This document shows, one piece after another, positions 1 through 44,635 of a DNA stretch of 44,635 nucleotides. The stretch spans positions 1 to 44,635 of the forward strand of contig SDNY01000014.1 in the NCBI GenBank assembly GCA_004524535.1, read 5' to 3'. The DNA is from Promethearchaeota archaeon. Lineage in GTDB: Archaea; Asgardarchaeota; Lokiarchaeia; Sigyniarchaeales; SOKP01. Below the pieces are notes generated by a model. That model was not told the origin of the DNA and did no database searches. It was given only the letters and a program-made list of their open reading frames with translations. A program made the position numbers and the translations under genes. Each line of letters opens with the position of its first letter. Within the stretch, counting starts at the first letter, position 1.

Positions 1-354
1 CCTCCCATTTCAGACATAACAGTAGAGGAGTTATATGAAAGACTTAATTCAGAAGACAAACCAGCGGTTTTGATAGATGTCCGAACACCTGAAGAATATA
101 ATGGTGTGGGAGGTCATATTGTAGAAGCGAAGTTAATTCCATTGGGAGACCTTATGTCAAATCTTAATATGGTTGAAGATTATAAAAATGATGAGATTGT
201 GCTAATTTGTCATAGTGGAGCTCGTTCTATGATGGCAGCGAGATTATTAGCCCAAGCTGGATTTAAGGATCTTCGAAATCTATCAGGTGGAATGCTAAAT
301 TGGCATAAAAAAGGTTATCCTACAAATAAGAGAAACCTGAATAATCCATCTTAA
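1..354 (+). CDS. Rhodanese-like domain protein (sulfurtransferase), 5'-truncated by window edge
   Basis: Frame is open from base 1 (PPISDITVEELYERLN...LIDVRTPEEY), so the TTG at 70 is internal. Shows DVR..EY...HI, active-site loop CHSGARS and C-terminal LSGGMLNW. Confidence 0.85.
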   Translation, partial: PPISDITVEELYERLNSEDKPAVLIDVRTPEEYNGVGGHIVEAKLIPLGDLMSNLNMVEDYKNDEIVLICHSGARSMMAARLLAQAGFKDLRNLSGGMLNWHKKGYPTNKRNLNNPS

Positions 355-377
355 TTAAAAAAAAATAAAGAAGAAAA

Positions 378-881
378 TTATTCTATTTTTTTAAATACTT
401 TCTTTGGAGCACCACAAACAGGACATTTATCTGGCAGGGGTCCTTCATGAGTATAACCACAAACAGGACAAATATGGATATCTTGTTTTTTTAAATCTTT
501 ACCGCTTTCTACTGTTTTTACTGCATTTTCATATAGCTTATGGTGGATTTTTTCAACTTCATTTGCGAAATTGAAAGTTCTTTCAGCAGCCTTATTGCCT
601 TTTGCTTTAGCAGCTTCAATAAATTCGGGATACATTGAAGTAAATTCATAATTTTCTCCCTCAACTGCGGCTTTTAGATTTTCTATAGTTGATTTAACAC
701 CTCCTAATACTTTTAAATGATTATGAGCGTGTACCGTCTCAGCTGCGGCAGCAGCCCGGAATAATTTCGCCACTTGAGGAAATCCATCTTTATCTGCTTT
801 TTCTGCAAAGGCTAAATACTTTCTATTTGCTTGGCTCTCACCTGCAAATGCTTCTTTTAAGCCTTCTTCTACTGTTGGCAT
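378..881 (-). CDS. rbr: Rubrerythrin
   Basis: AFAGESQANRKYLAFA, ETVHA and EKIHH di-iron motifs; C-terminal CPVCGY...CPVCG; RBS AGGTGA 4 nt before ATG. Confidence 0.95.
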   Translation of the reverse strand: MPTVEEGLKEAFAGESQANRKYLAFAEKADKDGFPQVAKLFRAAAAAETVHAHNHLKVLGGVKSTIENLKAAVEGENYEFTSMYPEFIEAAKAKGNKAAERTFNFANEVEKIHHKLYENAVKTVESGKDLKKQDIHICPVCGYTHEGPLPDKCPVCGAPKKVFKKIE

Positions 882-996
882 AATTTCACCTTAATAAATA
901 GTAAATAGTTATTTAAATTCATTTATTTAATTATTTCAATTTGAGTATTATGAATTATAAATTCTAAGTCTGAGAATTAATTGAAAAATAAATTCT

Positions 997-1365
997 TTAA
1001 CTTTTCTCTTTATAAATTATATTATCCTTTTTCAATATAATGAATTTATCCTTTAAATCTTTGAAATTCAACGATTTAAGACATTTTTCAAAAATAGGAA
1101 GCACATTTTCATCAATTAAAGGATGAATATCAATAATAATTAAGAAATTATCAATCTCGTGCTTAAAATAGATGAAATCTTTATCATATGAGATAAGTAT
1201 CCTATTTTTTAACCTTGCTAATTCCATTAATTCACTATTTTTTGTCCCTCTCTTATTTAACTCTTGGACTGTAACGACATCGTGTCCTTTTGTAATTAAT
1301 AACCGCCCAAGATTATTAGATACATTCTCATCTAATAAAAATCTAAAACTAGGCGATGGGGGCAC
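997..1365 (-). CDS. DUF5615 / PIN-like toxin (VapC45-like)
   Basis: FRFLLDENV...GHDV...RILISYDKDF motifs. Probable start is the GTG at 1365, overlapping the DUF433 stop; the ORF-track extension to 1446 is likely spurious. Confidence 0.8.
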   Translation of the reverse strand: MPPSPSFRFLLDENVSNNLGRLLITKGHDVVTVQELNKRGTKNSELMELARLKNRILISYDKDFIYFKHEIDNFLIIIDIHPLIDENVLPIFEKCLKSLNFKDLKDKFIILKKDNIIYKEKS

Positions 1366-1576
1366 TGCCCTCTTCCTCGAGGAGCTTTCTTGCATATCTA
1401 ATTGAGGCTGAAATATCTTTATTGGATAAAATTGGATATGCTTCAATTATCTCCTCGAAACTTTTACCTGCCTCTAACCATTCGAGAATTATTGAAATCA
1501 TTATCCTCGTTCCTTTAATACGAGGTTTCCCGTGACATATTTCTGGATTTATTTCAATCCGTTCTTCATCAATCAT
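1349..1576 (-). CDS. DUF433 antitoxin (VapB45-like)
   Basis: IEINPEICHGKPRIKGTRI...G.SFEEIIEAYP.L...DI.A...YA signature; directly upstream of the PIN-like gene. Confidence 0.9.
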   Translation of the reverse strand: MIDEERIEINPEICHGKPRIKGTRIMISIILEWLEAGKSFEEIIEAYPILSNKDISASIRYARKLLEEEGSAPIA

Positions 1577-1821
1577 CTTTTTGAAATCACTTTTAAAATC
1601 TAAATAAAACTTTTCTCTTTATTTAATATATAATCAAATCTTAATTAATAATTATCTGTCTTAATCTTATTGTAAGTCTCTGTGAAACAACCTTTTTATA
1701 ATCTTTAATCAACCCAATGCAAAATGAATACAAGAGAAAAAATGCGATTAAATTCAGAATTACAGAAAAAGATAAAAATATTTTTAAATATAATAAATTG
1801 ACAAATGAAAAAGGTGAAATT

Positions 1822-2412
1822 ATGAAAGAGACACCAAAAAAATTATTTACCGCATATGTAGGAGAATCACAAGCGAGAAATCGATATACATTTTGGGCAA
1901 AAGCCGCTAAAAAAGAAGGTTATGCTCTAATTTCCTCCGTATTTCTGGAAACTGCTAATCAGGAGTTGCAGCATGGGACTTGGTTTTATAAAATGCTCCA
2001 AGACTTCAAAAAGAAGGAGAAATTTGACGATATGAAAGTACTACCGGATGCGGAATTTCATACGACTTTAGGAAATACCATTGAAAATTTAACCTCCGCA
2101 AAAGCCGGAGAAGATTTGGAATGGCAAACACTCTATCCAGATATTGTAGAAACAGCAGAGAAAGAGGGGTATCCCAAGATTGCTGAGAGAGTGAAAGCAA
2201 TAATAATTGCTGAAAAACATCATGCGGAAAGGTATGGAAAATTATTAAAGTTAGTAGGAGATGATGCGTTCTTCAAGCGTGGCAAAAAGATTGTCTGGGT
2301 ATGTATGGAATGCGGATATGAAGTAGAGATGGACGAATTACCTAAAAATTGGAAATGTCCTTCTTGTGATCATCCAAGGGCAAATTTTAGAATAAAATGT
2401 GAAGAATTCTAA
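1822..2412 (+). CDS. rbr: Rubrerythrin family protein
   Basis: AYVGESQARNRYTFWA, ELQH and EKHH motifs; C-terminal CMECGY...CPSCDHP. Start moved to the ATG at 1822 behind AGGTGA. Confidence 0.92.
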   Translation: MKETPKKLFTAYVGESQARNRYTFWAKAAKKEGYALISSVFLETANQELQHGTWFYKMLQDFKKKEKFDDMKVLPDAEFHTTLGNTIENLTSAKAGEDLEWQTLYPDIVETAEKEGYPKIAERVKAIIIAEKHHAERYGKLLKLVGDDAFFKRGKKIVWVCMECGYEVEMDELPKNWKCPSCDHPRANFRIKCEEF

Positions 2413-2483
2413 TATTTTAAAAAGACAATCATTAAATACCAATCTAACTAATAAAGCAATAGACTAAACTTAAGTGAAAAAAA

Positions 2484-2873
2484 ATGAACCAAAAAGAAAT
2501 ATGGAAATGTAATGTATGCGGAAAAACTTTAGAAATATTAAATCCTGGTGCTCCAACACAAATTTGTTGTGGCCAAGAAATGCAACTAATGGAGGAACAA
2601 ACTGCAGATTGGAAAGGAGAGAAGCATGTTCCTAAAATAACTATTGATGGAAACAATGTAACCGTTGATGTGGGAATTAGTATAAATATGGCACACCCTA
2701 TGACGAAGGAACATTGGATCATGTGGATAGAATTAAACTGTAAGGATAACTGCTATAAGAGAAAATTTTTAAAACCAGGGGACGAGCCAAAAGCTACTTT
2801 TGTTGTAGCGTCAACTGAAGGAATATGGGCTCGAGAATATTGTAATCTTCATGGCTTATGGAAATCATCGTAG
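2484..2873 (+). CDS. dfx: Desulfoferrodoxin (class I superoxide reductase)
   Basis: N-terminal CNVCG...CCGQEM desulforedoxin site; EKHVP, HPM...HWI and YCNLHGLW catalytic-site motifs. Confidence 0.93.
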   Translation: MNQKEIWKCNVCGKTLEILNPGAPTQICCGQEMQLMEEQTADWKGEKHVPKITIDGNNVTVDVGISINMAHPMTKEHWIMWIELNCKDNCYKRKFLKPGDEPKATFVVASTEGIWAREYCNLHGLWKSS

Positions 2874-2902
2874 GATTGTTAAAAATTTAAGTTAAATTAA
2901 TC

Positions 2903-2911
2903 TTTTTTTTT
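2903..2911 (+). terminator. Oligo-T archaeal terminator after dfx
   Basis: T9 run about 30 nt after the stop codon. Confidence 0.5.
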
Positions 2912-2974
2912 ATCAATATAATTTTGTTCAAAATTTTTATTTATAATAATTATAATTTAGAATTAAGTTAAGAT

Positions 2975-4333
2975 ATGATTCTTCTTTTACCAATCATCGT
3001 GATCGCTTGCTTTTCAATGGTCATTATCGCCTTGTTTCGTGAAAGGACTGATTTCTTGACCTATAGCGTGTTAGCTATGTTCATTGCTGTTGTCGCGACA
3101 TTTATTTTCTTACCAAAAGCAATTACGGTTGAAGGTTTGATTTTAGCCATTGAATGGGAAGTTGTCTTTTTCCTGATTGCAGTCTTTACGATAGTTGAAG
3201 TTTTGGAGGACAAAAGAATTTTTGAAGAATTAGCCCTTAGAATCACGAATAAGTTTCATACCAACACGCGAAAATTCTTCTGGGTAATGTGTTTAATATC
3301 AACATTATGTGCAGCATTCATTGAAGATATTTCTGTAGCCGTAATCTTCATTCCGATGATTATTCATACGTGCAATAAAATGCATATTAATCCCACACCT
3401 TTTCTCTTGGGTACAACTATTTGCATCAATTTAGCAGCGACACTTACTCCTTTTGGTTCTTCACAAAATATATTAATTAGCGCGGAATTTGACTTAACAG
3501 CTACTTGGTTTATTATAAATTTAGGGCTTTACTTTGTAATTTCGACTTTAGTGACATTATTATTATTAGATTATTTCGTCCTAAGAAAATCATTAAAAAG
3601 AATTTGGCTACCTCATTGTACAATCAATGAAGAACCATATGAACAAAATTACATTCAGACTCATGAGCTAACTATCATGGAAGAGCACATTGATAAAAGA
3701 GTCTACAATAAAAATATGGCTGCCTTATTCGTCTTTATCATTCTTTTATTTATCATTCCAAATATCTTATTTGTTGGAATATTTGCAGGCTTGATGTTTG
3801 TTCTAATTAATCCGCGAAAAGATGCTTCTGGTAAAAAACGCCCTTCAATTTCTTATTATTTTACTAAAGTTGATTATAAGTTAGTCTTTTTCTTTATATG
3901 TTTATTTATATTAGTGTTTTGCATGGAATTAAATGGCACTATTAGGCTATTAGAGGATATTATCATAAGTTTCTCCATAAATGATTTATTTATAATGTGT
4001 CTCTTTATTTTGATAGCAACTTCTCTTTTATCAGGTCTTTTGGATAACGTTCCCATAACTGTTATATTTATCCCGATAATTACCGTTATGATAACCGAAT
4101 TAGGCTTTCCAGCCACACCGTTACTAATAGCTTTTATTTTAGGGATTAATTTAGGAGGGAATTTTTTACCCCAAGGAGCTGCCTGCGATATGTTAACTCT
4201 GGAAATAAGTAAAAAGAATCACATTCATGATATGAATTATAATAAGCTGCTAAAAATAGGAGGGCTTTTTGCATTACTCCATGTCTTAATAGGCATTATT
4301 TATCTCTGGTTTTACATCTATGTGATTTTATAA
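2975..4333 (+). CDS. SLC13/ArsB/NhaD-type ion transporter superfamily permease
   Basis: Many hydrophobic segments; two internal repeats SAFIEDI...TLTPFGSSQN and SGLLDNVP...NLGGNFLPQGAA. Confidence 0.85.
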   Translation: MILLLPIIVIACFSMVIIALFRERTDFLTYSVLAMFIAVVATFIFLPKAITVEGLILAIEWEVVFFLIAVFTIVEVLEDKRIFEELALRITNKFHTNTRKFFWVMCLISTLCAAFIEDISVAVIFIPMIIHTCNKMHINPTPFLLGTTICINLAATLTPFGSSQNILISAEFDLTATWFIINLGLYFVISTLVTLLLLDYFVLRKSLKRIWLPHCTINEEPYEQNYIQTHELTIMEEHIDKRVYNKNMAALFVFIILLFIIPNILFVGIFAGLMFVLINPRKDASGKKRPSISYYFTKVDYKLVFFFICLFILVFCMELNGTIRLLEDIIISFSINDLFIMCLFILIATSLLSGLLDNVPITVIFIPIITVMITELGFPATPLLIAFILGINLGGNFLPQGAACDMLTLEISKKNHIHDMNYNKLLKIGGLFALLHVLIGIIYLWFYIYVIL

Positions 4334-4517
4334 CTCTATTAATTTAGAAAAAGTTATCATATATCAAAAATCTTGGAATTTCTTTGAAAGAGGTTATCTT
4401 TATTTTATACCTTAAAAATGCTGTGATATTCCAAATTAAGGGATTCATATAAATAAGATAGATTGTTTAATCAAATAGAAAATTTTTTCATAAGGACAAG
4501 TTGAGGTACTTCTATAA

Positions 4518-4964
4518 TTGTTTTTTCGAAAGTTAAATAATTCTGATTTATGGAATAAGATAAAAATTTTAAGAGAATACATTAAAGAATTAGGATCTGG
4601 ATTTAAGGAAAGAACTTGTTGGTCTTGTGGAAAATCTTTAAATATATATGATTTTCTTTCAGATAATTTGGAATTTTCGCCCGAACATATTCTGGAACTA
4701 TGGGAAAATCCTATTTTAGAATTCCATTGCTGTGAATGCTTTAAATATTTAAAAAGAGATGAGCTAAGTAATGTTGAACTTCAAAATACAAAAAGATATT
4801 GTAAAAATTGTCATAAACTCATGAATATATATCAATTTGCCAGAAGTTACAATTATTTAAAAATAAATGAACTAAAGGATGTTTGGTTAAATGAGAATTC
4901 TGTTATTTTTTGCAGTGGTTTCTGCGAAAAATATTATTATCGAATAAAAAAAGAAAAAAAATAG
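4518..4964 (+). CDS. Hypothetical protein with two tandem Cys4 (zinc-finger-like) repeats
   Basis: Repeats CWSC..LNIYDF..W..FHCCEC and CKNC..MNIYQF..W..FCSGFC; TTG start behind GAGGT. Confidence 0.7.
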   Translation: MFFRKLNNSDLWNKIKILREYIKELGSGFKERTCWSCGKSLNIYDFLSDNLEFSPEHILELWENPILEFHCCECFKYLKRDELSNVELQNTKRYCKNCHKLMNIYQFARSYNYLKINELKDVWLNENSVIFCSGFCEKYYYRIKKEKK

Positions 4965-4972
4965 ATGAAATA

Positions 4973-6157
4973 TTAATTTGTTTTTCTTGCCTTGCCTAAT
5001 TTAGGCATCGCATGCTCATATTGTTTCATAATGAATCTGGAGATTACAATTCTCTGAATTTCCGATGTTCCTTCGTAAATCTGATATAGCTTTGCGTCTC
5101 TAAACAGTTTTTCTACGGGATAAGTTCTAAGATATCCATATCCTCCAAAAATTTGTATTGCTTCAGTAGTAACATTCATTGCAACATCAGAAGCAAATGC
5201 CTTTGCGATTGCTGAACTTAAATTATTATCCATTCCTTGGTCAGCCTCCCAGGCTGCTTTATGTGTCAATAAACGGGCAGCTTCAATATCCTTATACATT
5301 TCAGCGATCTTGAATTGAATTGCTTGATATCTTTCGATGGGTCTTCCGAAGACTTCCCGTTTTTTTGCGTAATCAATTGAATATTCCATTGCTGACCGAG
5401 CACATCCTACTGCGAATGCACCAATTGCTGGCCGAGTGTGAGCAAAAGTTTGCATAGCCACTACAAACCCTCTCCCTGGTTTTGCCAAAACATTTTCCTT
5501 TTGTATTCTTACATCTTTTAACCCCACAGATACAGTATTTGAAGATCGTTGTCCTAACTTAGGAATATGTTTTCCCAATCTAACACCTTCAGTATCTGTC
5601 GGAACGATAAAGGCACATATTCCTCTATGCTTTTTTTCTGGATCAATAGTGGCAAAAACAGTAATATAATCAGCGTGACCTCCATTTGTAATCCAAAATT
5701 TTGTTCCATTTAAAATGAAATCATCACCATCTTTCCTAGCAAGACATTTCATTCCAGCTACATCAGATCCCATAGTTGGCTCAGAAGTAGCAAACGCTAT
5801 TAATTTAAAATTATTTATAAGTTCCCCTAAAATCCTCTGTTTTTGTTCCTCATTACCACCAATAATAATTGGTTCTGCACCTAAATTATTATCAAATATC
5901 GAAGTTGCAATACCTGGACAAGCAGAAGAGATTTCCTCAACAACAATGCATGCATCGAGTAAACCAAGTCCTAGACCACCATATTTCTTAGGAATCGCTA
6001 AATTCAATAACTTCGCATCATAGGCTTTTCTAATGACATCCATCGGAAATTCCTCACTTTCATCATATTTACTAGCAACAGGTAAGACTTCATTAATAGC
6101 GAATTCCCTTGACTTTTTTTGTAGAGCTTTTTGCTCTTCGGTTAGATTAAATTCCAT
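4973..6157 (-). CDS. Acyl-CoA dehydrogenase
   Basis: FATSEPTMGSD, LNGTKFWITNG, QIFGGYGY and QIYEGTSEIQR motifs. Confidence 0.95.
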   Translation of the reverse strand: MEFNLTEEQKALQKKSREFAINEVLPVASKYDESEEFPMDVIRKAYDAKLLNLAIPKKYGGLGLGLLDACIVVEEISSACPGIATSIFDNNLGAEPIIIGGNEEQKQRILGELINNFKLIAFATSEPTMGSDVAGMKCLARKDGDDFILNGTKFWITNGGHADYITVFATIDPEKKHRGICAFIVPTDTEGVRLGKHIPKLGQRSSNTVSVGLKDVRIQKENVLAKPGRGFVVAMQTFAHTRPAIGAFAVGCARSAMEYSIDYAKKREVFGRPIERYQAIQFKIAEMYKDIEAARLLTHKAAWEADQGMDNNLSSAIAKAFASDVAMNVTTEAIQIFGGYGYLRTYPVEKLFRDAKLYQIYEGTSEIQRIVISRFIMKQYEHAMPKLGKARKTN

Positions 6158-6223
6158 TTATATCTCCTTTTTTTCAATTAATTTATCTATAATATTTTTA
6201 AACTTAAGATTTTCAATCAACAT
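6158..6223 (-). other. Possible 21-aa mini-ORF between fprA and the acyl-CoA dehydrogenase gene
   Basis: AGGAGTGA, 5 nt, then ATG (MLIENLKFKNIIDKLIEKKEI); its TAA abuts the dehydrogenase ATG. Confidence 0.3.
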
Positions 6224-6239
6224 GATTTTCACTCCTGAT

Positions 6240-7481
6240 TTAATAATCCTCATCCTTAATTTTAGTAGGTATTTCTTTAACTTGTCGAGCAAGTTCAGCT
6301 GCAAGAGCTTCACCTTTTTTTTGTATCTCGCTTTTAGGATATCCTCGAAAAACAACAGGTTCAAGAATATCCCATTTCATGTTCTTTGATAACTCATCAA
6401 AATCTTTTTGAGCACCTCCGCTCCATCCGTAAGACCCAAAAAATAAAACTTTCTTAAACCGCATTCGTTTTTTCTTTAATAAATCCAATAAATATTTCAT
6501 TGGAGGAAACATCTCATACTCATAAGTTGGTGTTCCTATAATTAATCCTGCAGATCTATACACATCCCCCAGAATAAAAGAAGGATCATCATTCGGAACT
6601 CTATAAATCTTAACAGGTACATTTTCGGAAGCAATACCTTTTAAAATACTACTCAACATTGCTCCAGTATTACCATACATACTTCCCCACACAACACATA
6701 TTTCAGGCTCCGCATAATCTTGATTATAATTCGCATAACGTATATATTTCTTGACTACAACCTCGGGCTTTCCTCTCCACACCAGACCATGGGAAGGAGC
6801 TATGGTTTTTATCTCAATATCTTTTAATGCATCAATTGCTTTTAAAACGCTTGTAGAAAACATAGCAACAATATTAGCATAATAACGTAGCATTTCTTCT
6901 TCCCAATATGGCTTATGATCATCTGGAGTCTCATCATCAAATATACTTCCCTTATGGACTCCATAGGCACCAAAGGCATCACTTGAAAAAAGTGTTTTAG
7001 TACTTTTCTCATAAGTAACCATTGTTTCAGGCCAGTGTACATTTGGAATTTCAGCAAACATAAATTCCTTCCCCCGTCCAAGGTCAAGTGTATCTCCTGT
7101 TTTTACTGTTTTAACATTATTTTTAATTTCATAAAATCCATCAACTAATTCCGCTCCCTTTGGAGTAGCGATAATTTCAGCATTGGGAGCTAGTTTATGG
7201 AGCATATATGTAAATCCTGTGTGATCAGGTTCGAGATGATTTAAAATGATATAATCAATATCTTTCACATCTACCGGAATGGATTTCATACTCTCAAGGA
7301 GTATATGATGTGCCCCTGCCCATTCACGAACTAATTCGATGATCGCAATTTTATCTCCTTTAACAATATAAGAATTTAGTGCAACTCCTTTTGGAATTGG
7401 CCAAATTCCCTCAAATAAGTCTTCGGTATGTATATTTGCTCCAATCCAATAAATGCCATCAGCTATTTTTATTGCTTGCAT
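6240..7481 (-). CDS. fprA: Flavodiiron protein (FprA, O2/NO reductase, class A)
   Basis: NHLEPDH, HWPE, LFSSDAFG and PSHG di-iron ligands; flavodoxin domain SMYGNT, GTPTY, FGSYGWSG. Confidence 0.95.
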   Translation of the reverse strand: MQAIKIADGIYWIGANIHTEDLFEGIWPIPKGVALNSYIVKGDKIAIIELVREWAGAHHILLESMKSIPVDVKDIDYIILNHLEPDHTGFTYMLHKLAPNAEIIATPKGAELVDGFYEIKNNVKTVKTGDTLDLGRGKEFMFAEIPNVHWPETMVTYEKSTKTLFSSDAFGAYGVHKGSIFDDETPDDHKPYWEEEMLRYYANIVAMFSTSVLKAIDALKDIEIKTIAPSHGLVWRGKPEVVVKKYIRYANYNQDYAEPEICVVWGSMYGNTGAMLSSILKGIASENVPVKIYRVPNDDPSFILGDVYRSAGLIIGTPTYEYEMFPPMKYLLDLLKKKRMRFKKVLFFGSYGWSGGAQKDFDELSKNMKWDILEPVVFRGYPKSEIQKKGEALAAELARQVKEIPTKIKDEDY

Positions 7482-7517
7482 TATTCATCACAATTTATAT
7501 AGGATTCTTTTTAATTA

Positions 7518-7543
7518 TTGTATATTAAAATTGTATATTAAAA
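7518..7543. repeat. Perfect 13-bp tandem repeat TTGTATATTAAAA x2 in the divergent fprA/osmC promoter region
   Basis: Copies at 7518-7530 and 7531-7543. Confidence 0.75.
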
Positions 7544-7664
7544 AGGGATTTAAATTTAATTTATATGAATTATAAATTCTTAAGTAAAATAATAATAAAA
7601 AATTATTTTTTGATAAGGAGAAATTATAATTTATTTAACCATTTATCAATAGAGGTAGATAATA

Positions 7665-8102
7665 ATGTCTGAAGAAGTAAAAACTAAAGTAGGTCTAAAA
7701 TTGGAAAAAGATATGATTTTCAAATGTGAAATGGGTGAAATGGCAGTAAAAGACTGCTATATCGATGAAACAAATCAAGAAGAGGTAGAAATGTGGGGTC
7801 CAAATCCATCTAGACTTCTCGGCATGGCTCTTTTAGGATGTTTAAGTGCAAGCTTTATTTTCTGTCTAAAAAAAAGAAATTTTTCAATTGATGATTTAAA
7901 AGCAGAAGCAGAAGTGATAATAGGAAGGAACGATAAAGGTTTTTTAAGAGTAAAAAAAGTAAATGTAGATATCGTTTCTAAAATTGATGAGCCTGCTGTG
8001 AGAAAAAGAGCAGAGCAATGTAAGAAGATGTTTGAAAGATATTGTACAGTTACCGCTGCCGTGAGAGAGGGAATTGAAGTTAATGTTGATCTTAAGTATT
8101 GA
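7665..8102 (+). CDS. OsmC/Ohr family protein
   Basis: GPNP..LL..AL.GC and later YCTV: the two-Cys OsmC pattern. Confidence 0.88.
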   Translation: MSEEVKTKVGLKLEKDMIFKCEMGEMAVKDCYIDETNQEEVEMWGPNPSRLLGMALLGCLSASFIFCLKKRNFSIDDLKAEAEVIIGRNDKGFLRVKKVNVDIVSKIDEPAVRKRAEQCKKMFERYCTVTAAVREGIEVNVDLKY

Positions 8103-8155
8103 AGGTAAATAATAAAACTAAAAAAAAGAAAGAAGAAAATAGATCTTATTAATTA

Positions 8156-8290
8156 TTAAATTTGTTCAAACATATCCTTTCCTACACCGCAGACTGGGCA
8201 AGTCCAATCGTCAGGTAAATCTTCAAATTTAGTTCCTTCGGCCTCCTCATCGTATATATATCCACAAGCGGTACATTCCCATTTTGCCAT
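8156..8290 (-). CDS. Rubredoxin (44 aa; absent from ORF track)
   Basis: Translated by hand: [44 protein letters not shown]; AGGTG RBS upstream. Confidence 0.95.
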
Positions 8291-8429
8291 ATTTTGCACC
8301 TAATATTTTAATTATATGGATTTTAATAACAAGAATATTAAAAAATTTAGTTCTATAATTTATAAAATCTTCTTATAATTAAATAAAAATTTATAGTTGA
8401 AACACATTATATGATTTGGAGATGATTTT

Positions 8430-8675
8430 ATGACTACTATACCTGTTAAAAAAGAACTTTTAGAGGAATTAGTTGATTTAAAATTAAAATTTTTAGATGA
8501 TGAGTCTGAAAAAATTCTGAATAAATGGAACTATAAAGCTCCCTTAAAGTTTCTTCAAGATGCAAAAGATGGTACAATTGAAGAAGCTGAAGATGATGCT
8601 ATAACATTAAAGCATCTCTTAGATCAACGAGAAGAACTACTAAATTTTAAAAAGGATTGGAATAATACAGAATAA
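8430..8675 (+). CDS. Small acidic helical protein, probable antitoxin (TumA-like)
   Basis: 81 aa; KFLQDAKDGTIEEAEDD resembles partners of DUF6516 toxins; lies 19 nt upstream of the TumE-like gene. Confidence 0.5.
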   Translation: MTTIPVKKELLEELVDLKLKFLDDESEKILNKWNYKAPLKFLQDAKDGTIEEAEDDAITLKHLLDQREELLNFKKDWNNTE

Positions 8676-8694
8676 AGTCTTATTTTCATGTTCT

Positions 8695-9084
8695 ATGTCA
8701 AGTTTAGAAAAATTAGTTAAAGCTAAATCAATACTTGAAAAAGAACTATCTATTCAAGTAAAAAATTTAAATTTTGAACCGAAATTGGCAAGAATCCATA
8801 TAATTTTAAGAGATAATATTCAGATTTTTGTACGTTATAACAATTATGAGGAGTATAGTTATAATATAATATTCTCAAAAAAAGAATTAGATCGATGTAG
8901 ATTTGATAATTATGATGATAAATGGGAAGTTGAGTCTAAAACTCACCATTTTCATCCCAGATCTGAACAGGAGGGATTTTCAAGCCTAATGATAGGAGAT
9001 CCTGAAATTGATATTCCTAATTTATGCAAATTAATTAAATCTGGAGCTTTATTAAACAAGGAATATAGATTTAAGATTAAATAA
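8695..9084 (+). CDS. DUF6516 / TumE-like putative toxin
   Basis: YSY...RFDN...THHFH motif pattern. Confidence 0.65.
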   Translation: MSSLEKLVKAKSILEKELSIQVKNLNFEPKLARIHIILRDNIQIFVRYNNYEEYSYNIIFSKKELDRCRFDNYDDKWEVESKTHHFHPRSEQEGFSSLMIGDPEIDIPNLCKLIKSGALLNKEYRFKIK

Positions 9085-9091
9085 TATAAAA

Positions 9092-9232
9092 TTAGTTCAG
9101 TTTTACAAACATATTCTTGTTGCATTTACATCGAGGACAGCGCCATTCTTTCTCATCTACATCTTCAAAACATTGCTTTTGCTCATCATCAATGTATAAA
9201 TAATTGCAACGTTTACATCTATATTTTGGAAT
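9092..9232 (-). CDS. Rubredoxin-like protein (46 aa) with apparent ATT start; absent from ORF track
   Basis: (I)PKYRCKRCNYLYIDDEQKQCFEDVDEKEWRCPRCKCNKNMFVKLN. GGAGGT at 9246-9241; in-frame TAA three codons upstream; no ATG/GTG/TTG available. Confidence 0.8.
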   Translation of the reverse strand: MPKYRCKRCNYLYIDDEQKQCFEDVDEKEWRCPRCKCNKNMFVKLN

Positions 9233-9249
9233 TATTCCTTACCTCCATT

Positions 9250-10605
9250 TTATTCTTCAGGGGGTTGCCTTTGAAAATCATCTTTACAATTCCCACATTT
9301 GCATTTCCAATCCTCGGGCAAGTCTTTATATAATAAATCTTGTTTTGCCTCATCATAAACATATCCACATCCTTCACATTTCCATTTATATATGCCAACA
9401 GCCTTGCGTAGCTCATCTTCTTGAATCTCCGAATCCATATTCTTGTTAACATATGGGATGGCCTTTTTTTCCCCAAATAAGATTGCTCCTTTAAGTTTAT
9501 TATCTTTAAGGATAATTTTTTTATAACAATTCCCTTTCTTATCTACAGCTTTCAGAATTTCCCATCCTGCTCCTACTTGATCAATATCTTCGGGATCGAA
9601 CACTCCTACTGAAGTTAAATCGATTCCAACTATCTTAAGTGTATTTTTTGGTACAGTACCATGATATTCTATAGTTTTCTTACCAAGCACTGAAGCGGCA
9701 ATTATTTTAGATTGTTCTATACATGCGGGAATAATACCCCAAGTTTGATTATTAAATTCAATGCAGTCGCCAATAGCATAAACATCCTCTACACTTGTCT
9801 CTAAATATTTATTTACTATAATTCCTCGATTAGTTTCCAATCCTGCCTGTCTTGCTAAGTCTAGGGTTGCTCTAATTCCAGCTTGAATCAACACTATTTC
9901 TGCCTCAAATTCACGTCCATCTTTTAATTTAATTCCTTTTACTTTCTCGTCTCCAAGAATCTCTTCTGTAGCGGCGCTAAGAACAACCTTAATTCCCATA
10001 TCCTCAATAACTTTTTCTAACATTCCTCCGCAATCGACATCTAGTTGTCTTGGTAAGAGCCTCGGGAAAAACTCCACAACAGTAGTGTCTAATCCACAAT
10101 TTTTTATCTGTTTAGCAAGTTCAAGACCTAATAAACCGCCTCCAATAATGATCGCTTTTGAAACCTTATTTTTATCGATATATTCTTTTATTTCTAAAGC
10201 ATTATCAATATTTCTTAATGTAAAAACTCCTTTACCAATCATTTCATTTGCATTCTTAATTTGAGGAATATTTGGCATGCTACCTGTTGCGATAATTAAT
10301 TTATCATACTCAATCGGCTCACTCTCTCCCTCAAAGAACACATGCTTATGTTCAGGATGAATTCTGTTTATTTTCTTACCTAAAGTGGTCTTTATATTCT
10401 TCGTGTTATACCATTCTTGTTTAAATACAATCAGATCCTCAATAGTTACTTGCTCAGAAATCAATTCCGGAAGTTTAATTCGGGTATAATAGAGATATTT
10501 TTCAAGAGAATATATCTCGATCTCCGCCTCTTTATCAAGCATGCGAATGTTTTGAGCCGAAAAAGTTCCCGCCACATTATTTCCTATAATTACAACTTTC
10601 ATCAT
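9250..10605 (-). CDS. FAD-dependent NAD(P)H oxidoreductase (NirB/NROR family) with C-terminal rubredoxin domain
   Basis: VVIIGNNVAG, IIATGS, IIGGGLLGLE and YAIGD motifs; C-terminal WKCEGCGYVYD...LPEDWKCKCG. Confidence 0.9.
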   Translation of the reverse strand: MMKVVIIGNNVAGTFSAQNIRMLDKEAEIEIYSLEKYLYYTRIKLPELISEQVTIEDLIVFKQEWYNTKNIKTTLGKKINRIHPEHKHVFFEGESEPIEYDKLIIATGSMPNIPQIKNANEMIGKGVFTLRNIDNALEIKEYIDKNKVSKAIIIGGGLLGLELAKQIKNCGLDTTVVEFFPRLLPRQLDVDCGGMLEKVIEDMGIKVVLSAATEEILGDEKVKGIKLKDGREFEAEIVLIQAGIRATLDLARQAGLETNRGIIVNKYLETSVEDVYAIGDCIEFNNQTWGIIPACIEQSKIIAASVLGKKTIEYHGTVPKNTLKIVGIDLTSVGVFDPEDIDQVGAGWEILKAVDKKGNCYKKIILKDNKLKGAILFGEKKAIPYVNKNMDSEIQEDELRKAVGIYKWKCEGCGYVYDEAKQDLLYKDLPEDWKCKCGNCKDDFQRQPPEE

Positions 10606-10654
10606 TTTTTAATGGTTTTTTTAATATTTTAAAGTTTTTATTATAAGTTCTAAA

Positions 10655-10670
10655 TTTGAACATGTTCGAA
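10655..10670. promoter_or_regulatory. Palindromic operator TTTGAACATGTTCGAA
   Basis: Perfect core GAACATGTTC at 10658-10667 between the divergent oxidoreductase and cooS-like genes; the same core recurs at 14581 and 15022. Confidence 0.75.
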
Positions 10671-10776
10671 TAAGGTTTTAAAATAGATATAAAATATATG
10701 CTATTTAGTTTATAAGAACTATATTTATAAACTTAGTTTTCCTAAAGAATTAAAACAAATAAAGGTTTGAAGAAAA

Positions 10777-12681
10777 ATGGAAGGAGAAAGAATTTCATAT
10801 CATAAATCGGTACAAAAAGTCTATGAACGTATAAAAAAAGATGGTATGATTAATATCTGGGATCGGTTTGAAGCTCAAGGATTTGGTGGTGATCCTGATA
10901 AAAGATGTCCATTCTGCTTGAAGGGTGCTAGATGTGATTTATGCTCTAATGGTCCTTGTCGAGCAGATGTATCTATTGATAAGCGAGGGGTCTGTGGAAT
11001 CACAGCGGATGGTATGGCTATGCGGATGATGCTTCTAAGAAACGTAATGGGTACTTCCACATATCATTATCACACAGAAACTACACTAAAAACGTTAAAA
11101 GCGACAATTGAAGGAAAAACTCCGTTTAAAATCAGTGAACCGCAAAAATTAAAAAGTTTTGCAAATCGATTAGGGTTAGATACTTCTGGTTCGGATAATG
11201 ATATTGCTTTAAGATTATATAATGCTGTTAAGGAAGATTTCAATAGACCTTTTGATGAGCCCAGCAAGATTGTTGAAGCTTTAGCACCTAAAGAAAGACA
11301 GGAGGTATGGAAAAAAATTAGAATTTATCCTGGCGGTCTTTATGGTGAAATGATGTTCTCTACAAGTTCATGTTTGACGAATGTAGATGGATACTATGCA
11401 AGCTTAGCCTTAAAAGCAATGCGATTAGGAATCGCTATGGCATATCAAAGTCAAATTGTCAATGAATTTATTCAAGATATTCTTTTTAATGTTCCAAGAC
11501 CTCATAAAATGCGGGTAAATCTTGGTGTATTGGATCCTGATTATGTTAATATTATACCCAATGGACATGAACCGTTCCTTGGATTTGCAATGGTTCAATT
11601 GGCAAGAAAGCCTGAATGGCAAGAGAAAGCGAAAGCGGTTGGTGCTAAAGGCCTTCGAATTATCGCTAATATTGAAACTGGACAGGAAATGATTCAGAGA
11701 TGGGAGATGGACGATGTTTTCTATGGTTTTACGGGAAATTGGATAATGCAAGAAGCAGTTCTTGCAAGCGGATGTATTGATGCATTTGTATGCGATATGA
11801 ATTGTTCAATGCCAATCGATCCACTTTATGCTGAAAAATACAAGTTCAAATTAATTCCCGTATCAGAAGTGGTTGCCTTTGAAGGAATTGATGAAAGACT
11901 TGATTATATCCCTGAAAAAGCAGAAGAACAAGCAGCAACATTGCTTCAAATGGCAATTGATAATTTTAAAGATCGCCATGCAAGCATAGAACCTGTAATA
12001 GGATTAGATATGAATGAGGCTGTAGTTGGCTTTTCTACGGAAAGTATCGTTGAAGCATTAGGTGGATCCTTAACACCTCTTCTTGACGCAATAAAAGATG
12101 GTACTATAAGAGGCGTTGCGGGACTTGTTTCTTGTACAAGTCTTAGAGATAAGGGTCAAGATGTACATACTGTTGCTGTAGCTAAAGAATTAATTAAAAG
12201 AGATGTCTTGGTGCTGTCTATGGGATGTGGAAATGGGGGAGTACAAGTCGCAGGATTATGTTCTCCAGAAGCAAAAGATTTAGCAGGACCTGGTCTCAAG
12301 GCTCTTTGCGAAAAATTGGGCACACCTCCAGTCCTAAGTTATGGAACATGTACGGATACAGGACGGGTGGCTGATCTCATTGCCGCTGTTTCAGATGCAC
12401 TTGGAGGTGTTCCAATCCCTGATTTGCCTGTTGTTGCTGTCGCACCAGAATATATGGAGCAAAAAGCAACTATTGATGCGATTTTTGCCCTCGCGTTTGG
12501 ACTTTACACCTATGTGAATCCTGTTCCTACGGTTACAGGAGGACCAGATTTAGTCAAATTATTAACTGTTGACTGTAAAGATGTTACTGGTGGAATATTA
12601 CATGTTGAAACTGATACGATTCAAGCTGTTGATGCAATGTTAGAACACATTGAAGCAAATCGTAAGAAGTTGGGATTATGA
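10777..12681 (+). CDS. cooS: CO dehydrogenase (CooS)/HCP superfamily protein, CooS-V-like atypical active site
   Basis: CPFC D-cluster motif; B-cluster CDLCSNGPC...VCG; NGHEP, IETGQE, VSCTS, MGCG, YGTCTD and EQKA at the C-cluster-equivalent positions. Confidence 0.88.
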   Translation: MEGERISYHKSVQKVYERIKKDGMINIWDRFEAQGFGGDPDKRCPFCLKGARCDLCSNGPCRADVSIDKRGVCGITADGMAMRMMLLRNVMGTSTYHYHTETTLKTLKATIEGKTPFKISEPQKLKSFANRLGLDTSGSDNDIALRLYNAVKEDFNRPFDEPSKIVEALAPKERQEVWKKIRIYPGGLYGEMMFSTSSCLTNVDGYYASLALKAMRLGIAMAYQSQIVNEFIQDILFNVPRPHKMRVNLGVLDPDYVNIIPNGHEPFLGFAMVQLARKPEWQEKAKAVGAKGLRIIANIETGQEMIQRWEMDDVFYGFTGNWIMQEAVLASGCIDAFVCDMNCSMPIDPLYAEKYKFKLIPVSEVVAFEGIDERLDYIPEKAEEQAATLLQMAIDNFKDRHASIEPVIGLDMNEAVVGFSTESIVEALGGSLTPLLDAIKDGTIRGVAGLVSCTSLRDKGQDVHTVAVAKELIKRDVLVLSMGCGNGGVQVAGLCSPEAKDLAGPGLKALCEKLGTPPVLSYGTCTDTGRVADLIAAVSDALGGVPIPDLPVVAVAPEYMEQKATIDAIFALAFGLYTYVNPVPTVTGGPDLVKLLTVDCKDVTGGILHVETDTIQAVDAMLEHIEANRKKLGL

Positions 12682-12715
12682 TTTATAATTTTACTAATGT
12701 ATTGAGGGAAAAGAA

Positions 12716-13033
12716 ATGGAAGTAGCTTCTATTAAAAATCTGAATAGTTTGATTGAATATCAAGAGAAGTCAGTTGTGAGTAAAACTTTAATCGATAAGA
12801 AAGTTGGTACTGTCACCCTTTTTGCTTTTGATAAAGATCAAGGATTAAGCGAACATACAACTCCTTTTGATGCACTTGTTTACATTTTTGATGGTGAAGC
12901 AGAAATTACAATTAGTGGCAAACCATACCATCTTAAAAAAGATCAAATGCTTATTATGCCCGCAAATGATCCTCACGCACTCAGAGCAATAGAGAAATAT
13001 AAAATGATGCTCATAATGATTAAATCTGATTAA
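12716..13033 (+). CDS. Cupin domain protein
   Basis: TLFAFDKDQGLSEHT...DGEAEITI...MPANDPHAL. Confidence 0.9.
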   Translation: MEVASIKNLNSLIEYQEKSVVSKTLIDKKVGTVTLFAFDKDQGLSEHTTPFDALVYIFDGEAEITISGKPYHLKKDQMLIMPANDPHALRAIEKYKMMLIMIKSD

Positions 13034-13066
13034 AATTGAACTTTTTTCGTATTTAAATTTGGGTAA

Positions 13067-13077
13067 TTTTTTTTTTT
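13067..13077 (+). terminator. Oligo-T terminator after cooS-cupin operon
   Basis: T11 run 33 nt after the cupin stop. Confidence 0.5.
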
Positions 13078-13094
13078 AATTTAATTTCTTAATC

Positions 13095-13106
13095 TTAACA
13101 TGTTAA
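13095..13106. promoter_or_regulatory. Variant palindrome TTAACATGTTAA upstream of second dfx
   Basis: Perfect 12-bp palindrome sharing the AACATGTT core; centre about 45 nt upstream of the ATG, as for the 15022 site. Confidence 0.5.
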
Positions 13107-13145
13107 AAAGAAAAGTGAGGATTAATAAAATAAAGAGGTGTCAAT

Positions 13146-13520
13146 ATGGTAAAAGAAGTTTATAAATGTAATAACTGCGGGACGGTCCTTTTCGCTACTG
13201 CTGACTATATAGAGTGTTGTAAACAAGAAATGAAGTTATTAGAACCAAAAACAGCAGATTGGAAAGGTGAAAAACATGTTCCAAAGATTACAATTGATGG
13301 CAATAACGTAACTGTTGATGTTGGAATCAGTATGGGAGCGCCACACCCAATGACCCCTGAACACTCGATTCAATGGATTAACTTAATAGGTAATGACTTC
13401 TACGAAAAGAAAAATTTAAAACCGGGGGATGAACCAAAAGCAACATTCGTAGTTGCGAATACAGACGGACTTTGGGCACGGGAATATTGTAATCTCCATG
13501 GTTTATGGAAGTCATCTTAA
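13146..13520 (+). CDS. dfx: Desulfoferrodoxin (superoxide reductase), second copy
   Basis: CNNCG...CCKQEM, EKHVP, HPMTPEH and YCNLHGLW motifs; GAGGTG RBS. Confidence 0.93.
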   Translation: MVKEVYKCNNCGTVLFATADYIECCKQEMKLLEPKTADWKGEKHVPKITIDGNNVTVDVGISMGAPHPMTPEHSIQWINLIGNDFYEKKNLKPGDEPKATFVVANTDGLWAREYCNLHGLWKSS

Positions 13521-13527
13521 AACTAAA

Positions 13528-13541
13528 TTTTTTTTTTTTTT
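13528..13541 (+). terminator. Oligo-T terminator after second dfx
   Basis: T14 run 7 nt after the stop codon. Confidence 0.6.
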
Positions 13542-13664
13542 AATCTTATTTCTTAACCTAAATTTTTAGGCTTAAACAACCTTCTTGGAATTAAATTATA
13601 GAATTGTTCAGTATAATTCTTGACTTTTTTATTTATTTTTAGATCTCCATTTAAGAGTTTTTAT

Positions 13665-14510
13665 TCATTTTTTTTGTAATTTTATTGCATCTACGGGACA
13701 AATATCTACACACCTATTACAATAATAACACTCCCCCTTAGAACTATTCTTGTAGCTTTCTTGTGTAGGGCAAATTTTTTCACATAAACCACAATCAGTG
13801 CAAGCTTCTGTTCGACAGTATTTTAACTTACTAAATCGACTTGTAAATCCAGCTAAAGCGCCAAATGGACAAAGTAATCTACACCAAGGTCTATATATAA
13901 AAATACTCAAAACCATTACTGAAATTAACGAAATTAACGGAATTAAGAGCACCATTGCTAAAGGATCTCGGAAAAACGAATATCCTACAAAGGGGTTGAG
14001 TAATTGTAATAAAGCAATATTCCACACTACTATTATTAAAATTACAACTGCAAAAAACGACCATCTAATGATTCTTGCAGTTTTCTCTGATATATCTATT
14101 TTAAACTTTATATTCTTTTGTCCCTTGATACTTGATTTAAATTTTATTTTTGATATTAACTCTTGAACCGCACCAACAGGACAAGCATATCCACAAAATA
14201 TCCGACCAAAGACTAATGTTGTTAATAGTAAGATAATTAATACAATAATCATTGGGATAAGAGAGGTTATAATAGCATTTCCTCCAAGAGCACTCAAAAT
14301 TTGCTGAATTGGCATAACTACATTTGGGATTCCCCCTAATATTATGCCTCCTATGATAATTGATATTAAGTAGATTATTATACTTTTTTTCTTAGTAATC
14401 TTTTGCTTATAAATTAAAACTATAGCTAATGCACTGATAACTATCCAAAATATAAACATTGGTAAAGCAGTTATCATATTTAGTTGCGTGGTGTTATTTT
14501 GATTTATCAT
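13665..14510 (-). CDS. Membrane 4Fe-4S protein (NapH/MauN/FixG-like)
   Basis: Transmembrane segments with GRIFCGYACP and RPWCRLLCP; two CxxCxxCxxxCP motifs. Start set at ATG 14510, 5 nt after AGGAGTGA. Confidence 0.85.
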   Translation of the reverse strand: MINQNNTTQLNMITALPMFIFWIVISALAIVLIYKQKITKKKSIIIYLISIIIGGIILGGIPNVVMPIQQILSALGGNAIITSLIPMIIVLIILLLTTLVFGRIFCGYACPVGAVQELISKIKFKSSIKGQKNIKFKIDISEKTARIIRWSFFAVVILIIVVWNIALLQLLNPFVGYSFFRDPLAMVLLIPLISLISVMVLSIFIYRPWCRLLCPFGALAGFTSRFSKLKYCRTEACTDCGLCEKICPTQESYKNSSKGECYYCNRCVDICPVDAIKLQKK

Positions 14511-14577
14511 AAACATCACTCCTTTTATTTTATATTTCTTTAATTAAACTAAAAAAAATAGCTAATATATAGTTTAA

Positions 14578-14590
14578 TTTGAACATGTTC
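14578..14590. promoter_or_regulatory. Palindromic operator TTTGAACATGTTC
   Basis: Core GAACATGTTC at 14581-14590 in a divergent intergenic region. Confidence 0.72.
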
Positions 14591-14642
14591 TTGTTTAATA
14601 ATAAATTATAAGGAAGGTTATTATTTTATAAATATATTTAAA

Positions 14643-14993
14643 ATGGTGATAATCATTAAAATTATTAATGTTGATGAAGTAGATATTGCGGACACTCCCC
14701 ACAAAGTAGATGTAAGAAAATTAATTTCATATGAACATGCTACTATTGTTCGCATTGAGTTAAAACCAGGAGAGGCATTAAAAATGCATGTTACTCCTGT
14801 TGATGTTTGTTTTTTCATTTTGGAGGGTGAGGGAATAGTACAAATTGGGAAAGAAAAAGAAATTGTCAAAAAAAACAAGCTTATTTTTAGTCCTGCGAAA
14901 ATACCACACACGTTAATGAATGAATCAGATGCCAATTTCAGTTTTTTAGTATTAAAAACTCCCACACCTACAAGTGAAACAAAAATGCTTTAA
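14643..14993 (+). CDS. Cupin domain protein
   Basis: LKPGEALKMHVTP...ILEGEG...SPAKIPHTL. Start is either ATG 14643 or ATT 14655 (5 nt after GGTGA). Confidence 0.88.
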   Translation: MVIIIKIINVDEVDIADTPHKVDVRKLISYEHATIVRIELKPGEALKMHVTPVDVCFFILEGEGIVQIGKEKEIVKKNKLIFSPAKIPHTLMNESDANFSFLVLKTPTPTSETKML

Positions 14994-15019
14994 TCATTTT
15001 TTTCCATTTTTTTTTTTAA

Positions 15020-15033
15020 TTGAACATGTTCGA
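15020..15033. promoter_or_regulatory. Palindromic operator TTGAACATGTTCGA
   Basis: Core at 15022-15031, just after a T11 terminator and 39 nt before the ATG at 15071. Confidence 0.75.
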
Positions 15034-15070
15034 GAGTAAAAATAAATGATGTTCTCACTATTTTTCAAAT

Positions 15071-15835
15071 ATGACTGAAGCAAAGCAAGTAAAAAAAGTC
15101 GTAAGAAAGATAATCGAAATTGATGAGGATTTATGTACTGGATGTGGGAAATGTGTGACCTCGTGCGCAGAAGGAGCTTTAGCAATTATCGATGGAAAGG
15201 CGAAAGTTATAAATGATGTCTTCTGTGATGGTCTGGGAGCTTGTATCGGGGAATGCCCTGAAGATGCATTAAGAATAATTGAACGAGAAGCAGCAGAATT
15301 CGATGAGGAGGCTGTGGAAGAATATTTAGAAAAGCTTAAAGAAAATAAATCATCAATCCAACAATCTACACACTCTCACCAATGCAATTGTCCTTCTTCT
15401 CAGCCAATGGTGTTTGAGGGTAAATGGGAAGAAACCGAAATCACAGGAGATATTCCATCTGCATTGAGACAATGGCCAACAAAACTAACTTTAGTTAATC
15501 CCAACGCACCATACTTCAATAATAAGGAATTAGTAATCGCCTCAGATTGTTCGCCGTTTGCCTATGGTGATTTTCACAGAAAAATCTTGAGAGGGAAGCC
15601 ATTGGTAACAGTCTGCCCCATGTTAGGTCTTGGAGAAGTCGAGTTGGAAAAATTGGAGCAGATATTGAAATTGAATCCTATTGAAAACATTCAGCTGGTG
15701 TTAATGGAAGTTCCTTGCTGTCAAAAAATTAATATGTTTTTGGATCCGATATTGCAAACGATTGGCCGTAAGATATTTGTTGAGAAGACCATAATTGGTA
15801 GAGATGGTTCAATTATTAAAAGCCAGAATGGCTAA
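15071..15835 (+). CDS. 4Fe-4S dicluster protein with Cys-containing C-terminal domain (type often found beside hcp)
   Basis: CTGCGKCVTSC and CDGLGACIGECP; SALRQWP, ASDC, VCP and MEVPCC motifs. Confidence 0.85.
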   Translation: MTEAKQVKKVVRKIIEIDEDLCTGCGKCVTSCAEGALAIIDGKAKVINDVFCDGLGACIGECPEDALRIIEREAAEFDEEAVEEYLEKLKENKSSIQQSTHSHQCNCPSSQPMVFEGKWEETEITGDIPSALRQWPTKLTLVNPNAPYFNNKELVIASDCSPFAYGDFHRKILRGKPLVTVCPMLGLGEVELEKLEQILKLNPIENIQLVLMEVPCCQKINMFLDPILQTIGRKIFVEKTIIGRDGSIIKSQNG

Positions 15836-16485
15836 ATTTTCAAGACAACCTTTTTTTTAATAATTTTTCTTAGCATAACTGATAAGGCAGATTTAGATTT
15901 TCCCAATTCATTAGCTAATTCTTCTAAGGAGATTTTTCGAGGAACTTCAAAAAATCCTGAATTAATTGCTTTTTCTAAAATTTTATCTTCCTCAAAACTT
16001 AATTTAGAACTAGGATCATCAATCTCATAAGGAGAATTACCAATTCTTAATAATTCAAAATCAATTCCTTTATTCTCAAAAAGAGTTAATAATTCATCAA
16101 TTCTTTTCCTCGTTGAAATTAGCTTCCAATAAGCATAGCCCTCCTTGACCTTAACCGGGAAATTTACTAAAACTCCGTATTTTATTACTCCATACAACAA
16201 ATATGGATCTTTTGTTTTCACATTAATTTTAACTTTATTTTCTTCTTTTTCTAAAATACTGAATTCAAAAACTGACCTGTGATTTCTAATTTCTTTAATA
16301 ATTGAATTAATATCATAATGCATTATTTCAACAATGGCATTTCCAATCGATTTTTCTAAATCATATGGTAAAAAATATAAAATTTCCATCTTTACATCAT
16401 GAAATTGACTAAATATATTAGAAAACCATAAATCGACAGGAAACTTGATTTTAATTCTTGCTAAACTTGTTTTATTTGAATCCAT
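15832..16485 (-). CDS. HTH_10 (Bat-like) transcriptional regulator
   Basis: C-terminal LSFEEDKILEKAINSGFFEVPRKISLEELANELGKSKSALSVMLRK. Confidence 0.88.
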   Translation of the reverse strand: MDSNKTSLARIKIKFPVDLWFSNIFSQFHDVKMEILYFLPYDLEKSIGNAIVEIMHYDINSIIKEIRNHRSVFEFSILEKEENKVKINVKTKDPYLLYGVIKYGVLVNFPVKVKEGYAYWKLISTRKRIDELLTLFENKGIDFELLRIGNSPYEIDDPSSKLSFEEDKILEKAINSGFFEVPRKISLEELANELGKSKSALSVMLRKIIKKKVVLKI

Positions 16486-16585
16486 TTTCAATGATAATTA
16501 AGATAGATTTATGAATTTAAGTTATTTTAGTTTTAAATAATTTTTAATAATTAATAATAAATAGATAGGTGTTCCTTCTATTATT

Positions 16586-17185
16586 ATGGTAGAAAATGAT
16601 AATCTACTATTAGGTATATGTGGAAGTCCAAGAAATCAAGGAACTGAATTTGCTGTTGAATATGCATTGGATTATGCTGCAAAAAAATTTGGATTTGAAA
16701 CTGAATTTTGGACAGTGAGAGGAAAGACAATAAAATTCTGCGTCCATTGCGATTATTGCATTCGTGAGAAAAAAGGGTGTATGCAGGTTGATAATTTAGC
16801 GGAGCTCTACCCTATTTTAGAAAAAGCAAAATTTTTACTATTTGGAACACCAATATTTCAAGGTAATTTATCAGGACAACTAAAAACCATTATGGATAGA
16901 TGTAGAGCATTAGTTGCGAAAAATTCAGAAGTATTTAAAAATAAGGTCGGAGCAGCTTTGGCGGTTGGGGGGGATCGAAATGGTGGTCAAGAAATTGCGA
17001 TTAGATCAATCTTAGATTTTTATCAACAGAATCATATAATTTGCGTCTCTGGAGGTGCCTTTGGAGCTAATTTAGGTGCCTCATTATGGACCAAGGATCT
17101 AGGTAAAAAAGGCGTTGAACAGGACGAGGAGGGTTTAAAAGGTATTAGAAAAGTTGTTAAAAGACTTGCTGAATTCAAGAAATAA
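16586..17185 (+). CDS. Iron-sulfur flavoprotein (Isf, flavodoxin-like)
   Basis: GSPRNQGT; compact CVHCDYC-x6-C motif; GTPIF, MDR and GGDRNGGQE. Confidence 0.9.
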   Translation: MVENDNLLLGICGSPRNQGTEFAVEYALDYAAKKFGFETEFWTVRGKTIKFCVHCDYCIREKKGCMQVDNLAELYPILEKAKFLLFGTPIFQGNLSGQLKTIMDRCRALVAKNSEVFKNKVGAALAVGGDRNGGQEIAIRSILDFYQQNHIICVSGGAFGANLGASLWTKDLGKKGVEQDEEGLKGIRKVVKRLAEFKK

Positions 17186-17202
17186 ATAAAAAAAGAAGAT
17201 AA

Positions 17203-17514
17203 TTATGCCTTCAATTTGAATAAATCTTTAAATATTTTTTGAGCTTCTTTCTTCCGGAAACCAGAAATACCCCATAATTCTTTAAACCAATATTTTCCTT
17301 TCCACATTATAACTGGTGTATTTACAACACATCCTTCTTTATCACAAAACATTCCTACAAAATTAGGGTCATTTAATAATTGTTGTACAAATTCCTCATC
17401 GTCAATGTCTTTCTCGACATAGGGAAGCTCATTTTCCTTCATCCATGCTTTAAATTCTTTACAATGCGAGCAGCCCTCTTTTGTAATCACAATAGGTAAT
17501 TGAATATCTGACAT
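17203..17514 (-). CDS. Glutaredoxin-like protein
   Basis: TKEGCSHC...Y.EKDI...TPVI; has a third Cys (FCDKEGC region) insert. Confidence 0.75.
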   Translation of the reverse strand: MSDIQLPIVITKEGCSHCKEFKAWMKENELPYVEKDIDDEEFVQQLLNDPNFVGMFCDKEGCVVNTPVIMWKGKYWFKELWGISGFRKKEAQKIFKDLFKLKA

Positions 17515-17708
17515 ATTACTATTATTAATAAAAGAAATAAAAAACTTTTATCTTCTAACTTATAAATAGAAGAAATTAATTTCATAATAAAGATAATATT
17601 GACATACTCGTGTCGTAAAAGAATTAAAATCTAATTTAAAAAATAATGTGATATAAAATGAAAAAAACCTATAAATCTAAGGAAAATATATAGAAGTATC
17701 CGGGTAAA

Positions 17709-17894
17709 TTAGGTAAAACACTGTTCTTCAGAACATTTAGAGCATAAAATCTCGTCTAAACTCACATATCCACATTCTGGCCCCATAAAACATTCCCATT
17801 GGTTCTTTTTCTCATTAAAAATCATATCCTTCCCACAATGCTCTGGAATTGTTTCAATCCTAGTTCCACATTTAGAACATTTTATCTTTTTCAT
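17709..17894 (-). CDS. Small Cys-rich metal-binding protein
   Basis: CSKC...HCGKDM...C-x5-CG...CSKC; AGGAGG RBS; ATG at 17894. Confidence 0.75.
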   Translation of the reverse strand: MKKIKCSKCGTRIETIPEHCGKDMIFNEKKNQWECFMGPECGYVSLDEILCSKCSEEQCFT

Positions 17895-18185
17895 AATCAA
17901 CCTCCTTAATTTTCTAAGAAAAATATGAGTTACAATGATAAATACTTACCTATTTAGATTTATTGATCAAACAGAATAAGAGATTAAAAATATTAGAAAT
18001 TCTCTTTTTTCTTATAATAAAATATAAACAATATTTGCTGTTATTTGTTTAAGCCTTATTTAATTCAGATTAAAAAATATTAATTCTTTCAAGAGATCTA
18101 TTTTAGATTTAATTGAAATTCTCAACAAAATCTATAAAATATAAACAATAAGTTATAATGGCTAAAGTCTCTAATATTACTCAAT

Positions 18186-18647
18186 ATGGATTATAAAACT
18201 CAAAATAAAGAATATGAAACTGCCATACAAACTCTATTACGAGGGCAATCTTGGAATGAGAGGGCAGATGCAGCAAGACAATTAGGGAAATTTCAAGACG
18301 CAAGAGCAACTAATATTTTAGCTAGAGCTTTAAATTCAGAAAAAGATGAAATTGTTATCAATCAAATTATTGAAGCGATGGGCAAAATAAAGGATGCTAA
18401 GGCTACAATGCTAATCATTGATTTTTTAAAGAAAGAATTAGAACTCCCAGAAGAAAAACAAAATAAGAATAGATTGTTTTTAATTATAGAAAGTTTGATG
18501 AAGATTGGAGACAAAAGAGCCCTAGAACATTTAGGTGTATTATTTAATTCTTGCTATACTGATATTAGAGAATTAACTGAACAAGCCTTTCAATGTATTG
18601 ATCCTAATTGGAAGGAAAATCTCAAAAATATAAAGAATAATAAATAA
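18186..18647 (+). CDS. HEAT/PBS-lyase repeat protein
   Basis: Repeats RADAARQLGKFQDARA, IIEAMGKIKDAKA and IIESLMKIGDKRA. Confidence 0.82.
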   Translation: MDYKTQNKEYETAIQTLLRGQSWNERADAARQLGKFQDARATNILARALNSEKDEIVINQIIEAMGKIKDAKATMLIIDFLKKELELPEEKQNKNRLFLIIESLMKIGDKRALEHLGVLFNSCYTDIRELTEQAFQCIDPNWKENLKNIKNNK

Positions 18648-18693
18648 TTGTATTAATTAAAAATAAGAAATCTCAAAAAAAGGATAAAAGCAA

Positions 18694-19011
18694 ATGTCGG
18701 ATAAAGAGTTAATTGCAACCTTAAATACGAAAGTAGAGGGCGAGAATAAGTCAAAAGATATCCAAATTTTCACGCTCTCAACTTGCATGTGGTGTAAGAA
18801 AACAAAGCGTTACTTAAACGATAATGATGTAGAATATAGTTACATTGATATGGATAAGATTCAATATGCTCAAAAGAAGCAAATTTTAGATTTTCTTAAG
18901 GCAACATATAAGGAAAGAATATCCTATCCATTTCTCATTTGTGATGGTAAGGCTATAGTGGGATATAATCCTGAAAAATATGATAAAATGCTAAAATCTG
19001 GAGCTGATTAA
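18694..19011 (+). CDS. Glutaredoxin/NrdH-like redoxin
   Basis: TLSTCMWCKKTK...SYP...IVGY. Confidence 0.88.
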   Translation: MSDKELIATLNTKVEGENKSKDIQIFTLSTCMWCKKTKRYLNDNDVEYSYIDMDKIQYAQKKQILDFLKATYKERISYPFLICDGKAIVGYNPEKYDKMLKSGAD

Positions 19012-19012
19012 A

Positions 19013-19378
19013 ATGAATATGGAAACAAAAGAAGGAATGATTGAATATTGTAAGATGGTTTGTAAGAAAAATAACTGGATTTTAAATAAGGACGAAGTAA
19101 TATTCAATGATTTAATTGATGGATTAGTTTCTAATAAAAAAGAGTATGGTTATCAATCTTGTCCTTGTCGACTTGCATCGGGTAACAGAGACCTTGATAG
19201 AGATTTAATATGTCCTTGTGACTATGCCCCTCCTGATGTAAAAGAATTTAAAGCGTGTTATTGTAACTTATATTTGCATCCAGATTTTTATGACAGTGGG
19301 GTAGTATATGTCTTAGTTCCAGAGAGAAGACCTGAAGATAAGGATAAAGGATTATTAGATTATTTTAGTCAACAATAA
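19013..19378 (+). CDS. Ferredoxin:thioredoxin reductase catalytic subunit-like
   Basis: YGYQSCPCR, ICPC and ACYC.LY motifs; directly follows the redoxin. Confidence 0.9.
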   Translation: MNMETKEGMIEYCKMVCKKNNWILNKDEVIFNDLIDGLVSNKKEYGYQSCPCRLASGNRDLDRDLICPCDYAPPDVKEFKACYCNLYLHPDFYDSGVVYVLVPERRPEDKDKGLLDYFSQQ

Positions 19379-19432
19379 GATTAATATTTTATAATCTTAA
19401 TTTTTTAATACTTTACTTTCTCATTGTTAATT

Positions 19433-19588
19433 ATGACTGATAAAGATTTAACTGATCAAGAATTAGAAGAAGAGCTTGATAAGGCTTTTAAAGAAAATGA
19501 GACTAAGAGAGATCAATGTGGTACGGCACTTCCCGGTTCTAGAGAAGTTGGAGTTCAACGAGATAATGTAAAACTAAAAAAGAAATAA
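19433..19588 (+). CDS. Small hypothetical protein (51 aa; absent from ORF track)
   Basis: MTDKDLTDQELEEELDKAFKENETKRDQCGTALPGSREVGVQRDNVKLKKK; coding-like composition, followed by a T-run. Confidence 0.55.
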   Translation: MTDKDLTDQELEEELDKAFKENETKRDQCGTALPGSREVGVQRDNVKLKKK

Positions 19589-19662
19589 TTCTTTTTTTTC
19601 TCTATTTTAATTTTTCATGATTTCATATGCTTTTACATGCTATATTCCAAAATTTATACTTT

Positions 19663-19806
19663 TTAATCTAAGATTTTTAATTTACTCTTTGCTCCAATTG
19701 CGTTAAATTCACTAAGGTTTGCCTTTATATCTTTACCAATTAGAGCATTAACAATACTTGCAGCCAATATATCCCAGAAACATATTGAATAAATAATCTT
19801 ATTCAC
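19663..19806 (-). pseudogene. Probable gene remnant (47 codons)
   Basis: Open frame VNKIIYSICFWDILAASIVNALIGKDIKANLSEFNAIGAKSKLKILD reads like a protein C-terminus; no clear RBS. Confidence 0.35.
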
Positions 19807-19950
19807 GATTTTTTAAATCTGTTATTTAATAATTTGAAATTTTTTTCGAATTATATTTAAGTATATTGATTAAAACCAATATATTTTAATAGGACTAGAA
19901 ATTTGTAGATAAAGATATGTATTAATTAATTTTAAAAGGTGAAAGAATAA

Positions 19951-21537
19951 ATGGATAAAGATCTTTATGATATTGTCATAATAGGGGCAGGCCCAGGTGG
20001 TTATCATGCGGCTATTCGTGCAGCTCAATATGATGCAAAGGTAGCTTTAATTGAAAAAGAAAAAGTTGGAGGAACATGTTTAAATCGAGGGTGTATTCCA
20101 ACAAAGGCATTATTTAGTTCTTCAAAATTAATTGAAAATATTGATCGTCATGCAAAGAGTTTTGGGGTTGATATCCTTGGAGAGATAAAACCAAATTTCC
20201 AAAATGCTGTAGGACGTAAAAACTTAATCGTAAAAGAATTAATTAGTGGTATTGAAGCATTAATAAAGCAAAGAAAAATTGATTTATTCTATGGTTCGGG
20301 CCGGATTATTGAAGGTTCCAAAAACTCTAATTTTTTAATCGAAGTTAAGAATAAAGACACCACGCAAATTATGGCTAAACGTATCATTATAGCTACGGGT
20401 TCAAGACCAGCTCTTATTTCATCCTTTAATATTGATCATGAATTCATTTTGACTAGTGATGATGTTCTTGCTGAAGATTTTATCAGAGTTCCAAACTCAA
20501 TTTTAATTATTGGAGGTGGTGTTATTGGATGTGAATTTGCTAATATTTTTCGGAGATTCGGTTCTAATGTAACCATTCTCGAATATTTACCAAGTATAAT
20601 TGCTATAGAAGAACCATTAATTGTGCGGGAACTTAAGAAAAAACTCAATATCATGGGAATTAAAATCTTTGAGAATACAAATATTTTAAGAATTGAAAAA
20701 TTTAATTCTAAAGTAAGAGCAATTACTTGTAATTCTAAATTAACTCCTGAAGAAATTGAGTCCGCAGAAAAACAAATTTATGAAGCAGATCTTTGTCTAG
20801 TTTCTATTGGGAGAAAACCATGTATCGAAGATCTTGGATTAGAAAATACAAAAATAATAACTAGTAAAGGGCGGATAAGTGTAAATACAAATACTTTAGA
20901 AACAAATGAAGAAGGAATTTACGCTATAGGAGATGTTACTGGCGGTGTTATGCTAGCACACGTAGCGAGTTATGAAGGTGATATTGCTGTCTTTAATGCA
21001 CTTAGTAGTATTGGAGGATTCGAAACATTTCCAGTTGTAGCAGATTATTCAGTGATTCCTGCCTCAATTTTTACAGCATTTGAAATTGGGTCCGTAGGAT
21101 ATAAATCAAAATTCCTAGAAGATAGAGGTATAAAAATCAGAACAGGAAAATTTGGGTATGCTTCATCAGGAAAAGCAAAATGTATGGGTGAAGATGAGGG
21201 CTTTTTAATGATAATTACAGATGAAAATACAGATGATATCTTAGGGGCCTCTTGTATTGGTGTTTCTGCACCTGAACTAATTGCAGAGATTGCTCTAGCA
21301 ATGAAGAATGGGTTAAATATACATGATATAACTAATACTGTCCACAGCCATCCTACATTGTCCGAAATGGTTTTAGAGGCTGCAGAGGATGTCTATGGAC
21401 TTTCAATTCATAGAGCTAGAAGGAGAATTAAACAAAAATTAGATCTTAAAGAAGATATGATCCGACAATTTACCCAGAGTGAAAATTTGAAGAAAATAGG
21501 GATTATTTCATTAGAACCTTTGCAGACTGCAAAATAA
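19951..21537 (+). CDS. lpdA: Dihydrolipoyl dehydrogenase
   Basis: GAGPGGY, GGTCLNRGCIPTK, GGGVIGCE and HSHPTLSE motifs; C-terminal extension of about 40 aa. Confidence 0.93.
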   Translation: MDKDLYDIVIIGAGPGGYHAAIRAAQYDAKVALIEKEKVGGTCLNRGCIPTKALFSSSKLIENIDRHAKSFGVDILGEIKPNFQNAVGRKNLIVKELISGIEALIKQRKIDLFYGSGRIIEGSKNSNFLIEVKNKDTTQIMAKRIIIATGSRPALISSFNIDHEFILTSDDVLAEDFIRVPNSILIIGGGVIGCEFANIFRRFGSNVTILEYLPSIIAIEEPLIVRELKKKLNIMGIKIFENTNILRIEKFNSKVRAITCNSKLTPEEIESAEKQIYEADLCLVSIGRKPCIEDLGLENTKIITSKGRISVNTNTLETNEEGIYAIGDVTGGVMLAHVASYEGDIAVFNALSSIGGFETFPVVADYSVIPASIFTAFEIGSVGYKSKFLEDRGIKIRTGKFGYASSGKAKCMGEDEGFLMIITDENTDDILGASCIGVSAPELIAEIALAMKNGLNIHDITNTVHSHPTLSEMVLEAAEDVYGLSIHRARRRIKQKLDLKEDMIRQFTQSENLKKIGIISLEPLQTAK

Positions 21538-21639
21538 ATTTTCTATAATTAAATTATTATATTTTTAAATTCCCTATTATCCGATTTCTCTCTTATTTTT
21601 GAGGAATCTTTTTAAAATATGCTATTTAATTCATTAAAT

Positions 21640-22755
21640 TTAATTATTTATGGGTATATTGCCATGATTAAAATATTTAGCATTACCTCTCCCAAAATGA
21701 TTTTTAGTCAAGAAGGCTAGTGTCATTGGTTTATATGGTTTTAAACGACATATAATTGGCTCATCTGCTAAAATATTCAATAATATCTCGTCTGTAATGT
21801 TGGATTTGTATTTTTTATATTGACTATTTAATAGAGATTCGGCATATCTCTGTCTCCTTTTTGAATATTTTTTTTTAATAAGAAACTGTTGATAAGGGTT
21901 TGAAATGAAAGTATTAGATTTCACAATTGTATTCTTAACATCTACTCGATTATGTTTGTTAGGTATGTTTTCTGTTGCAATAATTTTGGAATTATCAGAA
22001 ATTAATAAATTAAAGCTAGCATTCAATGGTGTTTGGATATAAAAAGTATAAAAAGATTCCGCACTTTTAGACAATTCAAGAGCAATGCGTGTTCTTATTG
22101 ATACTGGAATTGAAAATTTACCTTTAATTCTAGTTTTTACTACATTAATATTTACAACTATACCATAACTATTAATCCCAACTGGTAAAGATAACAGAGA
22201 ACCTAATCTTAATGTAAATATATTGGGTTTATTAGGCATTTTAATTAAAACAAATGATAATGAAGATTTAAATGGTATCGCTAAATCAAAATTTTGACCA
22301 ATAATAGTAGATTTATTATTAACTGCTCCAAAAGAAGTACATCCAATATTATAATAGTGTAAAATTAGACTATATATATCATTAGGGATTAAATGACCAT
22401 ATAATAAATCTAAAAAGCAATTTTGTAAAAGAATATCTCTATAATTAATATCTTGTAAGGCATCAGCCATTCCTTGCATTTCTAATTTAAGATGGCTTGG
22501 AATATTTTTTTCATAAATTTCAGCAACATTTTTTAATCGATTATATGCATATCTTTTACGATAATATCTAATTAAAAGTTTTTTTATTAACGCTTGAAAA
22601 TTATAAATTTTTTTTGATAGGAATTCCCCTTGTAATAGTCCTAATTGATAGTGGTTATTAGCGGAAACCTCTAAATATTTTTGATTATTTGAATAATTCC
22701 ATCTTGGATATTCATTTTTATCATTTAAAATAGAATTATCTTTATTCATTTCCAT
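21640..22755 (-). CDS. Peptidase C45 family (Ntn-hydrolase/acyltransferase)
   Basis: EMQGMADA, GCTSFG nucleophile, GQNFD and GINSYG motifs. Confidence 0.85.
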   Translation of the reverse strand: MEMNKDNSILNDKNEYPRWNYSNNQKYLEVSANNHYQLGLLQGEFLSKKIYNFQALIKKLLIRYYRKRYAYNRLKNVAEIYEKNIPSHLKLEMQGMADALQDINYRDILLQNCFLDLLYGHLIPNDIYSLILHYYNIGCTSFGAVNNKSTIIGQNFDLAIPFKSSLSFVLIKMPNKPNIFTLRLGSLLSLPVGINSYGIVVNINVVKTRIKGKFSIPVSIRTRIALELSKSAESFYTFYIQTPLNASFNLLISDNSKIIATENIPNKHNRVDVKNTIVKSNTFISNPYQQFLIKKKYSKRRQRYAESLLNSQYKKYKSNITDEILLNILADEPIICRLKPYKPMTLAFLTKNHFGRGNAKYFNHGNIPINN

Positions 22756-22939
22756 AAAATAACCAATAATATACTTTATTTTATTGAAATATATAATTAA
22801 TATAATCTAAATCTTTTATATTCTTAATACTTATTCAATCATTATTCAATGATTATAAGACATTCATTTAATTTATAAAGATTATATCTTTCAATAATTT
22901 ATTATTAAAGAGGAATTTTTGTTATTTTAGGTTATTTCA

Positions 22940-23914
22940 ATGAAAGAGAGAATAAAAGGAAGAAAGAACTTTCCTACTGAAGAAGTAGATCCAGATAATT
23001 TCATTCCAGATGATGAGATAAGAAATATGGTTAAAAATATTGAAAATATCAAATTTAACCAAGAAGACTTCTTTAAACTTTATAATTGCGTTCAATGCGG
23101 AGAATGTGAGACTGAAAAGGATCGCCTTTCGTTAAGGCAAAAATTTATAGAAGATGGGAATGTTTTTGAAGGAACCAACGAAATTTTAGAGAATTTTGAG
23201 AAATTTCGATCTCCTTATCCAACAAATAAGATGCGTATAAAAATACCAGATGGTATACCTAAAACTTCAGATACACTGTTTTTTATGGGGTGTCTCTCAA
23301 CTATTAGAATTCCTAGATACACTGAACATGCCCTTCAATATTTACTTAAACAAAAGGTTGATTTTACAATTTTAGATACTGAAATCTGCTGTGGATGGCA
23401 TTTGTTGGCAAGTGGATTTAAACGAGAATTTGAAATTTGCATAAAGGAAAACTTAGAAATCTTAAAAAAATTTAAAAAAATCATTTGTCTCTGCCCAGCA
23501 TGCTATTATTTATTCACTACTTTTTATAAACAAGAAGATATTGAAATTGAATATGCAATTGATTATTTAAAACCTTCAGAAACAAAAAAAGAAGGAAAAA
23601 TTGGCATTCAGCATCCGTGTCATTTAATATTCCGAGAAAGAGAAGATATAAAGAAATTTGTTTGTAATACTTTAGAAAAAAGTGGTTATAAAATAGTAGA
23701 TGTTCCGCATTGGTGCTGTGGAGGTGGAATAGGATGGATGGGAAGAACAGATGTGATTCATGGGATTGCTAGAAAACGGATGGAAGATTTCAATAAAGAA
23801 AATATTGATTACGTAACAACCTATTGCGTAAGTTGTTGGTGGATTCTAAGAAGATATAGCAAATTGTGTAAGATTCACCCAAAAGCAAAAGATATTTTTG
23901 AATTATTACTATAG
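22940..23914 (+). CDS. CCG-domain Fe-S oxidoreductase (HdrD/GlcF-like)
   Basis: CVQCGEC; FMGC...ICCG...CPAC; HPCH...WCCGGG...YCVSC. Confidence 0.85.
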   Translation: MKERIKGRKNFPTEEVDPDNFIPDDEIRNMVKNIENIKFNQEDFFKLYNCVQCGECETEKDRLSLRQKFIEDGNVFEGTNEILENFEKFRSPYPTNKMRIKIPDGIPKTSDTLFFMGCLSTIRIPRYTEHALQYLLKQKVDFTILDTEICCGWHLLASGFKREFEICIKENLEILKKFKKIICLCPACYYLFTTFYKQEDIEIEYAIDYLKPSETKKEGKIGIQHPCHLIFREREDIKKFVCNTLEKSGYKIVDVPHWCCGGGIGWMGRTDVIHGIARKRMEDFNKENIDYVTTYCVSCWWILRRYSKLCKIHPKAKDIFELLL

Positions 23915-23927
23915 TGCGAAATTTTTA

Positions 23928-24779
23928 TTACAGAAGTTTTGGGACATCCCAAGGCAAATCTGCAATAAGAGCTCCAGCATCCTTAAGTGCTTTTATCTTC
24001 CCTTGAGCAGTTCCAAAACTGCCTGATGATATAATTGCACCAGCATGACCCATCCTTTTACCCTCCGGAGCACTTTTTCCAGCAATATAAGCTATGACTG
24101 GTTTAGAGACGTGATCTTTTATATATTCGGCAGTTTTTTCTTCCTCATTACTTCCAATTTCGCCTATAAGAACGATTTTTTTAGTATTAGAATCATTAGA
24201 ATAATACTCTACAGCTTCAACCATCGTTTTTCCTCGTACAGAATCTCCCCCAATACCAATATAAGCAGATACTCCAATTCCTGCATTTCCTATAGCTTTT
24301 GTAATTTCATAAGAAAGTGTTCCACTTTTAGATATAACTGCAACATTCCCATAATGACACATATCACTCGGCATAATACCTAATTTGATTTTATCAGGAA
24401 TCATCATACCAGGGCAATTAGGGCCGACAATGTCTAGTTTCCCTTCATGAGCGATTTCCAGGAGTTTTATCATATCCAAAACAGGCACATTTTCTGTGAT
24501 AATACAAACTAATTTTATTCCGGCATATAAACTTTCTTTAGTAGCTTCAAATGCAAATCTAGCAGGAACGAACATAATACTTATATCGCAACCTGTTTCA
24601 TCAACAGCATCTTTCACACTATTAAATACTGGAACACCATGTATTTTTTGTCCCCCTTTTTTTGGCACAACACCCGCCACGATGTTAGTTCCATAATCTA
24701 ACATCAATTTTGTATGGAATGCCCCTTGGTTTCCAGTTATACCTTGAACAAGCACTTTTGAGTTTTCACTGATATTCAT
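23928..24779 (-). CDS. sucD: Succinyl-CoA ligase alpha subunit
   Basis: VQGITG, GPNCPG, SKSGTLSYE and phospho-His motif RMGHAGA. Confidence 0.96.
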   Translation of the reverse strand: MNISENSKVLVQGITGNQGAFHTKLMLDYGTNIVAGVVPKKGGQKIHGVPVFNSVKDAVDETGCDISIMFVPARFAFEATKESLYAGIKLVCIITENVPVLDMIKLLEIAHEGKLDIVGPNCPGMMIPDKIKLGIMPSDMCHYGNVAVISKSGTLSYEITKAIGNAGIGVSAYIGIGGDSVRGKTMVEAVEYYSNDSNTKKIVLIGEIGSNEEEKTAEYIKDHVSKPVIAYIAGKSAPEGKRMGHAGAIISSGSFGTAQGKIKALKDAGALIADLPWDVPKLL

Positions 24780-25901
24780 TTAAGCTAAGACCTCCTTTAC
24801 CTTATTTACAGCGTCCATAACATCTTTAAAAACATTAATTCCTTCATTTTTTAAAAGTTCGATCCCTTCAGCTTCATTAGTCCCAATCAACCGGATTACT
24901 ATTGGAGGTGCTTCAGTAAAATCCTTTAGAGCTTGAATTATAGCTTCTGCGACAATATCACAACGAGTAATTCCCCCAAAAATATTAATAAGCACACATC
25001 GTGGTTTTAATTTAAAAATTAAATCAAGAGCTTTATAAACCCTCTCTTTGCTTGCGCCACCTCCAACATCTAAAAAATTTGCGGGTTTTAAATCTAATTG
25101 AGACAGAACATCTAACAATGCCATAGTCAAACCCGCGCCATTAGCTAAAATTCCAATATCACCATCCAATTCTACAAAGGAAAATCCTGCTTCTACTGCA
25201 ATTTTTTCAAAGTCAGATAATTTTTTATCGAGGTAGTTTTGGATTATTGGCTGTCTAAATGCCGCATTATCATCAAGTATCATCTTACCATCAACAGCAA
25301 TTAAACCCTTAGGAGTTAATACAAGGGGATTTATCTCAACTAAGTGTGCTTCTATCTTTACTGTAATGTCCCATAATTTTTGAAATATTTTAATTGCCGA
25401 TTCTAAGAGATCTCCTGAAAAACCAATTTTCTCCCCAACTTCTTTAGCGATTTCATTTGTCAATCCTTCTTTATAAGAGAAATTGCTTTTAATAATTGCT
25501 TCGGGATTATTCTTAGCAACATCTTCTATATCTATCCCGCCTTCTTTACTAGCGATTAAGTAAAACTTTCTTTCAGAGGCGTCTAAAGCTATTGAACAAT
25601 AATATTCTTGCTCAATATCGGCTAATTCCTCAATTAAAATTGCTTCAACATTGAATCCCGCAACAACTCGTTTGAAATACTCTTTACATAAGAAAATTGC
25701 CTCTTCTTTAGTTCGGACAATTTTTATTAAGCCTGCTTTCTTCCTACTTCCAATAGCAATCTGAGATTTAACAATTGCTGGGAAAGAGAACTGATTTACT
25801 TTCTCACTAATATTATCGTTTTTATTAATAAGTATGCTATTTGCAAGTGGAATTCCAAACTTTCGAAACACATCCTTACTTTCATATTCAAGTAATCGAA
25901 T
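24780..25901 (-). CDS. sucC: Succinyl-CoA ligase beta subunit, apparent ATT start
   Basis: VKSQ...GSRKKAG, EINPL, NGAGL, PANFLDVGGG and NIFGGITRCD. The frame extends upstream of the track's GTG as (I)RLLEYESKDVF to the ATT at 25901, with AGGAG upstream. Confidence 0.95.
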   Translation of the reverse strand: MRLLEYESKDVFRKFGIPLANSILINKNDNISEKVNQFSFPAIVKSQIAIGSRKKAGLIKIVRTKEEAIFLCKEYFKRVVAGFNVEAILIEELADIEQEYYCSIALDASERKFYLIASKEGGIDIEDVAKNNPEAIIKSNFSYKEGLTNEIAKEVGEKIGFSGDLLESAIKIFQKLWDITVKIEAHLVEINPLVLTPKGLIAVDGKMILDDNAAFRQPIIQNYLDKKLSDFEKIAVEAGFSFVELDGDIGILANGAGLTMALLDVLSQLDLKPANFLDVGGGASKERVYKALDLIFKLKPRCVLINIFGGITRCDIVAEAIIQALKDFTEAPPIVIRLIGTNEAEGIELLKNEGINVFKDVMDAVNKVKEVLA

Positions 25902-26088
25902 ATTTAACGTCTCCTAAATTGAATTAAATATTTAATTTTATGTTCTAACATATAATTAAAATTCATTGAATTATATATTTCTAATAGATTATAATTGCCA
26001 CATCTTAAATAATAAATGACTTATTGAAACATAAATTAATATAGATTAAAAAAATTAAAGATAAATTTTTGTAAAGGTTTTCATTGAA

Positions 26089-27282
26089 ATGAGCGAAAAG
26101 ATTGAAAAAGCGAAAATACATTTCGAAAATCTTATTATAGAACAATTAAAAAGAATTGAGAGATTGAAAAATGAAAGAGATTGGATTGAGTATTCAGCTC
26201 TCAAACCTATTATAATTGGTATTATTGGTGGAGATGGAATAGGGCCAATAATTTCTAAACATGCTAAAAATATTCTTCTATTTATCTTAAATGATGAAAT
26301 AAAAAATAATCAGGTTGAAATAAGAGAAATTGAAGGTTTAACAATTGAAAATAGAGCAAAAGTTATGAAAGCTATCCCTGATGACGTGCTTGAAGAAATA
26401 AAACAATGTCATGTTTTATTAAAAGGTCCTACAACAACCCCTCGAAAGGGAGATAAATGGCCAAACATAGAAAGTGCAAATGTTTCAATGCGTCGAGAAT
26501 TAGATCTTTTTGCAAATGTCCGTCCTGTAAAGGTTCCGGAAAAAAATATAGATTGGATGTTTTTTCGAGAAAATACAGAGGGTGCTTATGTACTTGGCTC
26601 AAAAGGAATTAATATAGATAATGATTTAGCCATAGATTTTAAAGTGATTACTACTCAAGGGGCTGAACGTATAATTCGTTTAGCATTTGATTATGCTAAG
26701 AAAAATAATATTAATAAAGTGACTGTTGTTACCAAAGCAAATGTTGTAAAAACGACAGATGGAAAATTTTTATCCATTGCTGAAGATATTTCTAAAGAAT
26801 ATCCTGAAGTGGATTGGGACGATTGGTATATTGATATTATGACTGCTAAATTAATTGATCCCGCACGTCAGAGTCAATTTAAAGTAATTGTTGCTCCAAA
26901 TTTATATGGTGATATAATTACAGATGAGGCAGCCCAAATGCAAGGAGGTGTTGGAACTGCGGGAAGTGCTAATATTGGAAAGCATTATGCAATGTTTGAA
27001 GCAATTCATGGATCAGCACCTCGAATGGTTGAAGAAGGAAGAGCAATTTATGCAGATCCATCAAGTTTAATAAGAGCAGTAATTATGATGTTAAATCATA
27101 TAGGTTTCCAAAAAAAAGCTAAGAAATTAGAAATGGCACTTGATATTTGTGGAATTTATGAGAAGAAAGTGGTTTTAACGGGTCGATCTAACGGGAGTAC
27201 AGGTGATGAATATTCAAAATATATAATGAACACCCTCCAAGATTCAAAATTAGAAGAAAAATGGAATAAATATCAAAATTAA
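26089..27282 (+). CDS. icd: Isocitrate/isopropylmalate dehydrogenase family, probably isocitrate dehydrogenase
   Basis: GDGIGP, LKGPTTTP, SANV.MRRELDLFANVRP, NLYGDI.TD and EAIHGSAP motifs; operon with fumC and aconitase. Confidence 0.8.
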   Translation: MSEKIEKAKIHFENLIIEQLKRIERLKNERDWIEYSALKPIIIGIIGGDGIGPIISKHAKNILLFILNDEIKNNQVEIREIEGLTIENRAKVMKAIPDDVLEEIKQCHVLLKGPTTTPRKGDKWPNIESANVSMRRELDLFANVRPVKVPEKNIDWMFFRENTEGAYVLGSKGINIDNDLAIDFKVITTQGAERIIRLAFDYAKKNNINKVTVVTKANVVKTTDGKFLSIAEDISKEYPEVDWDDWYIDIMTAKLIDPARQSQFKVIVAPNLYGDIITDEAAQMQGGVGTAGSANIGKHYAMFEAIHGSAPRMVEEGRAIYADPSSLIRAVIMMLNHIGFQKKAKKLEMALDICGIYEKKVVLTGRSNGSTGDEYSKYIMNTLQDSKLEEKWNKYQN

Positions 27283-27316
27283 TAAATTATTTTAAATGAA
27301 AAATGGGCGATTTTAA

Positions 27317-28708
27317 ATGTCGGATGGATTTCGTAAAGAAAAAGATGTGTTAGGAGAAATAAATGTCCCAAAGGATGTATACTGGGGCATAAATACTCAA
27401 CGGGCGTTGAATAATTTTAAAATAAGCGGAAAAACATTCCCTGATGTTTTCATAATAGCGCTTGCCATTATTAAAAAAGCGTGTATAAAGGCAAATTTAA
27501 AATTGGGACTGTTAGAAAAAGAGTTAGCTAATGCTTTATTAAAGGCAGTTGATGAGATTATTGTTGAGAAAAAATATCTTGATCAATTTCCAATTGATAT
27601 TTATCAGACAGGTTCTGGAACTCAAACAAATATGAATATGAATGAAGTATTGGCAAATAGAGCAAATGAGATTTTAGGATATCTTAAAGGCAAAAAAGAA
27701 CCTGTTCATCCAAATGATCATGTAAATATGGGTCAATCGTCTAATGATGTTATTCCTTCTGCAATGTATTTAGCAACTTATAAAATTATTAAAGAAGAAT
27801 TATTGCCAATATTACGTGAGCTAAATAATATTTTAGAAAAAAAAATAGAACAATTTAATGATATTATCAAAGTTGGTAGAACTCATTTGCAGGATGCTGT
27901 TCCAATTCCCTTATCTTTAGAATTTAAAGCGTATAGAGATCATAATCAGTTTGTTATTGAGAAATTAGAAAGCAGTTTTCCTCATTTAGCAAAAATACCT
28001 ATTGGAGGTACTGCTGTTGGAACAGGATTAAATGCTCATAAAGATTTGGCAAGATTGGTATGCTCAAATTTAAAAGAATATTTTGGATTTTCCATTGAAC
28101 CAAGTGAAAATAAAGCGCAAAATATTTCATCTCATATGATACTTGTTGATGTGAGTGGAACTCTCCGTCTTATAGCTCTCAATCTTTTAAAAATGGCAAA
28201 TGATATTCGTTGGATGGGAAGCGGTCCAAGGGCAGGATTAGGAGAATTGAGATTGCCTTCTAATGAACCCGGTTCTTCTATTATGCCTGGTAAAGTAAAT
28301 CCTACTCAATGTGAAATGTTAATTCAAGTAAGCCTAAAAGTATTGGGTAATGATTCAGTCGTGGAATTAGCAGAAAGTCATGGAAGTATTTTAGATCTTA
28401 ATGTTTGTAAGCCGATAATGATATATAGCATACTTGACTCAATATATATTCTAATTAATGGCGTAAGATCATTTACAGAGAATTGTTTAAAAGGATTAGA
28501 AGTAAATAAGGATAATATTAAATCGCAATTAGATCGAATGTTAATGATTGTGACAAATCTAAATCCTATTATCGGATATGATAAAGCATCAGAAGTAGCT
28601 CAAAAAGCATATAAAGAGAATAAAACAATAAAAGAAGTAATTTTAGAGATGGGTATAAAAATTGAAGGAGATCTTGATGACTTATTAGACCCTAAAAAAA
28701 TGGTTTAA
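27317..28708 (+). CDS. fumC: Class II fumarate hydratase
   Basis: QTGSGTQTNMN, HPNDHVN, GRTHLQDA and GSSIMPGKVNP motifs. Confidence 0.93.
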   Translation: MSDGFRKEKDVLGEINVPKDVYWGINTQRALNNFKISGKTFPDVFIIALAIIKKACIKANLKLGLLEKELANALLKAVDEIIVEKKYLDQFPIDIYQTGSGTQTNMNMNEVLANRANEILGYLKGKKEPVHPNDHVNMGQSSNDVIPSAMYLATYKIIKEELLPILRELNNILEKKIEQFNDIIKVGRTHLQDAVPIPLSLEFKAYRDHNQFVIEKLESSFPHLAKIPIGGTAVGTGLNAHKDLARLVCSNLKEYFGFSIEPSENKAQNISSHMILVDVSGTLRLIALNLLKMANDIRWMGSGPRAGLGELRLPSNEPGSSIMPGKVNPTQCEMLIQVSLKVLGNDSVVELAESHGSILDLNVCKPIMIYSILDSIYILINGVRSFTENCLKGLEVNKDNIKSQLDRMLMIVTNLNPIIGYDKASEVAQKAYKENKTIKEVILEMGIKIEGDLDDLLDPKKMV

Positions 28709-28723
28709 TGTGGGTATGAAAAA

Positions 28724-30658
28724 ATGACATCGATTGCGAAAAAGATTTTAATAGATCATTTAGTTGAAGGAGAGCTTAAAATTGGAGAAGAAATTGGTAT
28801 TAAAATAGATAATACTCTTACTCAAGACGCAACTGGCACGATGGCTTATCTTCAATTTGAAGCAATGAATTTAGAGAAAGTTAAAACAGAATTATCCGTA
28901 TCTTTTGTGGATCATAATACACTTCAAACTGACTCCAGAAATGCCGATGATCATCGCTATTTAGCTTCTGTTGCAGCAAAATATGGAATAAAATTTTCGA
29001 AACCTGGTAATGGTATTTGCCATCAAGTTTTTCTTGAGAGATTTGCTAGACCTGGAAAAACATTAATAGGCTCCGATTCACACACTCCGACAGCTGGAGC
29101 TATGGGAATGATCGCGATTGGTGCTGGTGGTTTAGATGTTGCTGTGGCTATGGGCGGAGGATTATTTTATTTAAAAACACCAAAGATAATTGGTATAAAA
29201 TTAACTGGAAGTTTACCTCAATTTGTTTCTGCTAAAGATGTAATTTTAGAAATATTAAGAAGGATAGATGTAAAAGGAGGAGTTGGGAAAATTTTAGAAT
29301 ATTTTGGTCCTGGAGTAAAAACCTTATCGGTACCAGAACGAGCAACTATCACTAATATGGGAGCTGAAACAGGAGCAACAACATCGATATTTCCTTCTGA
29401 TGAAAGAACTAAAGAGTTTCTTCATCTTCAAAATAGAGAGAATGAATTTATTGAAATTCCTGAGGGAACTGAAAAAGATTATGATGAAATCATTGAAATT
29501 GATTTAAAAGATTTAGTTCCTTTAATGGCTAAACCACATTCTCCAGGCAATATTGTTCCGATATCTGACTTAGAAGGGATTAAAGTAGATCAAGTTGTAA
29601 TTGGATCTTGTACAAATAGTTCTTTAAAAGATATGTTAACAGTTGCGGCGCTTTTAAAAGATAAAAAAATTTATAGAGATGTTAATTTAGGGATCTCTCC
29701 CGGATCTAAACAAGTATTATTTCATTTAGCTAAAATTAGTGGATTGTCTGACATTATATCAGCTGGAGCGAGAATTCTTGAATCAGCGTGTGGACCTTGC
29801 ATAGGAATGGGCTTTGCCCCTAATTCTGATGCGGTAAGTATAAGAACTTTTAATAGAAATTTTTATGGAAGGAGCGGAACTGAAAGTGCACAGATATATC
29901 TTTGCAGTCCAGAATCTGCAGTAGCTACGGCACTCTATGGAAAAATTACAGATCCCCGGAAAATTGGTGCTTATCCTGAGATTGAAATCCCAGTGGCTCT
30001 AGAAATTGATGACTCTATGATTATTGACCCTGCTAAAGATCCAAAAACAGTTGATATTATAAGAGGTCCAAATATCATTCCCCTGCCAGAAATTAAACCT
30101 CTTTCTGAAAATATTACGGTTAGAGTCCTTATTAAAGTAAAAGATGACATTACAACTGATCATATATTACCTGCTGGTGCGAAAATTCTTCCATTCAGAT
30201 CAAATTTACCAAAAATAAGTGAATTTGTCTTTAAACAGGTTGATCCCACATTTTCAGAAAGAGCACTTCAAACAAAAGAAGAGGGGGGAGGAGTTATCAT
30301 TGGAGGAGAGAATTATGGTCAAGGGTCTAGTAGGGAACATGCTGCTTTAGCTCCTATGTATTTGGGTGTTAAGTTTGTAATCGCAAAATCTTTAGCTCGA
30401 ATTCATCGTGACAATTTAATAAATTTTGGGATTATTCCATTTACTTTCAAAACAAATAAAGATTATAACACGCTAAAGAAAAATGATATTCTTGAATTGT
30501 CCGATATAAGGAAAAAAATAGAGGAGAATTTAAAAATAATACCTATTACTAATATTTCTCAAAAATATACAATTGAGGTTCAGCATGACCTCTCTGATCG
30601 TGAGAGAGAAATTATTCTTGCAGGAGGAAAATTGAATTACACTAGAAATAATTTATAA
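28724..30658 (+). CDS. acn: Aconitate hydratase (short, about 640-aa type)
   Basis: TQDATGT, GSDSHT, GSCTN, CGPCIG, ITTDHI and NYGQGSSREHAA motifs. Confidence 0.93.
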   Translation: MTSIAKKILIDHLVEGELKIGEEIGIKIDNTLTQDATGTMAYLQFEAMNLEKVKTELSVSFVDHNTLQTDSRNADDHRYLASVAAKYGIKFSKPGNGICHQVFLERFARPGKTLIGSDSHTPTAGAMGMIAIGAGGLDVAVAMGGGLFYLKTPKIIGIKLTGSLPQFVSAKDVILEILRRIDVKGGVGKILEYFGPGVKTLSVPERATITNMGAETGATTSIFPSDERTKEFLHLQNRENEFIEIPEGTEKDYDEIIEIDLKDLVPLMAKPHSPGNIVPISDLEGIKVDQVVIGSCTNSSLKDMLTVAALLKDKKIYRDVNLGISPGSKQVLFHLAKISGLSDIISAGARILESACGPCIGMGFAPNSDAVSIRTFNRNFYGRSGTESAQIYLCSPESAVATALYGKITDPRKIGAYPEIEIPVALEIDDSMIIDPAKDPKTVDIIRGPNIIPLPEIKPLSENITVRVLIKVKDDITTDHILPAGAKILPFRSNLPKISEFVFKQVDPTFSERALQTKEEGGGVIIGGENYGQGSSREHAALAPMYLGVKFVIAKSLARIHRDNLINFGIIPFTFKTNKDYNTLKKNDILELSDIRKKIEENLKIIPITNISQKYTIEVQHDLSDREREIILAGGKLNYTRNNL

Positions 30659-31753
30659 TACTTGGGTAAACCAACCTACGATTCTTAATTTATCTGCAAA
30701 TTTATTTAGTTCGGTTATAATTCCTTTTAGTCCAGAACCATCATGATATAGTAATTTATCAAATTTAATTGTTGCACTTCCCTTTTTACCTGGACTTAGC
30801 TCATCTCCTTCTATAAATTTCATAGGGGAGGCTTTTAAATTAACAATTGCATGATATTGAATTGCTTCTCCAGGTTTAATGCTTCCACCTTTTGGTTTAT
30901 AAAATGGATTAATATATACATTAGCTTCAATCTTTTTTTCTTGTTTGAAAATACCCTGTGAGACCAACATATTATCTCTGCTGATATCTTTAGGGGATAT
31001 ATTCCCTTTCAAGGCCAAACCAACTCTATCTCCTTCAAAAGCACTTTTAAAATTACGATCATGCTTTTGAATATTTCTAATGATTACTTTCTTGCCAGTT
31101 TCTTCATATCCCACAAGTTCAAGCATTTGGCTTGTATTTAGTTTCCCTTTTTTTACTACGCCTAGTATTACCGTTCCAATTCCTTTTACTGGAAAGGAAT
31201 GATCAATAAGAACTTGAGTATAAGAATGATTCTCGTTGCTTTCCTCACTTAAAATAGTATCTTCCATCTCGATTATCATACTTTTAAGAAGATCAAAGTC
31301 AGATTTCTCTCGAATTTCGAATAGTTCAAGGCTTCCTATTGAAGTAGTTTTCAAGATATCATTCAGTTGTTTCTTTGTCTGTTTTAATTTCCATTCCGTT
31401 TTAGAATTGATGTTTGCTATTACTACCAAGGATTTTTTATTAAAGATTTGATGGAAAATGTCCATTCCAACTAGTATTTCTCCCACAGCCGGGTTTAACC
31501 CTATTTCTAAATCAATTACCAACACATAAATATTCGTAATCATTAAAACTTGTATGAGGGGTTTTATTTTATCTGGATACTCTACGGGTGTCAGTGCACA
31601 AAAAACTTGACCTAAATTCGCATCTAAACGATTATAGAATTGAATATCTGATCTTGTGCCTGGTGCACCGAACGCTTGTCCTATGAGGTTACATTGTTCA
31701 AAATTATTACCAAAAATCCCAATTAAAAAATTTCGTTCTTTAGTCTGACTCAT
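30653..31753 (-). CDS. SelB-like protein with degenerate G domain (EF-Tu domains II/III)
   Basis: IDHSFPVKGIGTVILG and GDRVGLAL present; no intact P-loop, DxPG or NKxD motif. Confidence 0.8.
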   Translation of the reverse strand: MSQTKERNFLIGIFGNNFEQCNLIGQAFGAPGTRSDIQFYNRLDANLGQVFCALTPVEYPDKIKPLIQVLMITNIYVLVIDLEIGLNPAVGEILVGMDIFHQIFNKKSLVVIANINSKTEWKLKQTKKQLNDILKTTSIGSLELFEIREKSDFDLLKSMIIEMEDTILSEESNENHSYTQVLIDHSFPVKGIGTVILGVVKKGKLNTSQMLELVGYEETGKKVIIRNIQKHDRNFKSAFEGDRVGLALKGNISPKDISRDNMLVSQGIFKQEKKIEANVYINPFYKPKGGSIKPGEAIQYHAIVNLKASPMKFIEGDELSPGKKGSATIKFDKLLYHDGSGLKGIITELNKFADKLRIVGWFTQVL

Positions 31754-31872
31754 ACTGATTTAGAAAATATCACATCAGAGAAAAATTTTTCTCAGTTATA
31801 ATTTATAAAGATAATTTATATTTAGAGAGATGTCTGTTGAAATAATAATAATGTATATTAAGGTCGATTTTC

Positions 31873-33375
31873 ATGAATGAGATTGAAGAATTTTCGATAA
31901 TGAAAGACGGTTTAGACTATAAATATTTTGTTGATGGAAAATGGAAGAATTCTGAATCAGGTAAAATTATTCCAATTAGAAATCCATATAATAATGAATT
32001 AGTAGGTAATATTCAAGCTTGTACAAAGGAAGAAGCAGATCGAATAATAGAATGCGCTAGGAGTAATATTGAGTGTTGGAATGAGACTCCTATAAGAGAG
32101 CGAGCAGAAATTTTACGTGAGGCAGCTAAATTGATGATAAAATGGTCTAACCCTTTAGGATCTTTATTAATGAAAGAGATCGGTAAACCCATTAAAAGTT
32201 CGATTTCTGAGATTACAAGAACTGCTGATATTTTTAATGCTACAGCTGATTCAGCCTCTCAAATTTCAGGTGAAACAATGATGGGTGATGTTTTTAAAGG
32301 ATTTACACGAGAAACAATCTCTATGACCTATAGAGTTCCCTTGGGCGTTGTATTGTGTATAGGTCCTTTTAACTATCCTTTCAATTTAACAGGCTCAAAA
32401 ATTGCTCCGGCTTTATTAGCAGGAAATTCTGTAGTAATGAAACCTCCAACTCAAGGAGCTCTTACACCCTTACATTTTGGTATCATTTTAGAAAAAGTTG
32501 GTGTCCCACCTGGTGTCTTTAATATTATAACTGGACGTGGTTCTGAAATTGGAGATTATTTAACCGCTCATCCAAAGATAGACATGATAAGTTTTACAGG
32601 CTCATCTGAGACAGGAAAGAATCTAGCAAAAATGGCTGGAATGAAGCCATTATTATTAGAATTGGGCGGAAAAGATGCTGCTATAGTTCTTAATGATGCG
32701 AATTTAGATCTTGTAGTGAAATCAATTATATCTGGAGCCTTTTCATTTAGTGGTCAACGCTGTACAGCTGTCAAAAGAGTACTACCCATGCCAAATATCG
32801 CTGATAAGCTCGTTGAAAATGTAACAGAATCAACACTTAAATTAACCGTTGGTGATCCTGCCGAAAATAATACAATTGGACCTCTTATTAGCTCAAAACA
32901 ATGTGATTATGTCCAAGGACTAATTGATGATGCCTTAGAAAAAGGAGCAACCCTGAAATGTGGAAATAAACGTGAGGGAAATATTATGTGGCCTACAATT
33001 TTAGATCATGTAACAACTGATATGCGTGTTGCTTGGGAAGAACCTTTCGGACCCATACTCCCTTTCATACGTATTAATAGTGCCGAAGAAGCCATACAGA
33101 TCTCAAATCAATCAGAATATGGCTTACAGGGAATGATTTTTACCGAAAATATTGATCTTGCATTTAACATCGCTCAAGAATTAGAAGTAGGATCAGTACA
33201 AATTAACGGAAAAAGTTCAAGGGGACCTGATCATTTTCCTTTTTTAGGAACAAAATCTTCTGGACTAGGAACTCAAGGCATAAGATATTCTATTGAAGCA
33301 ATGAGTAGACCAAAAGTTATTGTAATGAATCTCTCTGAAAAAGGAAAATTAGTAAAAGAATGTAAGTATGATTAA
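31873..33375 (+). CDS. gapN: Non-phosphorylating NADP-dependent glyceraldehyde-3-phosphate dehydrogenase
   Basis: PFNYP, FTGS, ELGGKD, GQRCTAVKRV, EEPFGP and RGPDHFPFLG.K.SG motifs. Confidence 0.85.
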   Translation: MNEIEEFSIMKDGLDYKYFVDGKWKNSESGKIIPIRNPYNNELVGNIQACTKEEADRIIECARSNIECWNETPIRERAEILREAAKLMIKWSNPLGSLLMKEIGKPIKSSISEITRTADIFNATADSASQISGETMMGDVFKGFTRETISMTYRVPLGVVLCIGPFNYPFNLTGSKIAPALLAGNSVVMKPPTQGALTPLHFGIILEKVGVPPGVFNIITGRGSEIGDYLTAHPKIDMISFTGSSETGKNLAKMAGMKPLLLELGGKDAAIVLNDANLDLVVKSIISGAFSFSGQRCTAVKRVLPMPNIADKLVENVTESTLKLTVGDPAENNTIGPLISSKQCDYVQGLIDDALEKGATLKCGNKREGNIMWPTILDHVTTDMRVAWEEPFGPILPFIRINSAEEAIQISNQSEYGLQGMIFTENIDLAFNIAQELEVGSVQINGKSSRGPDHFPFLGTKSSGLGTQGIRYSIEAMSRPKVIVMNLSEKGKLVKECKYD

Positions 33376-33465
33376 TTTCATTTACTATAGTAAAATAATT
33401 AGAAGATAAAAAAAAGATGAATTATGATTTAATAAATAGAAATCAATGGGCAAAAGAGAGAGCTG

Positions 33466-34113
33466 TCAAAAATTTTTCTCAATCCACTCTTCAAATTTCA
33501 TATTTCTGAGTTGTTCTGCCCACAGGATTTTGATATTAGGCTCTTGAGGTAGAAGTTGGCTTTCTTTCATGAGAGAATATAATTTTTCGATTGTTTTTTC
33601 CACCAAGATACCGTATAATTCAGAATTATTTTTCATATCGCCAAGTTCCTTTTCGATTTCTTTTTTTGTATTTTTGATAATCTGCACCCAATTTTCTGCG
33701 AAACGTGAAATATATTTTTCTATATTATTATAATTTTCCATCTTCAGAATTGGAAAAGTCAAGGCGTATTTATTATCCTCTATTTTTTTTATTAAATTAT
33801 TCCATTCTAAAGTCAATAAGTGATTTTCAATTGTTTCAACTGTCCATTGATAGGAGATATTGCATTTATATTCTTCTGATTTAATTAATAAAGGGTTAGG
33901 TGAAAAATTTATTCTACTATAAATTTCATCAAAATTCTTTGGTCCTTCAGATAATTTTATTAAAATTTCCCTTCTTACCTTATTTTCAACAACCCAAGGG
34001 ATTTCCCCTTCATCCCAGGGCTTATTCGACGCAAAATCGTACCATGGTTGAATCTCATCAATATCAATTTTACCAATAAAACGATAATCATTATATTTCG
34101 TGTTTTCTTTCAT
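33466..34113 (-). CDS. Hypothetical protein with winged-helix-like domain
   Basis: NKVRREILIKLSEGPKNFDEI...TIENHLLTLEWNNLI...KYALT resembles an ArsR-type wHTH with an insertion. Confidence 0.55.
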   Translation of the reverse strand: MKENTKYNDYRFIGKIDIDEIQPWYDFASNKPWDEGEIPWVVENKVRREILIKLSEGPKNFDEIYSRINFSPNPLLIKSEEYKCNISYQWTVETIENHLLTLEWNNLIKKIEDNKYALTFPILKMENYNNIEKYISRFAENWVQIIKNTKKEIEKELGDMKNNSELYGILVEKTIEKLYSLMKESQLLPQEPNIKILWAEQLRNMKFEEWIEKNF

Positions 34114-34176
34114 TTAATTCTCACTCAACAAGTGTTTTTTTTATAAGTTATTTTTTAGAAAATGCGTCAATTCTTT

Positions 34177-35139
34177 TTATTCTTCTCCTAGCATTGCTTC
34201 TATTAGAATTTCAGTTGCTTCTTCTTCAGTAAGGCCTTTTGCCATAATCTCATCTAACCATTTTTGAGGAAATCGTCCTAGTGATGCTTCATGAGAGACA
34301 CTTGAAGTAGGATCCGTTGCTCGAATAAAAGGTCGTGCCCTACAAATAGAACCTTTTCCAAGCACAATTTCACTACACTCGACATGTCCATTGCAATAGG
34401 GGGCATTACCTTCCGTTATTCCATACATCAGAACTTCCCCGCCATCTTTCGCTGCTGCTTTCATTTTTAAGACGCTACTTGCATTTTGCCCCTCTAAATA
34501 GATAGCATCTCGTATTCTTACGGAGTCATTTTTATTTTTTCCAAAAGCTTTTACATTAGATCTTATTACACTATTTTCCATAGCGTAAATATCAAGCATA
34601 ATTTTTACTTTTCCAGGTGTTCCTTTAGTTAAATTAAATACATTTTCGAATATACTGTTTTCTCCGACGTACATATACCCAACAGGAGCCACCAAGGCTC
34701 CACTATTCTCTCCATGATAATGTGTTTCTGTATATGTGAAATTACAATTCTTTCCTATATAGAAATGTCCATACATTTTGTGTATCAATCCATTGGCATT
34801 CGGAAAACTGCAATGAGCTTGAACCTTAACATCTGTGTTATCTTCTGCGATAATTCTTGGAAATATTTCTTGCACTCCAGTTTCTTTATTGACGCCAAAA
34901 CATAGATGAACGGGCTCATCAATTTTTGTACCTTCTTTTATTATAACATCTGCCACAATACCATTAGGAATTTCTTTCCCTCTTAAAATAATTCCTTCAT
35001 ATTGTTCAATTCCCTTAATTCTATTAAAATCAAGAAGAAGTTTAGCCCCTCCCCCATGTCCAGGTAGGAAGTCTCTTATATCAATATTATAATCCTCCAG
35101 ACTGTTTAGTATATCCTCTGGATAATCTTCTTTACTCAA
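34177..35139 (-). CDS. sufB: SufB/SufD family Fe-S scaffold (SmsB-like)
   Basis: PVHLCFG, AHCSFP, GHVECSE and SHEASLG motifs. Start is probably the TTG at 35139 behind GAGGAGG. Confidence 0.85.
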   Translation of the reverse strand: MSKEDYPEDILNSLEDYNIDIRDFLPGHGGGAKLLLDFNRIKGIEQYEGIILRGKEIPNGIVADVIIKEGTKIDEPVHLCFGVNKETGVQEIFPRIIAEDNTDVKVQAHCSFPNANGLIHKMYGHFYIGKNCNFTYTETHYHGENSGALVAPVGYMYVGENSIFENVFNLTKGTPGKVKIMLDIYAMENSVIRSNVKAFGKNKNDSVRIRDAIYLEGQNASSVLKMKAAAKDGGEVLMYGITEGNAPYCNGHVECSEIVLGKGSICRARPFIRATDPTSSVSHEASLGRFPQKWLDEIMAKGLTEEEATEILIEAMLGEE

Positions 35140-35932
35140 ACGGTTCCTCCTCGTTAAATATTCTATCAATATAATCTTCTGGAAAACATGGCTTGCCTTC
35201 TTTATATAATGTTCTTTTGCAAAATTCTTTTAGACCTGCTTTTTTACAATATCTCAGCATAACATAGGGAAATAAATCTGTAATCAATACATCGCCATGC
35301 CAGATTAATGTTCCATAATCTGCAACCATTCCAATTTCTTCTCGATGGGTGATTAATAAGATGGTCATATTCAATTTTTTGATTTTATTAAAAATATTCA
35401 TGAAATCCTCTGTTATTATAACATCAAGTCCACTATCAGGTTCGTCCAATATGATGAGTCTCGGTTTCATAGCAACAACAGCAGCAAGTTCTATTCTTTT
35501 CCTCTCACCGCCACTTAATGAATTATCAATATAACGATTCACATATTTTTTAGAAGGTAAGTTCACTATCTCTAATGCTTCGGTGACTTTTTCTCCCAAA
35601 TTGCTTTTATCCTTTATACCAAGTGAGACATATTTCTTCACCGATAAACCTTCAATTCTGGCGGGTTCTTGCCAAGCCAATGTAATACCCATCTTTGATC
35701 GCTCTGTAATAGACATATCTGTAATATCTATTCCATCAAAATAGATTTTCCCTTGAAATGGCTTATAATTACTTAACCCCATAATTGAATAAGCTAATGT
35801 TGATTTCCCAGAACCGTTTGGACCAATAATAGCGTGAATAGAGCCTTCTCTTACATCAAATGACACATCATTGACGATAACGCATTTTTGATCGAATGTC
35901 GGGATTGTTAGATTTTTTACTTCTAAAAGCAA
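35132..35932 (-). CDS. sufC: SufC-like ABC ATPase (SmsC-like)
   Basis: GPNGSGKST, LAWQEP, LSGGERKRIE and ILDEPDSGLD motifs; three Cys in the C-terminal tail. Confidence 0.88.
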   Translation of the reverse strand: MLLEVKNLTIPTFDQKCVIVNDVSFDVREGSIHAIIGPNGSGKSTLAYSIMGLSNYKPFQGKIYFDGIDITDMSITERSKMGITLAWQEPARIEGLSVKKYVSLGIKDKSNLGEKVTEALEIVNLPSKKYVNRYIDNSLSGGERKRIELAAVVAMKPRLIILDEPDSGLDVIITEDFMNIFNKIKKLNMTILLITHREEIGMVADYGTLIWHGDVLITDLFPYVMLRYCKKAGLKEFCKRTLYKEGKPCFPEDYIDRIFNEEEPFE

Positions 35933-36221
35933 AAATAGACCCTTGGATTTGTTTATATGAAATTATTAATTAAATTGTTGTATGATATTTGATATTTAAT
36001 GATTATTCTAATATGTTAAAATAAAATCTAATTTAAGTTAAAAAATTCTCTTTAAAGAAATAACTTAAAATAACTTAATTTTTCATTTATTAATTAAATT
36101 CTTAACGTATTTATATGAAGATATCTAAAAATCAATCTTTTTTTATAATTTAAACAATAAAAATATTTTAAGAATTAATTTAAATAATACTAGTAGAAGT
36201 AAAAAAGGTGCTTATCTAAAT

Positions 36222-36911
36222 ATGTCTTATATTAAACAGCATGAAGATATTTTAAAAAATGAGATGGCAAAGTTAAAAAATGAGGTTCATATAATAGTTT
36301 TCACTGATGTTAAAGAACAAAATGGAGAGAAAGTAAGAAGATGCATGTCTTGTGATGGTACTATGAACCTATTAGAGCAACTTTCGGAGTTCTCAAATGG
36401 TAAATTGATGATAGAAGAGAAATCTATAGATATTGATGTAGATGAGGCAAAAAAATATAATGTTACAAGAATACCAACGATTCTATTCATTGATCAAGAA
36501 GAAAAAGAAGTTATTAGATATTTGGGAAATCCACTTGGTGCTGAAACAGCTCCATTTATTCAGAATCTAATATATTTCTCAGGTGTGAGAAGTTTTTATG
36601 AGGATGCAATCATAATGAATTTAAAGAATATGCAAAAATCAACATTAAAACTTTTTATAACCTTAACTTGTCCCTACTGTCCAAGTGTCGTACCAATTTC
36701 TGGTTTATTCGCAATATTATCTAGAGGGAAAATAAAGACCGAAATAATTGATGTTGATGTAAATCAAGACCTTGCAATGAAGTATCAAGTTCAAGGGGTA
36801 CCCCATGTTATGATTAATGAAGACCAACATATTTATGGTGTTTTTTCTCCTCAAGATTTATTAGATAAAATTACGAGGGGAAAATTAGATTTAGGAGGCA
36901 TGTATGCTTAA
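36222..36911 (+). CDS. Protein disulfide oxidoreductase (two thioredoxin folds)
   Basis: CMSC and TCPYCP motifs; RIPT and GVPH cis-Pro loops. Confidence 0.88.
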   Translation: MSYIKQHEDILKNEMAKLKNEVHIIVFTDVKEQNGEKVRRCMSCDGTMNLLEQLSEFSNGKLMIEEKSIDIDVDEAKKYNVTRIPTILFIDQEEKEVIRYLGNPLGAETAPFIQNLIYFSGVRSFYEDAIIMNLKNMQKSTLKLFITLTCPYCPSVVPISGLFAILSRGKIKTEIIDVDVNQDLAMKYQVQGVPHVMINEDQHIYGVFSPQDLLDKITRGKLDLGGMYA

Positions 36912-36931
36912 GAATTTACGAGGTGATTGAA

Positions 36932-37615
36932 ATTTCGTCTCAAGATCGATATAAACAAATAATTAAACGTGAAATGGCTAAATTAAAAAAAGCCGTGAAA
37001 TTAAAAGTAGTTACATGTAAAGCACGGCAACCAAACGGAAGTCAGATAAGAGAGTGTATGGATTGTGGACAATTTATGTCACTATTAAACGTTTATGAAG
37101 AGTATTCAAATGGAATGCTGAAGATTGAAGAATTATGCATAGAAGATAATCCAGAACTCGCAAAAAGATATGATATTTCTCGTGTGCCAACTATTCTTTT
37201 TTTAGATGATAACGGAAAGGAGCTAATACGATATCTCGCAGCCCCACAAGGTGGGGAAATCCAACCATTCATTCAAGCTGTTTTTGCTTTAGCAGGAGCA
37301 GGTAATTATTATGAAGCAACAATAAAACAAAATCTTGACAGAATCCCACCTTCCACGATAAAAGTTATGATAACAAACACGTGTCCATATTGCCCCCAGG
37401 TAGTTTCCGTTGCTAATCTATTTGCTCTTGCAAGTAATGGAAAAATTAGAACAGTAATCATTGATATAATGGTAAATCAAGATATTGGTCAATATTATGA
37501 TGCCGCTGGAGTACCACATACAATAATTAACGAAAAGCCAGCAATTTCAGGAATGGTTGGACCAAATGAAATTTTAAAAGCTTTAATAGGGGGAAATATT
37601 CGTGTTCAATATTGA
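36932..37615 (+). CDS. Protein disulfide oxidoreductase paralogue, apparent ATT start
   Basis: CMDC and TCPYCP motifs. The track's GTG (36923) lies inside the RBS GAGGTGA; the ATT at 36932 aligns with Met1 of the upstream paralogue. Confidence 0.86.
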   Translation: MSSQDRYKQIIKREMAKLKKAVKLKVVTCKARQPNGSQIRECMDCGQFMSLLNVYEEYSNGMLKIEELCIEDNPELAKRYDISRVPTILFLDDNGKELIRYLAAPQGGEIQPFIQAVFALAGAGNYYEATIKQNLDRIPPSTIKVMITNTCPYCPQVVSVANLFALASNGKIRTVIIDIMVNQDIGQYYDAAGVPHTIINEKPAISGMVGPNEILKALIGGNIRVQY

Positions 37616-37616
37616 A

Positions 37617-38546
37617 ATGGCTGATTTAGATCCTGATAAGATATGGGACCTTATTATATTAGGGGGTGGCCCAACAGCGATTGGTTGTGCAATCTATGCT
37701 GCCAGATTTGCAATGGATATATTAGTAATTGGAAAAACATATGGAGGCTTGATTGCAACAACTCATATTGTAGAGAACTATCCAGGTATTACCTCCGTAA
37801 GTGGTACTGAATTTGTAGAAATGTTTCGAGATCATATGGATTCTTTGAGCATCCCTTACATCTCAGATGAAATTAAGAGTATTGAGAAAGCTAAAGATCA
37901 TTTCATTTTACACTCTTTCTTTGCTAAGTTCAAGGCTTATACAATTTGTATAGCTACAGGTTCTGAGAGAAGAAAACTAGGTATCCCAGGAGAAGAAAAG
38001 TTTGCAGGAAGGGGCGTTTCATACTGTGCAAGTTGCGATATGCTGTTTTATAAAGATAAAGTCGTTGCTGTAATAGGAGGGAGTGATTCTGCTGCAAAAG
38101 AAGCGCTTTTTTTGGCTCAAAACGTGAAAAAAGTATATATAATTTATCGAGGAAAAGAAATAAGAGCTGAACCTATTAATAAAAAACGAGTTTACGAAAA
38201 TGATAAGATTGAGATCATTAATAACACAAATATAACTGAGATTAAAGGAAACGACAAGGTAAAATCAATCATATTCGATAATGGTAGAGAATTTGAGGTT
38301 GATGGAGTTTTTATCGAAATCGGATCTATTCCTGCATCAGATGTCGTAAGGGATTTAGGTGTTAAACTGAATGAAAAAAATGAAATAATGATTAATAGAA
38401 GATCAGAAACAAATGTTCCTGGTATTTATGCTGCCGGGGATGTAGCAAACGCTCCATTTAAACAAGCAATAACCGGAGTTGCTGAAGGTGTTATAGCAGC
38501 GTATGCTATATTTGATTATTTGAAAAAAACTAAAATTGAATATTAA
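37617..38546 (+). CDS. trxB: Thioredoxin reductase
   Basis: GGGP, VENYPG, GRGVSYCASCD, GGSDSA and YAAGD motifs. Confidence 0.92.
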   Translation: MADLDPDKIWDLIILGGGPTAIGCAIYAARFAMDILVIGKTYGGLIATTHIVENYPGITSVSGTEFVEMFRDHMDSLSIPYISDEIKSIEKAKDHFILHSFFAKFKAYTICIATGSERRKLGIPGEEKFAGRGVSYCASCDMLFYKDKVVAVIGGSDSAAKEALFLAQNVKKVYIIYRGKEIRAEPINKKRVYENDKIEIINNTNITEIKGNDKVKSIIFDNGREFEVDGVFIEIGSIPASDVVRDLGVKLNEKNEIMINRRSETNVPGIYAAGDVANAPFKQAITGVAEGVIAAYAIFDYLKKTKIEY

Positions 38547-38572
38547 AAAAAATAGAAACTAAAAGTGATATT

Positions 38573-38656
38573 ATGGAAAAATATGATTTGGTTGTGATTG
38601 GAAGTGGTGCTGGATTAAATATTATAAATGTCGGGCTCAATTATGAAATGAAATGA
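38573..38656 (+). pseudogene. 5' fragment (27 codons) of the Lpd-like gene found intact at 43302
   Basis: MEKYDLVVIGSGAGLNIINVGLNYEMK* versus MEEYDLVVIGSGAGLNVINVGINLGLKC. Confidence 0.85.
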
Positions 38657-38805
38657 GTTTGTATGCGCAGAGAGTGAGAGGGAGAATTATATCTCTCGGA
38701 GGGACATTTCCCGCCAGCGATGACGAGGATGAGGAGGATACGGGATTTGTGGTTGTACTGGTAGTTATAATTGTGGTAGCGAGTAGTGTTGGAGTTATTC
38801 ATTAA
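38653..38805 (+). pseudogene. Remnant of a membrane-anchored protein C-terminus
   Basis: Locally G-rich frame ...FPASDDEDEEDTGFVVVLVVIIVVASSVGVIH*: an acidic linker plus a hydrophobic helix. Confidence 0.5.
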
Positions 38806-38834
38806 TATAAAAATACTATCATTAATATAAAAAT
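38799..38834. repeat. 16-bp direct repeat TCATTAATATAAAAAT, 20-bp period
   Basis: Copies at 38799-38814 and 38819-38834, upstream of the MNT gene. Confidence 0.75.
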
Positions 38835-38907
38835 GATATTATTTTATAACACTAATATTATTATATATTCAAAGAATAATGAATAAATTTAAGTAAGGTA
38901 TGGGATA

Positions 38908-39285
38908 ATGGATAATCACGATCCTGTTGATTCATTAGGAGAGTATTCAAGATATTGGAGAAATAAAACAGAAGAAAGAAAAAAAAATTTGCTAAAAAGA
39001 GAACAACTATTAAAAGAATTAGCGAAAAAATGCTCAGTTTTATTAAAACAAAAATTTAATGTAAAAAAGGTTTATTTAATAGGTTCTTTAGCAAGAGAAC
39101 ATAGAATTCATGAAAATTCAGACATAGATCTAGTCGTTGTTGGATTATCCGATAAAGAATATTTTTCTGCTTTAAGAGAACTGTATAGATTAATCCCAGC
39201 AGGTATAAATATTGATTTGATTACAGGAGAAGACGCCTCGAAATCCATGAAAAACATTATTGAAAAGATTGGTGTTTTAATCTAA
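38908..39285 (+). CDS. Minimal nucleotidyltransferase (MNT) antitoxin
   Basis: VYLIGSLAR...SDIDLVV (GS-x10-DxD) and IDLI motifs. Confidence 0.9.
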   Translation: MDNHDPVDSLGEYSRYWRNKTEERKKNLLKREQLLKELAKKCSVLLKQKFNVKKVYLIGSLAREHRIHENSDIDLVVVGLSDKEYFSALRELYRLIPAGINIDLITGEDASKSMKNIIEKIGVLI

Positions 39286-39773
39286 TGGGAGAAAATCATT
39301 TTTTAGTAATAATAGCTGAAATTAAACAAGAATTGGCATATCTAAAACAATTGACACAAGAATGTATTGAATTTTATGATTTGAATAAAAGTCAATTAAA
39401 CTCTCCAACCAATTTAAGAGTATTTGGCAGTTTTTTACATGATTTTTATACTTGTATCGAAAATATTTTTCGGAAAATTGCTATAAATATTGATGGCGAA
39501 TTACCATCAGAATCAACATGGCATAGCACCTTATTAAATCGAATGAATTTAAATATTCCTAATATCAGAGCAAGCATTATTGATGATGATTTAAAGGAGA
39601 TTTTATACGATTATTTGAGATTTCGCCATATATTTAGAAATGTCTACGGATTTAGACTCAATTGGGACAAAATGGGACATTTAATAACGACTCTTAAAAC
39701 TACTCAAAAGATGTTAAATATGCAAATCACAAAATTTTTAGAGATTCTTAGCAAAATTAAGAATAGTAGTTAA
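39285..39773 (+). CDS. HEPN-domain RNase toxin (HepT-like)
   Basis: LHDFYTCIENIF, WH..LL and LRFRHIFRNVYG motifs; TAATG coupling with the MNT gene. Confidence 0.88.
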   Translation: MGENHFLVIIAEIKQELAYLKQLTQECIEFYDLNKSQLNSPTNLRVFGSFLHDFYTCIENIFRKIAINIDGELPSESTWHSTLLNRMNLNIPNIRASIIDDDLKEILYDYLRFRHIFRNVYGFRLNWDKMGHLITTLKTTQKMLNMQITKFLEILSKIKNSS

Positions 39774-39958
39774 TAGATTCCTCAAAAGATACCTGAAAAG
39801 GAAATAGAGGAATCATAAGATCATTTATTTAATAAAAAAGTATCTCTTTCATCTAAAACTAAAAATTCAGTTTTAAGAATTAATAATTAAATAACTACAA
39901 AAACATAGAATCTATAATAAATTATAATAATATATTACAATCTATTATTGTGGTTTCA

Positions 39959-40114
39959 ATAAATCGAAAATCTGAGCCAAATATCCCTGGAATTTATGCA
40001 GCTGGAGATGTAGCAGATGCACCCTTTAAACAAGCTATAACCGGAGTTTCTGAAGGAGTTATCGCTGCGTATTCTGCATTCGATTATCTAAAAAAATTTA
40101 ATATCGAATATTGA
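39959..40114 (+). pseudogene. Diverged duplicate of the trxB 3' end (51 codons)
   Basis: INRKSEPNIPGIYAAGDVADAPFKQAITGVSEGVIAAYSAFDYLKKFNIEY*; 42 of 51 aa identical to 38391-38546. Confidence 0.9.
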
Positions 40115-40160
40115 ATCTATTGTTTATACTACTAGAACAATATCTTCAATTAATTGTATA

Positions 40161-40811
40161 ATGATTGATAATTGGCTCTCAAAGACTAAATTTAAAAAAC
40201 TAATTGAGAAATTTGTAAAGAAGATCTTTTTTGGGAGAATTTCCGCCAATAAACTTACACTCATAGGGTTAGTCTTAGGTCTTTCAAGTGCCTTTTTTAT
40301 ATTTTTAAGTGCTAAAATTCAATATACGTGTGAATTCGTTATCATTGCTGCGATTCTTATGACATTATCTTTTTTCTTTGATGCTCTAGATGGGATTTTA
40401 GCGAGGCTGGAAGGACAAACAATATTTGGAGGAATTTTAGATATATTTTGTGATAGAACTGTCGAGACGTTTATAATTATCGCTCTTATCTCGACTGATC
40501 CTGAACTTCTAGTATGGCCTGGTATCTTCTCTTTAGGCGCAATTATATTATGTATAACAATGTTTCTCGTTGTTGGAGGGGCTATTAAAGCCGAAGAATT
40601 AGATGAAACGCAGAAAGTGATATATTATAGAAGAGGGTTAATGGAACGTTTTGAAACTTTTATATTTTTAATGATAATTACACTAATAATCGCATTGCGC
40701 TTAATTTTTTTATGGCTTTTTGCCATTTTAGTTTTTATCACAGCTATCTTAAGATTCAGAGATGCTTACCTTATTTTCAAAACTAAAAGTAATATGTCCG
40801 AATCAGAATAA
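40161..40811 (+). CDS. CDP-alcohol phosphatidyltransferase family protein
   Basis: DALDGILAR...GGILDIFCD motif; transmembrane helices. Confidence 0.9.
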   Translation: MIDNWLSKTKFKKLIEKFVKKIFFGRISANKLTLIGLVLGLSSAFFIFLSAKIQYTCEFVIIAAILMTLSFFFDALDGILARLEGQTIFGGILDIFCDRTVETFIIIALISTDPELLVWPGIFSLGAIILCITMFLVVGGAIKAEELDETQKVIYYRRGLMERFETFIFLMIITLIIALRLIFLWLFAILVFITAILRFRDAYLIFKTKSNMSESE

Positions 40812-40990
40812 GTTTAAAGAGGTCTTACTCTTAGATATTATAATTATTACATTTAAAATTTATAATTTGAAATCCTATTTTTTAAATATTAGTCAAAATT
40901 TAAAGTAAAATGAATAATTTATCAATTAATTATAAAAAGAAGATTTTAGAACATATCTCTCTTTTTAATATTTAAGGTGATTCCGTTAAT

Positions 40991-42283
40991 ATGAGCACAC
41001 CGGACGATATAATAAATCGTATCTACAAAGACTATAAGAGTAAGATTGGATTATTTTGTTTAAATTGTCTAATCATGCGTACATCATTTGAAGAACTAAA
41101 CGAATTTGTTAAAAAAAACAATATAGCTATTAATGAAACTACAAAGACTAAAACTGGTTATATAAAAGAAATAGTAGTTCATTTTCATAATGTTTTTAAA
41201 AATGTCAAAAGTATTAGAGATAAATATTCAAGTCCAATCGACCTAATGGGTGATTTATTACTAAAAGACGATAATATAAAGAATCATTTAACCGAATTTG
41301 ATTATATTGCTAAGCAGGAACTAGTAAATATTTTTGCTGATTATTGTGCCGATTTTAAAATTTCAGTTTTTAATACTTCAAAAATACCAGAATATTCATT
41401 AGATTTATATTTAACAAAAAAAACGCCTCGCTTGAGAACTGAATCCGTAATAGTACGTACGAGTGCGGAGATGGATTTAGATAATTATGAAAATACTTTA
41501 GAATTAATCCAAAAATCTTCAGAAATCGCTATGTGGAGTGTATTCGTTACTACCCCCGCAGGTGTATATAAAATTGGATTTGATCGTATAGTTTCGGATA
41601 TGGAAAATTTCAAAGTCTGGTTTTATGTTGTAGATCCACGTCATAAAAAAATTTATGGCATAACTAAAGGTAAAAAATCCAAAAACTACGATCAATCTTT
41701 AAGTGAGAATTATCTTCAAAAATTACCACGTGAACCTGTTCGAGCACCTTCGCAGGTTATAAAATTTTCAAAATATGAATTTAAAGAAAATGAATCTTAT
41801 AATCCAAAAAGATTTCATATGTATGAAATATTCTCTGAAGAGGAGGTCGGTGAAGGTCTCAAAATTCCGGGAGAGAAACATAAATATCGGGATATTTTTA
41901 GAAATTTAATAATTATTGATAAAACTTCAGGTATATCTATTTTTTCTTACGAAAACGAAATAAAATCTTTAGATTATGATTTAATTTCGGGATTTTTAGT
42001 TGCTATGGATCAATTTGTATCGGAGTTGGGAGGTGGTGACAACATGCGAGAAATAAATTATAAAGGATTTTTTATACAAGCGGGGTATGGGGAAAAGATA
42101 AAAGTCGCACTTTTTCTCTCTAAATCAGCAGATAAAATATTAAAAGAGCGTTTGGCTTACTTTATAAATGAATTTGAAAAAAAACATAAAGAACAGATAA
42201 AATTCTTTCAAGAAACGGGGAATGTTTCTTATTTTAAAGAAGCCTCAGTAGAAGAAATGGCTAAAGAAATTTTAGATTTTTAA
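40991..42283 (+). CDS. Multidomain protein with C-terminal longin-like domain
   Basis: C-terminal LIIIDKTSGISIF...DLISGFLVAMDQFVSEL...EINYKGF...FINEFEKK pattern typical of Asgard longin-like domains. Confidence 0.7.
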   Translation: MSTPDDIINRIYKDYKSKIGLFCLNCLIMRTSFEELNEFVKKNNIAINETTKTKTGYIKEIVVHFHNVFKNVKSIRDKYSSPIDLMGDLLLKDDNIKNHLTEFDYIAKQELVNIFADYCADFKISVFNTSKIPEYSLDLYLTKKTPRLRTESVIVRTSAEMDLDNYENTLELIQKSSEIAMWSVFVTTPAGVYKIGFDRIVSDMENFKVWFYVVDPRHKKIYGITKGKKSKNYDQSLSENYLQKLPREPVRAPSQVIKFSKYEFKENESYNPKRFHMYEIFSEEEVGEGLKIPGEKHKYRDIFRNLIIIDKTSGISIFSYENEIKSLDYDLISGFLVAMDQFVSELGGGDNMREINYKGFFIQAGYGEKIKVALFLSKSADKILKERLAYFINEFEKKHKEQIKFFQETGNVSYFKEASVEEMAKEILDF

Positions 42284-42301
42284 AAATTAGGAGGTTATAA
42301 A

Positions 42302-42691
42302 ATGCCAAAGGAACCAAGAAGAACTGGAATTGTTGATGGAAAGTTCTATCCATGTCCAAAAAAACCAATTTGTGTTTCAACTCAAGCTTCTGAAGATGAT
42401 GAAAAACATTATATATCACCAATTAAATTAACAACATCTGTACAGGAGGCAATGAGTAAAATAATATCCATCATAAATACATTAAAACGTACTAAAATAT
42501 TAGAAAACAGTGACAATTACTTAAGAGTACAATTTACCACTGCGTTATTTAGATTTAAAGATGATGTTGAATTTTATATAGATGAAAAAGAGAAATTGAT
42601 ACACTTTAGAAGTCAATCCAGAATAGGGGGTTATGATTGGAACGCAAATAGGAATCGAATGGAGGATTTTAGAAATAGATATCAAGAATGA
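42302..42691 (+). CDS. DUF1499 family protein
   Basis: PCPKKPICVSTQ, FRFKDDVEF and RSQSRIG..D..ANRNR motifs. Confidence 0.88.
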   Translation: MPKEPRRTGIVDGKFYPCPKKPICVSTQASEDDEKHYISPIKLTTSVQEAMSKIISIINTLKRTKILENSDNYLRVQFTTALFRFKDDVEFYIDEKEKLIHFRSQSRIGGYDWNANRNRMEDFRNRYQE

Positions 42692-42854
42692 TAATGTTAA
42701 TAATTTATAAATAGGTTTTATAATGAGAGAGTTGAAATTTCTATTCTATTTTTAATTTATTAACGAATATATTAAATTTTAATTTTTATAAGGTAAAATA
42801 TAATATCAGTAAAATTTTGAGATTAAATAATTTGATAATAAAAGGGTTAAAAAA

Positions 42855-43271
42855 ATGAGTGAAGAAGCTGAAAATAAATTAATATTTGTGTTTAATGCAG
42901 ATTCAGGGGGCGCGTGGGCAGGATTGAAAGATTCATTGAAAAAAACGTTTAAAAAATCTACGTATGAATGCAATCTCTGTGCGGTAACTTATGGATTTTT
43001 TGGTCAGAAGAAACAATGGAAAAATTTTGTGAATGAGCTCGAAGTTCCAGTTGAACAAATGAAAAAGGATAAATTTAAATTTGAATTTCTCCATAAAGAC
43101 GAATTTTATGAACAGTATAATGTAAAAGATGCGAAATTTCCAAGTGCTTATCTAGATGACGGTAGAGAGTTAAAAGTATTTATTTCCCTGAAGGAAATGA
43201 ATGCGATAAAAGATATCCCTGAATTAGAGGCTTTAGTAACCAAAAGGCTTGATGAATTTAATTTAAGATGA
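42855..43271 (+). CDS. Conserved hypothetical protein with CxxC (thioredoxin-like fold possible)
   Basis: LIFVFNADSG...YECNLCAVTYG...W..F...FLHKDEF. Confidence 0.7.
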   Translation: MSEEAENKLIFVFNADSGGAWAGLKDSLKKTFKKSTYECNLCAVTYGFFGQKKQWKNFVNELEVPVEQMKKDKFKFEFLHKDEFYEQYNVKDAKFPSAYLDDGRELKVFISLKEMNAIKDIPELEALVTKRLDEFNLR

Positions 43272-43301
43272 AAAAGTTTTTTCTTGAGATGGGTTATTAA
43301 T

Positions 43302-44635
43302 ATGGAAGAATATGATTTAGTTGTGATTGGTAGTGGTGCTGGATTAAATGTTATAAATGTTGGGATTAATCTAGGACTGAAATGTGCGCTTGTTGAAGAG
43401 AGTAAGATGGGAGGGACTTGTTTAACACGCGGATGTATCCCTTCTAAAATATTGGTACATCCAGCGGATTTAATCCGAGAAGCGCAACATGGTAAAAAAG
43501 TTGGGCTAACGTTTAAAGTAGAAGATATAAATTGGGATCTTATTGCAAAAAGAATGTGGCATCAAATTGATGAGAGTAAAATGATGGAACAAGGATTATT
43601 AGAAGTTCCAAATCTTAAAGTTTATCAGGGTACAGGTGAATTTACCGGGGAATATGAAATGACCGTACATGGTAAAGATGGTTCTAATCTTGGAACATTT
43701 AAAGGAAAACGCTTTCTTATTGCTACGGGAGCTCGCTCATTCATCCCTCCTATTGCAGGCATTGAAGATGCTGAGTATGTTACAAGTGAAACCTTCTTCG
43801 GTGAAAAATTCCCCAGAAAACCTTGGAAAAGTCTAATAATAATTGGTGGTGGGGTAATTGCGGCAGAATTTGCCCATATTTTTTCAGCGTTTGGAACAGA
43901 AGTAACCATAGTTGAGATGTTACCACGACTGGTAGCTACTGAAGAACCAGAAATAAGTAAATTTTTAGAAAATAATTTTAAGAAATATATGACTGTGCTT
44001 GTAAATCATAAAGCTATAAAAGCCAAATCAAAGGGTAAATTAAAAGTTGTGACTGTTGAAAATACACAGACAGGTGAAAAAAGAGATCTCAAAGCTGAAG
44101 AGATTCTCGTGGCTACTGGGCGTAAATCAAATGCAGATATCTTAAAAGTAGAAAAAACGGGTGTGGAAACTAATAAAGCTGGTTGGATTATTACTAATGA
44201 ATATCTCGAGACTTCAAAGGAAAACATTTGGTGTATAGGAGATGCTAATGGTCTCTTCCAGTTTCGCCATAAAGCAAATTATGAGACTCAAATAGTACAA
44301 AACAACATTTTCGGGGAAGAAAAAGAGAGGGTAGATTATTCCTCCGTTCCTTGGGCTATCTTTTCATATCCTCAAATAGGGCATGTAGGTATCACCGAAG
44401 CAGAGGCTATAGAAAAAGGGCACGAGATTTTCGTAGCAATCCATAATTATTCATCCGTAGCAAAGGGATATGCAATGGGCTTCGAAGAAAACGATGTAGA
44501 GGATGGATTTGTGAAGCTAGTTGTTGATAAATCATATAAAATTTTAGGTGCTCACATTGTTGGTCCATATGCTGCGATTTTAGTTCAACCATTTGTCTAT
44601 TTAATGAATTCTGGCTTTTCATGCAATTTAGAAGA
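43302..44635 (+). CDS. Class I pyridine nucleotide-disulfide oxidoreductase (Lpd/mycothione reductase-like), 3'-truncated by window; absent from ORF track
   Basis: MEEYDLVVIGSGAG, GGTCLTRGCIPSK, IATGAR, GGGVIAAEF and IGDANG motifs; frame appears open to the window end. Confidence 0.9.
   Translation, partial: MEEYDLVVIGSGAGLNVINVGINLGLKCALVEESKMGGTCLTRGCIPSKILVHPADLIREAQHGKKVGLTFKVEDINWDLIAKRMWHQIDESKMMEQGLLEVPNLKVYQGTGEFTGEYEMTVHGKDGSNLGTFKGKRFLIATGARSFIPPIAGIEDAEYVTSETFFGEKFPRKPWKSLIIIGGGVIAAEFAHIFSAFGTEVTIVEMLPRLVATEEPEISKFLENNFKKYMTVLVNHKAIKAKSKGKLKVVTVENTQTGEKRDLKAEEILVATGRKSNADILKVEKTGVETNKAGWIITNEYLETSKENIWCIGDANGLFQFRHKANYETQIVQNNIFGEEKERVDYSSVPWAIFSYPQIGHVGITEAEAIEKGHEIFVAIHNYSSVAKGYAMGFEENDVEDGFVKLVVDKSYKILGAHIVGPYAAILVQPFVYLMNSGFSCNLE

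Follow-up and report, generated by a model that had tools for sequence, protein, structure and literature searches.

Probable routine use of ATT and ATA start codons in a Loki-type Asgard archaeon, including an apparent ATT start of its aIF1 gene

Introduction

Asgard archaea of the Loki type are the closest archaeal relatives of eukaryotes. The alternative initiators of NCBI table 11 include ATT, ATC, ATA and CTG, and animal mitochondria, whose genomes are A+T-rich, initiate at AUA and AUU using a single modified tRNA-Met and no Shine-Dalgarno (SD) pairing. In E. coli, the infC gene for IF3 has an AUU start that forms part of an autoregulatory loop (PMC4705826). The eukaryotic eIF1 mRNA is described as carrying a deliberately weak initiation site, an AUG in poor context that is sensed by eIF1, and its archaeal homologue aIF1 as a factor that selects against non-canonical start codons, AUU among them (PMC6237735, PMC4705826). 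One Asgard genome bin contains a tubulin gene for which 'a rare ATT start codon', preceded by a plausibly spaced ribosome-binding site, was inferred (PMC13394414).

Here we consider a window of 44,635 nt from a Promethearchaeota archaeon (contig SDNY01000014.1), for which a first-pass annotation had recorded ATT behind an SD motif at the position of the homologues' start codon in three genes and, as a weaker fourth case, in a cupin gene. The draft genome comprises 198 contigs and has 30.4% G+C. Considered as a whole, the sequence data are best explained if this archaeon and its family truly and regularly initiate translation at ATT and, to a smaller extent, at ATA, a conclusion that we regard as very probable.

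Results

All four ATT codons lie where they had been placed, and orthologues carry ATG, TTG or GTG at these positions (features in Table 1). In sucC, the leader on the minus strand reads TAG(25916..25914) GAG ACG TTA AAT ATT(25901..25899) CGA, with the in-frame TAG shortly before ATT; no canonical codon occurs before the GTG at codon 11, and the alignment of the product with Pfam ATP-grasp_2 starts at residue 3, which falls on profile position 2. The leader of the rubredoxin-like gene, also on the minus strand, reads TAA(9241..9239) GGA ATA ATT(9232..9230) CCA AAA TAT AGA TGT, and ATG, GTG and TTG are all absent between the in-frame TAA and the first CxxC. The claim that an in-frame stop rules out a canonical start therefore stands for both genes. 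A second in-frame near-cognate codon, ATA, is present in the rubredoxin-like gene at 9235, and the product matches Rubredoxin PF00301 with E=3.8e-4, which is below the cut-off.

The two remaining genes probably start at ATT as well, judging by the SD motif ahead of them and orthologue alignment, but strictly speaking neither is without a canonical start: in-frame canonical codons are found 3-4 codons upstream, within the SD motif. At 36932 the placement of ATT held, but the first-pass annotation had overlooked the in-frame GTG 36923 inside the SD motif. For the cupin, which had been ranked as the weaker case, both ATG 14643 and GTG 14646 are in frame and overlap the motif.

Table 1. Coordinates of the ATT-start genes, their SD motifs and neighbouring features in the window.
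Feature	Position	Strand	Details
sucC, succinyl-CoA synthetase beta-type, ATP-grasp_2 + Ligase_CoA	24780..25901	-	ATT start 25901..25899
SD motif AGGAG, 5' of sucC	25911..25915	-	aligned distance 13
Gene directly 3' of sucC, probable sucD (named by position only)	23928..24779	-	canonical ATG behind AAGGAGGT
Rubredoxin-like gene, 46 codons + stop	9092..9232	-	ATT start 9232..9230
SD motif GGAGGT, rubredoxin-like gene	9241..9246	-	ATT at aligned distance 14 from SD register
In-frame TAA, two codons 5' of rubredoxin-like ATT	9239..9241	-	from sequence
NAD(P)H rubredoxin reductase fused to C-terminal rubredoxin domain	9250..10605	-	ATG start; end 17 nt ahead of rubredoxin-like ATT
Second of two tandem thioredoxin-fold (protein-disulfide-oxidoreductase-like) genes	36932..37615	+	probable ATT start 36932
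SD motif GAGGTGAT, before ATT 36932	36920..36927	+	in-frame GTG 36923 inside
Cupin_2 gene	14655..14993	+	probable ATT start 14655; alternatives ATG 14643, GTG 14646
SD motif GGTGAT, before cupin ATT 14655	14645..14650	+	from sequence

The aligned codon was compared among orthologous loci for each site. For sucC, the aligned codon is ATT in 7/12 loci, TTG in 2, ATG in 1 and GTG in 1, while one distant locus has ATG one codon on; since ATT is kept in these seven orthologous loci from different species, a sequencing error is excluded for this gene. The rubredoxin-like start is ATT in 4/12 loci, ATG in 6 and TTG in 1, with ATA or GTG in the remaining one. At 36932 the corresponding figures are ATT 5/17, ATG 8 and TTG 3, plus one locus with TTG one codon on, and for the cupin they are ATT 1/16, ATA 2, TTG 2 and ATG 11.

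To place these sites in a genome-wide context, we tallied codons before long open frames that are preceded by a perfect SD match of at least 5 nt, using aligned distance 13-16 from the SD register as the peak window and five composition-matched codons (AAT, TTA, TAT, AAA and TTT) as controls. Within the peak, the canonical codons ATG, TTG and GTG were counted 131, 43 and 9 times, respectively, and the near-cognate codons ATT and ATA 36 and 21 times, against 3 for AAT, 3 for TTA, 0 for TAT, 5 for AAA and 10 for TTT (21 in sum). ATC (2) and CTG (3) were few at the peak, and both are also rare codons in the genome. Among the approximately 240 open frames with such strong SD motifs, to which these shares apply, ATT makes up about 15% (36/240) and ATA about 9% (21/240); an estimated one in eight of the strongly SD-led genes uses AUU. 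The fraction of occurrences that fall into the peak is 58% for ATT (36/62) and 55% for ATG (131/239), compared with 17% for the controls, and the enrichment of peak over off-peak positions relative to controls bears out what had been anticipated for ATT (p=3e-8, Fisher's test) and extends to ATA (p=5e-5). The background for ATT at the peak is nonzero, each control codon being counted 0-10 times.

ATT codons at the peak also resemble ATG starts in other respects. Spacing from the SD motif is alike, with a peak at aligned distance 14-15 for ATT and 12-15 for ATG, and a small second residue follows in 47% and 49% of cases, respectively, but in only 14% for the controls. SD strength showed no difference between ATT and ATG genes, giving no sign of compensation. 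G never follows the peak ATT codons (0/36), whereas it follows 30.7% of internal ATT codons (p=4e-6); with such a G, an overlapping TTG would arise. Of 53 frames for Ras-like GTPases, 7 have no canonical start ahead of the P-loop, and among these 5 have an SD motif together with ATT and 1 has ATA. In samples from two members of the same family, ATT shares were 6/32 and 5/25, and a lower share (4/46) was found in another family at similar G+C (31%); the related genomes compared are non-independent samples. Starts that are ATT here correspond to ATA, TTG or ATT in the relatives sampled. Together with the tally, these shares support the proposal that AUU serves as a routine or regulated start.

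We also examined the gene for aIF1, which is identified by SUI1 PF01253 (63 bits, above the cut-off) and by a zinc knuckle, CxxC...CxC, that matches the archaeal aIF1 motif given in PMC6237735. This gene itself apparently begins with ATT, judging from comparison across loci. Not one of the 79 evaluable related loci has a canonical codon before the zinc knuckle; the start is ATT in 77 and ATC in 2, and never ATA, although ATA makes up 38% of the Ile codons in the aIF1 gene. The codon that follows is AAA in 79/79; the two codons ahead of the start differ freely from locus to locus, and in 4 loci a TAG stop is among them. Three features of the site are conserved together, namely a weak, split SD motif, a long spacing and the near-cognate nature of the codon. 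More widely, a near-cognate aIF1 start is found in 32/50 loci across the order and in 5/20 loci from other Asgard families. The basic loop reads RKWG in both families compared, with no difference between them, and thus leaves the higher ATT use of this family without explanation. In family member G015 an in-frame GTG is available for aIF1, yet the ATT share is similar (5/25).

Genes that seem to begin with ATT or ATA are shortened or overlooked by ordinary gene finders, as had been predicted for AUU starts. In 11 of 20 scanned ATT candidates the onset of the Pfam domain precedes the first canonical codon, and aIF1 was missed in the list of canonical-start ORFs, where it has no ORF of at least 60 aa. 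Among 120 public protein clusters listed, 45 are highly similar to aIF1 (at least 83% identity) but lack the N-terminus. NCBI-sourced aIF1 entries that start with MKDDDIC imply that annotation already takes ATT as the start.

The notion of a special initiation 'system' found no support. A single initiator-like tRNA was found (C174, minus strand), with the normal CAT anticodon, A1:U72 and three G:C pairs in the anticodon stem. No initiator-like stem with another anticodon occurs among the tRNAs detected, an incomplete inventory (9-12 by aragorn, 15 by Rfam) of genes with many introns. The 16S 3' end (...GGATCACCTCCT) complements the SD motifs in use.

Discussion

Our data suggest how near-cognate initiation could operate in this archaeon. 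Pairing of the mRNA SD motif with the 16S 3' end would bring the near-cognate codon into the P site; there the usual initiator Met-tRNA, with its CAU anticodon, may tolerate the third-position mismatch, so that Met would still be the first residue. Published work on aIF1 as an AUU-rejecting factor suggests that the yield from AUU sites would depend on it, and the ATT or ATC start of aIF1 itself, behind a weak and distant SD motif, could then provide negative feedback of the infC type, to which the ATT and ATA genes would be sensitive through aIF1 activity. This loop is proposed by analogy. Position, conservation and genome-wide statistics of the starts are read from the DNA, whereas their decoding as Met, their efficiency and the loop are inferred. 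We tentatively suggest, as a possible though still doubtful reading, that AUU and AUA starts define a large gene set tuned by aIF1 activity, with aIF1 self-limited by its own AUU, in which case Loki-type Asgard archaea would have an SD-based equivalent of the stringency circuit of eukaryotic eIF1 and would have arrived independently at the kind of control known from bacterial infC.

Alternatively, the ATT and ATA starts may be real but a neutral by-product of strong A+T mutation pressure and a tolerant machinery, with neither an aIF1-tuned regulon nor functional feedback. We give this a likelihood somewhat below even. It is in line with the low G+C content and the marked excess of TTG over GTG, with the free interchange of ATT, ATA, ATG and TTG among orthologous starts, with the unrelated functions of ATT-start genes, and with an ATT share among Ras-like GTPases (5/53) that is about the same as elsewhere. 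It accounts less readily for the retention of ATT in sucC of seven species and in 77/79 aIF1 loci to the exclusion of ATA, for the conserved weakness of the aIF1 site in all three of its components, or for the lower share in the other family at similar G+C.

A dedicated decoding device for AUU and AUA initiation, such as an additional initiator tRNA or an initiator with modification at C34, as in animal mitochondria, would fit the fact that the two enriched codons are both third-position variants, and also the low counts of ATC and CTG, but these are rare codons anyway. Since the sole initiator-like tRNA found has CAT, we judge such a device improbable, bearing in mind that tRNA detection is incomplete and that a DNA sequence does not reveal base modifications. 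Still less credible is the idea that ATT is coincidental and the true starts are nearby canonical codons, namely the downstream GTG of sucC and GTG 36923 or ATG 14643 in the SD motifs. The in-frame codons at 36932 and 14655 exist, and gene callers often pick downstream canonical starts in public data, but the ATP-grasp fold of sucC would be deprived of 10 conserved residues, the rubredoxin-like gene offers no canonical codon ahead of its first CxxC, and the orthologues L340, L344 and L363 share the same in-frame GTG within the SD motif while having ATG at the aligned start; moreover, coincidence would not be expected to yield the peak seen genome-wide, the bias in the second residue or the lack of G after ATT. 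Finally, errors of sequencing or assembly (G read as T) or decaying pseudogenes, conceivable in a draft genome, can be dismissed given that other species have identical ATT codons in genomes that were assembled independently, with differing neighbour bases and intact conserved frames.

Genuine and routine use of ATT and ATA would have practical consequences. In these genomes, perhaps one gene in ten would be shortened or lost by callers limited to ATG, GTG and TTG. Those affected include the genes for aIF1, for small GTPases and for enzymes of metabolism that are cited in arguments on the origin of eukaryotes, and in public protein sets aIF1 is already often represented by truncated entries. 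For expression of Asgard proteins, upstream ATT and ATA starts are worth checking; one tubulin study found such a start by hand (PMC13394414). With a near-cognate aIF1 start conserved in about 80 species, recurring in other Asgard families, the putative feedback loop is directly testable in archaea and could be tied to eukaryotic eIF1 control.

The initiation events described here are of the same kind as those listed as alternative initiators in NCBI table 11. The kind of event is thus already known, but its scale, the lineage and the link to aIF1 appear to be unreported. Animal mitochondria share AUN starts and an A+T-rich genome, but here the initiator gene is of the standard archaeal type and SD pairing is used. 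The account of the Asgard tubulin gene presents its ATT as a rare, single-gene exception (PMC13394414), whereas here ATT occurs often, is conserved and stands out statistically across the genome. As in eIF1 autoregulation, a homologous factor has a weak start site of its own; however, the aIF1 site owes its weakness to its codon (AUU, AUC or AUA) and a weak, distant SD motif and not to Kozak context, and initiation in this archaeon is SD-guided rather than by scanning as in eukaryotes. As in E. coli infC, the gene of a start-rejecting factor has a conserved near-cognate AUU start, but aIF1, with its SUI1 fold, is unrelated to IF3, feedback is here a proposal by analogy, and AUU use reaches beyond one or two genes.

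ATT at the Met1 position of genes in the window

The first-pass annotation had placed ATT at the Met1 position behind a ribosome-binding site in three genes of contig C39 (44.6 kb of a 3.66-Mb draft genome, G000, with 198 contigs and 30.4% G+C), and had named a cupin as a weaker case. For the three genes this was confirmed, by a Pfam alignment for sucC and by orthologues carrying ATG, TTG or GTG at the same place, as was the in-frame stop just upstream that leaves the rubredoxin-like gene and sucC without a canonical start (ATG, GTG or TTG). When read from its in-frame TAA, the rubredoxin-like gene has no canonical codon ahead of the first CxxC, and the earliest canonical codon of sucC is a GTG at codon 11. 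Since residue 3 of sucC pairs with profile position 2 of ATP-grasp_2 (Pfam), its ATT falls at the Met1 position. The 36932 gene is the second of two tandem paralogues that are 46% identical, a pair kept in many relatives.

Genes and starts discussed in the text (window coordinates unless a contig or locus is named)
Feature	Position	Strand	Start and context
Canonical rubredoxin, downstream in rubredoxin cluster	8158..8290	-	ATG
Rubredoxin-like gene, rubredoxin cluster	9092..9232	-	ATT 9232..9230; TAA GGA ATA ATT CCA AAA TAT AGA TGT; GGAGGT just 5'
Reductase fused to rubredoxin domain, rubredoxin cluster	9250..10605	-	
Cupin	14655 (start)	+	ATT behind GGTGAT; in-frame ATG 14643 and GTG 14646 overlap GGTGAT
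Gene with ambiguous start	16580-16588	+	ATT ATT ATG behind AGGTG
sucC	25901..25899 (start)	-	TAG GAG ACG TTA AAT ATT CGA
Double-thioredoxin-fold gene, first	36222..36911	+	ATG
Double-thioredoxin-fold gene, second (disulfide oxidoreductase-like)	36932..37615	+	ATT 36932 behind GAGGTGAT; in-frame GTG 36923 within GAGGTGAT
aIF1 (SUI1) gene, outside the window	C174:10556-10879 = L137:1501-1824	+	ATC six codons before zinc knuckle

Alignment of orthologues showed ATT at the sucC start in 7 of 12 loci (this genome and six other species), with TTG in 2, ATG in 1, GTG in 1 and, in one distant locus, ATG one codon later; in all seven ATT loci the codon is preceded by a Shine-Dalgarno (SD) motif and, 0-11 codons away, by an in-frame stop. 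Orthologues of the rubredoxin-like gene, taken from their position downstream of the reductase gene, have ATT in 4 of 12 loci, ATG in 6, TTG in 1 and, in the last, ATA preceded three codons earlier by a GTG. At the 36932 gene the aligned codon in 17 evaluable loci is ATT (5), ATG (8) or TTG (3), with one TTG a codon later, and at the cupin (16 loci) it is ATT (1), ATA (2), TTG (2) or ATG (11).

The 36932 gene and the cupin could also begin at the canonical codons that lie upstream in frame. The simplest reading is that these belong to the SD motif, because several orthologous loci (L340, L344 and L363), whose aligned codon is ATG or TTG, carry an in-frame GTG or ATG inside their own SD. The ATT of the cupin is SD-placed and aligns with a start codon in orthologues; ATG 14643 and GTG 14646 lie upstream. 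Sequencing error, including the G>T consensus error considered earlier, and pseudogenes are ruled out as the source of ATT by its conservation among orthologues in other species. Contigs of four other sequencing runs, compared over 9000-26500, reach the sites (record 1 of X2 covers 9000-9788, record 16 of X3 25815-26277), and none of the 40 differences listed, out of a comparison with 922 further rows, falls on an ATT. Translation from the out-of-frame ATG 9248 with a +1 shift into the rubredoxin-like frame was ruled out by an orthologue from another genus (G009), which has no such ATG and reads TAG ACA ATT behind GGAGGTG, and stop read-through from the upstream reductase by the difference in frame. 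At 16580-16588 the start is ambiguous: the SD distance is 15, the optimum, for an ATT and 21 for the annotated-style ATG.

Codons placed behind SD motifs genome-wide

The 16S rRNA of G000 ends in ...GGATCACCTCCT. We anchored on all perfect 5-mers of the SD complementary to it and read the codons at each aligned distance, requiring a frame open for at least 100 codons and an in-frame stop upstream without an intervening canonical start; a non-canonical codon also had to stand more than 10 codons from the next canonical one. At the SD peak (aligned distance 13-16) we counted 131 ATG, 43 TTG, 9 GTG, 36 ATT, 21 ATA, 2 ATC and 3 CTG, as against 0-10 for each composition-matched control codon (AAT 3, TTA 3, TAT 0, AAA 5, TTT 10). 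The peak holds 55% of all ATG matches, 58% of ATT and 51% of ATA, versus 17% of controls (Fisher test, ATT p=3e-8, ATA p=5e-5); the two ATC matches at the peak gave no significant enrichment by the same test. These counts support the proposal that AUU would be a routine start here and extend it to ATA. No difference in SD length was seen between genes with ATT and those with ATG. A looser per-ORF tally with high background (ATT 64, ATA 39, AAA 34, AAT 31) was kept out of the estimates.

The codon that follows behaves likewise: a small residue (S, T, A, P or G) comes next after 49% of ATG and 47% of ATT, compared with 14% of controls, which are often followed by Ile, i.e. directly precede an ATT or ATA. 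An ATT followed by G creates an out-of-frame TTG one base downstream. G directly follows none of the 36 ATT at the peak, as expected if such an overlapping TTG were selected against, versus 6 of 26 off-peak and 30.7% of internal ATT codons (p=4e-6); ATA showed no avoidance of a following G.

Of 20 ATT candidates scanned, 16 had a Pfam match, and in 11 the N-terminal domain starts ahead of any canonical codon (GTPases of the Ras and RagA types, a B12-binding radical SAM protein, an AsnC-type regulator, an N6 methylase, a phosphodiesterase, a Fer4/CCG protein and DUF4240), the other five being not decisive. Of the Ras-like frames that contain a P-loop (53), a canonical start is found 3-40 codons upstream in 42, and four more are multidomain; of the seven left, none with a canonical start, five have an SD with ATT and one an SD with ATA. 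A GTPase frame on contig C147 (-) has GGTGATAAGGG and then ATA as its candidate start.

Near-cognate starts in related genomes

The same tally on samples of other genomes gave SD-peak counts (ATG/TTG/GTG/ATT/ATA) of 16/5/2/6/3 in 397 kb of G001 (same genus), 11/7/0/5/2 in 400 kb of G015 (same family, other genus), 37/3/2/4/0 in 800 kb of G031 and 10/0/0/1/0 in 400 kb of G049 (each from another family). Judged from these sequences, ATT starts appear to occur throughout the order and look commoner in the family of G000 than elsewhere, in samples that are small and related. The tally for G032 (53% G+C) was noisy, with 133 matches to other non-canonical codons, which makes this genome a poor comparator. 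In G031, a MazF/PemK-like frame (L093:9291, +), recognised by eye only, needs an SD-placed ATT for its conserved N-terminus, which shows that a further family of the order has ATT starts. One gene starts with ATT in G000 and with ATA in G001 (L109); an orthologue transfer test against the sampled relatives yielded 8 ATT/ATA pairs, too few for rates. A rubredoxin of G015 (L044) has ATT CTG at the Met1 position.

An ordinary initiator tRNA

The earlier suggestion of a non-canonical initiation system gained no support from the initiator tRNA: a motif search found one initiator-type tRNA in G000 (A1:U72, three G:C pairs), with the ordinary anticodon CAT. Its gene, interrupted by an intron behind the anticodon arm, lies on C174 (-) at about index 17010 of the reverse complement. 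In the incomplete tRNA inventory of G000, no other anticodon was found on an initiator-like stem; aragorn's single 'tRNA-Met' was set aside for its poor structure. Most tRNA genes are probably interrupted, since aragorn found only 9 and 12 tRNAs (with and without introns) and Rfam 15 in a 99% complete genome. We infer that a near-cognate codon placed by the SD would pair with the normal initiator tRNA. A systematic report of ATT/ATA/AUU starts in Asgard or other archaea, or of aIF1 start autoregulation, was not found in the literature searched; one paper describes a single ATT start, called 'rare', in an Asgard tubulin gene (PMC13394414).

The start of the aIF1 gene

The gene for aIF1, the archaeal start-codon proofreading factor, has no ATG, GTG or TTG in G000 from the in-frame TGA to the zinc knuckle, and the canonical-start ORF list holds nothing of at least 60 aa at the locus. 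Its leader is the conserved GGTTGTGA, a split SD match at aligned distance 17, beyond the optimum. A canonical codon is lacking in 32 of 50 loci across the order and in 79 of 79 evaluable among 80 named related genomes, two sets that overlap and are not independent. In the 79, the codon six positions ahead of the first Cys is ATT (77) or ATC (2) and never ATA, versus 38% ATA among Ile codons of the gene body; the next codon is always AAA, and the two codons upstream vary freely, with TAG in 4 loci. Other Asgard families have ATG or GTG in 15 of 20 loci; the other five have ATA at SD distance 14-15 (three families) or a probable CTG (two), the latter in L379 (G134) and L375 (G074), where relatives have GTG. 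The public protein cluster P0005, from a near-identical strain and 99% identical to G000 aIF1, has TGG in place of the in-frame TGA, which opens the frame to a TTG within the leader motif (MWKKTIKDEDIC...).

Among the 120 aIF1-related public clusters listed, 32 are full length and at least 79% identical; the full-length NCBI-sourced entries read begin MKDDDIC or MCPIC, and therefore ATT was taken as their start. Another 45 of the 120 are at least 83% identical, with query coverage of only 65-92%; the four partial ones read (13 fetched in all) begin after or within the zinc knuckle, and a few may be contig-end fragments. These 45 partial clusters, and the absence of aIF1 from the canonical-start ORF list of G000, bear out the expectation that standard gene callers truncate or miss such genes.

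The zinc knuckle is a described feature of archaeal aIF1 (PMC6237735). Two papers describe aIF1 as blocking the binding of AUU mRNA and eIF1 as autoregulated via a poor start context (PMC4705826, PMC6237735), and the former describes infC, the E. coli IF3 gene, as autoregulated via its AUU. The near-cognate start predicted for G000 aIF1 resembles this infC autoregulation, and aIF1 may feed back on its own synthesis through that start.

What the first reader, a model, noticed from the sequence alone, without database searches (positions are those of the whole stretch)
25869..25916. sucC can only make its conserved N-terminus from an ATT codon
Seen (minus strand): TAG GAG ACG TTA AAT ATT CGA TTA CTT GAA TAT GAA AGT AAG GAT GTG TTT. 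This gives I-R-L-L-E-Y-E-S-K-D-V-F, with AGGAG 9 nt before the ATT and a stop five codons upstream. Known: SucC starts M-x-L-x-E-Y-x-x-K. The GTG chosen by the ORF track would remove this motif. This is the cleanest single case of the ATT pattern, in an otherwise intact housekeeping gene.
Basis: partly seen in the sequence, partly recalled or inferred. Interest (0 to 1): 0.7.

Follow-up and report, generated by a model that had tools for sequence, protein, structure and literature searches.

The report
sucC gene starting at ATT codon
The succinyl-CoA synthetase beta gene of this Asgard archaeon really does begin at a weak ATT codon behind a ribosome-binding site, as it does in most of its relatives, which shows that standard gene finders cut such proteins short in this lineage.

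Summary
On the minus strand, sucC has TAG, then four codons, then ATT (25901-25899) and the conserved RLLEYESK. AGGAG lies 9 nt upstream, and the first ATG/GTG/TTG is the GTG at 25871.

- **Not a miscall:** contigs from three other studies carry the same ATT.
- **Orthologues:** of 21 close Asgard orthologues, 11 have ATT, 5 ATA, 2 ATG, 2 TTG and 1 GTG at this exact codon. 66 distant sucC loci have none with ATT or ATA.
- **Translated:** codons 2-9 show 781 synonymous against 60 non-synonymous pairwise differences. Residue 2 aligns to residue 2 of solved SCS-beta structures. Only the ATT form passes the curated NCBIfam cut-off (377 vs 362.5 bits; cut-off 370).
- **Mechanism (inferred):** Shine-Dalgarno-led initiation at near-cognate AUU.
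- **Part of a lineage habit:** about 2-3% of genes compared with a sister genome need ATT/ATA starts, and these have much stronger SD pairing than ATG starts.
- **aIF1:** the start-codon proofreading factor aIF1 itself lacks a canonical start in this family.

This scan has noted ATT/ATA starts and aIF1 near-cognate starts before, on other Asgard genomes. In print I found only one anecdotal Asgard ATT start. No proteomic or ribosome-profiling proof exists.

The parts
24780..25901 (-). sucC, ADP-forming succinate--CoA ligase beta subunit, 373 codons plus TAA stop (24782-24780), read from the ATT
   Evidence: Pfam ATP-grasp_2 (profile 2-201 of 202) plus Ligase_CoA. NCBIfam NF001913 scores 377 bits against a cut-off of 370. 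It aligns residue 2 to residue 2 with solved SCS-beta chains.
25899..25901 (-). ATT, the inferred start codon (near-cognate AUU)
   Evidence: It sits at the position aligned to Met-1 of solved SucC proteins. The same position is ATT in 11 and ATA in 5 of 21 close orthologues. No ATG/GTG/TTG lies between the upstream stop and codon 11.
25911..25915 (-). AGGAG Shine-Dalgarno motif, 9-nt spacer to the ATT
   Evidence: Predicted pairing with the genome's own 16S 3' tail is -7.0 kcal/mol. The GG.G core is invariant in the upstream alignment of 6 genus/family orthologues. All 16 ATT/ATA orthologues score -6.1 to -16.0 kcal/mol.
25914..25916 (-). In-frame TAG stop that closes the frame upstream (overlaps the SD)
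25869..25871 (-). GTG, the start picked by ORF rules; in fact codon 11 (Val) of SucC
   Evidence: Only 1 of 21 orthologues has a canonical start codon at this position. The GTG form starts at profile position 10-11 and scores 362.5 bits, below the 370 cut-off.
25902..26088 (.). AT-rich intergenic region between divergent sucC and icd; holds the sucC leader and promoter (transcription start not mapped)
   Evidence: No Rfam family matched anywhere in the window.
23928..24779 (-). sucD, succinate--CoA ligase alpha subunit, with an ATG start directly after the sucC stop
   Evidence: NCBIfam NF004230 scores 372 bits against a cut-off of 336. The junction was read.
24790..24797 (-). AAGGAGGT Shine-Dalgarno for sucD, inside the 3' end of sucC

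Best explanation
sucC of this Loki-type Asgard archaeon is an intact, functional gene whose translation starts at the AUU codon 25901-25899. Shown: the frame is closed 5 codons upstream. No ATG/GTG/TTG exists before codon 11. Codons 2-10 are conserved at the protein level. The near-cognate codon and a Shine-Dalgarno motif are conserved across a 21-member clade. Inferred: the SD pairs with the 16S 3' tail (GAUCACCUCCU) and places AUU in the P site. There the normal initiator Met-tRNA (anticodon CAU, present in the genome) reads it with a third-position mismatch, so the protein begins Met-Arg-Leu-Leu-Glu-Tyr. A strong SD compensates for the weak codon. ATT, ATA, ATG, TTG and GTG interchange among orthologues roughly as synonymous sites do, and the ATG orthologues have weak SDs. 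So the codon is most likely a tolerated, SD-compensated state favoured by AT mutation pressure rather than a sucC-specific switch. Even so, it makes sucC translation sensitive to the stringency set by aIF1. The case belongs to a lineage-wide habit: about 2-3% of genes use ATT/ATA starts, including aIF1 itself.
For: N-terminus:
- Pfam coverage gains profile positions 2-9 and 14 bits.
- NCBIfam scores 377 vs 362.5 bits around the 370 cut-off.
- Residue 2 aligns to residue 2 of 3ufx_B, 6mgg_B, 1jkj_B, 1cqi_B and 1jll_B.

Orthologues:
- First set of 11: ATT 7, TTG 2, GTG 1, ATG 1.
- Second set of 10: ATT 4, ATA 5, ATG 1.
- Six of the ATT loci have a stop 0-1 codons upstream.
- 66 distant loci: ATG 56, TTG 5, GTG 5, ATT/ATA 0.
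- Codons 2-9 show 781 synonymous vs 60 non-synonymous differences.

Base calls: three independent contigs agree.

SD dependence:
- The sucC ATT/ATA orthologues score -6.1 to -16.0 kcal/mol. The ATG orthologues score -0.3 and -4.8.
- Genome-wide medians are -7.3 for ATT/ATA/ATC starts (n=9), -2.7 for ATG (n=92) and -3.2 for internal ATT/ATA codons (n=298), with Mann-Whitney p=0.015 and 0.007.

Lineage habit:
- 9 of 382 orthologue pairs pass strict criteria, against 0, 0, 0, 1 and 0 for five control codon sets.
- Strong-SD enrichment is 92/2587 vs 283/15194, p=2.5e-7, replicated in G001 at 19/605 vs 54/3577, p=0.010.
- A ubiquitin-like gene has ATT/ATA in 9 of 30 loci.
- aIF1 has no canonical start in 16 of 18 family genomes.

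Other support: the initiator tRNA has a normal CAT anticodon arm. Sulfolobus 30S complexes bind an AUU model mRNA without aIF1 and reject it with aIF1 (PMC4705826, passages read).
Against: - There is no direct evidence of the initiation site: no N-terminal peptide, ribosome profiling or mapped transcript 5' end. The runs available were contigs only.
- In 5 of the 16 ATT/ATA orthologues (L027, L028, L030, L032, L034) codon 3 is TTG, so a canonical start two codons in is possible there. In four of these an ATC also precedes the ATA.
- L033 has in-frame TTG and GTG inside its SD, upstream of the ATA.
- The first, cruder SD tests showed no ATT enrichment: 3.0% vs 2.9% and 2.5% vs 2.2%.
- Of the 9 strict genome-wide hits I judge 3 doubtful (C98, C59, C181). 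Those three have weak SDs.
- AT-rich TATA-like blocks lie close to the SD in G001 and G004, so a very short leader cannot be excluded.
- The tRNA set was only partly recovered: 9-15 tRNAs.
- sucD has ATG plus a perfect SD. If AUU were very inefficient, the two subunits would be made unequally.
Confidence: 0.88

Rival explanations
1. The ATT is kept by selection as a regulatory device. sucC, like the other ATT/ATA-start genes, would be tuned by the level of aIF1, which discriminates against AUU and is itself made from an AUU/AUC start. That would be a start-stringency circuit analogous to IF3/infC in bacteria and eIF1 in eukaryotes.
For: - ATT occurs in 11 of 21 orthologues spread over the clade, including early branches.
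- aIF1 has no canonical start in 16 of 18 family genomes and shares a conserved AAGGTTGTGA-type SD.
- Near-cognate aIF1 starts recur in other Asgard families: 6 of 23 parsed loci.
- aIF1 rejects AUU in vitro (PMC4705826 passages).
Against: - The sucC start flips among ATT, ATA, ATG, TTG and GTG within the clade, with at least 9 label changes on the quick tree. Its third base varies about as much as neighbouring synonymous sites.
- SD strength appears to compensate for codon weakness, which fits drift under stabilising selection on total initiation rate.
- No expression data exist.
Confidence: 0.3
2. Translation starts at the GTG (25871-25869) and the protein lacks the first ten residues. The upstream open stretch would be untranslated leader.
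For: GTG is the first canonical start in the frame. Standard gene callers would choose it.
Against: - Codons 2-9 show 781 synonymous vs 60 non-synonymous differences.
- 20 of 21 orthologues have no canonical start codon at codon 11.
- A strain variant changes the GTG.
- No SD precedes the GTG, while AGGAG is placed for the ATT.
- The truncated form loses profile positions 1-10 and falls below the NCBIfam cut-off.
- Solved structures start at the aligned residue 1.
Confidence: 0.03
3. The ATT is an assembly or sequencing error for ATG, or the gene is a fresh pseudogene that has lost its start.
For: The genome is a metagenome-assembled draft (198 contigs).
Against: - Three independent studies' contigs carry the same bases.
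- 15 other orthologues in different species carry ATT or ATA at the same codon.
- The ORF is intact and conserved, with sucD directly downstream.
Confidence: 0.01
4. Initiation at the ATT is real but does not depend on the SD. It could be a leaderless or very short-leader mRNA, an unusual second initiator tRNA, or a modified C34 that widens decoding to AUA/AUU as in mitochondria (recalled).
For: - TATA-like AT-rich blocks lie 20-35 nt upstream of the ATT in G001 and G004.
- SD motifs precede only about 8-9% of first ATG codons in this genome.
- The tRNA inventory is incomplete.
Against: - ATT/ATA starts are specifically associated with strong SD pairing.
- The only initiator-type anticodon arm that looks like a tRNA has CAT.
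Confidence: 0.06

Closest known systems
Bacterial AUU start codons behind a Shine-Dalgarno sequence, classically infC (IF3) of E. coli (PMC4705826, passages read). E. coli pcnB is recalled. Enterococcus faecalis ebpA ATT start is PMC4447247, search listing and start of abstract only.
   Same: A near-cognate AUU sits at the conserved N-terminus, preceded by an SD, with no canonical start available. It is expected to be read by initiator tRNA and to be sensitive to the start-codon fidelity factor.
   Different: This is an archaeon, where the fidelity factor is aIF1 (the eIF1 homologue), not IF3. sucC is a metabolic gene with no known autoregulatory logic. The habit affects roughly 2-3% of genes here, not a handful.
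ATT start inferred for the tubulin gene AtubA of a Kariarchaeaceae (Heimdall-type Asgard) MAG (PMC13394414, passages read)
   Same: [quoted passage not shown]
   Different: That is a single gene, described as 'rare' and argued from a fold model. It has no comparative, SD-energy or genome-wide analysis, and it comes from a different class of Asgard archaea.
Autoregulation of start-codon stringency factors: IF3 through its AUU start (PMC4705826 passages), and eIF1 through a poor-context AUG (Ivanov et al. 2010, seen only as a reference-list entry)
   Same: The aIF1 gene of this genome and its family begins at AUC/AUU, the very class of codon that aIF1 rejects in vitro.
   Different: This concerns the neighbouring observation on aIF1, not sucC. 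The feedback is untested in any archaeon, and I found no paper on it in the library.
Canonical archaeal start-codon usage as reviewed (AUG, GUG and UUG in all mRNA types; PMC7531240, passages read)
   Same: SD-led and SD-less mRNAs coexist, and SD sequences are 'not prevalent' in the sequenced Lokiarchaeon, matching the 8-9% seen here.
   Different: The review has no occurrence of AUU. This lineage adds AUU/AUA/AUC as working starts.

Membership tests
ADP-forming succinate--CoA ligase beta subunit (SucC; NCBIfam NF001913 / TIGR01016) | Whole-protein score at or above the curated equivalog cut-off (370 bits) | tested here: met
   377.0 bits when read from the ATT. 362.5 bits, below the cut-off, when read from the GTG.
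ADP-forming succinate--CoA ligase beta subunit (SucC; NCBIfam NF001913 / TIGR01016) | Domain order ATP-grasp_2 then Ligase_CoA | tested here: met
   PF08442 covers residues 3-194 (profile 2-201 of 202) and PF00549 covers residues 253-369.
ADP-forming succinate--CoA ligase beta subunit (SucC; NCBIfam NF001913 / TIGR01016) | N-terminus x-L-x-E-Y-x-x-K starting at residue 2, in register with solved structures | tested here: met
   Query 2-RLLEYESK aligns to chain residues 2-NLHEYQAK of 3ufx_B and 6mgg_B. Five solved sequences align 2 to 2.
ADP-forming succinate--CoA ligase beta subunit (SucC; NCBIfam NF001913 / TIGR01016) | Partner alpha subunit (sucD) encoded alongside | tested here: met
   NF004230 scores 372 bits against a cut-off of 336 for 23931-24779(-), directly downstream.
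SD-led near-cognate (AUU-class) start codons | No ATG/GTG/TTG between the upstream in-frame stop and the conserved N-terminus | tested here: met
   The codons are TAG GAG ACG TTA AAT ATT. In L002 the stop directly precedes ATT. In L003, L004, L026, L031 and L034 one codon intervenes.
SD-led near-cognate (AUU-class) start codons | Shine-Dalgarno complementarity at working distance | tested here: met
   AGGAG with a 9-nt spacer, -7.0 kcal/mol to the genome's own 16S tail. All 16 ATT/ATA orthologues score -6.1 to -16.0.
SD-led near-cognate (AUU-class) start codons | The near-cognate codon is conserved or exchanged only with other start codons in orthologues | tested here: met
   21 of 21 close orthologues have ATT, ATA, ATG, TTG or GTG at this codon.
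SD-led near-cognate (AUU-class) start codons | Protein N-terminus demonstrated at that codon (Met inserted by initiator tRNA) | not testable with these tools
   No proteome or ribosome-profiling data were available. Only the presence of a normal CAT initiator tRNA arm was shown.
SD-led near-cognate (AUU-class) start codons | Initiation is sensitive to the fidelity factor (IF3 in bacteria, aIF1 here) | not testable with these tools
   Support is only from the literature on Sulfolobus (PMC4705826 passages).
infC-type autoregulated gene | The gene product itself controls use of its own weak start codon | tested here: not met
   SucC is a metabolic enzyme. The feature does apply to aIF1 of the same genome, but not to sucC.

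The most novel reading that the evidence does not exclude
[quoted passage not shown] A set of SD-led AUU/AUA genes rises and falls together with aIF1 activity. This set includes sucC, a ubiquitin-like protein and its E1-like partner, HisA, a Roadblock/LC7 protein and others. It would be an archaeal counterpart, and a possible evolutionary forerunner, of the eIF1-based control of near-cognate initiation in eukaryotes.
Probability: 0.25. Interest if true: 0.85.

Novelty: new variant of a known kind. Interest (0 to 1): 0.6.

Why it matters
Gene callers that allow only ATG, GTG and TTG truncate or miss these genes.

- Here SucC loses a conserved strand and falls below its curated family cut-off.
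- An 84-codon ubiquitin-like gene has no canonical start until codon 76.
- A published Asgard tubulin needed the same manual correction.

Asgard proteins are mined intensively for eukaryote-like features, so systematic N-terminal errors matter for that work.

Biologically, percent-level use of AUU/AUA starts, tied to strong Shine-Dalgarno pairing, would be new for archaea. So would a near-cognate start on the proofreading factor aIF1. Together they would make the evolution of start-codon stringency control between archaea and eukaryotes directly testable.

Tried and rejected
- **Crude SD tests.** I looked for exact 5-mers of the SD template in front of in-frame codons upstream of the first canonical start. 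There was no clear ATT signal (3.0% vs 2.9% internal; stricter 2.5% vs 2.2%). Shadow ORFs were still included, and SDs precede only about 9% of first ATGs. I replaced these with duplex-energy tests on non-shadow ORFs.
- **Shadow ORFs.** The first orthologue comparison was inflated by antisense shadow ORFs. 143 of 525 pairs were dropped, leaving 382.
- **Spectrum test.** Of the 11 ATT/ATA/ATC codons aligned to confident G001 ATG starts, 5 have a canonical start within 4 codons downstream. 3 have a GTG or ATG 3-6 codons upstream. Only 3 are unambiguous.
- **tRNA survey.** Aragorn found only 9 tRNAs, or 12 with introns allowed. The Rfam tRNA model found 15. A complete tRNA survey was therefore not possible, and I only located the initiator-type anticodon arm.
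- **Rfam scan of the window:** no family matched.
- **Tree.** The careful search did not finish in the time allowed. The quick tree leaves most inner branches open, so the number and order of start-codon changes are only bounded.
- **RNA runs.** Those holding the stretch had only small word shares (0.06) and are kept as contigs, so I did not lay them. Expression and the transcript start remain unknown.
- **Transcription start.** I considered inferring it from TATA-like blocks and rejected this as unreliable in 30% GC intergenic DNA.
- **Literature.** Eight searches found no systematic report of ATT/ATA starts in Asgard or other archaea, and none of an aIF1 gene with a near-cognate start. Subscription journals and supplements were not covered.

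Full report
**1. Observation**

The minus strand reads TAG GAG ACG TTA AAT ATT CGA TTA CTT GAA TAT GAA AGT AAG GAT GTG TTT, at exactly the stated coordinates. ATT is at 25901-25899. AGGAG is at 25915-25911, with a 9-nt spacer. The closing TAG is at 25916-25914, and the first canonical start is the GTG at 25871-25869. ORF rules choose that GTG. Translation from the ATT gives IRLLEYESKDVF.

**2. The N-terminus belongs to the protein**

- From the ATT, Pfam ATP-grasp_2 is covered from profile position 2 (172.2 bits). From the GTG it starts at position 10 (158 bits).
- The curated NCBIfam equivalog for ADP-forming succinate--CoA ligase beta (cut-off 370) is passed only by the ATT form: 377.0 vs 362.5 bits.
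- Against solved structures, query residue 2 aligns to chain residue 2 in the five best sequences (3ufx_B, 6mgg_B, 1jkj_B, 1cqi_B, 1jll_B). RLLEYESK lies over NLHEYQAK. The ATT therefore occupies the Met-1 position.
- sucD follows directly, with ATG and an AAGGAGGT motif.
- The neighbours are a TfrB-like gene, icd, fumC and aconitase, so this is a TCA-cycle cluster.

**3. Not a miscall**

Contigs from three studies other than the likely source cover 25899-25901 with no difference listed there: X2 record 5, X5 record 13 and X6 record 23. In X2 the base 25870 differs (A>T on the plus strand), which removes the GTG in that strain. Loose ends of relatives' contigs show CCTCC/CCCTCC, the complement of an SD, just beyond the ATT.

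**4. Orthologues**

The window is contig C39 of a 3.66-Mb, 198-contig genome. Its close relatives in a public collection are titled Promethearchaeota archaeon, that is, Asgard.

| Set | Loci | Codon at aligned position 1 |
|---|---|---|
| Relatives, 59-100% identity (window's own included) | 11 | ATT 7, TTG 2, GTG 1, ATG 1 |
| Second set, 66-72% identity | 10 | ATT 4, ATA 5, ATG 1 |
| Distant bacterial and archaeal loci (66 of 70 countable; one at a contig edge, three aligned only from beyond residue 3) | 66 | ATG 56, TTG 5, GTG 5, ATT/ATA 0 |

- In L002 a TAA directly precedes the ATT. In L003, L004, L026, L031 and L034 only one codon intervenes.
- Across the 21 close orthologues, codons 2-9 differ pairwise by 781 synonymous and 60 non-synonymous codon changes. 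Codon 11 is a canonical start codon only in this genome.
- Caveats: 5 of the 16 ATT/ATA orthologues have TTG at codon 3, and L033 has TTG and GTG inside its SD.
- A quick maximum-likelihood tree puts the 21 in one clade (SH-aLRT 98). ATT is spread over it, including early branches, and the tree needs at least 9 label changes in all. The careful search did not finish, and most inner forks are open.

**5. Mechanism**

The genome's 16S ends ...GGATCACCTCCTAATAA.

Predicted SD pairing for sucC and its orthologues:
- This sucC: -7.0 kcal/mol.
- The 16 ATT/ATA orthologues: -6.1 to -16.0.
- The ATG orthologues in the clade: -0.3 and -4.8.

Genome-wide median pairing:
- ATG starts, n=92: -2.7.
- TTG starts, n=13: -3.8.
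- GTG starts, n=5: -5.3.
- Strict ATT/ATA/ATC starts, n=9: -7.3 (p=0.015 vs ATG).
- Five further cases seen by eye: -6.8 (p=0.0066 vs ATG).
- Internal ATT/ATA codons, n=298: -3.2.

The three weak-SD members of the nine are the ones I had doubted on other grounds. An initiator-type anticodon arm with CAT and three G:C pairs is present on C174. No tRNA-like arm with another anticodon was seen, although the tRNA set is only partly recovered.

I infer SD-led placement of AUU in the P site, read by ordinary Met-tRNAi. This step is inferred, not shown.

**6. A lineage habit**

I fetched 1.0 Mb of a same-genus genome and compared stop-to-stop ORFs. Of 525 best pairs, 143 were dropped as antisense shadows, leaving 382.

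- In 49 of the 382, homology begins at least 5 codons before the first canonical start.
- Strict criteria were: a test codon within 2 codons of the homology start, at least 5 codons before any canonical start, aligned to a start-like codon, and at least 50% identity in between. They pass 9 genes for ATT/ATA/ATC. Five control codon sets pass 0, 0, 0, 1 and 0. In the sister genome the figures are 7 against 3, 1, 0, 1 and 2.
- Counting clean cases plus five that failed only on a gap, an offset or identity gives about 11 of 382.
- Codons aligned to 155 confident sister ATG starts are ATG 109, TTG 10, ATT 7, ATA 3, GTG 3, ATC 1, AAG 1, ACG 0 and CTG 0. Only 3 of the 11 ATT/ATA/ATC are unambiguous.
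- Without any relative, ATT/ATA/ATC codons at least 5 codons upstream of the first canonical start carry a strong SD (at or below -8 kcal/mol) in 92 of 2587 cases. Other codons do so in 283 of 15194 (odds ratio 1.94, p=2.5e-7). That is an excess of about 44 sites, against 222 strong-SD canonical starts.
- The test replicates in the sister genome: 19 of 605 against 54 of 3577, p=0.010.

Named examples are HisA, a ThiF/E1-like enzyme, an 84-residue ubiquitin-like protein, an ArsR regulator, a P-type ATPase and a Roadblock/LC7 protein. The ubiquitin-like gene has ATT or ATA at position 1 in 9 of 30 loci, including all 7 from this genus, aligned to ATG elsewhere. In those 9 the next canonical codon lies 10-76 codons into the gene.

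**7. aIF1**

I looked at aIF1 for a reason why weak starts are tolerated. The single aIF1 (SUI1) gene of this genome reads ...AAGGTTGTGA AAA GAG ACA ATC AAA GAC GAA GAC ATT TGT CCA ATA TGT. It has no ATG/GTG/TTG before its zinc knuckle.

- This holds in 16 of 18 genomes of the family. In the other two a GTG lies inside the SD-like element.
- All 18 have ATT, ATC or ATA 6-7 codons before the knuckle.
- Read from the ATC, the protein matches NCBIfam NF002096 from profile position 2 (111.5 bits, cut-off 98).
- In the sister family the starts are TTG, GTG, ATG or, in two genomes, ATA.
- In a wider sample of the phylum, 23 of 30 loci could be parsed: ATG 14, GTG 2, TTG 1 and no canonical start in 6. 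Four of those six have AGGAGG followed by ATA.

Passages of PMC4705826 state that IF3 controls its own AUU start. They also state that Sulfolobus 30S complexes bind AUU mRNA only in the absence of aIF1. An aIF1 feedback loop is therefore plausible but untested.

**8. Function of the ATT at sucC**

The start state flips among five codons in the clade, and SD strength tracks codon weakness. I therefore favour a tolerated, SD-compensated state under AT mutation pressure in a 30% GC genome. A sucC-specific switch is the less likely rival. Either way, sucC translation should depend on aIF1 stringency.

**9. What is known**

- A review of archaeal initiation names AUG, GUG and UUG and has no occurrence of AUU (PMC7531240, passages).
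- Haloferax ribosome profiling saw about 30% of putative alternative sites at near-cognate codons but set them aside (PMC7261190, passages).
- The only archaeal ATT start I found in the library is the Asgard tubulin AtubA, called rare (PMC13394414, passages).
- Searches for Asgard near-cognate initiation and for aIF1 with AUU or autoregulation found nothing else.
- Earlier notes of this scan report ATT/ATA/ATC starts and aIF1 near-cognate starts in other Asgard genomes. I reached the same results here independently, before reading them. They are not independent evidence.

**10. Verdict**

The finding is real. As a kind of thing it is a near-cognate SD-led start, which is known from bacteria. 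As a conserved, percent-level habit of an archaeal lineage that includes the proofreading factor itself, it is a new variant. Direct proof of the initiation site is still missing.

Noticed in passing
G000 contig C174, about 10556-10879 (+); locus L206:1417-1740: The single aIF1 (SUI1) gene has no ATG/GTG/TTG before its N-terminal zinc knuckle. It most likely starts at ATC (ATT in most relatives) behind a conserved AAGGTTGTGA element whose TGA is the in-frame stop. This holds in 16 of 18 family genomes, and near-cognate aIF1 starts recur in other Asgard families. It may be self-limiting feedback like bacterial infC.
   Followed up: yes
G000 contig C84, 25466-25720 (+) and 18132-18872 (+); loci L160, L161: An 84-residue ubiquitin-like gene and a ThiF/E1-like gene 6.6 kb apart both start at ATT. 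The ubiquitin-like gene has no canonical start until codon 76, so ATG/GTG/TTG-only gene callers would miss it altogether. Its ATT/ATA is kept in all 7 loci of the genus.
   Followed up: partly
window 36920-36934 (+), ORF 36869..37615: A protein disulfide oxidoreductase gene (TIGR02187) has an ATT at 36932 that aligns to the ATG of the sister genome. The GTG three codons upstream lies inside the SD GAGGTGAT, so the start is ambiguous between GTG and ATT.
   Followed up: partly
window 24777-24797 (-): sucD starts with ATG directly after the sucC TAA and has a perfect AAGGAGGT, while sucC has ATT. If AUU is weak, the two subunits of one enzyme would be initiated at different rates.
   Followed up: no
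G000 contig C174, minus strand near script coordinate 17010: The initiator tRNA (CAT anticodon, three G:C pairs) appears to carry an intron right after the anticodon stem. Aragorn finds only 9-12 tRNAs and the Rfam model 15 in a 99%-complete genome, which suggests many intron-containing or split tRNAs.
   Followed up: no
window 25921-25950 (-); L002 and L004 upstream regions: An AT-rich block (AACATAnAAATTnnATATTTAATT) upstream of the sucC SD is shared by this genome and two same-genus relatives. It could be the promoter or a regulator site for the divergent sucC/icd pair.
   Followed up: no
loci L240 and L243 (family f6 of the phylum sample): aIF1 there has no ATG/GTG/TTG or well-placed ATT/ATA before the knuckle. 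A CTG 7 nt after GGAAGGTG is the best candidate start.
   Followed up: no
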